IMG/VR virus record: IMGVR_UViG_3300008117_000018
Span: 47,419-111,418 of that record
Source: a virus
Length of the DNA stretch: 64,000 bases
Strand: one strand, 5' to 3'
Part shown: positions 1-64,000 of the stretch, in pieces
How the letters are laid out: every line of letters begins with the position of its first letter
Position numbering within the stretch: the stretch's first letter is position 1
The notes under the pieces: generated by a model
Seen by the model: only the letters and a program-made list of their open reading frames with translations
Told to the model about the DNA's origin: nothing
Database searches by the model: none
Made by a program: the position numbers and the translations under genes

Positions 1-267
1 GTCTTTTATATCTCAGTAAGTGACCAAGAATATACATACACAACATCACTAACAAATGCATGTTCATCTTTGAAAAAATTAACTTTTATAATTTTAGAAA
101 ATGAAATTTTGAAACTAGAAGCTGAATTAATTTTATTAAACACACGATGGGGTAAAGTAATTAAAAACTTAGTAGAGTCCGGCTTAGAATTAAAACTTAA
201 TCAACATATAAATATAGAAGGACAAATAGATAACTTTTATTTTGAATTACCAAAACAAGCAGCATGA
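1..267 (+). CDS. hypothetical protein (5'-truncated by window edge)
   Basis: Frame 1 is open from base 1 through the tracked ORF 70..267; stop overlaps the next ATG (ATGA). Confidence 0.6.
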   Translation, partial: VFYISVSDQEYTYTTSLTNACSSLKKLTFIILENEILKLEAELILLNTRWGKVIKNLVESGLELKLNQHINIEGQIDNFYFELPKQAA

Positions 268-698
268 GGTTTTATAAGATAACAACCACTAAACACCAAA
301 GAGAGATTGATGAAATAATTATGTCTATGTCATCAACAGAGGTAGATTATGTATCAACATTATACAACAAGATATCAATGGTTGAGTTTACCGATGAAAA
401 AGAATACGAATGTATGTTTGCCATTCTAGACAAATATCTATTAAATAAGATATCTGAACTATATCTAAAATACTCTATCGATCATAAAATATTTGATTTG
501 ACAAAGGATATTATTTTTGATAATAATTTAAAATTATCATATAAAAACTATAGAAATCAACCAGTTAAGAATGAAGTTCTAAAACTTATTAAATTGTTCA
601 AAAAAGACTGGACTACAAAAGATGATGTTTTGGATAAAATACTAGAAAAAGGAATCAATTCATTATCAGATTTTGATTTAGAAATTCTGAACTCTTAG
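264..698 (+). CDS. hypothetical protein with C-terminal DUF6576-like helix pair
   Basis: C-terminus DDVLDKILEKGINSLSDFDLEIL resembles the ILDKIxxxGxxSLTxxE motif. Confidence 0.6.
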   Translation: MRFYKITTTKHQREIDEIIMSMSSTEVDYVSTLYNKISMVEFTDEKEYECMFAILDKYLLNKISELYLKYSIDHKIFDLTKDIIFDNNLKLSYKNYRNQPVKNEVLKLIKLFKKDWTTKDDVLDKILEKGINSLSDFDLEILNS

Positions 699-2416
699 AA
701 TTCAAACTCTCCACCACCTTCTCCACCACCTTCAGCAGGAGCTTCTCCACCACCTTCAGCAGGAGCTTCACCTTCAGCAGGAGCCGCTTCACCACCTTCC
801 GCAGGAGCTGCCTCACCGCCTTCAGCCGGAGCTGCCTCACCACCCTCTGCAGGAGCAGCACCAGCTGCACCAGCCGCGACATTCGCCACATCTCTAGCCC
901 AATATCTTTCATTTTCAGCCTTCTGTTCAGGTGTTAGTTTGAATACATTATCCATAATCCATTCAATATGGAAATAAGGTTTTTCACCATTCATAACTCC
1001 TAATAAAGTTCCAACAATCTCAGATCTTTTAGACAGATTATTGATTTTCTTCCAATCTTCAAATAGTTGATTAGAATAGAATTGAATATCTACCTGATTT
1101 GTGAAAACTTCATCATCTTTCAGTTCAGGAAACTCTATCAACATCTGTAGTTTCAGAGGTTTCACTATCAATTCTTTAAAGTTAGCACGTAATCTTGAAA
1201 TGAAATTGTGAAATTTAATTTCATCTCTAGTCATTTCTGATGAGTCTCCAAATAAATTTCCACCACCATTCTCAGCCTCAAATCGTTGCATAGGTATCTT
1301 AGAGGCTCTTTTAAGAGCTTTATAAAACCAAGATAGCATAGTTTCATCATTCAAATCATGACCCTGTGGAGAAACTAATTCCATATTCGGAGTTCCAGCA
1401 TCACCTTCAGGAAACCATATTTGTTTATTATAAGGTAAATGCTTGGCGCCATTAATAGTCAAAGTTCCTAAAGAATCATCCCATTCAACTTCTTCTGAAT
1501 AATCATGAATAAGTTGACCTATTTGTTCCTCAGCTCTTTGTCTTGATAAACCTTTGATTGGAATCGTGAATTTTTGATATACAGTCGCATTTACTATATT
1601 GAACATAATTCTTGTTTGTTCAAGTATTTTTAATTGATTATAAGGCTTTATTAAACCCTCAACATAAGATGTCTCTGAATAATCATTTTGTGTAGAGTAG
1701 GAGACATAAATAATCTGAGAATCTAAAAATATTCTTCTTAATTGAGGATCTTCAGGAAACTGAATCCATAGATGTCCTATAGTTGGTTCATATGCCGGAA
1801 CTAAAGTGTCAGGTCTCAATCTATTAAAACCAATAATGTTTTTCTTTTTATCATCAAAAATTATTTCTATTGCAATATGACCATCAATTAGAAAATCTTT
1901 CATCATACTCCAAGCAGTTATATTATCAGAAAATCCAAATTTGTTATAAATTTTCTCAAAATATTCTTGATATTTGTCTCTTACCTCTTGAGAATATTCA
2001 TTTGAAATAGATTTAGGAGCACAAAAGTCACTATCATCATTGAAAACAATAGATTCATCACAAATTGTAGAAACAAAATCTCTTATTTCATCTTTGATTG
2101 AATATTCTCTTAATATTCTTCTTTTATCAGCATATGCTTTATCTAAATAAGGTATAGATTTTCTGTTCAAAACAGACGCAACTGCTCTTTGAGAAAAGAA
2201 ATCATACATCGAGTTACCTTTAGCCGCATATGGATCTTCATTTATACCAATACCAACTTGATTACGAATTATCATATCATCGTAATTCATTCCATAGTTA
2301 GAAAGTGTTCTGAGAATCCTAGAAAATAATCCTTTGTTTTCTACTGCAGAATTAGAAGCAAATGCAAAGTTTGAATTATTTTGTTGAGTGGAACCAAAAT
2401 TGTTATAAGTTGCCAT
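695..2416 (-). CDS. portal vertex protein (T4 gp20-like)
   Basis: Motifs DFLIDGHI, IKPYNQLKILE, KALKRASKIPMQRF, SEMTRDEIKFHNFISRLRANF typical of T4-like portals; 573 aa. Confidence 0.92.
   Translation of the reverse strand: MATYNNFGSTQQNNSNFAFASNSAVENKGLFSRILRTLSNYGMNYDDMIIRNQVGIGINEDPYAAKGNSMYDFFSQRAVASVLNRKSIPYLDKAYADKRRILREYSIKDEIRDFVSTICDESIVFNDDSDFCAPKSISNEYSQEVRDKYQEYFEKIYNKFGFSDNITAWSMMKDFLIDGHIAIEIIFDDKKKNIIGFNRLRPDTLVPAYEPTIGHLWIQFPEDPQLRRIFLDSQIIYVSYSTQNDYSETSYVEGLIKPYNQLKILEQTRIMFNIVNATVYQKFTIPIKGLSRQRAEEQIGQLIHDYSEEVEWDDSLGTLTINGAKHLPYNKQIWFPEGDAGTPNMELVSPQGHDLNDETMLSWFYKALKRASKIPMQRFEAENGGGNLFGDSSEMTRDEIKFHNFISRLRANFKELIVKPLKLQMLIEFPELKDDEVFTNQVDIQFYSNQLFEDWKKINNLSKRSEIVGTLLGVMNGEKPYFHIEWIMDNVFKLTPEQKAENERYWARDVANVAAGAAGAAPAEGGEAAPAEGGEAAPAEGGEAAPAEGEAPAEGGGEAPAEGGGEGGGEFEF
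707..880 (-). repeat. imperfect ~24-bp coding repeat (AAPAEGGE) in portal C-terminal tail
   Basis: Six APAEG units in the translation, with synonymous variation. Confidence 0.85.
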
Positions 2417-2441
2417 CTATTATTTATATAAAAATTTACCA

Positions 2442-2452
2442 TATATATTAAA
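2442..2452 (-). promoter_or_regulatory. putative late promoter motif TTTAATATATA (representative copy)
   Basis: Same motif recurs at 7723, 8908, 9941, 11412, 12166, 19428, 33206, 41482, 43368, 45289, 49337, 53692 and 63037, oriented toward the downstream gene. Confidence 0.7.
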
Positions 2453-2488
2453 TTATGGTTATTCCTCCAAAACAAAAAAAAATCGAGA

Positions 2489-2797
2489 CTATTTCTCGAT
2501 TTTAAAAATATCATGACCTGTTCTACCAGCTCTTGGTTTGTATTTTGAATTTAATTCTTTTATAGCTTTTATATAATCTTCTGCCTCAGGACCAAACAAT
2601 CTATCAGATATTTCTTGTAAGAAATATGGATCCATAGATTTTATCTTCTCTTTTTCTTTTTTTGTATCAGAGATTAATTTTTGTAACTCATCATCACTTA
2701 ATCTGTTTACAGGTTGAAATGGTCTTTCTACCGTTTTCTTTACACCCATAGGTTTTAACTCTGACTCTTTTTTTGATTTAAAATTGAAAATTTTCAT
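2489..2797 (-). CDS. hypothetical protein
   Basis: 102-aa ORF co-oriented with neighbours. Confidence 0.6.
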   Translation of the reverse strand: MKIFNFKSKKESELKPMGVKKTVERPFQPVNRLSDDELQKLISDTKKEKEKIKSMDPYFLQEISDRLFGPEAEDYIKAIKELNSKYKPRAGRTGHDIFKIEK

Positions 2798-2802
2798 ATG
2801 AT

Positions 2803-3504
2803 TTATTTTAACTTGTTTCCGTATTTTATTTGATTTGTTCTAATTCGATTTATATGGTTTTTTAACGTACTATATTTTTCATCTATATCAAAAGCAACAT
2901 CATAAAATTCACTTAATATTGAAGTTGTCATTTCTTTATGTCTGCTATCTCTTTTTTCTAATTTAACTTTCCAAATATCCACTAACTTTTTAGGATCATA
3001 TAAATTTTTAGGATGTTGATGATATAAAAATCTTGGCAATACATTTAATCCGATTCTATGAACTAATTGTATTCTAGAAGAATCAAACTCCATAAGTGCA
3101 TATTCAAATCCTATACTTCTTAATTCATTATACATACCATTAAAATCTACTTTTAAAAAATTATTTTTTTCAAAATCTTCAGGTTTTATAAACTTATCAA
3201 ATAAAAAAACTCTGATTTCCAATGGTATTAAATTAAAGTTTACTGCAAATATAATAATTTTATTTGAAAACTTCCTAAAATCCGAAACAAAAACAGGAGA
3301 CCATTTCATCCAGTTAGAATCATCTAAATAATGAAAGAAATAAAATCCACCAGGAAATATATCTTTTGTTTGAATATTTTTAATCTCTTCAGAAGATTTT
3401 TGGTATTGTTCATAAAACCATAAAGAATTTTTTTTGAAATTATCAGCCAAACCATTACCATTAACTAACAAACTAAGCTTAGACCTTTCGATTAATTCAC
3501 CCAT
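2803..3504 (-). CDS. DNA end protector-like protein (T4 gp2-like)
   Basis: PGGFYFFHY..SPVF..AVNFNLIPLEIR resembles the gp2 PGxxYxFxY...GxNxHYLP..R pattern; next to the gp4 homolog. Confidence 0.6.
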   Translation of the reverse strand: MGELIERSKLSLLVNGNGLADNFKKNSLWFYEQYQKSSEEIKNIQTKDIFPGGFYFFHYLDDSNWMKWSPVFVSDFRKFSNKIIIFAVNFNLIPLEIRVFLFDKFIKPEDFEKNNFLKVDFNGMYNELRSIGFEYALMEFDSSRIQLVHRIGLNVLPRFLYHQHPKNLYDPKKLVDIWKVKLEKRDSRHKEMTTSILSEFYDVAFDIDEKYSTLKNHINRIRTNQIKYGNKLK

Positions 3505-3517
3505 AAAGAGTTTTTGT

Positions 3518-3531
3518 TTTTATATATAAAA
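3518..3531. promoter_or_regulatory. palindromic putative late promoter between divergent gp2-like and gp4-like genes
   Basis: TTTTATATATAAAA is a perfect palindrome in the 45-bp divergent gap. Confidence 0.55.
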
Positions 3532-3549
3532 TAAAGAAAGTAGACAAAT

Positions 3550-4077
3550 ATGTTAAACTCTAAGCCAAATAATACTAATTATTCTCAAGGTAATTATATT
3601 CCTAAAAACAAAGATAAAATAATAAAATTAAATACAATAGGTGGTGTTTACTACAGAAGTTCTTGGGAAAAAAAAATTATGACTTGGTTAGATCATAATG
3701 AAAAAATAACTAAGTGGGGAGCAGAATGTATGAGAATACCTTATCAAATGACTCATTTTGATAATGGTGACATGAAAGTAAAAGAGCACTGCTACTATCC
3801 AGATTTTTATTATGAGATGAGAAACGAAAACGGTCAGTTAAGGCAAGTAGTTGTAGAAGTAAAACCTATGAAAGAATATAAAATGGTCATTGCGTTAAAC
3901 GAAGGTAAACTCCAAGTTCCAGAAAAGGGTACAAAAAAGTTAAAAAACTTTGAATATGATTTGAAAATGGCATATAAGAATAAAAACAAGTGGGAAACGA
4001 TGATAAACTGGTGCAATAAAAAGGGTTATGAGTTTATAATAATTACTGAAGACCATCTAAAGAAATTTAATGTTTGA
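3550..4077 (+). CDS. head completion nuclease (T4 gp4-like, TnsA-type PD-(D/E)xK)
   Basis: YRSSWE..W..E...IPY...YYPDF...VEVKP...NKNKWE...F.IITEDHL. Confidence 0.9.
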   Translation: MLNSKPNNTNYSQGNYIPKNKDKIIKLNTIGGVYYRSSWEKKIMTWLDHNEKITKWGAECMRIPYQMTHFDNGDMKVKEHCYYPDFYYEMRNENGQLRQVVVEVKPMKEYKMVIALNEGKLQVPEKGTKKLKNFEYDLKMAYKNKNKWETMINWCNKKGYEFIIITEDHLKKFNV

Positions 4078-4414
4078 AAAACAAATAAAACATTATAATT
4101 ATCATTATTATTATAGAAAATATCGGAACCAAAACATTATATAATCTATATAATTTTTTAACTAAATGATAAATCGGAAACTTGGCTATATTTATTAAAA
4201 TCATTGATAAGAAGAAAAAGTAGATTGATGTAAAAAAACCAATAAACAACCAAATCCAATAAGTTACTCTTAAAAAATAGTAAAAAAAATCACTCTTACT
4301 CATATTAGACAAATCTTTCTGGTAAAATCTAGCATCTAATTTAGTCAAATTAGCTAAATAGTATAGATTCATCCATATAAAGAATGGTATAAATATGTAA
4401 AAAATACTAGTCAT
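4067..4414 (-). CDS. hypothetical membrane protein
   Basis: 115 aa with several hydrophobic stretches. Confidence 0.6.
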   Translation of the reverse strand: MTSIFYIFIPFFIWMNLYYLANLTKLDARFYQKDLSNMSKSDFFYYFLRVTYWIWLFIGFFTSIYFFFLSMILINIAKFPIYHLVKKLYRLYNVLVPIFSIIIMIIIMFYLFFKH

Positions 4415-4706
4415 TTGATATTTCGATTTCTCTTAGACCTAAAAGATTATTAAACTCATGTTCCTGTAGTCTAACGTTTTTATCTCTTTGTAGAATTCCA
4501 TATATTACATCATTCACAAAAACATAAACAGGATCACCAACAAAGTTTTCATATATAGCAGGAACAATTTCACTATTTCTAGAATTTACTATAAAATTAA
4601 TATATTCTTTATGACTTGCATAATCCAAATGTAACGAACAACCATCCGGTCTTAATTGATTTCCTAACTCTGATTCCTCCCAAATCTGTAATAATATTTG
4701 ATTCAT
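4407..4706 (-). CDS. hypothetical protein
   Basis: 99-aa ORF, WEESE..RPDGCSLH motif. Confidence 0.65.
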   Translation of the reverse strand: MNQILLQIWEESELGNQLRPDGCSLHLDYASHKEYINFIVNSRNSEIVPAIYENFVGDPVYVFVNDVIYGILQRDKNVRLQEHEFNNLLGLREIEISND

Positions 4707-4780
4707 AAAAACAATTTATGATTTTTGTATTTAAAAATTAAACAAAGTTTAAATATGAAATAAAATAAAAAAAACACTTT

Positions 4781-5854
4781 ATGAAAATTAAATTAGAGTA
4801 TATTTGGTTAGATGGTTCTGAGCCACAACAACTCAGAAGTAAAACAAAAATTGTTGACAAAGCAGATACAAATAATCCAGAGGATTACGCAATGTGGTCT
4901 TTTGATGGAAGTTCAACTCTTCAAGCAGAGGCAGGAAAAGGGAAAAACACTGATTGTTTACTAAAACCAGTTTTTGTCTGTAAAGACCCATTTAGAGAGT
5001 ATCCTAATAAATTGGTATTTTGTGAGGTACTTAGTCCAGATGGAACTCCTCATCCAACAAATAATAGAAGAAATTTATCTAATGTTATAGATGAGTTAAA
5101 TCTTACGAATTTAACTAAAGACGAGTCTCCATGGTTTGGTTGGGAGCAAGAGTATACACTTACTCATAAACCAGGATTGCCATTTGGTGAGGGTGTTGGT
5201 CTTCCACTTGGATTTGAAATTGGTAAAACACCAAGAGCACAAGGTGATTATTATTGCGGAATCGGAGCTGACACTGTAATTGGAAGACAAATAGTTGAAG
5301 AGCACATGGATATGTGTTTAGAGATTGGTTTAGATATTTCTGGTATTAATGCTGAGGTTTTACTTGGTCAATGGGAATATCAAATTGGCCCCGTAACTGC
5401 TTTGAACGGTTCTGATCAATTATGGATATCAAGATATATTTTGGAAAGAGTTGCAGAAAAACATAATGTCAACGTATCTTTACATCCGAAACCAATTAAA
5501 GGAGATTGGAATGGAACCGGTTGTCACGTCAATTTCTCTTCTAAAGAAATGAGAAAAGATGGTGGTATCGAATTGATTAAAGAAACAATGACAAAGCTTG
5601 AATCAACTCATATGGAACACATCCAGGTTTATGGTCTACATAATGAACAAAGACTTACTGGTGAACATGAGACATCAGGAATTCATGAATTTAGTTATGG
5701 ATATAGCACTAGAGATACTTCTATTAGAATTCCAGCACAATCTTTGGTTGAAGGTAGAGGTTATTTTGAAGACAGACGACCAGCCTCAAATTGTGACCCT
5801 TACTTAGTATCTGCTAAAATGTTAGAAACAGTTTATTCTGAAGTATTAGTATAA
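4781..5854 (+). CDS. glnII: glutamine synthetase, type II (GSII)
   Basis: LEYIWLDG, LRSKTK, WSFDGSST, WFGWEQEY, GINAEVLLGQWEYQIG, DWNGTGCH, RLTGEHET, YFEDRRPASNCDPY; 357 aa. Confidence 0.95.
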   Translation: MKIKLEYIWLDGSEPQQLRSKTKIVDKADTNNPEDYAMWSFDGSSTLQAEAGKGKNTDCLLKPVFVCKDPFREYPNKLVFCEVLSPDGTPHPTNNRRNLSNVIDELNLTNLTKDESPWFGWEQEYTLTHKPGLPFGEGVGLPLGFEIGKTPRAQGDYYCGIGADTVIGRQIVEEHMDMCLEIGLDISGINAEVLLGQWEYQIGPVTALNGSDQLWISRYILERVAEKHNVNVSLHPKPIKGDWNGTGCHVNFSSKEMRKDGGIELIKETMTKLESTHMEHIQVYGLHNEQRLTGEHETSGIHEFSYGYSTRDTSIRIPAQSLVEGRGYFEDRRPASNCDPYLVSAKMLETVYSEVLV

Positions 5855-5865
5855 ACATACTACTC

Positions 5866-5900
5866 AAAAAAAACCCACTCAATTTGAGTGGGTTTTTTTT
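5866..5900. terminator. bidirectional intrinsic terminator
   Basis: A-run CCCACTCA-ATT-TGAGTGGG T-run between convergent genes. Confidence 0.85.
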
Positions 5901-5915
5901 ATTTTGATAAACTAT

Positions 5916-6281
5916 TTAAATAGAATGTAGTCCTTGGCCATCATTACTACCTTCTATAGATATTAATTTTATTTGATTCTCATTATCACCCTTTTTCTTA
6001 TACAACTCATTAAAACCCTTAGCTATTCCTCTTTTAAAGACTTCTGTAAAATAAGCAAAAGCATTCACTGATTTATCTTCATTAAAATTATACCAATTTT
6101 GATACATATCTAATAAACCCGATTGATAACAATCAAGTTTATCATCATTTGACCAATATCTCATTTTTTTGATTGTTTTCTTACCAAGAAGTTCTAACAT
6201 TTTTTCAGCATTTCTGGTCAGTTTACCTTGTGCTTTTGATACGATTATCTCAACATAGAGATCTTTATTATTTAAATACAT
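5916..6281 (-). CDS. late-transcription sigma factor (T4 gp55-like, short)
   Basis: YLNNKDLY N-terminus and YNFNEDKSVNAFAYFTEV match the gp55 pattern YVNNKE...FDP.KS.NPFAYFTQI. Confidence 0.75.
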   Translation of the reverse strand: MYLNNKDLYVEIIVSKAQGKLTRNAEKMLELLGKKTIKKMRYWSNDDKLDCYQSGLLDMYQNWYNFNEDKSVNAFAYFTEVFKRGIAKGFNELYKKKGDNENQIKLISIEGSNDGQGLHSI

Positions 6282-6368
6282 CCATTATAGCTTATTTTTT
6301 TAAGAGATTAACTCTTTGAAGCTATTTACTTCATGTTATATCTCTATAGTCTAAAAAGTTTAAAAAAT

Positions 6369-6395
6369 AAAAAACCCTCAAAAAGAGGGTTTTTT
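6369..6395 (-). terminator. intrinsic terminator
   Basis: AAAAAACCCTC-AAAAA-GAGGGTTTTTT hairpin downstream of 6413..7693. Confidence 0.75.
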
Positions 6396-6412
6396 ATTTT
6401 TATTTATATAAA

Positions 6413-7693
6413 TTAAATTTTAACTCTTTCTTTATATTGTAATTCTTTAACACCTAACAATTCAGCATCTAAATTAGCTCTTCTTTTTTCAAGATTTTTA
6501 AGAGCAGTAGAAAGAATTTCAGACTCACCTAAAAGCTCCATAGAACCTTTAACCTTTTCAATGTTGAATTGAACATCTTCTAATTTAAGAGTAACTTCTC
6601 TTTCTTTATCTTCAAGTTTTCTTTTAATAACTAATTCTTTATCTAATTTATTTTCATAAAAATAACTCAAATCATAATTTAACTCATTCTTAACTTCATT
6701 AACTAATTCTATAGCAGATTCATATTTAAAGAATGAATTACCATATCTTTCATCACATCTATAAAGAAATGTATTATTTTTATAATTAAAAGCAAAACAC
6801 TCCAAATGTGGATTAATTAAATTATTAATTCTTTTAACAACATCTAATTCAACAAACTTATCCATATTTTGAGATACTTCTAATAACACAGGATAAAAGT
6901 TTTTATTTACTATCGGAACAATAGGAGATGAGAAAAGAGACTCTAACGTAGTTTCGTCATTCAATTCATCTTCATTAATAAAAATTCCTTTTCCATTAAC
7001 ACCTAAACCAATTGTTAAGTACTCAGATACTCTAAAATTAACTCTATCCTCAGAAATTTGAGCATATTTTAAAGCAGATTCAATAACTCTTAAAGTTTTC
7101 AACTCAGCTTCATCTTTAACATGATTTTCTAAAAGTGTTTTCTCAATTGAATTTTCAGTAAGTAAGAACCAAGAATCCTTAACTAAAGCAATATGACCAT
7201 CTTCAACTTGTTCTACAATAGTAAATACAGATTCACCCTTACCACCACTTAACAAGTTTGTTCTCTGTTCAGGTGATTTTGTCAAATTATGAACAAATAA
7301 TTTAATCTCAGGAACCCAATCATAAATAGCCAATTCATTAAGAACTTTAGACATCCTATCTTGTTCTGACTCTACGTTAATAGCTTCTAAAAGAACATTG
7401 ATAGGTTGTCTATACAATTCTCCTTGATTTTTAGAGTTCAATATGTTATATAGACTTTTAAGTTCATATAACAATTCATGAGCTTTAACATCATCATTCA
7501 AATTTTCTAAAAGAGATTTTACACTTTTATCATATGTATACGCTTTTAATTTTTCATTAAGAGAATTAATAATAGTCTTTTCTGAATGTTCATTGCATGC
7601 ATTCATATGCCCTTCAATTATAACTGAAATCTCTTCTTGGTCAAGTGAAAGATTCTTTTTGAAGTTAAACAATTCTAGTTTAAGATTCTTCAT
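6413..7693 (-). CDS. hypothetical protein (Glu-rich, C-terminal coiled coil; probable late/virion protein)
   Basis: 426-aa ORF; TAATATATA motif upstream at 7723-7732. Confidence 0.7.
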   Translation of the reverse strand: MKNLKLELFNFKKNLSLDQEEISVIIEGHMNACNEHSEKTIINSLNEKLKAYTYDKSVKSLLENLNDDVKAHELLYELKSLYNILNSKNQGELYRQPINVLLEAINVESEQDRMSKVLNELAIYDWVPEIKLFVHNLTKSPEQRTNLLSGGKGESVFTIVEQVEDGHIALVKDSWFLLTENSIEKTLLENHVKDEAELKTLRVIESALKYAQISEDRVNFRVSEYLTIGLGVNGKGIFINEDELNDETTLESLFSSPIVPIVNKNFYPVLLEVSQNMDKFVELDVVKRINNLINPHLECFAFNYKNNTFLYRCDERYGNSFFKYESAIELVNEVKNELNYDLSYFYENKLDKELVIKRKLEDKEREVTLKLEDVQFNIEKVKGSMELLGESEILSTALKNLEKRRANLDAELLGVKELQYKERVKI

Positions 7694-7765
7694 ACTTATA
7701 AATATTATTTTTTTATATAATCTATATATTAAGACAAAAAACTCATTTTTTGCTATTTTTTATTT

Positions 7766-8902
7766 TTAAATTGGATTCGGATTTATAGGTGGATTTTGAG
7801 TATCATTTCCATTTGCACCTTTACCAGCATTTGGATTTGAATTTATTGCATTCGCATTTTGTCTTGCTTTCAATATATTATTAAACCACCTAGTTCTTTT
7901 CGGAGCATATGAAAAATAATCAGAGTCAGACTTAGGAGTAGGAGCAGAACCAGCGGGCCATCCACCAAAACTACCAGTTTGTCCATATTGAGGAAGTTCA
8001 CCAGGTATATCAAACGGAGTTTCGTTGTAAGGCCAAGGAAGCGAACCAGGGAAAGGTCTACCTGGTGGACCACCAGGTGGTAATGAATCCGGATTTAAAG
8101 GTATAAAATCAGGTCCATTAGGATCACCAGTGACAGTAGGATTAGGCGCAGTACCATCACCACCAACATCAAAGGCATTACCTAAATCACTACCAGTGTT
8201 CCAATTATTCAAATCAGCACCATCTGACTGACCAGTACCATAAAGTGTAGGATAACCATCTAGATTTACTCTATCTCTTCTAAATGCAGGATAGTATGTT
8301 TGAACTTGAAATGATAATGTCAACTTTATCGTATTATCACTTGTTAAATTTTTTTCTCTGTTTATTTCAATTGAACTTGAATCAGGCATTATTATCACAG
8401 CATCTATGTTCATGAAATTATGCTCAAAATACATGAATTTATAAATCCAAAGAGTATCCAAAATAGCTTGACTACATTTAAATGTATCAATTTCATTTGA
8501 CAGAAGTATAGATAGTTCATAATCAACCGTGATAGGAACTGCCCTAACCTTTGCTAATATTTTTCGTATCTCTACCTGGTTCTCTACAACCATTCTTAAC
8601 CAAACATTTGGATTAGCAAATTCATCTGACATAATATTAAACGACTTAAGTGTTATATGTCCTCTCGGGATTATATCAGTGTTTAATTCTACAAATCTGT
8701 TTTCAGAAACTATATCATCCTGAAAAGTATCAAGCAAAAATCTTTCATCTCCAGAAAGTGAGTAATAAAAGGGAACCTGAACATATATATCACCTGATGA
8801 AAATCTGTTAACCCATTTTATTTGACCCTCTAATGTATCAAGTACACAGACTGTCAAATCTCGAAAGAACACATCTTCCATGTTAAACTTTCCTGCTATC
8901 AT
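7766..8902 (-). CDS. tail terminator / sheath stabiliser (T4 gp15-like) with Pro/Gly-rich C-terminal extension
   Basis: VPFYYS...ERFL...IIPRGHI...AVPITVDYELSI resemble gp15; start placed at MIAGK (8902), 5 nt after the late motif. Confidence 0.65.
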   Translation of the reverse strand: MIAGKFNMEDVFFRDLTVCVLDTLEGQIKWVNRFSSGDIYVQVPFYYSLSGDERFLLDTFQDDIVSENRFVELNTDIIPRGHITLKSFNIMSDEFANPNVWLRMVVENQVEIRKILAKVRAVPITVDYELSILLSNEIDTFKCSQAILDTLWIYKFMYFEHNFMNIDAVIIMPDSSSIEINREKNLTSDNTIKLTLSFQVQTYYPAFRRDRVNLDGYPTLYGTGQSDGADLNNWNTGSDLGNAFDVGGDGTAPNPTVTGDPNGPDFIPLNPDSLPPGGPPGRPFPGSLPWPYNETPFDIPGELPQYGQTGSFGGWPAGSAPTPKSDSDYFSYAPKRTRWFNNILKARQNANAINSNPNAGKGANGNDTQNPPINPNPI

Positions 8903-8964
8903 AAGCATATATATTAAATAGAGTTTGTCCCTAAACTTATTCAATATTTAAAAATATATTTTCT

Positions 8965-9930
8965 ATGAGCATAAATAAATTATTACTTTGGGAAAAATGG
9001 AGACCAAAAAAAATTGATGACATTATATTACTACCAAGAATAAAAAAACATTTTGAAGATGGATTAAATGGTAACTATATATTTTATGGTAATTATGGTA
9101 CAGGTAAAACAAGTCTGGCTAGAATATTAATAGGTAAGTATTCAAAAGATAAACCAAATTTAGAGATAAATAGCTCACTTTCAACTTCAATAAATATTTT
9201 AAGAAGTGAAATTGAAGACTTTTGTAAATTTACACCTATGATGGAATCAGAATCAGACTTAAAATATGTATTTTTAGATGAATTTGAAAGAACATCACCT
9301 GAATTTCAGGATGCATTCAAAGCATTCATCGAAACATACTCAAAAAGAGGCGTAAGGTTTATTATAACAACTAATCACATTAATAAAATATCAGATGGAA
9401 TAAAAAGTAGAATACCTCAAATAAATTTTGATTGCCAGAATATTGAAGAAGAAAAATATTTAAAACAAGAAATTTACAAAAGAATATCAAATACAATATT
9501 ACCATCTGAAAATTTTGAAATTCCAAAAGAAGATTTAGTTACAATAATAACAAAAAAATTTCCAGACTTTAGATCCACATTAGTAGAAGTAGGTAACTAT
9601 ATCAACACAGGTTCTCTAACTTCTTCATCAAATACAATAAACACAAAGACTAAATTAGAACTATACAATTTAATTTATGATAAAAATATAGACTATATCT
9701 CAATATATAATTTTGTGATTTCAAATTTTGGACCCGAAAAAATAGATGTTTTAATTAATTTATTAGGCAAATATTTCATAGATTGGTCATTAAATGAAAA
9801 TAAAAATATAGAAAAACTATTTGAATGTAACTATATAATAGCTGATTACACATCAAAGTTAGAGACTAACACTGATCCTATAGTATTAGCATTAACAATA
9901 ATAGGTAAATTCAGGGATATATTATTATAA
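8965..9930 (+). CDS. sliding clamp loader AAA+ subunit (gp44 / RFC-small like)
   Basis: LWEKWRPKKIDDIIL, Walker A GNYGTGKTS, Walker B FLDEFE, FIITTN, SR. Confidence 0.92.
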   Translation: MSINKLLLWEKWRPKKIDDIILLPRIKKHFEDGLNGNYIFYGNYGTGKTSLARILIGKYSKDKPNLEINSSLSTSINILRSEIEDFCKFTPMMESESDLKYVFLDEFERTSPEFQDAFKAFIETYSKRGVRFIITTNHINKISDGIKSRIPQINFDCQNIEEEKYLKQEIYKRISNTILPSENFEIPKEDLVTIITKKFPDFRSTLVEVGNYINTGSLTSSSNTINTKTKLELYNLIYDKNIDYISIYNFVISNFGPEKIDVLINLLGKYFIDWSLNENKNIEKLFECNYIIADYTSKLETNTDPIVLALTIIGKFRDILL

Positions 9931-9955
9931 GATAAAATATTTTAATATATAAAAT

Positions 9956-10330
9956 ATGCCAGTAAACTTTAAAGATTTCTACATAGGATATAAAGGTCAT
10001 CCAAGATACGAATCTTCTAAATTTATAGAAGATGATGTAATTAGAGTAATCGTTCAAAAATATGAAATGATAATTTTCACTAACAAAGGTGAGTTATTAG
10101 GTGATCCTAGTTTTGGTGCTGATTTACCGCTATTACTTCATGAGACAAGACTCTCAGAAGATAGTATACAAGGCGATATAAACGCTCAAATATTTGAATA
10201 TATACCTGAAATAAGTAATATACCCTATACTTTAGAGGTCAATATTTATGATGATCCAGAAAGACACCAAGAGTGGATGGAAATTCTTTTTCAGATTAGA
10301 GACTTAGAAGTATACGCAACAGTAATCTAA
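9956..10330 (+). CDS. baseplate wedge protein (gp25 family)
   Basis: IIFTNKGELLGDPSFGADLPLLLHE motif; 124 aa. Confidence 0.8.
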   Translation: MPVNFKDFYIGYKGHPRYESSKFIEDDVIRVIVQKYEMIIFTNKGELLGDPSFGADLPLLLHETRLSEDSIQGDINAQIFEYIPEISNIPYTLEVNIYDDPERHQEWMEILFQIRDLEVYATVI

Positions 10331-10779
10331 TCTACTCTATAACTATTTCTTTGCCAATATCTTTTACCATAACCGACAAATATTTCTTCACCGGAACGAA
10401 TATCTCTATCAGCAACTAAAACAACTTCATCATCATCATTCATTGTTATGATAGAATTATTTTTGAAATTTGAAGAGATACCCTCCGCATCATTTGCAAA
10501 TTTCGCAAAACAAAAAGTTTTCTTACAATCTAATGTTTCACCAGACGGCAACATCATAAAATAATCATCTTCTTTTGCATTTGCTCTTTTTGCGGCCTCT
10601 TCATTTGATATTACTTCACCCATAAATTTTGATATTACTTCACCACATTCTATATCTATAGATGTAAAGAGTCCATTTCCGGAATTTGGAATTTGAGAAG
10701 ACTGTACATATAAAAAATCTTCTTCTGGTAAATCTATTGAGTCGTAATCGAAATTTTCAAAAAATTTAAGATATTTCAT
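10327..10779 (-). CDS. SET-domain protein-lysine methyltransferase
   Basis: SQIPNSGNGLF..I..GE.I..F.G, AKFAND, ADRDIRSGEEIFVGYG..YW. Confidence 0.88.
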   Translation of the reverse strand: MKYLKFFENFDYDSIDLPEEDFLYVQSSQIPNSGNGLFTSIDIECGEVISKFMGEVISNEEAAKRANAKEDDYFMMLPSGETLDCKKTFCFAKFANDAEGISSNFKNNSIITMNDDDEVVLVADRDIRSGEEIFVGYGKRYWQRNSYRVD

Positions 10780-10792
10780 ATACACTTAGGCT

Positions 10793-11407
10793 TTATTTGA
10801 TAGGACAACTTGTGGCTGTCCAGATATATTTATAGTCTCTTTTTATTTTAACTCCTAAACTTTCAGCGGTTGTTACAACATCCTCCAAACACTCACCATC
10901 AGCACCACCAACTATTACTACCTCTCTTCCTTTAAGATCGGTAAGTAATTCATAAAGTTTTTTAGGACAATGAAACCAAACGTGATTGTTGTTGATAAAA
11001 GTAATTATTGTACCTTCTTTTGTTGGAAATATATCACCTTTTTTTAAAGACTTATTTTCTTCCCTTTTGCTAATGTCTTCATATACATTTTTATCTAATA
11101 TTTTCTTGTAAAAATCAGCATCAACATCGTAATTATATCTTTTTTCAATTAATTCTTTTTGATTAGGAAAATGGTACAAATCTTTGTGTATTGGAATTTC
11201 AGGTTCATCTTCATATAAATAATCTTTATCTACGTTTTTACCATCAGGATGATTATCCCAAATTTGATAAACATTATTAAAATTTTTACAATATTTTTTA
11301 AGTTCATTTAGATACATTTCAGAAAAAAACTTTCTGAATGATTTTTGAACATCAACTATTATTAGCGTATCTTCATTATAACTCTCAAAGGTTTTAAGAA
11401 ATCTCAT
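10793..11407 (-). CDS. isochorismatase/cysteine hydrolase-like protein
   Basis: LIIVDVQKSF motif and VVIVGGADGECL putative catalytic Cys motif. Confidence 0.7.
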   Translation of the reverse strand: MRFLKTFESYNEDTLIIVDVQKSFRKFFSEMYLNELKKYCKNFNNVYQIWDNHPDGKNVDKDYLYEDEPEIPIHKDLYHFPNQKELIEKRYNYDVDADFYKKILDKNVYEDISKREENKSLKKGDIFPTKEGTIITFINNNHVWFHCPKKLYELLTDLKGREVVIVGGADGECLEDVVTTAESLGVKIKRDYKYIWTATSCPIK

Positions 11408-11423
11408 AAACTATATATTAAAT

Positions 11424-11449
11424 AAAAAACCCATCATTTCTGATGGGTT
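11424..11449 (-). terminator. intrinsic terminator
   Basis: AACCCATCA-TTTC-TGATGGGTT with A-run (U-tail on minus strand). Confidence 0.7.
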
Positions 11450-11469
11450 ACTTAAATATTTTAATTAGA

Positions 11470-12141
11470 TTAAGCCGGTAGTTCTTCCTCACCCTCTTCC
11501 TCTTCTTGTGCTTGACCCTGTCCTTGTGCTTGACCCTGTCCTTGTGCTTGACCCTGTCCTTGTGCTTGACCCTGTCCTTGTGCTTGACCCTGTCCTTGTG
11601 CTTGAGGTTCTTCAAATTCACCTTCTTGAGCTTGAGCTTGACCTTGTGCTTGACCTTGTCCTTGTGCTTGACCTTGTGGCTGTGCTTGACCTTGTCCTTG
11701 TGCTTGACCTTGTCCTTGTGCTTGACCTTGTCCTTGTGCTTGACCTTGTGGTTGTGCTTGACTTTGTGGCTGTGCTTGACCTTGTGGCTGTGCTTGCATT
11801 TGAGCCTCACCTTCTACTTCAACTTGCGGTTGAGATTGAGATGATTGTCCCTGAGCTTGACCACCCATAAGAGCATTACCTGGAAGCTTTTCAACGTCCA
11901 AATTATTCATATTAATATATTTAACAATTTCCTCGGCGATATCAACATCCCCAAAAAATTGGCGTAAATTCTTACCTGTTGTATCTTTTACTTTTTTAAC
12001 ATAAGCATTGATTAATGACTGAGGAATGTCAATCATTGTCTTAACTTTATAGATATCGTTTACTTGTAAAACAGATTCTTTTATAATCTCTTCTCTGTTT
12101 TTTCTAATACGATAACTTTCAAATGTTCTAATGTGCTTCAT
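11470..12141 (-). CDS. hypothetical protein with Gln/Gly/Ala repeat tail
   Basis: Globular ~90-aa N-terminus, then (QGQAQG)n and an acidic end. Confidence 0.8.
   Translation of the reverse strand: MKHIRTFESYRIRKNREEIIKESVLQVNDIYKVKTMIDIPQSLINAYVKKVKDTTGKNLRQFFGDVDIAEEIVKYINMNNLDVEKLPGNALMGGQAQGQSSQSQPQVEVEGEAQMQAQPQGQAQPQSQAQPQGQAQGQGQAQGQGQAQGQGQAQPQGQAQGQGQAQGQAQAQEGEFEEPQAQGQGQAQGQGQAQGQGQAQGQGQAQGQGQAQEEEEGEEELPA
11506..11795 (-). repeat. 18-bp tandem coding repeat (QGQAQG)
   Basis: TGTGCTTGACC(C/T)TGTCCT-type units in two blocks. Confidence 0.9.
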
Positions 12142-12198
12142 TTTTTAGCTATATTTTTTATAAATTATATATTAAGTAAAAAAAATCATTTTTTTCAC

Positions 12199-12690
12199 TT
12201 ATTTTAGAATAGATAATAATATCAATCCTATTATTCCAGCAACGCCTATACCATAACCAACATTCTTTTTCACCTTTAATCTTGTTATCTCACCTTCCAA
12301 AGTCGTGACTTTAGTATTTAATTCAATTTTCTGATTCTCACACTCGACAGAGAGCCTATTTGCATTGTCTAATCTTTGTTGTAAATTTGAAATAAGTAAA
12401 TCTTTATCAACTAATTGTTCTTTTAACAACTTTACATCTAATTCAAGAAAAGAAATTGTCTTTTTTTGCTCATCTATAACTTTTATATAAGAATTACTAA
12501 GATTATCACAATCCACTATTGCCTTTTCTAAAAGTGATAATATTTCCATATTGTTGTCTAATTTTTGAGCCTGTTCTATAGTCATCACTACAACTTTATT
12601 ACCACTCGAATCAACTTCAATTTTAGGGTAGGTTTGTGAAAAACAAAGTAAGCTAGTAAATAAAACTAATATAGTAAGAACGTGTTTCAT
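12199..12690 (-). CDS. exported coiled-coil protein with C-terminal TM helix (spanin-like candidate)
   Basis: Signal peptide ..LLCFS/Q, long coiled coil, C-terminal hydrophobic helix. Confidence 0.55.
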   Translation of the reverse strand: MKHVLTILVLFTSLLCFSQTYPKIEVDSSGNKVVVMTIEQAQKLDNNMEILSLLEKAIVDCDNLSNSYIKVIDEQKKTISFLELDVKLLKEQLVDKDLLISNLQQRLDNANRLSVECENQKIELNTKVTTLEGEITRLKVKKNVGYGIGVAGIIGLILLSILK

Positions 12691-12694
12691 ATAT

Positions 12695-13111
12695 TCAATT
12701 ATTTTTTAATTTGTCTTTTAAAGAATTTATTAAGTCATCACCTTCTCTTTTTAAAGGATTATCTTTAAGTTTCTGTATTCTTTTTTTTGACTCTTCAAGT
12801 ATTTTTTTATTATCAGATAATTGATTGTTTGCAATTATCAAATTATTTTTTGCCACTCTTAAATCTTTTTCAATATTTTTTATTTTTTCATCCCTATTAG
12901 AGATTATTTTCTGTATAGAAATATAATCTTTTTCCAATTTTTTATTTACTATTTTCAAAGAGTCTCTAATCTTTTCTATTTCTTGAATCTTTCTATCAGA
13001 TTCTTTAATTTTCTTCTTATAATCACTACCTTGCATATACCACATTGTAGCAAAAATGATAGAACTAACAAGTAATGCTAAAGTTATTATTGAATTAACA
13101 TTTAACTTCAT
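12695..13111 (-). CDS. N-terminally anchored coiled-coil protein (i-spanin-like candidate)
   Basis: One N-terminal TM segment followed by a Lys-rich coiled coil. Confidence 0.55.
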   Translation of the reverse strand: MKLNVNSIITLALLVSSIIFATMWYMQGSDYKKKIKESDRKIQEIEKIRDSLKIVNKKLEKDYISIQKIISNRDEKIKNIEKDLRVAKNNLIIANNQLSDNKKILEESKKRIQKLKDNPLKREGDDLINSLKDKLKNN

Positions 13112-13156
13112 AAACTTTAATTTTTTTGATTATATATAATTATAGTTACCTTCAAT

Positions 13157-13187
13157 TTTGATTTAAAAAACAAAATTTGTATTTTTG
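13157..13187 (+). promoter_or_regulatory. Bacteroidota primary-sigma-type promoter (-33/-7)
   Basis: TTTG (13157-13160), 19-nt spacer, TATTTTTG (13180-13187) upstream of the HAD-clpS pair. Confidence 0.7.
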
Positions 13188-13213
13188 TATCAAATTATTT
13201 TAATAAATAAGAA

Positions 13214-13795
13214 ATGTCTAAAACTTTATACTCATTCGATTTTGACGATACTCTTTGTCATACTATGTTACCAGAAAATGGTGAAAAAATCTGGTTTGAA
13301 AAAACTGGAACAAAGTGGCCTTATAGAGGATGGTGGTCAAAACCAGAAACAGTAGACCCTGAAATATTTTTTACTCCAAAGAATGAATGGGTTTATTTAG
13401 AGTATTTAAAAGCCAAAAGAGATGAAGACTCTACAATTATTATGGCAACTGGTAGATTACAAATAGTTCCTAATATGAGAGAAAATATCATAAAAATCTT
13501 AAACCAACATAATTTATCTTTTGATGAAGTTTGGATTATAAATTCCACAGACGAACAACAAAGTGGAAATGGAAAAGATGGAATTTATTTAAATTGGGGC
13601 GGTGATACATTTATGTTTAAAACTACACTTTTTGAAAAACTAATATCTATTACTCAATGCGAACACTTTGTAATGTATGACGATAGACAAGAACACTTAG
13701 GTAGATTTGAAGAGTGGGCATCAACTCAAAATTGTAAAGTAACAATAGTAGACGTTGTAAATAAAAAATCAACAATTATAAACGAAAATATATAA
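13214..13795 (+). CDS. HAD-superfamily hydrolase (Swiss-army-knife RNA-repair HAD-like)
   Basis: FDFDDTL motif I, ATGR motif II, K, MYDDR motif IV; WWSKPET. Confidence 0.8.
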   Translation: MSKTLYSFDFDDTLCHTMLPENGEKIWFEKTGTKWPYRGWWSKPETVDPEIFFTPKNEWVYLEYLKAKRDEDSTIIMATGRLQIVPNMRENIIKILNQHNLSFDEVWIINSTDEQQSGNGKDGIYLNWGGDTFMFKTTLFEKLISITQCEHFVMYDDRQEHLGRFEEWASTQNCKVTIVDVVNKKSTIINENI

Positions 13796-13796
13796 G

Positions 13797-14087
13797 ATGA
13801 ATATGGCAACAATTACAAAAAAGAAAACATCAACAAAAGTTGAAGAATTATTATCTAAACCATATCTTTTGGTTTTACACAATGATGATTATAACACATT
13901 CGACCACGTAATAAATTGTCTGATGAAACACTGCGGTCATGAATTTGAACAAGCGAATCAGTGCGCACATATAGTTCATTTTAATGGTAAATGTGACGTC
14001 AAATATGGAGATTATGACACGATTTCAACTATGAAAGATAAATTGAAAAATGCGGGTCTTTCGGTAACAATGGAGGCTAATTCATAA
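13797..14087 (+). CDS. clpS: ATP-dependent Clp protease adaptor ClpS
   Basis: LVLHNDDYNTFDHVINCL...EQANQCAHIVHFNGKCDVKYG. Confidence 0.9.
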   Translation: MNMATITKKKTSTKVEELLSKPYLLVLHNDDYNTFDHVINCLMKHCGHEFEQANQCAHIVHFNGKCDVKYGDYDTISTMKDKLKNAGLSVTMEANS

Positions 14088-16226
14088 TTATTTTAATCCA
14101 AACCAATTTCCATTATTTCCAACACTTCCTTTAGAACGATTTAAAAATTGTCTTCTAACCTTAAGAACTTGACCATAGTCAACACCCTCGACATAGTCAA
14201 CGTTCTTTAAACAATCATTAATATAGTTAGTCATTGATTTATCCATGTGCCTTGACATCCAGTCCTCACACATTTCCTTGAACTCATTTTTACCAAAAAA
14301 AGATGTTGTGTTTACAATAGTCATAACTGTGTCATCATGACCGACATCGGCTGCATATTTTATATTACCAGCGTTTGTAGTATGTTTAACAAAAGTAGTA
14401 ATTTCTCTAATTGTATCTTCATTATTAATATAGAAAGATTTCGATGTCATCAAGTCTTGGTAATCTTTTACTAATAAATTTTTATTTTCTCCAACCTTTA
14501 ATCCTATTTTTTCTTCGTTAGAGTCTGCTCTGTGTTTATATCTTACAAATACAGATGAGCCATAATTATTATTACCATCAAAAACTTGTGGCATCTCGGC
14601 TAATAATGTATTACCATAATTATTTAATTCTAATACAACTTTACAATTTTCCGGATTCAAATATTCAAAAACTAGAAGGTATAATAACTCGGCTAATTGT
14701 TTTACAGAAACTAAATTACTTCTATATATTCCAACTTGTTCTAATCTAAAAAAATCAACTAAGGATTTATAAGAATTTTTTTGAGATTCTATTGTGTCTT
14801 TGGTTTTACTATTTAATTTAAAAATATTAATAACTGAATAATCTTGTCCCAGACCCTCTGAGATATCGACCGAGATTACAAATCTATACTCCTTTCTTCT
14901 TAGTGGAATATAAACGTCATCGTCGTCTATCCAGATTAAATCTTTATAACTAAATTTTATCTTTCTTTCAAACTCAGACAATTCTTCCCATTCATAATTT
15001 CTTTTATTATTAGTAAGATCATTAATTATAGCCTCATTTAATAATGATTTAGAAGCATTAATAAATCTAAGTCCATATTCCTGGTTAAAAGCATCCTCTC
15101 CACCAATATCCTTTATCGCCTCTTCTTTCCATGTAGTTATCTCAGCTAATGATAATAGAGGTATTTCATAATCTTTATCATTTTTCAACGTAAAAGTCTT
15201 AATTTCTTGATCTGAACAAGCATCATTATTATAAATGGATATAACATCTTTTTGTAAGTCAGTATTCCAATACATCTCTACTTTGGTGAGATGACCCCAT
15301 TTAGATTTAATAATATCAAAAACATCTTCTTTTTTCAAACCATTATCAAATAACTGATGATTATTTAATCTTACATAAGTTACAAATCTACCCGGCACTT
15401 GATACCAGTATACCCTCATTGGTTTATAGTTGTTTTTTAATGGATCACCCTGAGGTCTCTCAGCATCTGTAAGTAATTTATGAAACAAATTCATACCATT
15501 TGGAGTTGATGTAATTATAATTTTAGAATTTTGAACAGCGGCTGTTGTAGGAAATGCAGCGGTGTAATATGGCTCTATTATATTAGATGGTATATGGGCA
15601 AACTCATCTAAGTAAAGCACATCTATTGTAAAACCAATAGCAGGTGTTTTAGTTCTAGCAGATGTTTTGATTCGACAACCATTCTCAAATGTCAGCGATT
15701 TTTGATTCCAAGTTTTTATACCTGGTTTTAAAAAAAATGGTAGTAGTGAATAAATTGACTTTATCTTATCAACAATTTCAACAGCAGTATCACCTTTATT
15801 AGCAACTATCATTATGTTTTTATCGTTATCAAATAAAATTTTATGCAACATGAAAATTGCAGAAGATATTGTTTTACCAACCTGCCTTGATGCCATTAAT
15901 ATATTAAATCTATTATTAATAAAATTATCAAGTATCTCTTTTTGATAATCTCTTAAAAGTATATTACCTATACTACCATCTTCTCTTTTTACTTTACAAT
16001 ATTTCTCAACAAAATAATGCACATCTAATGCACATCTAACATATTCCTGTTGCTCATCTGGTGTCATTCTGAAAGTCACACCTGATCTTCTTAATCCAAC
16101 TTCACTTTTCAACCAAGGATTTTGATATCGCTTTACAACAATACCATCATTTATTTTATCTGTTGCCTCATCTACTAATTTAGTAGTAAATATCATTTGT
16201 TTTTCTTGAGCTTCATTAAAAGCCAT
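14088..16226 (-). CDS. terminase large subunit (T4 gp17-like)
   Basis: LRDYQ, ASRQVGKT, LDEFAHI, IITSTPNG, VDISEGLGQDYS, HDDTVM. Confidence 0.95.
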   Translation of the reverse strand: MAFNEAQEKQMIFTTKLVDEATDKINDGIVVKRYQNPWLKSEVGLRRSGVTFRMTPDEQQEYVRCALDVHYFVEKYCKVKREDGSIGNILLRDYQKEILDNFINNRFNILMASRQVGKTISSAIFMLHKILFDNDKNIMIVANKGDTAVEIVDKIKSIYSLLPFFLKPGIKTWNQKSLTFENGCRIKTSARTKTPAIGFTIDVLYLDEFAHIPSNIIEPYYTAAFPTTAAVQNSKIIITSTPNGMNLFHKLLTDAERPQGDPLKNNYKPMRVYWYQVPGRFVTYVRLNNHQLFDNGLKKEDVFDIIKSKWGHLTKVEMYWNTDLQKDVISIYNNDACSDQEIKTFTLKNDKDYEIPLLSLAEITTWKEEAIKDIGGEDAFNQEYGLRFINASKSLLNEAIINDLTNNKRNYEWEELSEFERKIKFSYKDLIWIDDDDVYIPLRRKEYRFVISVDISEGLGQDYSVINIFKLNSKTKDTIESQKNSYKSLVDFFRLEQVGIYRSNLVSVKQLAELLYLLVFEYLNPENCKVVLELNNYGNTLLAEMPQVFDGNNNYGSSVFVRYKHRADSNEEKIGLKVGENKNLLVKDYQDLMTSKSFYINNEDTIREITTFVKHTTNAGNIKYAADVGHDDTVMTIVNTTSFFGKNEFKEMCEDWMSRHMDKSMTNYINDCLKNVDYVEGVDYGQVLKVRRQFLNRSKGSVGNNGNWFGLK

Positions 16227-16270
16227 ACAGAGAAGTTATTTTTTATATATATTGCAAAAACCGAATCTCT

Positions 16271-16915
16271 ATGTCTAAATCAGAAAATGAAAGAAATAGA
16301 ATTAAAGACGAATTTGACCAAATTCAATCAGAAGGTGGTGATTTTGATATATCAAAGCATTTAGCATCACCGGATGATTTACCGGATCTAGGCGAAATTG
16401 AAATATATGACTACGATTCGGACTTAACAGCCTCTTCACATCAGTCAATGGATGTATTAGAATCTCTTGTAGATTTGTATCTCAGTGATGTACCTCAACT
16501 AAAAGAACATCCTTACATAAAAAATAAAATGAAAGAAGACGCAACAGTCTACGCTGAGGCTATTTTTTTATCTAAAATGACGAGAAAAAACTTTTTAAAT
16601 CAACTAAGACAAGTTGATAATGGTGATAATTCAGCCAGAATGCATGAAGTTGTCAATCAAACCATAGGACAAATTAGAGAAAATTCTAAATTTTTATCAG
16701 GACAAAGAACCGAATTAGAAAAATTCTATAAAACATTAAGAAAGGATTTAGGATTAAATGACATAGAAAATCCAGAAGTAATAAAATCACAAAATATTAC
16801 CGAGGAGAACAACCCAGAAAACCAAAATGGTGAGATTTTTGACAACAGAAAGTTAAACGATTTAATAAAATCAGCAATGATAGCAAAAGATCAAGATAAC
16901 AAAAAGAAAGACTAA
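16271..16915 (+). CDS. putative terminase small subunit (gp16-like)
   Basis: NSARMHEVVNQTI resembles the gp16 PRAYEV..QLI motif; adjacent to the large subunit. Confidence 0.55.
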   Translation: MSKSENERNRIKDEFDQIQSEGGDFDISKHLASPDDLPDLGEIEIYDYDSDLTASSHQSMDVLESLVDLYLSDVPQLKEHPYIKNKMKEDATVYAEAIFLSKMTRKNFLNQLRQVDNGDNSARMHEVVNQTIGQIRENSKFLSGQRTELEKFYKTLRKDLGLNDIENPEVIKSQNITEENNPENQNGEIFDNRKLNDLIKSAMIAKDQDNKKKD

Positions 16916-17763
16916 TACCTGTATTTAAAACTCTCAAACGTTTTTACTATGTTTGAAAATTTTATTGGGACTTTTGTTTCTTGAATAGGATTTGCGAGAT
17001 TGTGTGTGACTTGTTTTACAAAAATAAAATGTTCCTGTGATTTCAAATCACTTTTTATGACTGAAACTAAATCTTTATCTGTGTTTGAAATTAAAAAATC
17101 AAACATTTGAGCAGAATTTTTAGCCAATTCTATAACCTTGACCTCATCATCATAAAAATAAACATTTTGATATTTTTTTATGTCTTCTTCTATAAATTTA
17201 TTATCATCTGTTTTTTTTCCTATCAAATGTTGTATCAATAATCTAACTTTTTTATGAGTGATATAATCAGTGTCTCTATTATAAAAAGTCTCTGATAGAT
17301 AATAGAATTTTTCTATTTTTAGACCAAGTTCAGATAATTTTACATTCAATTTTTTTATTATAGGTAAATAGTTATTTTCTGAATTCTTTGAACATATCAC
17401 ATAAATATCATCGTTTGTATTCTTTAGATGTTGAAAATTATGTAATAATATAGAATGTTCTAAGTTATCAATTATTTCAGAATTCATGAACTCCTGCATT
17501 GAAAATGCCAAACTTGTAATATCAACTCTATGGTTCTTACACTTTATTTTAATATCATTATATAAATTTTCAGGTAACCAATAGTCTATATTTGAAATCT
17601 TTAAAGGTGTATTATATTTTCTATAAACTCCTTTTTTTATAAGGTTGAACTCTGAAGTAGTAATTTTTATTATAGGATACTTAGGATTTGTTTTACTAAC
17701 AATCCAAACATCACTTTTAACTGATATTAAAACATCTAAATCAAAAAAATGTGCTGATTTCAT
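16912..17763 (-). CDS. HAD-fold hypothetical protein
   Basis: HFFDLD N-terminal motif and VYFYDD motif. Confidence 0.55.
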   Translation of the reverse strand: MKSAHFFDLDVLISVKSDVWIVSKTNPKYPIIKITTSEFNLIKKGVYRKYNTPLKISNIDYWLPENLYNDIKIKCKNHRVDITSLAFSMQEFMNSEIIDNLEHSILLHNFQHLKNTNDDIYVICSKNSENNYLPIIKKLNVKLSELGLKIEKFYYLSETFYNRDTDYITHKKVRLLIQHLIGKKTDDNKFIEEDIKKYQNVYFYDDEVKVIELAKNSAQMFDFLISNTDKDLVSVIKSDLKSQEHFIFVKQVTHNLANPIQETKVPIKFSNIVKTFESFKYRY

Positions 17764-18011
17764 GACTTATAATTAGTTACTCTATATTTTATTGGAAATG
17801 GACCACTAGCAAATGGATCATCTTCATATTGTCTTTCTTCCCACGAAACACCACCACTTAACTCTGTATTAAAACTTTTACATTTAGGACAATAGGGTGG
17901 TTCAATTTTTACTATCTCACCGGTCTCATCACTTTCAACCATATCATTTTCTGTAAAATAAAATTGAGCTTTACACCAAGCATTTTGACAAATTTTAGGT
18001 ATCATTTCCAT
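17760..18011 (-). CDS. small zinc-binding protein
   Basis: CQNAWC...CPKC; start placed at MEMIPK just after a TATATATA motif. Confidence 0.6.
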   Translation of the reverse strand: MEMIPKICQNAWCKAQFYFTENDMVESDETGEIVKIEPPYCPKCKSFNTELSGGVSWEERQYEDDPFASGPFPIKYRVTNYKS

Positions 18012-18039
18012 AATGTATATATAAAAAAAATTAGTTACT

Positions 18040-18068
18040 AAAAAGCCTCTCAAACGAGAGGCTTTTTT
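18040..18068. terminator. intrinsic terminator
   Basis: AAAAAGCCTCTC-AAAC-GAGAGGCTTTTT. Confidence 0.8.
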
Positions 18069-18522
18069 ATCTTATTAAGTTTTTACTTACCGCAAAATCA
18101 TAAAGTATAGGCAAATTCAAATATTTTATAAAATTGTCTCTTATCTCATATAATTTTTTTGATCTTTTTATAGTGTTAACTATTATAAAACCAAACTCTT
18201 CTTGAAAATCTAAATAAGCCTCACACCATGGTCTGTTATAATGTTCTAAAACTCTCCATTCATTATAACCACCAGTCAACCAAAATAAACTTTTTTCTGG
18301 TATTATGTCTTCAATATTCACATCTTGTATTTCTAAATTCCAGATATCACTTTTAAAATCAACTTCTCTCATCATTATTGCCACGGCCTCTGCTAAATCC
18401 TGCGTCATCTCTTTACCAATTTCAAAGAAAAAAACAGAATTATTTTTACTTACTTTTACTTTACCATCAGAAAAAATTGTTTTTGATGGGTCGTTTTCAA
18501 GTAATAACTTTTTCTTCTTCAT
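18067..18522 (-). CDS. hypothetical protein
   Basis: 151-aa ORF (true start may be a few codons upstream or downstream). Confidence 0.65.
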   Translation of the reverse strand: MKKKKLLLENDPSKTIFSDGKVKVSKNNSVFFFEIGKEMTQDLAEAVAIMMREVDFKSDIWNLEIQDVNIEDIIPEKSLFWLTGGYNEWRVLEHYNRPWCEAYLDFQEEFGFIIVNTIKRSKKLYEIRDNFIKYLNLPILYDFAVSKNLIR

Positions 18523-18531
18523 AACAAATTA

Positions 18532-18825
18532 TTATTTTTTGTTTAGTCTAATACCACTATTCCATACACCATTAAAATAGCCGTCTTCAAAAATTCCATT
18601 CAACCAATTACCATAAAATCCACCATTTTTAAATATACCATATAACCAATCCCCATTCATAAAAATACCCTCATGCCAAATCAGTGTGTTATTATGAATT
18701 TCAACTATAGCCTTATCGACCTCAGCATCTATTAACCAATAAAATTTCAGTGACTTTAGTATATTTATGATTTCTCTTTGGTTAGTATAAGTTTTTCCAT
18801 TATACTTTAATTCTAAAAATTCCAT
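18532..18825 (-). CDS. hypothetical protein with G-x-(F/W)-x-x pentapeptide repeats
   Basis: WHEGIFMNGDWLYGIFKNGGFYGNWLNGIFEDGYFNGVWNSG. Confidence 0.65.
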   Translation of the reverse strand: MEFLELKYNGKTYTNQREIINILKSLKFYWLIDAEVDKAIVEIHNNTLIWHEGIFMNGDWLYGIFKNGGFYGNWLNGIFEDGYFNGVWNSGIRLNKK

Positions 18826-18934
18826 AATAAATAATAAATTATAAGTTATATATTCTGTAATTTTTATCAAATATTTGTTAGGTGTGGATTTTTTAAAAAA
18901 TTCAAAGATTTATTAAAAAAAAATTATTTTAAAT

Positions 18935-18964
18935 AAAAAAAACCGAGTTTTTACTCGGTTTTTT
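18935..18964. terminator. intrinsic terminator
   Basis: A-run CCGAGT-TTTT-ACTCGG T-run. Confidence 0.8.
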
Positions 18965-18970
18965 ACAATT

Positions 18971-19339
18971 TTATAATTTTGAAAATTCGTCTAAAAATTC
19001 TCTTTCTTCTTTCACCAAAGAACTCATACCATATTTATGTATTTTATCAAGTATTTTATCCACATCTAATTCAATAGAAATATTTGAATCAATCTCAACA
19101 ACACAATTTGGAATTGAAAGAAAAACACTATCAACAACGTCAGTAAAGTGAACCTTTTGTTTATCGCTATTAAATGTGTAAGCAAATAATTTATGAGAAT
19201 CTAAATCTATAAAAATCTTATGTAGATTATATTTAGTTCTTTTTTCTAAAATCTCTTCAAAAATTAAGCTGTATTTATCACAGATAAGTTTAAGATCTTG
19301 ATTTTTTGTGATTGAATAGTCTATACAAATTATGTTCAT
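18971..19339 (-). CDS. hypothetical protein with C-terminal DUF6576-like motif
   Basis: VDKILDKIHKYGMSSLVKEEREFL. Confidence 0.7.
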   Translation of the reverse strand: MNIICIDYSITKNQDLKLICDKYSLIFEEILEKRTKYNLHKIFIDLDSHKLFAYTFNSDKQKVHFTDVVDSVFLSIPNCVVEIDSNISIELDVDKILDKIHKYGMSSLVKEEREFLDEFSKL

Positions 19340-19358
19340 AGTGGTAATTTTTATAATA

Positions 19359-19389
19359 CAAATATAAGGCTTATTTAAAAATAAACAAA
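19359..19389 (-). promoter_or_regulatory. Bacteroidota primary-sigma-type promoter (-33/-7)
   Basis: Minus strand reads TTTG-N19-TATATTTG, ending 19 nt before the ATG at 19339. Confidence 0.7.
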
Positions 19390-19459
19390 TATTTTATTGA
19401 AAATTTTTTAGAAATAGATGTTTTAGATTTAATATATACCTAAAAAATTACTTTTTAGA

Positions 19460-22189
19460 ATGAAATATCTAAATAACAGAGACGAATTTCTCAATGCTAT
19501 AAAAACAGTAAAATATGAAGATTTTAAACTAAATGAGTCTGTTGACATGACTAACTCTGGTCCATTTAGTAATGATGTGCCTTGGGGTGATACATTAGTC
19601 GGAAGATTAGTTAATGCAATAAGGAGAAAAATAGGTATTGGAGTTAATATAGTTCGAATACAACCATTAATAAGAAGGTTAAAAACAGAATTTGACAATA
19701 TTATTGAATATTCGCTTGTAGGTGAGTTATCCGAGGAAGATAAGAAAAAAATGGTAATGATAATTATCTGTACTATAATAAGAGATATTAAACTTGCGAT
19801 TATAGATAGTGCTTCAACAGGAGATGATTCTGATGAGTTAGCAGATATAGCCAACTTTGAGATTTCTGATGATAAAATGACACCAATAAAAGACGAAGAC
19901 TATCTAAAAGAAGTCGATAGTATAATCACCGAAGTAATTATTCTTATACAGGATATTTCTGTTGAAATCGGTGTTGAAATAGACAATCAAGATGAGTTGA
20001 TAAAAATATTACAGGAACTTCAAAAACAAGTCAAAGAAATGAAGAAGAAGTTCAAAGAAGAAGAAGAAGGCGCGCAAAAAGATGAAGAGGATAAAGAAAA
20101 TAAAGACAACTCAAAATCCAAGTCTTACAACGAAAACTTTAAATCAGTTGCTCAGCTAATGATTCAATATAAATCAGCCAAAGACAAACAAGCGGAATTA
20201 TACAAAGGTAAAAATATATTGGCTGGAAAAGAAGTGGCTGGAAAAGAAGTGGCTGGAAAAGAAGTGGCTGGAAAAGAAGTTGGTCCAGGCTCTGAATTAG
20301 GTAAGTCAAACAAAGAAGTGACTGCTGAGGTAGATAATAAAAATCTTTCTAGAGTAACAGATTCTTTTTTATTCGAGGCAAACCAACAATCACCCGTGCT
20401 TTTACAATTAAAAAAGACATATGACACATTTATACAAATAGAACCGGATACTATAAAAAGTCTGGAATCTTACTTAAAAATGAGTGAAGAAAATCAGTTA
20501 GCATCAAAATTCTCTGGCGCTTTAGATAGAATCTATACTCAAATTAGAAAAAAACAAGGAATATCAGAAAGAATTTTAATTAAAGAGGACATAAATGTAT
20601 TGTTATCTAATGATACAAAAATAGCCGATTCAATTAACAATTTATATAATGTATCAAAACAAAAACCAGACGGTTCTTTTGATGGTATAAGTCCAGAAAT
20701 GAAATCAGCATTAGTAAGTTTCAATACAACAATGAAGAATATTCTATCAAGTGAAAAAACAAAAGATACTTCAGATGAAGACAAAGAAGAGGTAAATAAA
20801 AATATCTCTGATGTAATGGACTCTTTTAGTTCTAGAAAATTAATGAGATATAATAGCTTCAGAAAAATAAATGAAGCAGATGACAATACGAGTAAGGGAG
20901 ATGATAATAAAGCTCAGAAACTTGAAGATGTTGAGTTTGTAACTATTTCTAATCAAAAATCTATACTATCCGCATATTGGACAGAAATTTATGAATCTAA
21001 AATATCTAAAATCTTAGTTACAGAACAAAAATACAAAGAACTTAAAAAAGAGGTTGTTAAAATAAATGTTGAAGTCAAAACAGCATTAACACTGGATGGA
21101 ATGGATCCAATTATCTCAGTATTGAAGTTATTTAACCGAGCTTACAAATTATACACAGTAAATTCTATACCAGGTGGAAGAACGGGTGGTAAAATTTCAA
21201 GAGGTGTTTCAAATGAGTACACACCTGTTGGTGGGGGTAGCTTTGGTTCTGGTGAAAATTTGTCAGGTACTAATGGACCATACAGAAACAATAGAATATT
21301 TAATATGTGGGAAAATGCAGTTTTAGACATAACTAGAGATAGAAAATATCAACCGATTTTTTCAAAGAAAACTAAAATAAGAGTAGGTGATGAATTAAAA
21401 GAAGCAGCTGGTCCTATTTTTCTAAAACTAATAAATGATTTGTTAGATGGTTCTAAGCTCTATGGACAAGGACAAACAGGTAAAGGCGCACAGCATGAAT
21501 TCATTGAAAAATACTTTGGTACTGAATCCGCTGGTGAAATAAAGCCTGAAGCTATATCACCTGGTGGTGCAGAGGAGACTAAGCAGACTCAAGAAATAGC
21601 AGAAAAAGTAAAATCTACTCAATTAAGTTTTGAAGATAAAGAATTCGAAATCAAAAATGTTGGTGATTTGAAAAGAACTATAATTAAACTAGAAGTTGAC
21701 ATGATACCTAAAGATGGTCTATCTGATGAAGAAAAAGAAAAATTAAAAGAAAATAAAGAATTTACAACAGAAAAAAGATATTTCCTAATCTTAGAAGGGA
21801 ATAATGATTTGTTGTATGTTATCCACTCAAGCACATTCTTCAACATATTGAAGTATATCAGAAATGATTTTGAGAAAAAAGGTGGTGAAGTGACATTCAA
21901 AGACTCATCATTATTGGCTGAACTTGATAGAGATGTATATCTTATGAGAATGAAACCACAAAACTTCAATAAAATGATAAGAAAAGGAACGATTGTAAAT
22001 CTTGTAGGATTAAAATCTGACAGCACATCAAGCATTGATTTAGGAAAACAAAAAACTATTTCGAGAAAATGGCTTTGTCAAGACGAAGAAAAAAATAAGT
22101 ATTTGCTAGAAAACTACAGCTATAAAAACGCAAAAGGTTTCGCAACAGATAGACTAGCATCAAATACGAGAGAAAGTACAATTGTATAA
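19460..22189 (+). CDS. large hypothetical protein (possible internal head protein)
   Basis: 909 aa, charged; late motif at 19428-19438; internal LNES/INEA-like motifs. Confidence 0.75.
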   Translation: MKYLNNRDEFLNAIKTVKYEDFKLNESVDMTNSGPFSNDVPWGDTLVGRLVNAIRRKIGIGVNIVRIQPLIRRLKTEFDNIIEYSLVGELSEEDKKKMVMIIICTIIRDIKLAIIDSASTGDDSDELADIANFEISDDKMTPIKDEDYLKEVDSIITEVIILIQDISVEIGVEIDNQDELIKILQELQKQVKEMKKKFKEEEEGAQKDEEDKENKDNSKSKSYNENFKSVAQLMIQYKSAKDKQAELYKGKNILAGKEVAGKEVAGKEVAGKEVGPGSELGKSNKEVTAEVDNKNLSRVTDSFLFEANQQSPVLLQLKKTYDTFIQIEPDTIKSLESYLKMSEENQLASKFSGALDRIYTQIRKKQGISERILIKEDINVLLSNDTKIADSINNLYNVSKQKPDGSFDGISPEMKSALVSFNTTMKNILSSEKTKDTSDEDKEEVNKNISDVMDSFSSRKLMRYNSFRKINEADDNTSKGDDNKAQKLEDVEFVTISNQKSILSAYWTEIYESKISKILVTEQKYKELKKEVVKINVEVKTALTLDGMDPIISVLKLFNRAYKLYTVNSIPGGRTGGKISRGVSNEYTPVGGGSFGSGENLSGTNGPYRNNRIFNMWENAVLDITRDRKYQPIFSKKTKIRVGDELKEAAGPIFLKLINDLLDGSKLYGQGQTGKGAQHEFIEKYFGTESAGEIKPEAISPGGAEETKQTQEIAEKVKSTQLSFEDKEFEIKNVGDLKRTIIKLEVDMIPKDGLSDEEKEKLKENKEFTTEKRYFLILEGNNDLLYVIHSSTFFNILKYIRNDFEKKGGEVTFKDSSLLAELDRDVYLMRMKPQNFNKMIRKGTIVNLVGLKSDSTSSIDLGKQKTISRKWLCQDEEKNKYLLENYSYKNAKGFATDRLASNTRESTIV
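20222..20281 (+). repeat. 15-bp tandem repeat x4 (AGKEV)
   Basis: GCTGGAAAAGAAGTG x3 plus GCTGGAAAAGAAGTT. Confidence 0.95.
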
Positions 22190-22743
22190 TGAAATATTTG
22201 AAAAAATATCAACTCTTTTTAGAAGAAGATGAGTTTGAAATTAAAGACACAGATAAAGAAGATGTAAAATTATCAAAAGATAAACTTAATCTTTTGAAAA
22301 AACATCTTACTGAATATCAGTCAAAAAAACAAGCAATTGATGAAGTCTATAAAAACTCTCAAAATTTAGAAGAGACAGGTGAAAAGATTAAAACAATTTT
22401 AGGTGAAGAATCAGAAGAGAGAAATCCATTTTTAGTAGATTATAACAACATTGCAAGAATAACCAAAGAAATTGATATTATTCATAAAGAGTTAGTTCAA
22501 GATAAATTAAGAGCAGATGACTTTAGAGAAGAATCAACTTTAGTGAAAGACTCAGAGACTAAAGCCGCAATTGTTGGTAAACTAACAGATGTTCAGAATA
22601 GAATAGCGGAAAAAAACAAAAAAATTGTTGATAAACAAAAAGAAATACAAGAGCTAACTACCGAACATCAGGAAAAAATGTCTCAAATGAAAGAGGATAT
22701 GGAAGAATATATCAAAAAAATATCCGAAACAGAGAAAAAATAG
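22189..22743 (+). CDS. hypothetical coiled-coil protein
   Basis: 184 aa, K/E-rich; TAATG overlap with upstream gene. Confidence 0.75.
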   Translation: MKYLKKYQLFLEEDEFEIKDTDKEDVKLSKDKLNLLKKHLTEYQSKKQAIDEVYKNSQNLEETGEKIKTILGEESEERNPFLVDYNNIARITKEIDIIHKELVQDKLRADDFREESTLVKDSETKAAIVGKLTDVQNRIAEKNKKIVDKQKEIQELTTEHQEKMSQMKEDMEEYIKKISETEKK

Positions 22744-22802
22744 AAAAAATATCATTTTAAAAGTTTTATATATACTTTAAATTAAAAAATTAAAATAACA
22801 AT

Positions 22803-25800
22803 ATGGCAATTCAAATTGGAAAATACAAGAGACCAGGAATCTTCATAGAAGAATTTGACAATTCAATAATCGCTTCTCCAGTTGTTGAAGGTATAACTAA
22901 CCTTATCATAGGTGTTTCTAAAAAAGGACCTGTGAATACACCAATTAGAGTACAGACAGTTGGTGACTTTGAAGCCATTTTTGGTCAATTGGACAGAAAT
23001 CTTGAAAGAAAAGGTTCTTTCTTTCATAGAACAGTTGCAAAAATGCTTGAGACAGCGCCAGTTTTCGCGATGAATCTTTTAATGACAGATGATAATTTAG
23101 ACTTAATTGATTATAAATCAATGTCTTCATCAGCACAATATAATAATGACATTTTAAGAGATGGTCCTTATAGAAGATTTTTCGATACAACAGGGTTCTG
23201 GAAAAGAGATACTGAGTCATTCATTAACTTAACTAAAAATAATACAGGTTATGCAGAGAGAGCATTTAGTTTCACTAATCTTTCCGACAGAGCAATATCA
23301 GTATTTATTTTTAAATCAAGTTTAGTTGGATTCAATAGAACTCTATTAGAATGGTACGGTTCTATTGACAAAATGCCAACCTATGTTAATCCACAAGATT
23401 ACGCATCTGACTATTTAGTAGATGTAGTTGTAGTTGGAGGAGACTGGTCAAACTATCAAGAACTAGCTGTTGATACAAGATGGAGTGCTTATTTTAACGC
23501 ATCGGGTCTTAGAAAAGAACAAATTAGAAATTTTGCCAATGACAGAAATGTAAACCTACTAGCATACTACGAAGGTTTATCATTAATTCCATATTTTAGA
23601 GATTTAAATGGTAGAAATATTTTCATTGAAACCACTATTAACAGAGACACAGATAGAACTGGTTTATTCTGCGCATTCAACACAGACTTAGTAGAAGATG
23701 ATTACTACAATGGTTTGCTAGATATAATTGGTAATACAATTGTTGGCCAAGTAGAAGCAGATATTGACTTTTTATCATATAAAGAAACAATTGCTGAACA
23801 AATTGAAATAACAGCAGTTCCATTAGATTTACCAGGAAACGTAACATCTATATTTGGAGCAACCGGTGCTTATAGTTCAGGATATCAAGGTCAGGATGAA
23901 CACGCTTTTGGTGAATCAGGTATTTACGGACCTAACGGAGGCGGTGATCCTGCTACAACATCAGCAGTTATCAATAACGGTGATAATAGAACTGGATGGT
24001 TTGGTGAAGGGTCAGTTTATAACGTGGAAGAAGGAACAACAAGCTTAACTGGAACTGGTTCTATTTCAATTAGTTATAATGTAGGCGCAGGAGCTTTTGC
24101 TATTATTGGTGATACTTATATAACTTTATCAACTACATCATCAACTACAGAAACATTGACTGTTAATTCTAGTGATTATCCTATATCATCTAGCACAAAC
24201 TCATATGTAGCAACTTTTGTTGTAGACTCTACAGGAGAATTTAAAACAATAACATCTACTTTAGCATTTGACGGCACTAATTATCCGACGGTAAGTAGCA
24301 CAGATGTAGTTTTAGGTTATGTAACATTCGGAATAGGTAGCAATGGTCAATTCGCTGGTGGAAAAACTATGTCTAGAGTAACAATTGACTCTAACGGATT
24401 CAAAAACCTTAACTTTGGAACAGCATCAGGAAATGACTTCTATATATCAGAAGTGAATGGCGTTGGTTCTGGAGATTCAATAAAAATTGAATTCTTAGGC
24501 ACAAACACACAACCTTCAGTAAGAAACTATGCACAATACAGAAGGTTTAAAATGTTTAATAGATTAGTAAATCTTATTGATAGCCCTAATAAAAATAAAA
24601 TGTCTCTAAACTTAGGAAAAACTAAAAATTATAGAAAAATTAGTTTTGACCAAATTGAAATTAGTGATATTCAAACTAATTCAACTCAAAACAAATCTTT
24701 TGTTTTGAAAACAGGACTAACTTCATCTGAATTATCAGAAGTATTACAGGGTCAACTTGTTATTTATACATTAGATAACGAATTTATTCTTGGTTCTGAA
24801 TCAGTATCTACAAAAGAATCAGCAGCAACAACAACAGACGGTGTCGTGGCTAAATATTCTAAGTTTTATTCAAGATACTATGATGGTATTACAAATACTA
24901 GAGACTTCTTCTACAGCAACAGACTTTATCAAGATTATAGTGGTTCAACAAACACTTTATTAGGTGAAATGGTTGACATTACGTTCTTAGACGGAGAAGT
25001 AGCTGCGGGTCTTACTTCATCATATGCAGGATATGACTACATTGTTTTTGAAACAGATGCGATGTCAGCCACTGCTGCGGCAATTCAATTAGATTTTCAG
25101 ACTTATGAACAAATTTTGTTCCCAGGTGCTCAATTAAATAAAGGCACATTCACCATAGTAACAAATGCGGTTGATCCGTTAATGACACCAAATGAATTAG
25201 CTAATGAATTGGGTATACCAAATGGATTCGCTTACCAGATTAATGAGGAAGTTGAATTTGAATACTTACCTGAGCAAAATCTTGTTTATAATTTCTTAAA
25301 GAAACATTACTTAAAAATGTATCTTGAAAATGACGGAGACCTACAAGTAGAATTTTTAGATGAACTTCTTGAATCAGATGAAGATGTTAATATTGAAGCT
25401 AATAATACATTCTATATTCAATCTAATAAATCAAATCTTAAACAAACAGTTGAGATTGAAATACCTACATCATATGTTCAAACACCAAATAAGATACTTA
25501 TCAAAGGTGATAGATATACTGAAGTAAAAGTAGGTGATTTCTTAGAAGCTTATGTAGACGAAAGTACTCTACAATTAGGTCAATATCCAAGAAAACTAAC
25601 AAGAATTCTTAGCAAAAGAGCTTGGTCAGGTGACTCTACTCTTACAGAAGTAACTTGTGATGCTAGAATTAAAAAATACAATTTTGGTGGTGATTATCAA
25701 ACAATGAGATACGTTTCCATCGAAAATTATGTAACTACATACAAAGCAATTCCTTTGGATGGATTCAGAATAAGACAAGCATCTTTACCAGATGGTACAG

Positions 25801-26786
25801 AAACTAGACAAAATTCAATACTAAACTTAGTATCTAAAGGAACACCTTTATTCAAAGCAATTACAAATAAAGAGGCAATAGACTTCAGATATCTAATTGA
25901 TTCATTTGGATTAGGTCTTACTGAGAGATCAAAACAACAATTAGTTGATATATGTGGTGAAAGATTAGACGCATTTGGTATATTAAATATGCCATCTTTG
26001 AGACAATTCAAAAACTCTTCTTCACCATCATTTGTAAACGCAGAGGGTGTGTTACAATTAGAATATGTTGCACAAGGAGGTGATCCTGAAAGCAACCCGG
26101 CATTCCTTTACTCTTTTGGAGAAGGAGCTGGTTCTACTTGTGTAGGTTACTTTAGTCCATACGTGTTAATTAATGACAACGGTAGACCATTAGAACACCC
26201 ACCAGCACCATTCGTAGCAACTACATTTATGAGAAAACACATTTCAAATGTCACATCTGTTACACCGTGGACAATATCAGCTGGTATTACTAATGGTAGA
26301 ATTACAAATATAAACGGACTTGAAATGGATTTCACACCGAGTGATGTAGAGTATATGAATCAAGCACAAATGAATCCACTTGTATTCAAAAGAAACAGAG
26401 GATATGTAATTGAAACTGAAAACACTGCTCAAACACTTTACAAATCAGCTCTATCTTACATTCACGTTAGAGAGGTATTGATTGAACTTGAAAGAGATTT
26501 ATCAGCTATGTTACTTGATTATCAGTGGAAATTTAACACATCTGATGTTAGAGCGGAAATTAAACTAAGAGCTGACTCTATTTGTGAATCATTTGTAAGT
26601 AGAAATGGTCTTTATAACTTCTTCAACAAAATGGACGAAGAAAACAATACACCAGAGATTATAGATAATCAAATTGGTGTTCTTGATACCTATGTAGAAC
26701 CAATTAAAGGTATGGGTATTATTGTGAACAATATCACAATTCTAAGAACAGGAGCTATAAGCGCTGGTGGATTTATAAATCCTTAA
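22803..26786 (+). CDS. contractile tail sheath protein (gp18-like), enlarged
   Basis: N-terminal RPGIFIEEFD..IIGVSKKGPVNTP; C-terminal PW..SAG..NG.I, NPLVF, SALSYIHVREVL, DEENNTPEIID. Confidence 0.92.
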   Translation: MAIQIGKYKRPGIFIEEFDNSIIASPVVEGITNLIIGVSKKGPVNTPIRVQTVGDFEAIFGQLDRNLERKGSFFHRTVAKMLETAPVFAMNLLMTDDNLDLIDYKSMSSSAQYNNDILRDGPYRRFFDTTGFWKRDTESFINLTKNNTGYAERAFSFTNLSDRAISVFIFKSSLVGFNRTLLEWYGSIDKMPTYVNPQDYASDYLVDVVVVGGDWSNYQELAVDTRWSAYFNASGLRKEQIRNFANDRNVNLLAYYEGLSLIPYFRDLNGRNIFIETTINRDTDRTGLFCAFNTDLVEDDYYNGLLDIIGNTIVGQVEADIDFLSYKETIAEQIEITAVPLDLPGNVTSIFGATGAYSSGYQGQDEHAFGESGIYGPNGGGDPATTSAVINNGDNRTGWFGEGSVYNVEEGTTSLTGTGSISISYNVGAGAFAIIGDTYITLSTTSSTTETLTVNSSDYPISSSTNSYVATFVVDSTGEFKTITSTLAFDGTNYPTVSSTDVVLGYVTFGIGSNGQFAGGKTMSRVTIDSNGFKNLNFGTASGNDFYISEVNGVGSGDSIKIEFLGTNTQPSVRNYAQYRRFKMFNRLVNLIDSPNKNKMSLNLGKTKNYRKISFDQIEISDIQTNSTQNKSFVLKTGLTSSELSEVLQGQLVIYTLDNEFILGSESVSTKESAATTTDGVVAKYSKFYSRYYDGITNTRDFFYSNRLYQDYSGSTNTLLGEMVDITFLDGEVAAGLTSSYAGYDYIVFETDAMSATAAAIQLDFQTYEQILFPGAQLNKGTFTIVTNAVDPLMTPNELANELGIPNGFAYQINEEVEFEYLPEQNLVYNFLKKHYLKMYLENDGDLQVEFLDELLESDEDVNIEANNTFYIQSNKSNLKQTVEIEIPTSYVQTPNKILIKGDRYTEVKVGDFLEAYVDESTLQLGQYPRKLTRILSKRAWSGDSTLTEVTCDARIKKYNFGGDYQTMRYVSIENYVTTYKAIPLDGFRIRQASLPDGTETRQNSILNLVSKGTPLFKAITNKEAIDFRYLIDSFGLGLTERSKQQLVDICGERLDAFGILNMPSLRQFKNSSSPSFVNAEGVLQLEYVAQGGDPESNPAFLYSFGEGAGSTCVGYFSPYVLINDNGRPLEHPPAPFVATTFMRKHISNVTSVTPWTISAGITNGRITNINGLEMDFTPSDVEYMNQAQMNPLVFKRNRGYVIETENTAQTLYKSALSYIHVREVLIELERDLSAMLLDYQWKFNTSDVRAEIKLRADSICESFVSRNGLYNFFNKMDEENNTPEIIDNQIGVLDTYVEPIKGMGIIVNNITILRTGAISAGGFINP

Positions 26787-26805
26787 TTTAATCAAATAAA
26801 AATAG

Positions 26806-26832
26806 AAACCCTCAATTTATTGAGGGTTTTTT
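26806..26832 (+). terminator. intrinsic terminator
   Basis: AAACCCTCAA-TTTA-TTGAGGGTTTTT after the sheath gene. Confidence 0.85.
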
Positions 26833-26917
26833 GTTTTATATTAAACTTTTAACGTATTAATTATTATAATAGAGGAATAGTTATATAGAATATATATTTA
26901 AAAAATAACAAATTAAT

Positions 26918-27859
26918 ATGTCAAATAATAAGAATGAAATGTCTGAAGAAGAATACTTAAAAAGACATTTGACCGAAATGGATCAAGGTAAAAATCAATT
27001 TAGCGATATACCTTTCCAAAATGCAGAACCCGTGATAGAACAAAGAGTAGATGACTTACATTTCTTCAGTTTTGATGTAAAAGAATTACCTTGCGGTAAG
27101 TTTTATCCATCCGGAACACTACTACAAGTAAGAGCAGCACAAGTAAAAGAAATTCAAGCATATTCAATGGTTGACGATAATAACTTTTACGATATAGTAG
27201 AAAAGATGAATTCTATGTTACAATCTTGTATAAGAGTAAAATACTCTGACGGTAGAGTTGGTTCTTATTTAGAAATTAGAGACCAAGATAGATTATATCT
27301 GATATTCCTTATAAGAGAATTGACTTTTCAACAGGGAAATAGTCTATCAGTAAAAACAAATTGTAAAGCTTGTAATACAGAAACACAAATAGAAATAAAA
27401 AGAAGTACATTTGTATATTATGACGTAGATGAAAAATTAGAAAAATTCTACAGCCCATCTACAAATTCTTTTCATTTTAGATTGAAAAACGGAAAAGAAT
27501 TCGAGGTGACACCTCCAAATATTGGTTTACAAAAATCTTTTACAGATTATATCATTAAAGAAAATCAAGAAAAAAGAACACCAAACCTTTCTTTCTTGAA
27601 AATAATTCCTTTTATGTTACCTGGTAGAACATCTATAACATACGATGGTATAAAATCAAAACTACGCGAATTTGAAGATATGGATGATATATCATTTCAA
27701 TTTTTGAATTCAGCCATAGGTAAAATGACATTTGGTGTAAAAGAACTGAAATATGATTGTTCGTGCGGAGAGGAGGTCCGCACAGATATGCAATTTCCCA
27801 ACGGAGCCTCAGGCATTTTCGTTATTCACGATGCCTTTGAAGCATATATTAAAGAATAA
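26918..27859 (+). CDS. baseplate hub assembly protein (gp26-like)
   Basis: ELPCGKFY, VRAAQVKE, DRLYLIFLIRELT, CKAC and CSC Cys pairs. Confidence 0.65.
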   Translation: MSNNKNEMSEEEYLKRHLTEMDQGKNQFSDIPFQNAEPVIEQRVDDLHFFSFDVKELPCGKFYPSGTLLQVRAAQVKEIQAYSMVDDNNFYDIVEKMNSMLQSCIRVKYSDGRVGSYLEIRDQDRLYLIFLIRELTFQQGNSLSVKTNCKACNTETQIEIKRSTFVYYDVDEKLEKFYSPSTNSFHFRLKNGKEFEVTPPNIGLQKSFTDYIIKENQEKRTPNLSFLKIIPFMLPGRTSITYDGIKSKLREFEDMDDISFQFLNSAIGKMTFGVKELKYDCSCGEEVRTDMQFPNGASGIFVIHDAFEAYIKE

Positions 27860-28082
27860 ACTTTTACTTCAGAAACATTTCAATCTTCAAGAATTATCAA
27901 TTGATAAATGGCCATTTTGGATGTTCGAAGAAAATATTAAAATTGTTAATGAGATTGTTGAAGAGGAAGAAAAACAGAGAAAGAAAGACGAAGAAGCTCA
28001 AAACAAACAAATGGGTAACTTCGATGCAAACTCAATGATGAGAAATGCACAAAGTATGACAAACAATGTCCCTAAATTTTAA
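27831..28082 (+). CDS. small baseplate/tail assembly protein (gp51-like)
   Basis: LLQKHFNLQELSIDKWPFWMFE resembles the LMQHHK.SL.E.ENM.PWE proteins that follow gp26. Confidence 0.6.
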   Translation: MPLKHILKNKLLLQKHFNLQELSIDKWPFWMFEENIKIVNEIVEEEEKQRKKDEEAQNKQMGNFDANSMMRNAQSMTNNVPKF

Positions 28083-28084
28083 AT

Positions 28085-28150
28085 AAAAAACCCTCAGATT
28101 CTGAGGGTTTTTTTTGCACAAAAAAAACCCTCTTTATTAAAGAGGGTTTT
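28085..28150. terminator. tandem intrinsic terminators between convergent genes
   Basis: CCCTCAG-ATT-CTGAGGG and AAAACCCTCTTT-ATT-AAAGAGGGTTTT with A/T runs. Confidence 0.85.
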
Positions 28151-28167
28151 ACTAAATATTTTTAGTA

Positions 28168-28803
28168 TTAGTATAATCCAGTAGGAGCCGCAACAGTTTG
28201 CTCACTAGCACTATCAATGTATTCATCAACAAAGTAATCCCATACAAATGTTCCTGTAACATCCTGAACGATTGTATTAGAAGACCAATCTAAATCCCAA
28301 CCAGTCAATGACTTTAACTGAACACTATTAAAAGTTACTCTTCTTAACACAACACCTTTTTTATCGTGTTGGTTTACAATAATAGAACCAATAAGGTCTG
28401 CTTTATAGTGAGTATAACCATTTTGAGAGTTAAATAACAAATCATACCAAGCTTTTAACGTATTCCAAACTTCCATTGAACCAGCATCATTAACATTGAC
28501 TTGGAATGGTATAGAAAGTTCACCAGACGTTTTAGTTGGTGTAGTTAAAAACTCTCTTGTTGAATACTTAAAACGTTGAGTAGCTTGTCCAACATCAAAG
28601 GCTGTAAGGTTAGCACCTCCTAAGTTTACTTTTGTAGCATTTTCTAACAAAAGAACTGGGTCTCTACCTTGATCATCTACTAATATTGTAGGTAAGATAA
28701 AAGTTATCTCAAATAAGTTAAGATACACAACTTCTTCTGGTAATGAACCAGGAACTCCCGGTGTTCCAGTTTGTTTTAAATTGGTAAAATGTGGTAATGG
28801 CAT
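28168..28803 (-). CDS. tail tube protein (gp19-like)
   Basis: NLFEITF, WYDLLFN..G, IIVNQHDKKG..R, LDWSSN, TFVWDYF; 211 aa. Confidence 0.8.
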   Translation of the reverse strand: MPLPHFTNLKQTGTPGVPGSLPEEVVYLNLFEITFILPTILVDDQGRDPVLLLENATKVNLGGANLTAFDVGQATQRFKYSTREFLTTPTKTSGELSIPFQVNVNDAGSMEVWNTLKAWYDLLFNSQNGYTHYKADLIGSIIVNQHDKKGVVLRRVTFNSVQLKSLTGWDLDWSSNTIVQDVTGTFVWDYFVDEYIDSASEQTVAAPTGLY

Positions 28804-28966
28804 CTTTTTTTTATTATTTTTTATTTAATTTATAAACAAATTATGTATTATATATTATAATTTTATTCGTCTCTATCTTTTTTAATCTTTATAAGGTATA
28901 TATTTATTTAAAAAATTGATTTTTTTCTAAATCTAAACAAACAAATCACTTTACAATACAATAAAT

Positions 28967-30094
28967 ATGAGTAAAATATATTTAATTGGTGATAGCCACA
29001 TAGGCTTAGGATACCCAAATTCAGTCGACAAATGGTATAAAGTACACAAAGAATATTTTTCGGAATTTCTTATACCGACATTAAAAAAAAGAGTCAAATC
29101 AGGAGATATAATAATACACTTAGGTGACTTATTTGATAACAGAAACATTATTCCTATAAATCTTTTGAATTACGGAATGGATATAGTTGAAGAACTATCT
29201 AAAATAGCACCGACACACATTATCATTGGAAATCACGACCTTTGGTCAAAATCAGCCTCTGAAATCAACTCTATAAGACCATTTAGGTATATTCCTAATG
29301 TCACAATTTATGATAAAGTATCAAAGATTGAATATAATGGTGGAAAACTATTAATGATGCCATACATTGAAAAGAGGTTAGAACAAGTCAAACACATAGA
29401 CGAAAATAGAGATTGTGATTATTTATTCTGTCACTCAGACTTAAATGGTTGTAAAATGCACCTAACATCAGTTGCTCACAAAAATTCAGACAAAATTGAC
29501 ATAGAAAACTTTTCAGCCTTTAAAGGTGTTTATTCAGGTCACATTCATTTAGTACAGACAAATAAAAACTTTACTTTTGTTGGCTCTATATTCCAAATGG
29601 ATAGAAATGATTTTGGTGACCAAAAAGGAATCTTCGTTATTGATACAGAAGACAATACAGAAGAGTTTATTCCTAATAAAGTATCACCGGTTTTCAAAAA
29701 GGTAAGAGTGGTCGGAGAGGAAGATATAGAAGTTTTAGAAACATTAAAAGACACAAAAGACTACGTTGATATTTCAATATCAAATAATCTACTAATATCT
29801 AATAGAAAATTAAGAAGAAAGCTTGAGATCATTTTAGAAAAGAGCAATTTTGCATCAGTAGAATACATAGATGATATAACTAAAGAATTAGAAGATAACG
29901 AACAAGAATCAATAAATGAAAATTTAGACGAAGAAAAAATAGACATTTCTATACAACTTGACTATGAAGACTACGTAAAAGAATATATTCTGAAACAAAA
30001 CTATGATAATGAAAAGTTCAAATCTGGTCTTTTAACAGAGTATGATGAAGTAATAAGAATTTTTAAAGAAAACTATAACTCAAAATTAGATTAA
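28967..30094 (+). CDS. recombination endonuclease (gp47 / SbcD-Mre11 family)
   Basis: GDSHIG, LGDLFDNR, IGNHD, FCH, SGHIH metallophosphoesterase motifs. Confidence 0.92.
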   Translation: MSKIYLIGDSHIGLGYPNSVDKWYKVHKEYFSEFLIPTLKKRVKSGDIIIHLGDLFDNRNIIPINLLNYGMDIVEELSKIAPTHIIIGNHDLWSKSASEINSIRPFRYIPNVTIYDKVSKIEYNGGKLLMMPYIEKRLEQVKHIDENRDCDYLFCHSDLNGCKMHLTSVAHKNSDKIDIENFSAFKGVYSGHIHLVQTNKNFTFVGSIFQMDRNDFGDQKGIFVIDTEDNTEEFIPNKVSPVFKKVRVVGEEDIEVLETLKDTKDYVDISISNNLLISNRKLRRKLEIILEKSNFASVEYIDDITKELEDNEQESINENLDEEKIDISIQLDYEDYVKEYILKQNYDNEKFKSGLLTEYDEVIRIFKENYNSKLD

Positions 30095-30095
30095 A

Positions 30096-30326
30096 ATGAA
30101 ATGCTTAGAAGTTTTTGATAGGTGCAAAATAAATAAACCATTCTCAAAAGAACTCAAAATATACTCGGAAAAATATTTGAAATCAATACTGAAAGAATTA
30201 GAAGAAATAGAAGAATACGAGAAATGTCATTTTTTAAATTCATTCATTAAAGAAAGATTTAATCACAAAAAAAACTATTTAAATGGTAGCCATTTGCACA
30301 ATGATATGCAAACCATTTCACTTTGA
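30096..30326 (+). CDS. hypothetical protein
   Basis: 76 aa; EEYEKC motif reminiscent of a UVR helix. Confidence 0.5.
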   Translation: MKCLEVFDRCKINKPFSKELKIYSEKYLKSILKELEEIEEYEKCHFLNSFIKERFNHKKNYLNGSHLHNDMQTISL

Positions 30327-31083
30327 AACTTGGTTAAACTATCACTTTAGTATAGGTGTCGAATATATTTTCTTGAGAGTTGAAAATACTCCGGAGTTAG
30401 AAGAAATTATTTCAAAATATTCAAACGTATTTGCATACTACGACTCTGATGTTAATACTTTTAATAACTACTGGACAATTCAAAAAAGACAAAACCATTT
30501 TTTTGAAACAATAAAACAAAAAATGTTAGATTTAAACATTGAATGGGTCGTCTCAAATATAGATTCTGACGAACTACTTTGTTGTGAAAACATAAATGAA
30601 ATTTTAAAAAATGTTCCAAAAAATTATGACGTTGTTCAAATATCTAATTACGAGGCAGTTTACTCAAATGACAACGTTGATAATCCATTCATAGAAACAA
30701 ATACTTTTATAGAAAATAATTTTTTAGCATACGGAAATGGTAAATCCGCGTCTAGATTAAATGAAAAAACCGAAACACATGGTCCACATTCATTCAAAGG
30801 TTCGGTTTTTAAACTTCTTCCAAGAAAAATCTGCGTTTTACACTACGAATCTTCAAATTTTGAAAGATGGTACACTAAATTTAAAAACTACAACCAGACA
30901 GATAAAGAATTAATTGATAAAATACCATTTCCATTTTATAAAGAATCAATCGAAATAATAAGAGAAGGTAACAAAGAAAAAGCAAGAAAATATTTTAATA
31001 AAAAAAAGGTTGATATATCAGAAAACACTTTAAAATTGTATTGGACACCTACATTACAACAAAAAAATATTTGCTGGGGTTAA
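30283..31083 (+). CDS. glycosyltransferase (GT-A, GT2-like/GT92-like)
   Basis: WLNYHFSIGVEYIFL, NIDSDELL (DxD), GKS..R, VLHY. Confidence 0.75.
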   Translation: MVAICTMICKPFHFETWLNYHFSIGVEYIFLRVENTPELEEIISKYSNVFAYYDSDVNTFNNYWTIQKRQNHFFETIKQKMLDLNIEWVVSNIDSDELLCCENINEILKNVPKNYDVVQISNYEAVYSNDNVDNPFIETNTFIENNFLAYGNGKSASRLNEKTETHGPHSFKGSVFKLLPRKICVLHYESSNFERWYTKFKNYNQTDKELIDKIPFPFYKESIEIIREGNKEKARKYFNKKKVDISENTLKLYWTPTLQQKNICWG

Positions 31084-31084
31084 T

Positions 31085-31729
31085 TTACTTTTTAAGAGTG
31101 ATTGTAATAGTAGCACTTTTATCACCATATCTATCTTCTGTTATTTCCTTTTCAACATTAAATTTTGAAAAATCTATACCTCTAAAAAGACCATTCCATT
31201 TTCTATCAGTATAAGAACTTACATATCCATTACAATTAACAGTGATTTTCAATTCTTCTTTATCCAATTTCTTAGTCATACCATTAACAAAGTCGCTTTT
31301 AGCAGCAAATGTTTTTTTAGTCATTTCATTATAAAGTTGTTGAACTAAAAACAAAGGTCCATCGACTTTAGATTTTTGTATAAAAGTAACTACTATATGA
31401 TGTCTCATATGTGGATTTATTGAAACTCTAGAGCTTTCTAAGCGATTTTTAAGAGCTATTAACTCATCTAAGAAATCCCAAAATTTATCATCAATAATTG
31501 TTTCACTGTATCCACCAGATGGTCCTAATTTAAAAGAGTTTCTAAATATTATATTAATAGATTTATATCCAGAAAATTCACCTTCGGTTATAATTCTTGG
31601 TTCCGAAAAAGAATATTCAATTCCTAGGTCAGCAATAGGAAGTAATAACTCATCTAAATCTTCTTTAGATAAATCTGTTATATCCTGAGATTCATTTAAA
31701 TGTTGTAAAAACTTATGTAAGTATTTCAT
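31085..31729 (-). CDS. hypothetical protein
   Basis: 214-aa ORF starting MKYLHKFLQHLNES. Confidence 0.7.
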   Translation of the reverse strand: MKYLHKFLQHLNESQDITDLSKEDLDELLLPIADLGIEYSFSEPRIITEGEFSGYKSINIIFRNSFKLGPSGGYSETIIDDKFWDFLDELIALKNRLESSRVSINPHMRHHIVVTFIQKSKVDGPLFLVQQLYNEMTKKTFAAKSDFVNGMTKKLDKEELKITVNCNGYVSSYTDRKWNGLFRGIDFSKFNVEKEITEDRYGDKSATITITLKK

Positions 31730-32430
31730 TATTTGTTTTTAAGTTTTTTATCTAATATCTGAGCAATATGACTTCCTATAAAAAAGTGAAAGTTTTTCAG
31801 TGTATCTGTATCAAAAGTTTCTATTTCGTCCATAAATCTAAACTGAAATCTATAATAATCATTTGAGTTATCACTATCATCAATATAAACTTTTTTTATA
31901 GACAACTCCATATCATATTGATTATTAATGTTGATTTTAAAATCAAAAGTGGTTTTGTCACAAGGAGTGTGTTTAAATTTTGGTTGATACTGAACATCAA
32001 AAACCGAATAATCAGTTATATTCTCTCTGCGCATATAATAATTTAAGAACATTGAAGGTGCCTCAATAAAGTCCGAAAGTATCTGTAAATCTTCTCCAAA
32101 ATCATTTGAATCTACTATATCTTCTATCTTTTTCTTTAAATCTAAGAGATTTTCAAATTGAATTTTATGATAAACACAATTAATTTCGTACAAATAAATA
32201 AACGAATTTTCAATTAAGTTCTTTTTTTCCGAGTCTACTTTAAATATAAATTTAGTATGAATTATTGAAATATCTTCAGTTGACAATCCATGTAAAGTTA
32301 TTACAAGTTTTAAATAACTATCATCATCTGGTTTTTCATATAATGTCTCAATAGACGAAACCACTGTCTCATCTTCAGTTGTAAACAACTCTTTAAATAT
32401 TTCTTCGACCTCTGATATTTTTACTCCCAT
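31729..32430 (-). CDS. hypothetical protein
   Basis: 233-aa acidic ORF, TAATG-coupled to the next gene. Confidence 0.7.
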   Translation of the reverse strand: MGVKISEVEEIFKELFTTEDETVVSSIETLYEKPDDDSYLKLVITLHGLSTEDISIIHTKFIFKVDSEKKNLIENSFIYLYEINCVYHKIQFENLLDLKKKIEDIVDSNDFGEDLQILSDFIEAPSMFLNYYMRRENITDYSVFDVQYQPKFKHTPCDKTTFDFKININNQYDMELSIKKVYIDDSDNSNDYYRFQFRFMDEIETFDTDTLKNFHFFIGSHIAQILDKKLKNK

Positions 32431-32435
32431 ATTAA

Positions 32436-33200
32436 TTATTTAAATTGTTTATCGTATAACTTTCTTTTCATTTCCATTACTTTACCGATATATCCATTTC
32501 TTCTAAGTAGTTTAAAAACTAAATTACCTAAAGAAAATTCCCCACTTTCAGAATCTAAACCACTTTGACGATAGTTTTTGATTTTTTTCCAAACTTTTTT
32601 TATCTTTGGCTCTAATTCGTCAAAGTCTTTACTCTTTGACTCTTCTTCAATATCATCTATTGACATTATAATATTTTTAGACTTTTCTTTTATCATTCTT
32701 TCATTGGGTTTGAAATCCATTTTGACTGGTTTTTTAACCCATTTATCATGTAGTAACGAATAAACACCACCCATTTTCCCGGTTTTGAGTTCATCTCTCA
32801 TAACATCGTCATCTTGAATACAAACCTCAACTTCATATCCTTTTATTTTGATATCATGTTGTTCATTCCAAATCTTTTTAGCATAATCACATAGTTTTTC
32901 AACTAAGTCATAGTCTTCATCAACATCTTTAAATTTAATTGTTATATGTAAATCATAATCAGAATATTTCTCGGACCAGTTATAATTACAAAGAGAACCA
33001 CAAAGAATTATATCAATTACATCCGCTTTAATTTCAGTACCATCAAAAAAATCCTGACCAATTTGAAGTAATTGTTTTCTAACTTCGTTGTCTAATTCAA
33101 AATCATCCCATAATTTAGTAGGTAAATTGTCTTGCAATCTAAATGACTTTATAGGTGTAAATGTTCCTCTTTTGAATTCAAAAAACTTTGTCAATTTCAT
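32436..33200 (-). CDS. Pol-beta superfamily nucleotidyltransferase
   Basis: DIILCGSLCNYNWS..SDYDLHI (hG[GS]..DxD) and third acid in YEVEVCIQ. Confidence 0.8.
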   Translation of the reverse strand: MKLTKFFEFKRGTFTPIKSFRLQDNLPTKLWDDFELDNEVRKQLLQIGQDFFDGTEIKADVIDIILCGSLCNYNWSEKYSDYDLHITIKFKDVDEDYDLVEKLCDYAKKIWNEQHDIKIKGYEVEVCIQDDDVMRDELKTGKMGGVYSLLHDKWVKKPVKMDFKPNERMIKEKSKNIIMSIDDIEEESKSKDFDELEPKIKKVWKKIKNYRQSGLDSESGEFSLGNLVFKLLRRNGYIGKVMEMKRKLYDKQFK

Positions 33201-33222
33201 ACCAGTATATATTAAATTAGGA

Positions 33223-33249
33223 AAACTTAATTTGATAATCTAAATATAA
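33223..33249 (+). promoter_or_regulatory. putative middle-class promoter AAACTT-N15-ATATAA (representative copy)
   Basis: Similar bipartite motif upstream of genes starting at 4706, 4781, 6281, 8965, 26918 and 28967. Confidence 0.5.
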
Positions 33250-34910
33250 TGATTATGAAAAAAATTCTAATTATCGCGCCGCACTTATCAACAGGTGGAT
33301 TACCTCAATTTCTATTAGAAAAAATTCAGATTCTAATAGAAAATTATAAAGTCTTTCTAATAGAATGGTCAAATATAACTGGTGGAGTATTTGTAGTTCA
33401 AAGAAATAAAATCTCTAAATTACTCGGAAATGACTTTTATACTTTAGGTGAAGATAAAAAAATGGTATTAAAAATAATAGACGAATTGAAACCGAATGTT
33501 GTTCATTTTGAGGAGTTTTCCGAAACATTTATTGACTTTGAAATATTACATAGTATTTATCAAAATAAAAATTATTTTATAACCGAAACCACACACGGTA
33601 CATCTTTCAATATTAATGATAAAAAATTCATTCCTGATAAAATAATGTTTGTCTCAAAGGGTAATTTTAATCAATACAGAACAATTACTCAAGATTGTGA
33701 TGTGATAGAATTTCCTGAAAAAAATAAAAAAAGAGTTGAAAACTTAGAAAAATTAGGTTTAGACCCAAGTTACAAACATATTTTAAATGTAGGCCTTTTT
33801 ACCAGTGGTAAAAATCAAGGTGAAATATTTGATTATGCCAGAAAACTAACAGATTATAAAATTAAGTTTCACTTTATAGGAAACCAAGCTGGTAATTTTC
33901 AAGATTATTGGAAACCAATAATGGATAACAAACCAGATAATTGTATAGTATGGGGTGAAAAGGAAAATGTTAAGGATTTCTATGATTCTATGGATCTATT
34001 TCTATTTACATCAATTTGGGAAAATAGACCTCTGTCTGTTTTAGAAGCAATAAATAGCGACATGAAAGTTTTAATGTATAACTTAACTAATTATGCAAAT
34101 GACTTTGCCAGATTTAATAATGTTTCTTTTTTAACATCTGACTTTGATTCTAATATAAATTTAATATTAGAGAATCTTTCTATTCAAAAATCAAATAAAC
34201 AAAATAAAAACTCTGTTAAAATTGATACAAATTTTAATCAAAACTCATTAAAAAATACAAATAGAATTTCAACATATCATATACTAACCGATATTGACAC
34301 AGAAAGAGAAATAAGGTCTATTGCCGACCTATCTAAACTAGAAGATTTTGATTTCTCTTACAATACAATAATTAGTAAAAGATGGACAGAACTTCCACCA
34401 AAAGAAACTTGTGCCTTTCCAGACATAGTTGCTATGGAACCAGGTGGTAAATTGACACCCGCACACTATGGTTGTTATTTAGGACACAGAAAAGCTTTTG
34501 AAACAGGCTACATAGATAATCCAGAGTATATGATTATATTTGAATGTGATTGCATCTTAGACACTACACATGAAGAGTTTGTAAAAAAAGTAAATGAAGC
34601 TATTGAAATAGTCGAAAAGAATGACCTGTTTATGTTTTCTTTTGGTTTTCACAATAACCAATCAATTTTATCAAAAGAGGAAAAATATTATAAAGTTTAC
34701 GAATTTATAGGTGCACATGCTTATTTAATTCCTAGAAAATCTTATAAAACAATTTACGATACTTATCAGAACGAAAAATGGAATGTTGCGGATTTATTTA
34801 TGGGAAACAACTTCAGAAATTTTGTTCATGGAATTTTTCCAAAACCAATTACCAAACAAGCTGGTGGTATATCAATATTAGAAAATTTAGCAAATGAGGA
34901 CAGATATTAA
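33249..34910 (+). CDS. bifunctional glycosyltransferase (GT4 + GT25-like)
   Basis: PHLSTGGLPQ, NVGLFTSGKNQ, DLFLFTSIWENRPLSVLEA (GT-B ExxxxxxxE); C-terminal GCYLGH..IIFECD..GAHAYLI. Confidence 0.85.
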   Translation: MIMKKILIIAPHLSTGGLPQFLLEKIQILIENYKVFLIEWSNITGGVFVVQRNKISKLLGNDFYTLGEDKKMVLKIIDELKPNVVHFEEFSETFIDFEILHSIYQNKNYFITETTHGTSFNINDKKFIPDKIMFVSKGNFNQYRTITQDCDVIEFPEKNKKRVENLEKLGLDPSYKHILNVGLFTSGKNQGEIFDYARKLTDYKIKFHFIGNQAGNFQDYWKPIMDNKPDNCIVWGEKENVKDFYDSMDLFLFTSIWENRPLSVLEAINSDMKVLMYNLTNYANDFARFNNVSFLTSDFDSNINLILENLSIQKSNKQNKNSVKIDTNFNQNSLKNTNRISTYHILTDIDTEREIRSIADLSKLEDFDFSYNTIISKRWTELPPKETCAFPDIVAMEPGGKLTPAHYGCYLGHRKAFETGYIDNPEYMIIFECDCILDTTHEEFVKKVNEAIEIVEKNDLFMFSFGFHNNQSILSKEEKYYKVYEFIGAHAYLIPRKSYKTIYDTYQNEKWNVADLFMGNNFRNFVHGIFPKPITKQAGGISILENLANEDRY

Positions 34911-36480
34911 ACACGGATTTATTGTAACTTACTTTAGAAGTTCAGACGAATCAGAAAAATTACTTTCTGATATGATCGAAGTATTAAGTAAAGAAAATTT
35001 CTATTTAGTATTAGCAGCACATAGCTTAGTACCAGTTGAGATACAACAAAAATGTGACTTTTTTATTTATGAGTCTCTAAACATCTCAGATGATAGAAAA
35101 TATTCACACGGTGTTGCAGAAAGCTCTCTAATTGAAATGTCACTAAATCACCTAAAATATCAAAATATTGAGTGGACATTTAAAACCTGTTATGATATCA
35201 TATTAAATGATGTTTCAGTATTTTCTAAAGTTACTAATAATTACAAATTTCCATTTGTAACATGTAATTGGGGCGATCATTTTATATGCACCCATACTTT
35301 TTTTGCAAACGTAGATTTTATACTCAATAATATCAATTTCTACAAAACAGTAGAAGAAATGTTCCAAAACAGCAATGTATTAGAATTGTGCTGGCAAAAT
35401 GATATTTTAAATAAAAACTTAAAAGACCAACTCTATATCTACGAAAGTAAAGCAGAGTTATTTGGTAATTCAAATATAATAGATGTAGTTGGTTTCAACT
35501 ATCACAATGTTGAATTCTGGTACGAAGAACAAGAAAATAAATTTTATGTAAAAAATAATGGAGTTGATTATTCAGCAGAACTTAGAATCTTTGATTACTA
35601 CAGCGATACTTGTTTGTATGTAAATAAAGATTTTAATCAACCAAAAGGAGCTGTCCATTGGATAGTATCACCAGTGACAGATTATTTAAAATTTTCTAAA
35701 AACGGATATTATTTAGAGATTTATTTAGAAAATAAAACTATAACAAAAAATATCTTAATAAAAGATTTTAGACTAAAAGATCCTAACTCAAAAAAATTTA
35801 AAAGAATCAAAAGAAAAGAAGTCAAATTTAATGAATATTGTGATTTTACAAATTTTGACCTTTATTCAGAATTTGGGATAGATATTAAAAAAATTAATAA
35901 TTATGTAGACATCGGTGCTTGCTATGGTCTTTCTATTTTACCTTTTTTAGAAAATAATTGTAAAATATACATGATTGAACCCGATACAAATAATTTAGAT
36001 ATTCTAAAAGATATATGGAGTAACTCAAATAATATAAAAATAATAGATAAAGCAATATCAGACACAAATGGAGTAATAAATTTCTACATAGAAGAAAATT
36101 TGAGTGTTGTATCTAGCATTTTTGAAAAAAATGCCTTAGGTAACGAAAATGGTAGAAAATCTATCGAGATAGAATCCATAACACCAAACAATTTAATAGA
36201 AAATTACATAGATGAATCTGAGATTGACCTTATGAAAGTTGACATTGAAGGAGCAGAGTATCAATTTTTTGAAAATATCACAAAAGAAAACTTATCTAAA
36301 GTTAAAAGATTTATTATTGAGTTTCATAATAACGAAGACTTTAGAGTGATGAATATATTAAAAACACTAGCTAAAAACGGATTTAGATATAAATTATCCA
36401 AATGGCAAAATTGGGATGATGATTTTATCATTTCAAATAAAATGGGTATAATTTACGCAGAAAAAACTAATAAATTATGA
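34894..36480 (+). CDS. FkbM-family methyltransferase with N-terminal GT-like domain
   Basis: VDIGACYG, IEPD, IDLMKVDIEGAEY, IIEFH. Confidence 0.85.
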   Translation: MRTDIKHGFIVTYFRSSDESEKLLSDMIEVLSKENFYLVLAAHSLVPVEIQQKCDFFIYESLNISDDRKYSHGVAESSLIEMSLNHLKYQNIEWTFKTCYDIILNDVSVFSKVTNNYKFPFVTCNWGDHFICTHTFFANVDFILNNINFYKTVEEMFQNSNVLELCWQNDILNKNLKDQLYIYESKAELFGNSNIIDVVGFNYHNVEFWYEEQENKFYVKNNGVDYSAELRIFDYYSDTCLYVNKDFNQPKGAVHWIVSPVTDYLKFSKNGYYLEIYLENKTITKNILIKDFRLKDPNSKKFKRIKRKEVKFNEYCDFTNFDLYSEFGIDIKKINNYVDIGACYGLSILPFLENNCKIYMIEPDTNNLDILKDIWSNSNNIKIIDKAISDTNGVINFYIEENLSVVSSIFEKNALGNENGRKSIEIESITPNNLIENYIDESEIDLMKVDIEGAEYQFFENITKENLSKVKRFIIEFHNNEDFRVMNILKTLAKNGFRYKLSKWQNWDDDFIISNKMGIIYAEKTNKL

Positions 36481-38753
36481 TTAAAACAAAAGTTAAAATA
36501 GATTTTCAGGGCTCTGATGTAGTCGAAGTCACAAACATGACCGATATAAGATTAGAAAATTGTTTATTAGATATAAAGAACATTCTTTACGGAACAATAT
36601 GTTATCAAACATTCGATTTATCACCAAACGAAACTATAACATTTCAATTATCAAAAGATAATTTTTATGAAGAGTGGAAGGATGAAAAATTTAATGTTAA
36701 ATTTTATTCAAACCATAAGTTGATTATTGAAAAAAGTTATAATGATAAATCAAAATGTTTTGTGATTTTAACAAATGATAAGTTTGAAAAATTAGCTGAA
36801 CAATTAATCATAGGATTAGTTAAATATACCGATATTGATATTTTACATTATAACATCGGTTATAAATCTACACTAAACTATCCAAATCTAAAAAATATAG
36901 AATTTGGAATTGGTGAAGACACAAATGATCCTCACTACATGCAGTTTTCAAAAGCTCCTGTGTTTTTAGATGTGATTGAGAAAGGTTATAAAAATTGCAT
37001 ATTTTTAGATGTTGATATACAAGTGAGACCAAATATCTATAAAATGTTCGAATTATTGAGTGAAATAGAAGATGGTCCGATTTTTCAAAAAGGCGCACAT
37101 GATTACACTTTAGTTGGTAAAGAATATGTTCCAGGCCCATTGGTTCAAAATTTGTTAGAGCTTCCTAATCAAAAATACCCACATGGGATAACCAATGTAG
37201 TTCTTTTTACAAATAATCACAAGAATTTATTTCAACAATGGAAGGATGTATGCTTTTCCAAAGAGATAAAAGAAATAAAAAAAGTAGAGTTCCTACATGA
37301 TGAATTGTTGTTAAATGGATTGATGTGGAAAAATAACATCAAGCCAAAATATTATTGGTTTGGTTTGAATATTGACTCAATTGAAGATGTTAAATTTTTC
37401 TATAACTATAATAATAATACATTCAATGATCGTGTCGATTTAAATGACTACGGTATAGGTCATCCTTTTCAATCCTTTATACCTTTTGATAAAGAACAAA
37501 TAATGTTCTTTCATTGTATAAAAGATCCAAATGTTGCAAAAAAAATAAATGATTATGTATCTGAAAGAGAATATGGTAGTTTCTCCGATAGAATTTCATC
37601 ATTCTATAAAGACATAAAATTTACCGAAAATAGAATATTAGAAAAAACAAATATTCAAATAATATCACACTACATAGATGGACCATACGTTGAAATTTTA
37701 TGTAATGAAAAAAGAAACTTTATTGTAAATTTCTTTGACGGAAAAATGAAATTAATACATCGTTCAGAAATCACTAGTAATATGTGGACAAGAGCAAATA
37801 AAAGATATTATGATGATTATACCGTTCAAATAATAGAAAACGGAGAGGTTATTTTTGAAGAACAAATTAATTTAGAAAATAAAAGAGTTTTGATAACAAT
37901 AGAATCTTCATCACTTGGAGATTCTCTAGCATGGATGCCATACGCTGAGGAATTTAGAAAAAAACATAATTGTGAGGTCATATTATCAACATTCAATAAT
38001 GAAGTTTTTGAACAAAACTATCCAAATTTAATTTTCTCAAAACCAGGTGAAGTTGTTCACAATCTACACGCATTATATAGGATTGGCTGGTATTACGACG
38101 CTTCAATGGAAGTAGACTATTCAAGAGTTCCAAATAACTTTAGAATGCAACCTATGCAAAAAACTGCCTCTGATATTTTAGGTTTAGAGTATAAGGAAGT
38201 TATGCCATTACTCACATTACCCAATGTAGAAAAGAAAAGAAAAGTAGGTATTGCAATACATGCAACAGCACAAGCTAAATATTGGAACAATCCAACTGGT
38301 TGGCAAGAGGTTGTAGATTATCTAAATAGTTTGAACTATGAAGTAATGTTATACTCACGAGAAGGAGATGGCTATATGGGAAATTATCATCCATCTGGTA
38401 TAACTAAATATCCAGGCGGAACGTTACAAGATGTTATAAATGATTTAGCAACTTGTGAATTCTTCATAGGCATAGGTTCAGGTCTCAGTTGGTTATCTTG
38501 GGCTACAAAATTACCAACCATTATTGTGTCTGGATTTAGTTACGATTATACTGAAACAATTTCAAATACGTGGAGAGTAATAAATAAAAAGACTTGCACA
38601 GGTTGCTTTAATACTCATAGATTGGATCCAGGAGATTGGAATTGGTGTCCTATATTTAAAGGAACTGAAAAACATTTTGAGTGTAGTAAGGAAATAAGTA
38701 GTCAAGTGGTAATAGATAAAATAAATGATGTTATAAATACTTTACGTAATTAA
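36477..38753 (+). CDS. GT-A domain fused to autotransporter O-heptosyltransferase (Aah/TibC, BAHT-like)
   Basis: IFLDVD (DxD); SSSLGDSLAWMPY, QAKYWNNPTGW, FFIGIGSGLSWLSWA, C-x2-C-x13-C-x11-C iron-finger-like motif. Confidence 0.85.
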   Translation: MIKTKVKIDFQGSDVVEVTNMTDIRLENCLLDIKNILYGTICYQTFDLSPNETITFQLSKDNFYEEWKDEKFNVKFYSNHKLIIEKSYNDKSKCFVILTNDKFEKLAEQLIIGLVKYTDIDILHYNIGYKSTLNYPNLKNIEFGIGEDTNDPHYMQFSKAPVFLDVIEKGYKNCIFLDVDIQVRPNIYKMFELLSEIEDGPIFQKGAHDYTLVGKEYVPGPLVQNLLELPNQKYPHGITNVVLFTNNHKNLFQQWKDVCFSKEIKEIKKVEFLHDELLLNGLMWKNNIKPKYYWFGLNIDSIEDVKFFYNYNNNTFNDRVDLNDYGIGHPFQSFIPFDKEQIMFFHCIKDPNVAKKINDYVSEREYGSFSDRISSFYKDIKFTENRILEKTNIQIISHYIDGPYVEILCNEKRNFIVNFFDGKMKLIHRSEITSNMWTRANKRYYDDYTVQIIENGEVIFEEQINLENKRVLITIESSSLGDSLAWMPYAEEFRKKHNCEVILSTFNNEVFEQNYPNLIFSKPGEVVHNLHALYRIGWYYDASMEVDYSRVPNNFRMQPMQKTASDILGLEYKEVMPLLTLPNVEKKRKVGIAIHATAQAKYWNNPTGWQEVVDYLNSLNYEVMLYSREGDGYMGNYHPSGITKYPGGTLQDVINDLATCEFFIGIGSGLSWLSWATKLPTIIVSGFSYDYTETISNTWRVINKKTCTGCFNTHRLDPGDWNWCPIFKGTEKHFECSKEISSQVVIDKINDVINTLRN

Positions 38754-39297
38754 CATAACAATCTGAACTATTATGATAAGTATTGGTCGGAATGTCACAA
38801 GTAATATTCATAATATATTGATGTAATCTATCACCATATTTATATCGGTCTCTTCCTTTTGGATCAAAATAAGAAAAAACCCCATTTTTAGAAAGAGATC
38901 TATCAACAACTTTTTCTCTAAAAAATGAGATATTATCACAATCAGCATCATAGAATATACCATCATATTTATGTTGATTTATCTTCCAATATATTTTATA
39001 CCAATCACCATAAATCACTCTAACATTTTCCTTTGACTCTGACCATATTTTTAACTTCTCGTAGATTTGTGGATTTACTTCAACTATTGTATGTGATTGA
39101 ATTGAAAAACTTTGAACATAATTTGCAAAAATTCCCATGCCAAAACCTATTTCTAAAATATGACCACCATTCTGACAGACTACTTTTGAATGTTCAAACA
39201 TAAGCTCATTTTCCCAACTCATCATAACAAATGAATTAGGTTCATTTTCTAAATGAATTGAATCTTCACTAAATACAACATTTCTACCATTTGTCAT
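38731..39297 (-). CDS. class I SAM methyltransferase (GAMT/Rmt2-like)
   Basis: VMMSWENELM, GGHILEIGFGMGI, HTIVEVNP, GDW, YDGIFYD. Confidence 0.8.
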   Translation of the reverse strand: MTNGRNVVFSEDSIHLENEPNSFVMMSWENELMFEHSKVVCQNGGHILEIGFGMGIFANYVQSFSIQSHTIVEVNPQIYEKLKIWSESKENVRVIYGDWYKIYWKINQHKYDGIFYDADCDNISFFREKVVDRSLSKNGVFSYFDPKGRDRYKYGDRLHQYIMNITCDIPTNTYHNSSDCYVNYVKYL

Positions 39298-39602
39298 ATT
39301 ACCTCACATATATATCCCATACTTTCATATCTCTGAACAGCATATGTGTAAACCGAATCCAATGATTGTATCTCATTAGTGGCGTCTATACTACATAAAA
39401 TATTACCATCATGTAAATCAGTGAATATTTTGATGCCTTGATGGTATTTTTCTTTTGAATAATATATCTCAATTTCAATTTCCATATTTCTACCATTTGA
39501 ATGTGCTTTAAATCCAACTCTAGCATAAACTGAATCAAGCTCAACATCTGTACCTAATATGTGAATTTTTCTTTTTTCTGTACTCTTTATTAATAAACCC
39601 AT
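39294..39602 (-). CDS. hypothetical protein
   Basis: 102 aa, ATGA-coupled to the methyltransferase. Confidence 0.65.
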   Translation of the reverse strand: MGLLIKSTEKRKIHILGTDVELDSVYARVGFKAHSNGRNMEIEIEIYYSKEKYHQGIKIFTDLHDGNILCSIDATNEIQSLDSVYTYAVQRYESMGYICEVI

Positions 39603-39614
39603 AAAATCTTTTTT

Positions 39615-41477
39615 TTAAAAATACGTAGTTACTACAACAATCCCATCACCACCACGGCCACCAGCACCTGATACAACACCAACACCAACATTACTTGAAG
39701 CAGCACCACCACCACCTCCGCCTCCATATAGACCACCAGCGGATCCAGAACCGGCTGCAATATTACTAGAGCCTCCGCCTCCGCCTCCTTGACCAAACAA
39801 AGTTCCAGCAACTTGACTCAAAGCAAGACCACCACTTGCAGCAATAGGACCACCGTTTGTATCACCTGTAATAAATATTTGTCTTATGTTACCACCACTT
39901 CCACCAGATTGTAAAGCATTAGCCGAACTAATTGAGCCTCCGCCTCCGCCTCCGCTCGGTCCATATGGTATTTCAGCACCATCATCCGCAGTAGCAGCCG
40001 TATTCGATCTACCTCCATTAGCAGGGTTAGTTAGATAAGTATTACCAACACCTCCAATCGGTGGAAGTATACTTTTAGCAGAAGAGCCACCAAAACCGGC
40101 GCCTCCGCCTCCAGCAAAAGAAAAAGTTCCAAAAAGACTATTACCACCAGCCGAACCAGGTCTACCATTAGTTGAGTCAGTTGCTTGAGAACCACCTCCT
40201 GTACCAGATGTACCAACTGTAACCGAGACAGTAGATGGCAAATCTTGACCGATGAAATTAGTAACAGAAACACCACCACCTCCACCACCATCACCACCCA
40301 TTCTAGTAGAAGAAGCAGCACCTCTTCTACCAGAGCCACCTCCACCACCAGCACCAATAAGAATAACATTTACTAATTTAGCTCCATTTGGTTTAGTCCA
40401 AGTAGAATTTGAGGTATAAACTTGGACATTTGAAGCACTAACGTTTCCTTGACCCGACGTACCAGAAGTAGAACCTGACGTACCAGAAGTACCAGAGGTA
40501 GTTGCTTGACCTCTTGTTCCAGATGTACCTTCAGAAGCTTGAGTACCAGATGTACCAAATGTTCCACTCGTTCCACTTGTACCATTTGAACGACTTATTC
40601 CAGATGTACTAATACCACTTGTTCCAGATGTAGATGAGAGTGCAGAAAAGCCAACTATTGATGAACCACTTGTTCCAGCAGTAGAAACACCACCTGAACT
40701 TCCCGAGGTACCGGATGTTGAAACATCACCATTAGTACCAGATGTTCCTTTAGTACCGGAAGTAGCAACTTGACCCGTTGTTCCAGCAGTACCAGACTGA
40801 CCAGATGTACCATTAGTACCAGATGTACCCTGAGTACCAGATGTACCAGATTGACCAGATGTTCCAGCAGTTCCAGTTTGTACACCGGATGTACCGGATG
40901 TACCAGATTGAGTAGAAACAGCATTTGTAGTTATGTTACCTGATGTACCAGATGTCGTAAGAGAAGCATTTGCAGTTGAAATACCAAAATTACCAGATGT
41001 TCCGGATGTATTAGAGTTCCCGGATGTTCCGGATGTGTTAGATGTTCCTGATGTTCCTGATGTTGTTATTTGACCTCTTGTACCAGAGGTACTTGATAAA
41101 CCAGATGTTCCAGCAGTCGTTGATAAAGTATTATTAGTTGATATTCCAGAGAGACTACTGACTGAAGAAAAACCCTGTGTACCAGATGTTCCAGATGTTC
41201 CATTTGTACCAGATGTTCCAGATGTTCCATTTGTACCAGATGTTGCATTAAAAACAGCACCTGAGCTACCAGAAGTTGAATTCTGACCAGATTGACCAGA
41301 TTGACCATTTGTACCAGAAGTATTTGAAATACTACTATTTCCAGATGCACCGGATGACAAAGAATTTCCAGAAGTACCGCTGGTTTTAGAAGAACCATTT
41401 GTACCAGAAAGTCCATTTGTACCAGACGTTCCACTCTGTATTAAACCACTAACACTATTAATTTTAGATAACGACAT
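39615..41477 (-). CDS. Gly-Thr-Ser repeat fibre-like protein, paralog 1
   Basis: ~340 aa of SGT repeats, then [24 protein letters not shown] glycine-rich domain ending GIVVVTTYF. Confidence 0.85.
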
Positions 41478-41487
41478 AATTTATATA

Positions 41488-43362
41488 TTAAAATCTAGTA
41501 ATGACAACAACCACACCGTCACCACCATCACCACCACGACCCGAACTAAATCCGTTAGTAGAAGCACCTCCGCCTCCGCCACCACCTCCATATAGACCAC
41601 CATCACCTCCCCTGCCTCCAGGAGTAAGCGCGATATTACTTCCAGCACCACCACCAGCACCACCTCTTCCCAATAAAGAAGCATCTGAACCAGGTCCAGT
41701 TTGACCATTTACCCCAACAGCTGCACCAGCAGCAAATATTGTACTATTATCAACCGTCAATATTGACCCACCGTTTCCTCCAGTCCCGAATACATTAGTA
41801 GCAGAAATGTTACCACCACCTCCACCACCAGTCGGTTTATAAGGAGTATCCTCAGCAGCACCACCCGATGTTCCACCATCACCAGTATTACCTGAAGTTC
41901 CTGGATAATTAACATCACCACCAATACCACCGGTACTAAATGAAGCGGTTTTACCACCATCTCCACCTCGACCACCTCCCACAGTCAAATAGACATTAGC
42001 ACCAGTAATATAATCACCAAATATAGTATCGTCACCATTATTACCATCATTACCGTTTGTGTTTATAGTTGAAATTGCAGCACCACCACCACCACCAGCA
42101 CCCGGATTACAAAGCACACTAGATGGTAGTATTGAGGCATTAATAAGAACTCTAACATGTCCTCCTGAACCACCACCAGATCCACCGAATCTTGTTCTAC
42201 CAGAAGCATTCAAAGCACCAGAACCACCACCACCGCCACCACCTATACAAATGACCTCAACCATTTTAGCACCGCTTGGTTTAGTCCATGTAGCATTTAC
42301 AGCCGAATAGGTATTAATTTGTATAGAAACAGCACTGGTACCACTTGTACCAAAAGTACCCGATGTTCCCGAAAACCCACCAGAACCGGAAGTTCCAGAG
42401 GTTCCACCAGTTTTTGAGATACCAGAAGTTCCGGATGTTTGAGATGTTCCTGAAGAACCACTAAGAGTACCAAAACCAGAAGTTCCTGAAGTAGTACCAG
42501 ATGTACCGGAAGTAGATGATAAACCAGAAGTACCGGAAGTTCTGAATGCACTAGATGTACCCGAATTACCACTATTTCCTGTTGTTCCTGAAGTACCACT
42601 ATTACCATTAGTTCCAGATGTTCCAGAAGTCGATGATAAACCAATTGTACCTGATGTACCTCGTGTACCACTAGTACCAGAACCACTTGATACACCAGAA
42701 CCACCAGAAAATGAAGAGACACTTGATACCCCAGAACTTCCTGATGTACTTGAATTTCCAGATAAAGAAGAAGTTCCAGATGTACCAGAAGTTCTACTTT
42801 GACCAGAACTTCCTGATGTACCTGTAGTTCCTGAACTACCCGATGTTCCAGAAGTAGTCAATCCAGAGGTACCGGAGGTTGACGAATTTGCGGAGGTTCC
42901 TGATGTATTTGAAGTTCCAAAAGTTCCAGAAGTTGATGAGTTATTACTCAAACCAGAAGTTCCAGAAGTAGTATTCAAACCATTAGAAAAAGAATTACCG
43001 GACGTCCCTGATGTCGTATTGACACCGGATGTACCGGAGGTTGTATTAATACCTGATGTTCCAGAAGTATTTGAAGAATTACTTATGCCAGATGTACCAG
43101 ATGTACCAAATCCTCCAGATGTACCAGAAGTATTGTTATTTCCAGATGTACCAGAAGTATTGTTATTTCCAGATGTACCAGATGTTCTAGTTAAACCGGA
43201 TGTTCCAGCGGTTGAAGATAAACCAGATGTTCCTGAAGAACTATTATTACCAGAACTACCACTAGTGCCGTTGGTTCCTGATGTACCAGAACTACCAGAA
43301 GTCGATGATAAACCAGATGTACCGGATGTATTATAATTTACACTATCTATTTTATTTATCAT
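41488..43362 (-). CDS. Gly-Thr-Ser repeat fibre-like protein, paralog 2
   Basis: Same architecture; WTKPSGAKMVEVICIGGGGGGG...GVVVVITRF. Confidence 0.85.
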   Translation of the reverse strand: MINKIDSVNYNTSGTSGLSSTSGSSGTSGTNGTSGSSGNNSSSGTSGLSSTAGTSGLTRTSGTSGNNNTSGTSGNNNTSGTSGGFGTSGTSGISNSSNTSGTSGINTTSGTSGVNTTSGTSGNSFSNGLNTTSGTSGLSNNSSTSGTFGTSNTSGTSANSSTSGTSGLTTSGTSGSSGTTGTSGSSGQSRTSGTSGTSSLSGNSSTSGSSGVSSVSSFSGGSGVSSGSGTSGTRGTSGTIGLSSTSGTSGTNGNSGTSGTTGNSGNSGTSSAFRTSGTSGLSSTSGTSGTTSGTSGFGTLSGSSGTSQTSGTSGISKTGGTSGTSGSGGFSGTSGTFGTSGTSAVSIQINTYSAVNATWTKPSGAKMVEVICIGGGGGGGSGALNASGRTRFGGSGGGSGGHVRVLINASILPSSVLCNPGAGGGGGAAISTINTNGNDGNNGDDTIFGDYITGANVYLTVGGGRGGDGGKTASFSTGGIGGDVNYPGTSGNTGDGGTSGGAAEDTPYKPTGGGGGGNISATNVFGTGGNGGSILTVDNSTIFAAGAAVGVNGQTGPGSDASLLGRGGAGGGAGSNIALTPGGRGGDGGLYGGGGGGGGASTNGFSSGRGGDGGDGVVVVITRF

Positions 43363-43373
43363 AACTATATATA

Positions 43374-45284
43374 TTAAGTAAAATAAGTTGTAACAACAAC
43401 AATTCCATTCGCACCAAAACCACCGTTTCCAAACTTATCACCACGAGGTATGTTATCGCCATTAAGACCAGCACCACCGCCTCCACCGCCTGCACCATAA
43501 AGAGCACCATTAGCACCAATACCGGATCTAGCAGCTCCTCCACCTCCTCCACAACCAATATCAGAAAAAGAATCACCCTCATTACCATCAGTTAATGATG
43601 GGTCAGTACTAGCAATTCCAGGATTACCACCTAAACCGTTGGTATATTGAACTGTACCACCATCTCCCCCGTCGAAATTAGTATTACTAGCGTTTATACT
43701 ACCACCACTACCTCCACCAGTTGGTGCTCTGAATGTGAGAGCACCAGCAACACCAATACCACCAGCACTATTTCCACCAGAACCTCCACGTTCAATATTA
43801 CCATAACCACCTGAATTGTTAGAAGTCGGAATACTAGCAGATGAACCACCTCCACCACCTCCACCACCAAAAGCAATTAGGTTACTACCAAATCCAGAAC
43901 CTAGTGCTGAAGTACCAAATATCGAATCAGTACCCGCGGCACCATCACTTCCATCTTGATTATTGGCAGTCACTACTCCTCTACTACCACCCTGACCAAC
44001 CTGAACCGTCTCTGAGTTTTGTAAATCAGAAGCCCTGAAAATAGCTCGTGAAAAACCTCCACCACCTCCACCATTACCACCCCATCGAGCAGTACTAGTA
44101 GCTGACCTTCTACCAGCACCTCCTCCTCCGCCACCACCAATACAAATCACTTCAACCTTATCTGCATTTGCAGGCTTTGACCAACTAAAAATTGTTGTAA
44201 GTGGACTAGCAATAACCGTGTAAACCTGAACATCAATAACATTCAGTGTACCGGATGTTCCAGATGTTCTTGATAAACCAGAAGGAGCAATAGCTCCTTG
44301 ACTAGTTGATATACCAGAAGTTCCACTTGTCGTAGCATTAGGAAAAGAAGATTGAAAACCAGAAAAATTTGGATTATTACCGGTAGTTCCTGAAGTACCT
44401 TGTGTACCAGATGTACCTACAGCTCTGCTAAGACCACCCGTACCAGAGCTACCAGAGGTACCATTGGTTGAATTTAATCCAGCAGTACCACTAGTAGAAA
44501 AATTGGTTGATATTCCTGTGTTACCACTACTACCAGATGTTGTGGAAAATCTGTTACCACCACTCTCTCCACTCGTACCAGAAGTTCTAGATAGACCGTT
44601 AGTAGTCAGACCTGATGTTCCATTTGTTCCTGAAACCGAAACAAAACTACTTGAGGTTCCAGACGATCCAGCGGTACTCTGTGGCGTTTGAGCAGATATA
44701 CCTGAATTTCCAAATGTACCAGATGAACCAGAGGTCAATGAAACCCTGCTTGAACCAGAATTTGATGAATTTGATGAATTTCCAGACGTACCAGAAGTTT
44801 TATTTGAACCAGATGTTCCACTTGTACCATTCGTACCTGATGTAGAAGAATTTCCAGCGGTTCCTGTAGTACCATTTGCTGAAGACTGACCAGAAGTACC
44901 GGAAGTTGAATTTGTACCAGAAGTGGATGATTGGCTTGACAAACCAGACGTACCACTCGTACCATTAGTTCCAGAAGTAGAAGAATTTCCAGCGGTTCCT
45001 GTAGTACCATTACTTCTTGAATTACCAGCCGTGCCTGATGTAGAAGAGGTACCAGCTGTTGAATTTATACTTGAAATCCCACTTGAACCTGAAGTACCAG
45101 AACTACCAGAACTACCGGATGTTGTAGATAAACCACTAGTACCTGTTGTACCAGAACTACCAGAAGTACCAGAAGTACCAGAAGTAGAACTTACTAAGCT
45201 ATTAGTAGATTGTCCAGATGTACCAGATTGACCATTTGTACCGGACGTACCAGTATCTATAACAATACCATTTATTTTCTGCAT
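43374..45284 (-). CDS. Gly-Thr-Ser repeat fibre-like protein, paralog 3
   Basis: Same architecture; WSKPANADKVEVICIGGGGGGG...GIVVVTTYF. Confidence 0.85.
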   Translation of the reverse strand: MQKINGIVIDTGTSGTNGQSGTSGQSTNSLVSSTSGTSGTSGSSGTTGTSGLSTTSGSSGSSGTSGSSGISSINSTAGTSSTSGTAGNSRSNGTTGTAGNSSTSGTNGTSGTSGLSSQSSTSGTNSTSGTSGQSSANGTTGTAGNSSTSGTNGTSGTSGSNKTSGTSGNSSNSSNSGSSRVSLTSGSSGTFGNSGISAQTPQSTAGSSGTSSSFVSVSGTNGTSGLTTNGLSRTSGTSGESGGNRFSTTSGSSGNTGISTNFSTSGTAGLNSTNGTSGSSGTGGLSRAVGTSGTQGTSGTTGNNPNFSGFQSSFPNATTSGTSGISTSQGAIAPSGLSRTSGTSGTLNVIDVQVYTVIASPLTTIFSWSKPANADKVEVICIGGGGGGGAGRRSATSTARWGGNGGGGGGFSRAIFRASDLQNSETVQVGQGGSRGVVTANNQDGSDGAAGTDSIFGTSALGSGFGSNLIAFGGGGGGGGSSASIPTSNNSGGYGNIERGGSGGNSAGGIGVAGALTFRAPTGGGSGGSINASNTNFDGGDGGTVQYTNGLGGNPGIASTDPSLTDGNEGDSFSDIGCGGGGGAARSGIGANGALYGAGGGGGGAGLNGDNIPRGDKFGNGGFGANGIVVVTTYFT

Positions 45285-45308
45285 GTCTTATATATTAAAA
45301 TACAAGTC

Positions 45309-47833
45309 TTACAATTCTATCCAATCTTGAGAAGGATTAAAATAAATTCTTCTATTTGTAGAAGTTCCTATTACATAACCTATGACTCTTACAATATTTC
45401 CAGCAGAAGAAGGCGCAGCAGCGACTGTTCTACCAGCTGTTGAAGAACTCAAAAATAATGGCTCTCCTATATTACCAACGGTGAATAAAGAAGAACGATA
45501 GAAGCCTCTTACTAACATACCATCATTGGTTGAGTTTGTGCCAATTGCAACGGCTAATAAATCATTTCCGCCATTTACCAATACATCACCTTGTGCTTTA
45601 GTCCAAGTACCACCGGTATTTAGGTAGTAAATTTCACCAGCAACAGTTGTTGTATTTCCAAAATTAACAATATCACCATAACCGGTGCTATCAGCCGATA
45701 AATAAGTATTGGATGTAGGGTCAGATATTAAATCATAACTACCAGATAATACTAAATTTGTACCATCAAAAGTAAAGTTTGGTTCACCATCTAATGTAGA
45801 AGCAGTACCAGTCATAGTAACAACTCTGTTATTAGAATTACCATTTAGTGTGACCGTCGCTGAGTTGCCAGATGTTCCAGAAGTTCCTTGGTTTGTTGTT
45901 ATAAACAATAATAAATCAATTGAATTACTAAAGTTAGTAGTACCTGTTCCACCAGAATCTATATAAGTTACCGGAAATGAATAGTAGTTATTAGAAACAA
46001 AAGTTGGATTAGAATTTACTTTCCAAGTCTGATAATTATTTGAATTTGTTCTATCTTGAATTATAATATTCTGACCAATTTGCATCAACCCTAGAAATAC
46101 ATCAATATCATCACTATTTGTAGTAAAATGATCGATGTTGATAATAGTAGAAGCTGTCTGACCTGAGCTATTCCAAATTATGAAACCTGGTCCTGGATCT
46201 CCACTGAATATTGTTGTGTTGGATTGATACGGAAATACATTGGACGAACCACCGTTTAAACCACTAGTACCGGAAGTTCCTTTAGTTCCGGAAGTTCCAG
46301 CAGTTCCATTGGCACCATTAGCACCGGAAGTTCCGGTAGTTCCATTAGCACCATTAGCACCCGAGGTTCCAGCAGTTCCGTTAGCACCATTAGCACCCGA
46401 GGTTCCAGCAGTTCCGTTAGCACCATTAGCACCGGAAGTTCCTGATGTTCCGTTAGCACCATTTGCACCAGAAGTTCCTGATGTTCCGTTAGCACCATTT
46501 GCACCAGAAGTTCCTGATGTTCCATTAGCACCGGAAGTTCCTGATGTTCCATTAGCACCGGAAGTTCCGGCAGTTCCATTAGCACCCGAGGTTCCAGCAG
46601 TTCCGTTAGCACCATTAGCACCCGAAGTCCCCGAAGTCCCAGCAGCTGAATTGATTGTTAATATGTTACCATTTGTATCAAAACCAAGAGCTCCAATAGA
46701 AGTTCCTGGAAATTTACCAGCGGTGTTATAATTAGGTAGTTGTAATTGACCAGTCAAATGATTTATTTGTAAATCAACAGCACTTGAAGTAGTATTATTT
46801 CCTTTAAGTATTCTAAAGGAGTCTTGATAGTTATCTATAGCAGAAGCTGTACCATATCCAGAACCAGATTGAAGTGTTATTTGACCACCTTCACCAGAAC
46901 CTCCTCTTGCGCCCAGAAATAAAGTAGCCTCTGTTGATGAATAAGTTGTTCCTATTAGAACGGATATTGAATTCTGTGTCGAAGACTGCGTAACTGTCAT
47001 CCATGTTGAAGCAACAGCAGCATTTGTAGAACCATCTGACAATAAAACACGTAAATTGCCAGCATTACTGATTGTGTTGAAACCTGTTCCAGAAGTACCT
47101 GATGTTCCGTTAGCACCCGAGGTTCCAGCAGTTCCGTTAGCACCATTAGCACCCGAGGTTCCAGCAGTTCCGTTAGCACCATTAGCACCAGAAGTTCCAG
47201 CAGTTCCGTTAGCACCGTTAGCACCCGAGGTTCCAGAAGTGCCATTAATTCCAGAGGTTCCGGATGTTCCCGATACCCCATCAAGACCATTTAATAAAAT
47301 CCAATCATTAAGTGAAGATGGAACATTATTATTATTATTTGCAGTGGATTGATAAGAAAACAAACCATCAATACAGCAGCACCGTTAACACCGGATGTCC
47401 CAGAAGAACCTGATGTACCATTATCTCCTTGATTACCGGAAGTTCCTGATGTACCATTATCTCCTTGATTACCGGAAGTTCCAGCAGTCCCATTATTTCC
47501 ATTAACACCGGAAGTTCCAGCAGTTCCGTTAGCACCATCTACACCAGAAGTTCCTGATGTTCCATTAGAACCTGTTGCACCCATGCCAGATGTACCTGAT
47601 TGTTTTAAAACTAAATTCCCATCTAAAATACCACCATAAAACCAATATTCTACTATGGGATCAGAACCAACAATAATACCAACCGTCAAACCTTCATATC
47701 TATAAGATGGTAATAAGTAAGTAGTTGCTGCCGAAAGAGCTGCTGATAAGTTGGCACCAGTATATGGACCATATTTGGCATCACCGGGACCTGTAGTTTT
47801 AGCTAGTATGTTATCACTTAAATTAATTGCCAT
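45309..47833 (-). CDS. collagen-like fibre protein interrupted by a frameshift near 47375 (tracked as 47291..47833 and 45309..47363)
   Basis: Both parts carry Gly-X-Y (GTS/GAN/GTA) repeats; a frame change after ..GVNGAA gives ..[12 protein letters not shown], continuous with the downstream ORF. Confidence 0.7.
46256..46645 (-). repeat. uninterrupted Gly-X-Y coding repeat ([12 protein letters not shown])n
   Basis: 9-bp-unit repeats with near-identical 36-bp blocks; a second block lies at ~47085-47285. Confidence 0.9.
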
Positions 47834-47850
47834 TTTATTCTAAATCTATT

Positions 47851-49308
47851 TTAGGAGATTGTCGCAGTTCCCAAAGTTGTTACTTTATTCGCTGGATAAA
47901 TTTTAAACGTGACAGTCCAGTAACCATCCGGTGAAACAACAGAAAGCGTTGTAGGAGAAGCAAATAAATCCGTAACACCACCAATACTTCCATTATTTAA
48001 AGCATTTTCAAACCAAGTTGTCTTCGTTGGGTAAACACTATATACAGCAAACCAAGGCCACTCACCTGAAGCATTAAATGCCATACTCAAAGAACCACTA
48101 CCAGCATTTACAACTTTTGTAAAATCAGTACCAGATTCAATTATACTAACAATTTGACTAGCCGTTTTCTGTGTAGAAGTTTTACCATAAAAATATGGAT
48201 AGTAACCAGTAATAGTCTGTGAGTTTGATGCAAAATTTGTACTAGATGCCTGAGGAGCTGAAGTTGTCCTAACAGCAGGCGTAGCACTATGAGTAATACC
48301 CTTATTATTCTTTTTTGCTATACCAGCATCATAGTCACCTGTACCAGAATAAACTATCGTGCTACTATCCCCCGAAACAGGAGCAGGCACCATTATTGAC
48401 TCAGATGTATTTATTTGATATGTTAAATTTGGGTTATTTGGATCCGCATAACCAAACTGAGCAGCAATTGAAGTAGTTGTATTTACCGTCATACTCGCAG
48501 TTGAGGTAACTGTCAATAAAGCAGTATTTCCAGCACCATTTATATTTTTATTAATAACCAGTTTGGAAAAAGGACCAGAATCATTTTCAGTACCGGTTAA
48601 AGTTATTGTTGGACTAACAGTAAGACCAATCTCTCTTATTCCTGTAACATCTGAAGAAGCTGCTATAGTAGGTATAGTATAAGTAGGACTGACAGTCGGA
48701 AACAACAAATCATCAAATAATTGGACAATTGTTTTACTATTCAAATCAGCAACCGTTGTAGTAGCTGGTATCCCACCAACTGTAGCTGGCATAGCTAAAG
48801 ATGAATCTAAAGCAGAGTTATAAATCGTATCAATTATACTATTAGTAGTTCCTGGTGTTATTTCTATTCCAGAATTATTAGAAGTAATTATATCTACTGA
48901 CCCACTACCACCACCAGTTCCTGACGAATAAGAACTAAATGTTAGACCAGTAACGCCCAATTGTATTGGATTTGAAGTATTAAGAACAAAAGTTTTATTA
49001 CCATTTATTGAGCCAGATGTTACAAAAATTTGAAGACCTTGTAAAAAATCATCATCTATACTAGAATCAGTAGATCTTGACCAACTTCCATCAGAACCAG
49101 TACCAACGACATTAACAGTATAAATACCATTCTCTATATTTGTTGTTTGATCCTTTACTAAAACTCTATAACCAACTTGTAAAGATTGACCGTCTAAAGT
49201 ATCAGGAGCACCATTACTTAAATCAACAATGTTAGTTGTTGTGGCTAAATTACATGGTTGTTTAACCGGAAGTCCTTTAATCGAAGAATAGCCTATTCTT
49301 GTAATCAT
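47851..49308 (-). CDS. virion structural/fibre protein
   Basis: N-terminal ATTTNI..LDG....G.RVLVKDQT...NGIY..W.R..D domain common in phage fibre proteins; Thr/Ser-rich. Confidence 0.75.
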   Translation of the reverse strand: MITRIGYSSIKGLPVKQPCNLATTTNIVDLSNGAPDTLDGQSLQVGYRVLVKDQTTNIENGIYTVNVVGTGSDGSWSRSTDSSIDDDFLQGLQIFVTSGSINGNKTFVLNTSNPIQLGVTGLTFSSYSSGTGGGSGSVDIITSNNSGIEITPGTTNSIIDTIYNSALDSSLAMPATVGGIPATTTVADLNSKTIVQLFDDLLFPTVSPTYTIPTIAASSDVTGIREIGLTVSPTITLTGTENDSGPFSKLVINKNINGAGNTALLTVTSTASMTVNTTTSIAAQFGYADPNNPNLTYQINTSESIMVPAPVSGDSSTIVYSGTGDYDAGIAKKNNKGITHSATPAVRTTSAPQASSTNFASNSQTITGYYPYFYGKTSTQKTASQIVSIIESGTDFTKVVNAGSGSLSMAFNASGEWPWFAVYSVYPTKTTWFENALNNGSIGGVTDLFASPTTLSVVSPDGYWTVTFKIYPANKVTTLGTATIS

Positions 49309-49398
49309 TGTTTAAAAAATTTTTATTATCTTATCTTATATATTAAATAAATAAAACCTTTTTAAATAAGAAATTGAAAAATATAAAATTAGATTTCT

Positions 49399-50676
49399 TT
49401 ATAAATAAATTCTTTTAAATAATTTTATATTATCAACAGCAAAAGGAGGATTGTTTCCAGTACCAAAATCATTTGACCAACCAAATACTAGTCTTTTTGT
49501 TTGACCCTTATACCCGTTAAGTAAAATTAGTTCCTGTCGCCAGAAACTATCCGGACCTCCATATCCACTATTAAATTTACCAAGATTAGTAGTAGCACCA
49601 ATTCGACCATTATTTGTAGGCGCTGAGGTTGGAGTGGCCTGAGTATTTGTTAAATCAGTACCAGCAACAGGAGTAGTCGAAGTAGCAACAATATGAACAG
49701 TACCATAATCATAACCAAGACTATTACCAGCAGCATTTTCACCATAACATTTCCAATCAAAACTAAGATAAAAATCTCCTGTTTCATTTGGTATTGTAAT
49801 ATCTTTATAAAAATGTGAAACTCTTGATGTTGGACCAGCTGTGTAAGCATGAGTCGTACCGTTTGTAGCTGAAATATATGCCGAAAATGTACCAGAGGAA
49901 CCAGTAGCAGCGGTTCCTACAAACCATTGGTTTACTGAATCATTTACTATTGTCCATGAATTAGTTGAGAATGTACCTGATGAAAATTCTTCATCTAAAA
50001 CATATGTAACTATTGCATCCTCCAACTTTAAAACTTGTAATGAAGCATTTTCAACTCGGTACCCTGATGTGACAGTCGAAGGTAGTCTATATCTTTTAGC
50101 AATAGAAATTCCTTGATTTGGTAAAATCTCAGTTATAATATTAGATTGAGCAACCATTTTAAAGTTAGCATACGTAGCTGAACTTCTCATCAACTCATTT
50201 GTAATACCTTTAGTTGGACTTATAGTTTTAGTACCAGATATCGGATAAAGAGTTGGCACCATTTCTATAGAGTGGGCATCTGTTATATTGACAAAAGTAG
50301 CTGATGACCTAATTAAATATTTACCAATACTACCTGGATCTGTAATTCTTAAACAACCATTAAACGAGGATGTGAAACCCAACATATCAGCATCATTTCT
50401 ATAACTTCCCGGACTTGTTCCACCAATCGAAGTAGAAGCGTCAAAATACCATGTTCCTGTTGTACTATCAGTGTCAGTAGTCACAGAAGATCCAGTAAAA
50501 TAAATACCACCATAATTAGGAGTTACTAAAATCTCCCAACCCGATGTATTATAAATAAAATATTTTCCACTTTCATTATCAAGCGCAATGACTCCGGTTG
50601 TTGCAGAATGTGTGGGCGCACCACTTACAACCTGATACAATACCGAACCAACTGAAATTTCATTTAATACTGGCAT
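49399..50676 (-). CDS. virion fibre/adhesin-like protein
   Basis: N-terminus paralogous to 50680..51297; C-terminal beta-sandwich with LSFDWK..GE...DY, KRLVFGWSND, AVDNI. Confidence 0.7.
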   Translation of the reverse strand: MPVLNEISVGSVLYQVVSGAPTHSATTGVIALDNESGKYFIYNTSGWEILVTPNYGGIYFTGSSVTTDTDSTTGTWYFDASTSIGGTSPGSYRNDADMLGFTSSFNGCLRITDPGSIGKYLIRSSATFVNITDAHSIEMVPTLYPISGTKTISPTKGITNELMRSSATYANFKMVAQSNIITEILPNQGISIAKRYRLPSTVTSGYRVENASLQVLKLEDAIVTYVLDEEFSSGTFSTNSWTIVNDSVNQWFVGTAATGSSGTFSAYISATNGTTHAYTAGPTSRVSHFYKDITIPNETGDFYLSFDWKCYGENAAGNSLGYDYGTVHIVATSTTPVAGTDLTNTQATPTSAPTNNGRIGATTNLGKFNSGYGGPDSFWRQELILLNGYKGQTKRLVFGWSNDFGTGNNPPFAVDNIKLFKRIYL

Positions 50677-50679
50677 ATT

Positions 50680-51297
50680 TTAATATATTTTTATAGCAGT
50701 AAGAGAAGCATGTCTTAAATTTACAGAAACAGTTGCTGTTGTGCATCTAACAACAGTAGATATAGTATCACTATCGGAAAGATTTAAATATCCAGAAACA
50801 TTTATATTCCTATAATCAGCAGGTGATAAAAATAAAACCGTTGCTGCTTGATACATGTTATTGGATGGAGTAGCACCATTTACTGAAACCCCAATTTCAT
50901 AAGTTTGATTTGAAGCAGGATTACCAATCGAACCATTAAGAGTTACAATATATTTACCTGATTTACCAGTCAAAACTTGAATAGATGAACTCGTTCCTGA
51001 TTGCGTAAAACCATTGAAGAAACCAGCATTAGACCAACTTAAGCTATTTGTAGGGACCCAAGTATTTGTAGTAGAGAAGGTTGTAGATACAGCATTTGCA
51101 TTCAAATATATTTCTCCATATCCTGGTTTTAATAATGGTTCCCATCCAGAGGCATTACCTGTCGAGTTGACCCAAGGAGTCCCTGTTGAAGTATCAGTAT
51201 ATAACGAACCCTTTGGTGAAATATGATCAGGGGTTCCATTACCACTTCCTAATTCAATAGAACCTAAAGATTTTGATATCAAATTGTTAGTAGGCAT
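50680..51297 (-). CDS. virion protein, possible C1q/BclA-C-like domain
   Basis: G.GTPDH..KGSLYTD; GKYIVTLNG...GYLNLSDSDTIS; start at MPTNN overlaps the upstream TAA (TAATG). Confidence 0.65.
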   Translation of the reverse strand: MPTNNLISKSLGSIELGSGNGTPDHISPKGSLYTDTSTGTPWVNSTGNASGWEPLLKPGYGEIYLNANAVSTTFSTTNTWVPTNSLSWSNAGFFNGFTQSGTSSSIQVLTGKSGKYIVTLNGSIGNPASNQTYEIGVSVNGATPSNNMYQAATVLFLSPADYRNINVSGYLNLSDSDTISTVVRCTTATVSVNLRHASLTAIKIY

Positions 51298-53663
51298 TAT
51301 ATAATTCGTTGATATTTTGTAATCCAATTAACGGTTTGTGAACTAGTACCAGTAACTTGTACAATCAAGTTTCCTGTCGAACATGTAAATGAAAGATTTG
51401 TTGGTATAAGACCGGATTGCTTATCTAATTGAGCATTACTCAAAACAACATTAGCTGTACCACTAAAGTTAGTAAGCACAAGCTCTCTTCTCCAAGCACC
51501 CCATATTGTATTACTACAAGTAGCAGTAACATAAACTTCTACTATACTAGTAAAACCTTGAGGCACCGAAATAGTTGCAGCATTTATTGTAGAACCTGTA
51601 GTAGTTTGAGCGGTAGTTGTCAATCTACTAGCGGTCCAACTACCATTTCCAGAACTATCAGAAACCATTATATACTCATTATCAGCACCATTAGTCATTC
51701 TAAATCCAGTAGAAGATACAGTACCAACAACCTCCAACTTATAATTTGGAGAAGCTGTACCAAAACCAACTAAATCTCCTAAAACATTTATAGAACCATC
51801 CTCTGTTCTAAAGTGAGGAGCTGCCTTTCCATCAACACCACCTCTATCCGCTGAATATAATTGAAAACCATCAATAAAATTACTTTCTGTAGGACTTTGA
51901 TTTACTGAACTAGAAGTACTGCTATATAAATTTAGAGCATTATCAGGTGACAATTTCATCTGAAGATTAGAAAGTAAAGCTGAATTTTTATGCCACATAA
52001 AACCAGCATTAAATCCATCACGTGCAGTATTCGTACCATAATACAAAGTTGGATTCACAAAATGCATCCTATAAGGCACGTTATTTGCATCAACAAAAGA
52101 AGAATGTTGAAATAAAAATGTGTTATCACTATAAGTTCCAGTATTGGACCTTCTAGTTAAAGATATTTGACAATCACCAGATGTGCTGTAACCAGTATCA
52201 AATATCAATCTATTGTTATTATAACCAGCTATAGATATATCTCTTGTACCAATATCTGTTCTATTTCCAACTTTTAGATTACCATTTCCAGTAAACTCTA
52301 ATAGATTTAAATCATTTGCAGCATTTCTAATAATTAATGGTAAGTCCGTAGATGATGAACCCGTCGCGATTATAGTCAAATGTGCACCACTTCCAGTACC
52401 AGAACCAATTCCTAATTGGACAACATTTGTTGTGCTATTAAAAGTCAATCTTTGACTTTGTTGAACAAAATTACCAGATTGAAATAATAACTGATTATTT
52501 GTACCTCCAATTACTGATGTTGTTCCAATAACTATAGGGGTTGTAGCAATAGCTGATGAAGTCCAAGTTGCCAATCCAGTTGAATCCGAAATTAAATAAA
52601 AACCACTAGAAGCACCATCTGTTATCTTAAGTGTTTTTCCTGTAAACTGACCAGCAGTAACATTTGAGTAAGTTATTCGGTTAACAGGACCAATACTAAT
52701 ATGGTCATTAGTAGTTGAAGCAAAGGTCCACTCATCTGAATTTTCATCCCAATAAAAAGCCTGAGTAGCACCGGTTCCTCTATCAATAAAAATACCAGAA
52801 TCTAACGCAGGCGTTGATTGACTATGTGACAACACGATAATTGAATCACCAACTATTAAATTCGATGTATTAATAGTAGAAGAAGAACCTAAAATTGAAA
52901 AAGAACCAGTGACTAGTAAATCTCCTTGTATGTTAAGTAGATTACCATCAAAGGTCAAATTTACTTCCGCATTAGCTGAGTTAGAAGTACCATCTGATGT
53001 TAAAATTCTATTATTTGAAAAATTAGAAATTGTGTTAAATCCTGTTCCAGAAGTACCAGCGGTACCACTAGATCCACTAGAACCGGATGTTCCTGATGAA
53101 CCAGAAGTGCCGGAGGTACCAGACGAACCACTAGTTCCAGAAGTTCCACTAGTTCCAGAAGTTCCACTAAAACCAGAGGTTCCAGAAGTACCAACTGAAC
53201 CAATAGAAACAGATGAACCTAACAATCTTAACGAGTCTGTGCTCGTAGGTGCCGGTCTATCAACATCTATAGATAAGGCTGTACCAGAAATAGTATAATC
53301 AATCGATGATTGCATTAATTGACCATTGATAAAAAATAGATTTGATGGATACAACAATGGATAAGCTAATACAAAGTTTTTGTTTACACCATTTTGTGTT
53401 CCAGATATCGGTATTTCTATAATACTTTGAGTAGCAACCAAAGACTGAGTCCATGTTGCCAAACCAGTACCATCAGAAGTTAAAACATATCCAGATTGTT
53501 GATTACCATCAACAATCTTTATTTTACCAACTAAAGAAAAAACATCGCTATTTTGGTCCCAACTTAGCTTGTTTACATCTTCACTAACCGAACTTCCAGT
53601 TCCCAAAAAAAGTATGGAACCTTGAGAAGCTCCTCGTAGTTGTTTAATATCAATTTGAGCCAT
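51297..53663 (-). CDS. tail fibre-like protein with short GTS repeat
   Basis: Three L.SD..G..TW-like modules, (GTS/GSS)n block, VGFGTASPNYKLEV.G motif. Confidence 0.75.
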   Translation of the reverse strand: MAQIDIKQLRGASQGSILFLGTGSSVSEDVNKLSWDQNSDVFSLVGKIKIVDGNQQSGYVLTSDGTGLATWTQSLVATQSIIEIPISGTQNGVNKNFVLAYPLLYPSNLFFINGQLMQSSIDYTISGTALSIDVDRPAPTSTDSLRLLGSSVSIGSVGTSGTSGFSGTSGTSGTSGTSGSSGTSGTSGSSGTSGSSGSSGTAGTSGTGFNTISNFSNNRILTSDGTSNSANAEVNLTFDGNLLNIQGDLLVTGSFSILGSSSTINTSNLIVGDSIIVLSHSQSTPALDSGIFIDRGTGATQAFYWDENSDEWTFASTTNDHISIGPVNRITYSNVTAGQFTGKTLKITDGASSGFYLISDSTGLATWTSSAIATTPIVIGTTSVIGGTNNQLLFQSGNFVQQSQRLTFNSTTNVVQLGIGSGTGSGAHLTIIATGSSSTDLPLIIRNAANDLNLLEFTGNGNLKVGNRTDIGTRDISIAGYNNNRLIFDTGYSTSGDCQISLTRRSNTGTYSDNTFLFQHSSFVDANNVPYRMHFVNPTLYYGTNTARDGFNAGFMWHKNSALLSNLQMKLSPDNALNLYSSTSSSVNQSPTESNFIDGFQLYSADRGGVDGKAAPHFRTEDGSINVLGDLVGFGTASPNYKLEVVGTVSSTGFRMTNGADNEYIMVSDSSGNGSWTASRLTTTAQTTTGSTINAATISVPQGFTSIVEVYVTATCSNTIWGAWRRELVLTNFSGTANVVLSNAQLDKQSGLIPTNLSFTCSTGNLIVQVTGTSSQTVNWITKYQRII

Positions 53664-53730
53664 TAACGACTAATAAATTTTTTCACTTATCTATATATTA
53701 AAACAATTTATCCTATTTTGAACGAAGCAC

Positions 53731-53760
53731 AAAAAAAGGAGTAAGTTTTCTTACTCCTTT
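53731..53760 (-). terminator. intrinsic terminator
   Basis: AAAGGAGTAAG-TTTT-CTTACTCCTTT preceded by an A-run. Confidence 0.8.
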
Positions 53761-53773
53761 CTAATATTTATTA

Positions 53774-56539
53774 TTAAGATTCATAAACTATATCTATAAC
53801 ATCAGTAGTAGATAAATCATATCCAGCAACTAATCCGTTCCAGTATAGTTGTTGACCGGCTACAATATCTACAAAAGCCTCAGCAACTGAAGCAGTTGAA
53901 GAAATATAACAATCTACTAAAGAAGCTGTACCATTACCTAATCTTTGTAACTGACCATTAACATAAACTTGTATTCTTGAGTAATCATTAGGTGTTGATG
54001 ATAATAAAACTGCAGTAGGAGAATCATCACCAGTTGTAACAGAAGCATTTGTTCTATCATATACAGGTTGTGAAGCACCAGCAATTACTGATAATACGCC
54101 ACCTGAGAAAGTAAGACCAGTACCAGCTATTGTTGGAGAAACCTCTACATTATTACTATTAATAGTAAGTCCATTTGCAACATTCACATCTAAAGTTATA
54201 AAACCAGACGTACCACCACCTGATAGACCACTACCCGCAGTAACTCCTGTTATGAAATCACCATTTATTGAATCAATAGCATTCCAGATTGAAGCAGTTC
54301 CAGCATCAACATAACCTTTAGAAACAAGTGAATAACTGACAAATGTACCAGAATAATCTGATGTATATACCAATCCTTTTTGATTTGATGTTGTGATTGA
54401 ACCAGTTGCCGTATTCACCGTAAACTCGTTAGTAGAAATAATATCCACACTACCAGTTGCGTATATAGTCACATCACCACCATACATATCTATAGATCCA
54501 GAATTACCAACATCCACTAAAAATAATCCATTATCTAATTGAACATCAACAGTAGAACCAGTAAGAGTAAGTATATCAAAATCTTGTATAGTTAAATCAT
54601 ATCCATCAGAATTTAAGAAAGTATCTTGAATTAGATTTCCTCCTAATCCTAAAAACCCTGGAGCAATTTCAGTTAAACCATTTGTTGCCCCAACTCCAGA
54701 TACAGCAGAGTCAACATAAGCCTTAGTAACCAATGAGAATGTAGTAAAGTTAGCCGTATAATCTCCTTCATATACAAGTCCTTTATTAGCTATGTTATCT
54801 TTTATTAACAAATAGTTACCAGTAGAACCATCAATACCACCTAAAGTCTGAGAGTCATTAGTAACTCTAATTGAGTTAGCAATTCCATTAGACTCTGAAT
54901 TCAATGATGAATCGTTGTATGTTGTTTTTATAACAGAGAATGTAGCAACATCACCAGATTTTAAAGAAGCGATTACATTTGTAATTTGTAATTTATTTTC
55001 AGCATTTGGAATACCACTTTCAACTTTGACATCAGCTCCATTGGATGCGGTAAATGTAAGAGACCCAATATTTTCTATTGTAAAATCATTAGTTGCTGCT
55101 TGTATCTTAGTAGTTTGACTTAAAGTACCACCTAAATAAACTTTATCAGATACTATTTCAAGTCCGTTTCCAACGTTAACAGAAAGTACTCCACCACTTG
55201 CTGATAAACCAGCTCCGGCTAAATTACCTGCGAACCCCGATGTATCAATAAATATTTGAGAGCCATTTTGTGTCAATCCAGTTCCAGTAATAGAATTAAA
55301 ATCTATTGATATAGCATTTCCATTCTGCGTAAGACCTGTGCTTGTAATATCATTGAAATTGACTGACAATTGATTACCCGACTTTGTAAGTCCAGTACCA
55401 GCTTCTGTAATTATTGATGAAACAGAACCAGAAAAACCAGCAGACCACAATGATGTAGTATTATCCCAAATTAAAGCGGCATATGTTCCACCACCTAAGT
55501 TTGCTTCAATACCTGTATTTAATGCATTATAAGGACCAGAATAAGTCGCATTTAATGTAAGGATATTATCTTGAACTAAAATTGTCTCTGTACTTATGTA
55601 AGAAACCGTTCCATTAACGGTTAAATCTCCATTAATAGTTACAGAATCTTGAAAAGTTCTATCACCTGTAATAGTATCTTTTAATCTAATTGAATCTAAA
55701 TTTATCTCTAATGAATCAGAATTAACATTAACGTCTAAAGCCGAACCATTATCTGTTAAACCATCACCAGCTAGTGTTGAGGTAATTTCAGAAGTATTAA
55801 CACTAAGAACACCAGTTGTGAAATCTAATCCATTTCCAGCCAAAGATGAATCTATTATAATATCGTTTCCTGAAAATGTTAATCCTGAATTTGCTCCTAA
55901 ATTCACACTCAATGTGATAGCTCCTTGTGTTCCACCTCCACTTAGACCACTACCAGCAGTTACACCAGTTATACTACCTAAACCTGTTGATGTAAAATCA
56001 GACAATGTGTCTCCAACATAAACATACAGGGCAATAGATGAAGGCGCACCTCCAGTGACGTCTTGTTGAAAGAACACACCTGAGTTATATTGGTAAATCC
56101 AGTTTCTAGCATCACCAGGAGGTATCAAAGAAGCACCAGTATAAGGTTTAGCCTCAAAAGTCAAACCATATGAAGGCGGAATACCATTTCTTACTCTAGA
56201 TCCAGTTGTTATTCCAGATAAAACACCAGAACCATAAGCATATGGTAAAGATGTTATAGGGTCGGTTCCGGATGGTGCTGCAACCGGCCAACTTGCAAAA
56301 TAACCTCGACCATTTGAAGTTCCATCAAGAGTCAAACTAGCAGTTACTCCGATAGCCACACCCTGACTAACCGCAATACTTGCAGTTCCTGGTATGTCAT
56401 TTACCCATATATTAGACGAATCTAAGTTAAAAAATATACCTTCCGCTTCGTTGTCAACACCTTTAATTGTGTCAGTCATCGATTTACCTAAGATATTCTT
56501 AAGAGCTATTGCCGCTTGTGTAGATGATGTTAAACTCAT
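53774..56539 (-). CDS. large virion fibre/structural protein
   Basis: 921 aa; ITGVTAGSGLSGGG twice and many AGxGL beta repeats. Confidence 0.75.
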   Translation of the reverse strand: MSLTSSTQAAIALKNILGKSMTDTIKGVDNEAEGIFFNLDSSNIWVNDIPGTASIAVSQGVAIGVTASLTLDGTSNGRGYFASWPVAAPSGTDPITSLPYAYGSGVLSGITTGSRVRNGIPPSYGLTFEAKPYTGASLIPPGDARNWIYQYNSGVFFQQDVTGGAPSSIALYVYVGDTLSDFTSTGLGSITGVTAGSGLSGGGTQGAITLSVNLGANSGLTFSGNDIIIDSSLAGNGLDFTTGVLSVNTSEITSTLAGDGLTDNGSALDVNVNSDSLEINLDSIRLKDTITGDRTFQDSVTINGDLTVNGTVSYISTETILVQDNILTLNATYSGPYNALNTGIEANLGGGTYAALIWDNTTSLWSAGFSGSVSSIITEAGTGLTKSGNQLSVNFNDITSTGLTQNGNAISIDFNSITGTGLTQNGSQIFIDTSGFAGNLAGAGLSASGGVLSVNVGNGLEIVSDKVYLGGTLSQTTKIQAATNDFTIENIGSLTFTASNGADVKVESGIPNAENKLQITNVIASLKSGDVATFSVIKTTYNDSSLNSESNGIANSIRVTNDSQTLGGIDGSTGNYLLIKDNIANKGLVYEGDYTANFTTFSLVTKAYVDSAVSGVGATNGLTEIAPGFLGLGGNLIQDTFLNSDGYDLTIQDFDILTLTGSTVDVQLDNGLFLVDVGNSGSIDMYGGDVTIYATGSVDIISTNEFTVNTATGSITTSNQKGLVYTSDYSGTFVSYSLVSKGYVDAGTASIWNAIDSINGDFITGVTAGSGLSGGGTSGFITLDVNVANGLTINSNNVEVSPTIAGTGLTFSGGVLSVIAGASQPVYDRTNASVTTGDDSPTAVLLSSTPNDYSRIQVYVNGQLQRLGNGTASLVDCYISSTASVAEAFVDIVAGQQLYWNGLVAGYDLSTTDVIDIVYES

Positions 56540-56567
56540 TTTTTATATTTATTTTTTCATTTTATTT

Positions 56568-59192
56568 TTAAGAATAATTAAACGTTATACCAGTAAACGA
56601 ACCACTAAACGATGGACCAACGGTGATTCTAATCAACATAATTCCGTTAGTGTTTGCTGTATTTTTTGTTCCTATATTTAATCCCCAGTTAGTATTAAAT
56701 GCTCTACCAGCACCAGTAGCATTATTTCTCACACCATCACCATCATTCCATTGACCGGTAAGAAAATCATTGTAAGCATCTAACCAACCAGTCTCAGCAG
56801 AAGAAGCACCAGGAGCTTTAATTTCTACCCAGATGTAATTTCCTGTTAGAGGGGTAGATTTAGCAACAAATGTACCACCAGAACCTAGTATCTGCATTAC
56901 AAAGTTTGCAGTCGTTGGAGATACCTGTCTAAACCATCTAACATATTGTCTATTACCAGTGGCTCCTGAATAATCAGTTGCTAAATTTCCGAAATTAGCA
57001 TTTGATGTCAACACACCAGGTGTGCTAAAGTTTGTAGTCGGATATATTAAAGTACTATTGTAAACTTGTAATCCGTCATTGTAACCAGAACCACCAGATA
57101 TTAATGATTGGGTTGAATCCCAAGCATTAGATGTAGTAGAACCATATGTATCATATTGATTTCCAACATACGTACCAACTAATCTGTATCTTTCATCATC
57201 AAATCCCTCACAAGTTGTACCAACAGCGGTTGAAGAAGCAGCAACGTTGTCTAAATAGACATTTGTCACCGACACAGCACCACCTGTCGAGTTACCCTGA
57301 ATAGTTCTTTTAGCATTTACACTCAACGAAATTGATTCATTTAATCTTCGTTTTGCTAAAGAGATGATGTTAAAAGTAGCAGGAGCATTATTCTGATCAG
57401 AATTTGATATTTTGAATTGTTTTGCTTCGTTACCACCAGAAGCTGCTAATGAATATTGTGTTGAAACTGTCAATATTGGAGTAGTTGCTCCAGTACTTGT
57501 TTCATTAAATGTGATAGCATCAGCACCTGAATAATATGTATTTCTGTATAAGTTGTCTATAGTAACATCATAACTAACAGTACCACCTGTATAATAATTG
57601 ATACCTGATAGATACTTGCTACCTGTTAATGTGTAACCAGTGATAGTTGCTCCCGAAATTGATGTAGCAGTAGTATCACCATCAATAATAAATTCATATC
57701 TTGTTAATGTTCTTGTGAAACTTGGAGCGTTATCATGAACTACATATACATAGTTATAACCATAAACTATATCAGGATCATTACCTCTTAATAACCAAGT
57801 TCCAGTTCTATTCCAAAATTGCTCAAAAACAGCACCTTGTGGGAACTTAGAAGCAGTAGCAGCACCTACACTGAAACCAGTCGTTGTACCACCAGTCGTT
57901 GTATTCTGAGCCGCTAAGTTAGATAGTGTTATTGTTGCTGATGTTTTTTCAACTCCGTTAACGTACATTTTTAACGTTCCTACGTTAGCATCTCCAAAAG
58001 TATCAGCACCATATGCGGGTGTTGGTGTAGTAGTACTAGCAGACACTTGATCATTTAATGTTCCAGAAATATTTCCAGAAGCACTAGCAGAAATTGCTAA
58101 TCGTTTTCCAGTCGCAGTCCAAGTTCCATCTACTGAAATAGGTGAAGAAGGTGCGAAAGTAGCACTGATATAATTAAATCCAGATATTGGATTATTACCA
58201 TCAAAACTCAATTTACCATTAGCCAAAGTTCCAGCTTTACTACCAGTCCAATCAGATAAGTCCGGAGCATCAGGTGGAACCAACGCACTTAATAATTCGT
58301 TGATATTATCTACTGCATGACCTATTGGTGTTGAGTTAGTAAAACTAAATACACCATCAGCATAAGTTCCGTCTTCAGCTGGACCAATTGCAACCGTTGT
58401 AGAGCCACTTGTCAAATCTAAAGAAACCGTTCCAGCATTTGTCAATCTACCCTGTGTGTCTACGGTAAATGTTGGTATCTGAGTTGATGAACCATAACTA
58501 CCTGCAGTAACACCTGTCGTACTTAATTGTAATGTATCAGATGATATCGTTAAACCAGTAGAAGAGGATAAACCAACATTTATATGAAATTCATTTCCAA
58601 CTTGAATCAAACCATCTCCAGGTGTTATAACACCTGCAGAAGAAAACTGAACCCAATGTTGTGACTCGGTACCTACTAATATGTTAAAATCAGAAGAGTC
58701 TGATACATTCAAAACCCAACCTGAACCAGAATATAAATCACCATTTCCTACAAAAACGAAATCACCAATCTGAACCTCACCTATTGTTGGAAGACCATCA
58801 GCATCTAAAGATCTTGACCAAGTTCCTGTTGCAACTACATAAATACCGTTTGATGCAGTAGGGTTAGAATTATCTTGACCATTTACTAAAACTCTTTCAC
58901 CAACTTCGACATCATGATTATCAATTGATTGTGTTCCCGATAAAGTTATAGGTGAATTAGATACAACATGAACAGACTCTTTGATATTAAGACCTTGAGC
59001 AACAGCATCAACATAGTTTTTATTAACTACGTCATGACCCACAAGTATATTTTCGTCTGCTTGTCTTAATGTAGACCCAGCATTAAAGCTCATTGTAGCC
59101 GCTGTTGTAAAGGTTACTAGACCATTAAGTCCACTAACTTTGTTTAGTGATAGAGAGGAGTCTCTAAGTTGTTTTCCATCAAGTAGTGACAT
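56568..59192 (-). CDS. large virion structural protein
   Basis: 874 aa; VNKNYVDA motif and a GERVLVNGQ...NGIYVV...WSRSLD domain shared with 47851..49308. Confidence 0.75.
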   Translation of the reverse strand: MSLLDGKQLRDSSLSLNKVSGLNGLVTFTTAATMSFNAGSTLRQADENILVGHDVVNKNYVDAVAQGLNIKESVHVVSNSPITLSGTQSIDNHDVEVGERVLVNGQDNSNPTASNGIYVVATGTWSRSLDADGLPTIGEVQIGDFVFVGNGDLYSGSGWVLNVSDSSDFNILVGTESQHWVQFSSAGVITPGDGLIQVGNEFHINVGLSSSTGLTISSDTLQLSTTGVTAGSYGSSTQIPTFTVDTQGRLTNAGTVSLDLTSGSTTVAIGPAEDGTYADGVFSFTNSTPIGHAVDNINELLSALVPPDAPDLSDWTGSKAGTLANGKLSFDGNNPISGFNYISATFAPSSPISVDGTWTATGKRLAISASASGNISGTLNDQVSASTTTPTPAYGADTFGDANVGTLKMYVNGVEKTSATITLSNLAAQNTTTGGTTTGFSVGAATASKFPQGAVFEQFWNRTGTWLLRGNDPDIVYGYNYVYVVHDNAPSFTRTLTRYEFIIDGDTTATSISGATITGYTLTGSKYLSGINYYTGGTVSYDVTIDNLYRNTYYSGADAITFNETSTGATTPILTVSTQYSLAASGGNEAKQFKISNSDQNNAPATFNIISLAKRRLNESISLSVNAKRTIQGNSTGGAVSVTNVYLDNVAASSTAVGTTCEGFDDERYRLVGTYVGNQYDTYGSTTSNAWDSTQSLISGGSGYNDGLQVYNSTLIYPTTNFSTPGVLTSNANFGNLATDYSGATGNRQYVRWFRQVSPTTANFVMQILGSGGTFVAKSTPLTGNYIWVEIKAPGASSAETGWLDAYNDFLTGQWNDGDGVRNNATGAGRAFNTNWGLNIGTKNTANTNGIMLIRITVGPSFSGSFTGITFNYS

Positions 59193-59248
59193 ATTTTATT
59201 TTATTTTTTTAATTTTCTTATATATTATATTTTTAATCTCTAAAATTT

Positions 59249-60829
59249 CTAATTTATATAATAAAGTGAAATTCTCCATGTTGAATAAAGATCGGTTCCA
59301 ACGAAATTACCATTCCAATAAAGAGCATCACCTGATTGTACATTTATTTTTGATGTGACTCCACCGTCGTCACTGAAATAACAAGGAACACTTGTTGTAG
59401 TTCCATAACCTACTTCAAATTCTTGACCATTAACAAATACTCCTACATAACCACCAGGTAAAGGTGTCTGTGAAATAGTTAAACCAGTAAATTGCCCATC
59501 ACCATTTGTTGTAAAAGCCATTTGAAAGTTCTTATCACTAGAAGTAAGTGTACCAGAAGTTTGAGAAGGATCCAACCAATTAAATTTTCCTGCATTATCT
59601 ACAGATAAAATGTATCCAGCAGTAGCACCACCATTTGTTCCTGTATCTAATTTTGAAGCAGTTAATGAACCATCCTTAACTATTGCAGACACAGATAATC
59701 CCATAATTGTGTTTTCTTGTGTAAAGTCTATAGTTTCAGAATCATTAAATGAAGTAGTCAACCCTGTATTTAGTGTAATAAAAGCTAAACTTCCGCTATT
59801 TGAAATAGTACCTCCTGATAAGTATAATGAACCATTTACTACAATGATTTGACCATAATTGACTAATGTTCCAGCAATTGTTAAATCAGAATATACCCAA
59901 TATTGATAATAAGGTGGAACAACTATGTAATCGGTAGGTTCAATGTAATATTTTACATTAAATAAATCTTCGTTTACAAAAGGTCTATTCAATTGAAAAT
60001 CTACACCATCATAAACAACAGTATAAACAACATTAGCTTGTATATCCGATGGTAAGAGATCCACTACGCCAGAAGGAGTTGGTTTTTTTATGTAAGCAGA
60101 GCCCAAAGAATTTATATTTAAAGATGCGGTTGTTCCAACATTTTGAGCTGAAAATTTGACTAAAAAAACTGAATCTTGATTATAATTACTGATTGGAGGT
60201 GTTGTAGTTGCAATATAATCAACACCATTACTTGTCGAAGCAGCTAAATTTCTTACTTGACCAAGTTTTTCTTTTTGCCAAGCACCAGTGGGAAAATTAC
60301 CTTCATATTTATAAATTGAGTTATCTTCATCATCTACTCTCACAGACATTCCATCTTTAGGAACAGTCAAAGTCCAAGTTGAAGAGTTCCATTCTGCTAC
60401 TTGCGAAGAAGTAAACGAACTCCATTGAGCACCCGACAATACTATAGATGAATCAATTCCTAATAAATATCTATCTCCAATTGAAGGAGACCCAGGCTGA
60501 GAAAAAGCAACAGAAATAACGGAATCAATCCATTCGGTTCCCCCACCACCACCAGATCCTCCAGAACCACTGAATTCTTTCCAATTGGAGTTATCCATGA
60601 TACTAGTGGAAACAAAATTATATGTTAATTGATATGTTTTATTATCACTTTGAACATAACACATCATACCCCATTCTCTTCTTTCAAAAATAATTGCATT
60701 CCGTGTTGTTATATCTATAGCAGTGTGTAGACCACCACGAATTTCAGTAGCAAATGCGGATGCTATTGGATCTAACGAGTCGTTAGGTCTTATCGCTGAT
60801 GATATTAATGTTCCTACGTTTTTAGCCAT
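59249..60829 (-). CDS. virion structural protein
   Basis: 526 aa; C-terminal VFVNGQ...CYFS...LYWNG...G.DL domain shared with 53774..56539. Confidence 0.75.
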   Translation of the reverse strand: MAKNVGTLISSAIRPNDSLDPIASAFATEIRGGLHTAIDITTRNAIIFERREWGMMCYVQSDNKTYQLTYNFVSTSIMDNSNWKEFSGSGGSGGGGGTEWIDSVISVAFSQPGSPSIGDRYLLGIDSSIVLSGAQWSSFTSSQVAEWNSSTWTLTVPKDGMSVRVDDEDNSIYKYEGNFPTGAWQKEKLGQVRNLAASTSNGVDYIATTTPPISNYNQDSVFLVKFSAQNVGTTASLNINSLGSAYIKKPTPSGVVDLLPSDIQANVVYTVVYDGVDFQLNRPFVNEDLFNVKYYIEPTDYIVVPPYYQYWVYSDLTIAGTLVNYGQIIVVNGSLYLSGGTISNSGSLAFITLNTGLTTSFNDSETIDFTQENTIMGLSVSAIVKDGSLTASKLDTGTNGGATAGYILSVDNAGKFNWLDPSQTSGTLTSSDKNFQMAFTTNGDGQFTGLTISQTPLPGGYVGVFVNGQEFEVGYGTTTSVPCYFSDDGGVTSKINVQSGDALYWNGNFVGTDLYSTWRISLYYIN

Positions 60830-60857
60830 TTAACATTTATTTTTCTTTTTTATATAT

Positions 60858-61868
60858 TTAACTAACTATAACATCTAAAGCTGAGTTTTGAACCGTATTT
60901 GTTATCCAAACCTCAAAATTAGTAGTAAAACCATATTGATTTACAAATGGCTGAGCAGTTCTAATTCTTGTAAAAGCATTGCTTGAAAAACCACCTACTG
61001 TAAAACTTGGGGCAGTAGCACCACTAACCGAAGAAGGCCAAGCAAATACTAAATAATTACCACCTCCTCCAATTTGACTATAACTTTTATTTTTAGTGGT
61101 AGATAATTGACTACTTAAATTCTGTATTACTGTATCAGTAACAATAGATGAAACCATAGATGCTGAACCAGGATTATAAAATAAATTTGGATTACCAATA
61201 GAAGATAAATTCACATTGCCCCAGAAAATTCTATTCATCCAAGTAAAAGTAGCAGAACTATTGTAAGTTCCAGTACCATCATTAACAGAGATAGGAAAAG
61301 TCTGTACATAGGATGCTCCCGGTGAGACAGGATAAAAACCAGTTGTAGTCTGACTACCAGCAACACTTGAAGACCAAGGTGGTCCACCAGTAGAATAAGG
61401 AACACTATTAACAGTTATAGAACTAATATCATTAGTTTTTTTGGTTACACTCCAATTCAAAGTGATAGAAGAAAGAGGTACAGGATAGCCATACTCAGCC
61501 TGATTACTTCCAGAAACACTAATACTAACAACTGGACTCTGATAAGGATAAAGTAATTTATCAAACATCTGAGAAATAGTTAAGTTAGAAAAAGTTGAAC
61601 CTGCTGGAATACCACCAATCGTAACTGGTGTAGGAGTAGAATTTGAATAAAACAGAGATACAGAAGCAGATGCTGCAGTCGCAACCACAATAGATAAATC
61701 ATCAACTTTCTTCCACAAAGAGTAAACAGGGCTACGTATATCAATAGGATCAATTAAATTACTATTATTATCTAATAGATTCTTCAATAAATCATCTACG
61801 TTATCATACAAATCTGTAGCTGTAACCGCTTCAAAACCAGTAACAGAATATGAGCCAACTAATGCCAT
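60858..61868 (-). CDS. virion structural protein
   Basis: GGIPAG...ISQMFDKLLYP module shared with 47851..49308; start placed at MALVG. Confidence 0.7.
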   Translation of the reverse strand: MALVGSYSVTGFEAVTATDLYDNVDDLLKNLLDNNSNLIDPIDIRSPVYSLWKKVDDLSIVVATAASASVSLFYSNSTPTPVTIGGIPAGSTFSNLTISQMFDKLLYPYQSPVVSISVSGSNQAEYGYPVPLSSITLNWSVTKKTNDISSITVNSVPYSTGGPPWSSSVAGSQTTTGFYPVSPGASYVQTFPISVNDGTGTYNSSATFTWMNRIFWGNVNLSSIGNPNLFYNPGSASMVSSIVTDTVIQNLSSQLSTTKNKSYSQIGGGGNYLVFAWPSSVSGATAPSFTVGGFSSNAFTRIRTAQPFVNQYGFTTNFEVWITNTVQNSALDVIVS

Positions 61869-61988
61869 TAAAAAAATTAATTTTAAGTATATATAAAATA
61901 CCAAAAACTAAATAAAAGAAAACTTATGGAAAAATTTAAATTTTGAGAAACCAAAAATCAATTAAGAATGTATCATGATGTTTCATGT

Positions 61989-62699
61989 TTAGCATACCCA
62001 AATAAAGTGGTCAGATTTCTCGGATTCAAAAGCCCAATCCTCACCTAAGCAATCTGCGATAATCTCTTTTAACTTAGCGACAGATAATATTTCTTCTAAC
62101 TTATCGTTAAATTTATCCTCCGGCACAATATTTTTTAAATTAATTTTGATATTAGGTAAAATTTCTATCTCCTTATCAGAAAATTCACCATATAAAAAAG
62201 ACAAAATATTAGTTTTAATAAGGTCTACCTCCTCCTTTGAATAGATTACAACATTCCAGTCGTCATTTTCCCAATCGCTTATTTTAAAAGTGTGTTTATC
62301 CGAATCAACCACTTCTATATCACCTAAATTCAAATCGAAATAATCCGCTAAAATTTTTTCTTGTGACAAAGTAGATTTTTCAACTCCTTTATATAGACAC
62401 TCTCTTAAAGAACTCATTTTGAAATCAACCGATTCAAAATAGTTGAAAGATTCAAAAGTCACAACACCATCTGATTCCATAGAAACCCTGTCATTAATAA
62501 TATCATTAAGGACTACATTTGCACCAGACACGTTTTCTAAGTTATTTCTTTTTAAAAAACGATTAAATCTATCAGAACCTGGCCTTAAATAACTTTTTAA
62601 ATTCTTTGGTCTGATTTTCCACTTATCAATATAATCATCAACCAACAAATTAATTTGTTGGTAGTATCTATTAGCATCTTCTCTATTATTAATTGACAT
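61989..62699 (-). CDS. hypothetical protein
   Basis: 236-aa ORF. Confidence 0.7.
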   Translation of the reverse strand: MSINNREDANRYYQQINLLVDDYIDKWKIRPKNLKSYLRPGSDRFNRFLKRNNLENVSGANVVLNDIINDRVSMESDGVVTFESFNYFESVDFKMSSLRECLYKGVEKSTLSQEKILADYFDLNLGDIEVVDSDKHTFKISDWENDDWNVVIYSKEEVDLIKTNILSFLYGEFSDKEIEILPNIKINLKNIVPEDKFNDKLEEILSVAKLKEIIADCLGEDWAFESEKSDHFIWVC

Positions 62700-62997
62700 T
62701 TTTTTTATTTAAATTATATAGGTTTATAAAAGTAGATTCTTCTCTTTCTCTATCTTGTCTTAAATCTTCCTTCTCATCATCATCTAATCTTTCACCAACT
62801 GCAGAATAATATTCATCTTCGGATAATTCTTCAATTTCTTCAGAATCACAAAATTTACAAATACTTTCATCTGTGTTAAAAGATTTAAACAGTGCATTAC
62901 AACCATCACAATGATAATAATTGTTTAAAAAATTTTTCGATGTTGACGGTAAAGTCTGACTAAAATCAAAAGTTTCAAAAGTTTTTACATACTTCAT
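62689..62997 (-). CDS. zinc-ribbon protein (FmdB-like)
   Basis: YHCDGC...CKFCDS; start at MKYVKTFETF. Confidence 0.65.
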   Translation of the reverse strand: MKYVKTFETFDFSQTLPSTSKNFLNNYYHCDGCNALFKSFNTDESICKFCDSEEIEELSEDEYYSAVGERLDDDEKEDLRQDREREESTFINLYNLNKKNVN

Positions 62998-63050
62998 ATT
63001 AGTATATATAAAATTTTTCATTTATAAAATTACTTATTAATATATAGTAT

Positions 63051-63953
63051 ATGAATTTATCACAAACAAGAACTTATTACAATACAAAGCCTGTAGAATT
63101 TGTAGTGAAAGAACATTATAACCTGATTGAAGATAATGAGTATATCCCAAGATTTTCATTAAAAAATGTAAAAGATATAGCAAACATTCCTATTAATGAA
63201 CCAGTAAAGTATTCAGACGCGTTGATGATAAAATGCATCAAATATGGAATGATAATGTTGATAAACTATAAAGGTGAAAAAGACCAACACTTTGCCGGAC
63301 ACGAAAGAGTGGTATATCCTATGGTTTTAGGAAGGTCTTCAAAAGGTAAAACATTACTAAGGGGTTGGCATTTGAACGGTTGGTCGGTTTCTCAGAAAAG
63401 ACATATTAACAAAATCTGGAGATTGTTCAGAACAGATAGAATATTATCTATGACTTTTACCGGTTCTTTTTATAGACTTCCACCAGCTGGTTATAATATG
63501 AATGATAAAGGAATGAGAGGCGGTATTATAACTAAAGCAGATTTCAATGAAATTAGAAGAAATCAACAAAATCTTGTCAATCAAAACAAAATTCAAAATA
63601 GAGAAGAAGTTGAGATGACAACCGATGATAGAAAATTTGCTACGATTAGAGTAAAGCAAACTGACACTCAAATAGATTTAATGAATCCTAATGAAAATGC
63701 TTACATAAATAACAACAAAGATGTAGCAGGACTAAGATTATCTTTTTTGAAAAGTATTTATGGTAATAAATACGTAGCAATTTTAGGAGCGCTTGGCCAA
63801 CCAGGAAACACGGTAAAAATTTTGACAGATAAAGGAACACAATTGGGTGTTTACAAAGTATTAGACTCTATAACTGGACAAGTGTTAAAAAGTATCAAAA
63901 ATGTAAAAGGTAATTCAGTTTACGACCTATATTTATTTGATAAAAAAATGTAA
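63051..63953 (+). CDS. WYL-like domain protein
   Basis: INYKG...ERVVYPMVLG......LLRGW...WRLFRTDRILS.. Confidence 0.7.
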   Translation: MNLSQTRTYYNTKPVEFVVKEHYNLIEDNEYIPRFSLKNVKDIANIPINEPVKYSDALMIKCIKYGMIMLINYKGEKDQHFAGHERVVYPMVLGRSSKGKTLLRGWHLNGWSVSQKRHINKIWRLFRTDRILSMTFTGSFYRLPPAGYNMNDKGMRGGIITKADFNEIRRNQQNLVNQNKIQNREEVEMTTDDRKFATIRVKQTDTQIDLMNPNENAYINNNKDVAGLRLSFLKSIYGNKYVAILGALGQPGNTVKILTDKGTQLGVYKVLDSITGQVLKSIKNVKGNSVYDLYLFDKKM

Positions 63954-64000
63954 GTTAATAAAAAATTAATATAGGAGTTTTTATAATTATAATTTTTCTA

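Follow-up and report, generated by a model that had tools for sequence, protein, structure and literature searches.

Proteins of otherwise unrelated families encoded by a group of megaphages begin with a shared short peptide. We read this N-terminus as a T4-type capsid-targeting sequence that would dock its carriers onto the scaffolding core of the prohead, and assign this reading a probability of roughly 60%. Since about a dozen unrelated proteins carry what appears to be a diverged T4 head-loading tag, the phage is likely to package an exceptionally large enzyme repertoire and to inject it.

The window, a stretch of 64,000 nucleotides, belongs to the 111-kb record IMGVR_UViG_3300008117_000018, a megaphage fragment that is syntenic with LR745206.1. 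The megaphage clade is uncultured and has genomes of 630–735 kb. Matches to the radical-SAM family PF04055 were absent from the 111-kb record and numbered one in each close relative, set against 64–77 scattered tag carriers, so we saw no linkage of the tag to such an enzyme. Open reading frames came from a simple ATG/longest-ORF caller, with a few starts shifted to the internal Met that opens the motif, and tag classes were counted with hand-made expressions. Literature searches yielded no paper that describes the tag or links the capsid-targeting sequence to huge phages.

A shared N-terminus and its carriers

An earlier note on this DNA had named eight genes sharing an N-terminal peptide, and all eight N-termini are present at these genes. 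Three tag variants were found: V1 (MK[YH]LKxFE[SN]F), V2 (MK[YH]LKxYK[IL]FES) and V3 (MIKK[FY]xxFIxE). The strict consensus was defined as M[KR]x[LIVF][KRNHT]x[FY]xx[FYL]; it fits five of the eight N-termini (those of the 150-, 204-, 223-, 184- and 102-aa proteins), and the other three (909-, 214- and 254-aa proteins) are degenerate. V1 is the commonest variant in the window. The eight carriers, one promoter motif and two structural genes are located as follows.

695..2416 (−): T4-type portal protein, untagged; phrog_213 portal, E 9e-58; late-type motif at 2442–2450
10327..10779 (−): SET-domain protein, 150 aa, V1 tag (tag codons 10750–10779), 17.1 bits leave-one-out; Pfam SET, E 1.2e-12, residues 34–138
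10793..11407 (−): 204-aa protein, V1 tag (tag codons 11378–11407), 18.2 bits
11412..11420 (−): late-type promoter motif T[AT]ATATATA, 4 nt upstream of the ATG of the 204-aa gene
11470..12141 (−): 223-aa protein, V1 tag (tag codons 12112–12141), 21.8 bits
19460..22189 (+): 909-aa protein, degenerate tag, just 2.7 bits
22189..22743 (+): 184-aa protein, V2 tag, 8.9 bits
22803..26786 (+): tail sheath, 1327 aa, untagged; late-type motif at 22766–22774
31085..31729 (−): 214-aa protein, degenerate V2-like tag, 2.8 bits
32436..33200 (−): 254-aa protein, tag variant with the aromatic pair at residues 6 and 9, 5.8 bits
62689..62997 (−): 102-aa Cys-rich protein, V1 tag, 16.4 bits; orthologues found

Using a leave-one-out matrix with a threshold of more than 6 bits, 12 of the 109 protein N-termini in the 111-kb record were recovered, versus none of the 509 internal Met sites and none of the 214 N-termini of decoy ORFs; scoring all positions gave 14 hits among 32,501. 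When three related genomes were pooled, the motif matched 120 times at the N-terminus versus six times internally. Tag carriers amount to 64 proteins in LR745206.1 and 77 in LR756502.1 (7–8%). With a genomic G+C content of 30.6%, such a peptide might arise as a chance product of an AT-rich proteome, that is, one rich in Lys, Phe, Tyr, Ile and Asn. However, both the controls above and the equally AT-rich phages PTm1 (Tenacibaculum) and MaF61 (Flavobacterium), which have none, speak against this explanation; we rejected it, and its probability is practically nil. Strict V1 and V3 DNA patterns were likewise absent from PTm1, MaF61 and Lak-A1. The earlier note had staked its claim on enrichment above the AT-rich background, which these counts bear out.

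The tag is portable. Trimming the first 14 residues from the 120 carriers left 97 BLAST clusters, so about 97 unrelated families carry it, and orthologues exchange variants: in one pair of 83.5% identity, one member has V3 and its counterpart V1. Pfam domains among the carriers include SET, NUDIX, NFACT-R and peptidase domains, which begin 14–34 residues in. For the three degenerate window carriers, the LR745206.1 orthologues keep their N-termini, with the rest of the proteins 28–58% identical. The 'portable tag' of the earlier note is thus supported. An alternative would be that the carriers form one large, fast-diverging paralogous family whose start was inherited, and one subset does have a further motif in common: about 20 residues past the tag comes an acidic helix that ends in D-x-G-[FL]. 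This subset is the largest BLAST cluster, with eight members. Given 97 clusters among 120 carriers, with mutually unrelated SET, NUDIX, NFACT-R and peptidase domains, we rejected a single family for most carriers and consider it very unlikely as a general explanation.

The cargo labels proposed earlier fared unevenly. The SET domain stood (Pfam E 1e-12); the orthologue of this 150-aa protein in LR756502.1 is also tagged. In the window, the SET gene is the third in a same-strand string with late-type motifs at the head. Weaker is the nucleotidyltransferase label of the 254-aa protein, which matches a Pfam MTPAP-like palm domain at E 0.005, below the Pfam cut-off; a late-type motif (33206–33214) lies 5 nt upstream of its gene and the orthologue keeps the N-terminus. 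The 'cysteine hydrolase' (204 aa) was not confirmed: neither Pfam nor Foldseek against the PDB gave a match, and the sole fold lead is isochorismatase(-like) (Atlas 0.86). With an AF2 model of low quality (pLDDT 62) and an empty Foldseek search, the label remains a lead. The conserved body of this protein starts at about residue 14, and the tag is kept in 120 of 120 homologues among the matches listed (78–93% identical).

Among the remaining carriers, the 223-aa protein has tagged orthologues in both megaphages, a late-type motif 24 nt upstream of its gene (12166–12174) and, as sole PHROG match, a weak one to phrog_7964. The gene of the 909-aa protein, positioned just ahead of the tail sheath gene, has a late-type motif 21 nt upstream (19430–19438); the protein had no match in Pfam or PHROG, and its LR745206.1 orthologue keeps the N-terminus at 28% overall identity. 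The stop of the 909-aa gene overlaps the start of the 184-aa gene, whose tag is retained across a three-genome orthologue cluster at an overall identity of 39%. The 214-aa protein has a strictly tagged orthologue in LR745206.1 and belongs to a fast-evolving family whose members have in common a second acidic helix about 20 residues past the tag. For the 102-aa protein we take 62997 as the true start, because a late-type motif (63003–63011) stands 5 nt upstream. An 824-aa tagged protein had no Pfam or PHROG match and no usable Atlas match, and searches of Pfam, PHROG and Atlas confirmed no ADP-ribosyltransferase among the carriers.

Correspondence with the T4 capsid-targeting sequence

The T4 tag quoted in the earlier note, MKTYQEFIAE, is correct: the T4 record encodes it twice, and MKTFKEFIKE once. 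In the T4 tag, targeting depends on residues 4 and 7 (Tyr, Phe) and processing on residues 8 and 10 (Ile, Glu), with gp21 cleaving after L/I-x-E (PMC9026906). A 90-aa megaphage protein (genome positions 15322–15594), whose gene adjoins a gp24-like vertex gene, has the N-terminus MIKKFKEFILEE, to be compared with MKTFKEFIKE of T4 IPI. From 117 of the 120 homologues of this protein among the matches listed, with 69 distinct N-termini between them, we built a V3 matrix; the alignment relied on an anchor further downstream, and all input was megaphage sequence, none of it from T4. Applied to 274 T4 N-termini, the matrix ranked IPI (18.0 bits), IPIII and IPII (10.2 bits) as the top three; the next N-terminus scored 0.6 bits and the best of 46,323 internal windows 8.9 bits. 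At a threshold of at least 8 bits it matched 19 N-termini in LR745206.1, 19 in LR756502.1 and 29 in LR756501.1, where 0.2–0.4 are expected by chance, and no N-termini in the AT-rich phages PTm1 and MaF61. Judged by its sequence, V3 is the T4 capsid-targeting sequence displaced by one residue, complete with aromatic pair and I-x-E processing site. The two are in register.

All variants have an aromatic pair three residues apart, as a sequence pattern ([FY]5 and F8 in V3, F7 and [FY]10 in V1, Y7 and F10 in V2). An [LI]-x-E ending at residues 8–14 is found in 84% of V3, 82% of V2 and 34% of V1 N-termini; the corresponding shares are 14% for N-termini lacking a tag and 7% for internal windows. Of the eight carriers in the window, five either belong to V1 or have no early site of this kind. 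Since V1 mostly lacks L/I-x-E, cleavage after Glu, which the earlier note had assumed, may fail for this variant. V1 and V2 are connected to V3 indirectly: the variants occupy the same position, replace one another between orthologues and are associated with the promoter. In its AF2 model, the 90-aa protein has a tag helix at residues 5–11, followed by low-confidence residues 12–40 (block pLDDT 47–53) and, from about residue 41, a small domain modelled with confidence (80–89). For the 204-aa protein, residues 1–11 were modelled at pLDDT below 50 and devoid of secondary structure, the first ten-residue block having a mean of 31.

Head genes, late-type promoter and competing explanations

As claimed before, recognisable structural genes go untagged: the portal, capsid, protease, sheath, baseplate and fibre genes have no tag. 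The capsid protein matches PF07068 (E 6e-28). The head maturation protease was assigned from PHROG (phrog_207, E 6e-30) and weak Pfam (S77, PF03420) matches, and phmmer with the protease domain against PDB sequences gave no match. By tblastn, the tail sheath is 69% identical to LR745206.1 and about 30% identical to sheath genes annotated in phages of Tenacibaculum and Flavobacterium; a megablast search of phage records with the tail region gave no match. A 696-aa protein fuses a T4 gp21-type prohead protease, its domain taken as residues 1–230, to about 10–11 subsequent repeats of 14 residues, which presumably serve as scaffold. Their consensus, NIAYSEYIAENLDK, is conserved in four megaphages; its core, an aromatic pair plus [LI]-A-E, is like the tag core. 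Two points weaken this parallel: the resemblance was noticed after the fact, and the repeat is the same whether or not a clade has V1/V2. The gp21-family protease, the gp23-type capsid and the repeat region are all encoded in one genome.

The earlier note had also placed the carriers behind a late motif or in its operons, and this is true of all eight in the window: five lie 4–24 nt after T[AT]ATATATA, and the other three immediately follow a motif-led gene of the same strand. The motif occurs within 40 nt upstream of 45–52% of tagged genes versus 13% of untagged ones (Fisher p 2e-9 and 3e-14); in the record alone and under the strict definition, the association is not significant (3 of 12 tagged versus 20 of 97). 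T[AT]ATATATA also precedes the portal, sheath and fibre genes, and we infer its late timing solely from the genes downstream of it.

The promoter spacing bears on a further explanation, that a nucleic-acid or translation signal of late, near-leaderless mRNAs is conserved and the peptide is a by-product. In many carriers the motif stands just 4–6 nt ahead of the ATG, which would put the first codons at the transcript's 5′ end. However, synonymous codons at the motif positions are used as they are genome-wide, so the constraint acts on the peptide rather than the DNA, and amino-acid substitutions within the motif are conservative (Y/H, L/I/V, K/R, F/Y). About half of the carriers (65 of 120) have no late-type motif within 40 nt, and 151 of 191 short-spacing genes are untagged, three fibre genes included. 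A DNA- or RNA-level signal was rejected on codon use and on this poor overlap with the promoter, and we give it hardly any credence. Nor do we put much faith in a degradation or timing signal (an N-degron or adaptor-recognised peptide) that would make late proteins short-lived: the models show the tag exposed and with little order, as such a signal might be, but the T4 match, the scaffold repeat and the clustering at head loci would go unexplained, and we know of no precedent for the tag sequence as a degron, which makes this reading highly improbable. More has to be said for a general docking helix that serves another partner, be it a modifying enzyme, a chaperone or the tail/baseplate, with the T4 likeness arising from convergence of amphipathic helices. 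V1 and V2 bear no more than a loose likeness to the T4 tag (Met-Lys, aromatic pair, acidic residue), and two carriers lie directly ahead of the sheath gene. V3, by contrast, is in register with the T4 tag including the processing site and finds the T4 internal proteins blind, orthologues exchange variants, and five tagged genes come directly after the capsid gene. On balance, we hold a docking helix for another partner to be unlikely.

Proposed packaging and known systems

Under the capsid-targeting reading we infer scaffold docking, tag cleavage, virion residence and injection. The tag would be a short amphipathic peptide whose aromatic pair binds the scaffolding core of the assembling prohead, a core that may be built from the 696-aa protease–repeat fusion. 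Tagged proteins would be synthesised late and co-assemble with the scaffold repeats, and the capsid shell would close around them. The protease would then cut both the repeats of the scaffold and the tags at [LI]-x-E, behind the Glu, which fits V2 and V3; V1, usually without this site, would perhaps be loaded and stay untrimmed. Cargo would remain in the head and exit with the DNA at the next infection. Some 64–77 different cargo proteins per genome far exceed the T4 precedent, which counts against this reading, as do the dispersal of many carriers in non-structural regions and the lack of a nearby late-type motif in about half of them.

More tentatively, and with some doubt on our part, the tag may be one copy of the scaffold's own 14-residue repeat, so that cargo would co-polymerise with the protease–scaffold fusion and be freed by the very cuts that dismantle the scaffold. 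The variants would then be cargo classes with different fates, V2 and V3 being trimmed and free, V1 loaded and uncut. If so, the injected proteome, with at least 60 different proteins, would be larger than any other proposed for a phage and could be read directly from sequence.

If the tag works as it does in T4, the injected protein set of these phages could be listed from sequence alone. Dozens of enzymes would likely be active in the first seconds of infection, among them a SET methyltransferase, a NUDIX hydrolase, an NFACT-R RNA-binding domain and a peptidase, giving a catalogue of candidate host-takeover and counter-defence factors. It would also point to an ancient origin of the T4 capsid-targeting system, which the largest known phages would share. 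The scaffold repeat is a testable candidate for the tag receptor, and the new tag variants might be of use for protein delivery via engineered phage heads.

Like the gp21-processed capsid-targeting sequence of T4 IPI, IPII and IPIII, the megaphage tag occupies about ten N-terminal residues on otherwise unrelated proteins and consists of Met and basic residues, an aromatic pair three apart and then I-x-E. The megaphage has homologous gp20-, gp21- and gp23-type head genes, and its putative scaffold is rich in [LI]-A-E sites, as is T4 gp22. Unlike T4 with its three carriers, megaphages have 64–77 per genome, add the clade-specific V1 and V2 (V1 mostly without a cut site), fuse the protease to a repetitive scaffold and appear to tag cargo with recognisable enzyme domains.

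Dozens of head-internal proteins are also cut after Glu by a diverged gp21 homologue and delivered into the host in phiKZ-like phages (phiKZ, 201phi2-1, SPN3US; PMC9026906). Their propeptides, however, are long and do not share a short N-terminal tag, and cleavage takes place at S/A/G-x-E, whereas the megaphage tags are short and shared, and the residue three before Glu is a conserved I or L. T4 Alt, a packaged ADP-ribosyltransferase that is synthesised late, enters the head, undergoes trimming by gp21 and is then injected, provides a model for tagged megaphage enzymes such as the SET and NUDIX proteins. Alt itself has its own propeptides at both ends, not an IP-type tag (PMC9026906). Encapsulin cargo-loading peptides are likewise short and portable and bring unrelated enzymes into an HK97-fold shell, but these peptides are C-terminal, bind the shell protein instead of a scaffold, stay uncleaved and are non-viral.

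Origin of the record and enrichment of the tag

The virus record is linear (111,418 bp, G+C 30.6%; the window spans its bases 47419–111418) and encodes a 1327-aa tail sheath with 69% identity to that of LR745206.1 (635 kb) and 62% to that of LR756502.1 (642 kb), both uncultured megaphages; identity to the sheaths of jumbo phages infecting Tenacibaculum and Flavobacterium is about 30%. 80 of the 109 called proteins matched LR745206.1 (BLASTP E up to 1e-5), in an order collinear with its 145–230 kb region. Judged from these collinear matches and the sheath identity, the record is a piece of a megaphage genome. According to a published note (PMC9723777), which does not mention N-terminal tags, LR745206 and LR756502 are two of the largest megaphages; their sources were a subsurface sample from Japan and a lake in France.

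An earlier note had quoted eight window proteins that start with a shared peptide of about ten residues, and all eight N-termini were present. Using a position matrix refined from the strict expression M[KR]x[LIVF][KRNHT]x[FY]xx[FYL] and scored leave-one-out (cut-off >6 bits), we found 12 of the 109 N-termini above the cut-off versus none of 509 internal Met sites, which places the motif above the AT-rich background. Of 214 out-of-frame decoy ORFs, none had an N-terminus that passed, and 14 of 32,501 positions did so in total. Five of the eight quoted carriers were clear members; the 254-aa protein was borderline (5.8 bits) and the 909-aa and 214-aa proteins were weak (2.7 and 2.8 bits). The N-termini of these three are kept in their LR745206.1 orthologues despite bodies diverged to 28–58% identity.

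The strict expression matched 46 N-termini in LR745206.1 and 64 in LR756502.1 (1 and 5 internal sites, respectively). Strict expression and matrix combined gave 12/109 tagged proteins in the record, 64/936 in LR745206.1 and 77/967 in LR756502.1. Without their first 14 residues, 120 carriers from the three genomes formed 97 BLAST clusters, with SET, NUDIX, NFACT-R and peptidase domains among them. Synonymous codon use did not differ between conserved tag positions and the rest of the genes. Among IMG/VR contigs, the exact DNA pattern occurred on at least 120 stretches, many from contigs >200 kb. The shared N-terminal peptide itself is confirmed.

Tag variants and their match to T4

Three variants were distinguished, and the aromatic pair three residues apart is kept in all of them.

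Variants and share of N-termini with [LI]-x-E ending at residues 8–14 (in V2 the position of this site is not fixed by the search expression)
V1, MK[YH]LKxFE[SN]F: 34%
V2, MK[YH]LKxYK[IL]FES: 82%
V3, M(I)IKK[FY]xxFIxE: 84%
Untagged N-termini: 14%
Internal windows: 7%

A 90-aa protein adjoining the gp24-like vertex gene starts with MIKKFKEFILEE, which is kept in all 120 homologues listed. From 117 of these (69 distinct N-termini) we derived a V3 matrix; the proteins were selected for similarity over their full length, with a downstream G-[TS]-E anchor to align them, so the matrix is free of T4 input. In the T4 record, two of the internal head proteins (IPII, IPIII) start with MKTYQEFIAE and one (IPI) with MKTFKEFIKE, and these were the top three among 274 T4 N-termini (IPI 18.0 bits, IPIII and IPII 10.2 bits). 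The fourth N-terminus reached 0.6 bits, and the best of 46,323 internal windows 8.9 bits. This fourth-ranked ORF (95 aa, NC_000866 73591–73878, minus strand) starts with MKTFKEF, without an I-x-E site.

N-termini scoring at least 8 bits (chance expectation 0.05–0.43 per genome) numbered 2 in this record, 19 each in LR745206.1 and LR756502.1, 29 in the more distant LR756501.1 (735 kb), 3 in T4 and none in PTm1 or MaF61. Searches of LR756501.1 for V1 and V2 found none at all, which makes V3 look ancestral and suggests that the other two arose in the clade holding this record. Variants can be swapped between orthologues, and an 83.5%-identical pair from two genomes has V3 on one member and V1 on the other. 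In this record the NUDIX protein carries V3 and its best LR745206.1 BLAST match starts V1-like, at only 33% identity over about half of the protein, so that this match may be a paralogue.

In T4, residues 4 and 7 (Tyr, Phe) serve targeting and residues 8 and 10 (Ile, Glu) processing; gp21 cleaves after L/I-x-E, and Asp at position 10 stops processing with targeting unaffected (PMC9026906). Since only 34% of V1 N-termini hold the site, V1 carriers may be loaded without being trimmed, a behaviour for which the T4 Asp variant is a precedent.

Structure predictions give weak indications that the tag lies outside the carrier fold. In the 90-aa protein, AF2 (model pLDDT 70) places a helix at residues 5–11 and, after a low-confidence stretch at residues 12–40 (block pLDDT 47–53), a small domain predicted with confidence from about residue 41 onwards (block pLDDT 80–89). 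For the 204-aa protein, whose model is poorer, residues 1–11 are without structure (pLDDT <50, first ten-residue block mean 31). A fast-evolving tagged family (window 31085–31729, record 37613–38011, many genes in LR745206.1 and LR756502.1) has a second element about 20 residues past the tag, an acidic helix ending D-x-G-[FL] and then a strand, which may be a common adaptor module. Separately, two adjacent small untagged proteins (window 12199–13111, minus strand) begin with a hydrophobic stretch resembling a signal peptide, and one of them has a lipobox-like Cys.

Head genes and a late-type promoter motif

Head-related genes
Record 40426–40809, outside the window: tagged stand-alone NFACT-R RNA-binding domain, directly after the capsid gene (PF05670, E 1.5e-17)
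Record 40885–42609: gp23-type capsid protein (PF07068, E 6e-28)
Record 42694–44784, minus strand, outside the window: 696-aa prohead protease fused to some eleven repeats of 14 residues, plus a long acidic tail
Window 695–2416: T4-type portal (phrog_213, E 9e-58)

Residues 1–230 of the 696-aa protein match 'head maturation protease' (phrog_207, E 6e-30; PF03420 weakly). Beyond this domain follow about 10–11 repeat copies with the consensus NIAYSEYIAENLDK, kept in all four megaphages (this one, LR745206.1, LR756502.1 and LR756501.1), and the whole looks like a gp21–gp22 fusion. The core of the repeat (Y-S-E-Y-I-A-E) comes close to that of the T4 tag (Y-Q-E-F-I-A-E), a resemblance that was spotted post hoc and is suggestive rather than a test. 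T4 gp22 also has several [LI]-A-E sites, and the known cut site of T4 gp23 likewise consists of two aromatic residues separated by two others and followed by L-x-E. In the capsid protein of this phage, I-N-E occupies residues 43–45, directly ahead of a segment resembling, by eye and not by computed alignment, the mature T4 gp23 start. A second gp23-like match (PF07068, E 9e-11) lies in a 66-aa ORF abutting a 446-aa ORF (record 13746–15286, minus strand, outside the window); the two may be a vertex-protein gene, frameshift-split or read through by recoding.

Portal, sheath, vertex, baseplate and fibre genes have the late-type motif T[AT]ATATATA ahead of them, 4–6 nt or 19–29 nt from the ATG. 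These two sharply distinct spacings recur across the whole record and its relatives, the shorter implying nearly leaderless mRNAs. Among tagged genes of the two complete relatives, 45% and 52% have the motif within 40 nt upstream; for untagged genes the figure is 13% (Fisher p 2e-9 and 3e-14). The strict test on this record alone was not significant. All eight carriers in the window are nevertheless associated with the motif, five having it themselves and three lying directly downstream of a motif gene on the same strand. Five tagged genes, including those for the NFACT-R and peptidase proteins, directly follow the capsid gene.

A candidate gp55-like late sigma factor is the 121-aa protein at window 5916–6281 (minus strand; 89% identity between megaphages; weak sigma-70 region 2 match, E 0.019). 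Three tandem paralogues of about 620–636 aa, rich in Gly, Thr and Ser (window 39615–45284, minus strand), are probably fibres; each has its own late-type motif 4–5 nt ahead of the ATG, and the region has a G+C of 40–43% versus about 29% elsewhere.

A probable capsid-loading tag

A T4-type capsid-loading tag, expanded and diversified in the megaphage lineage, is the best explanation, with a probability of roughly 60%. Tagged proteins would dock, be cleaved, reside in the virion and be injected. That the tag instead docks onto some other partner seems rather unlikely to us, and several further rival explanations are minor. The kind of system is already known from T4; new, as far as the literature was searched, are its scale, the new variants, the putative protease–scaffold fusion with tag-like repeats and its presence in the largest known phages.
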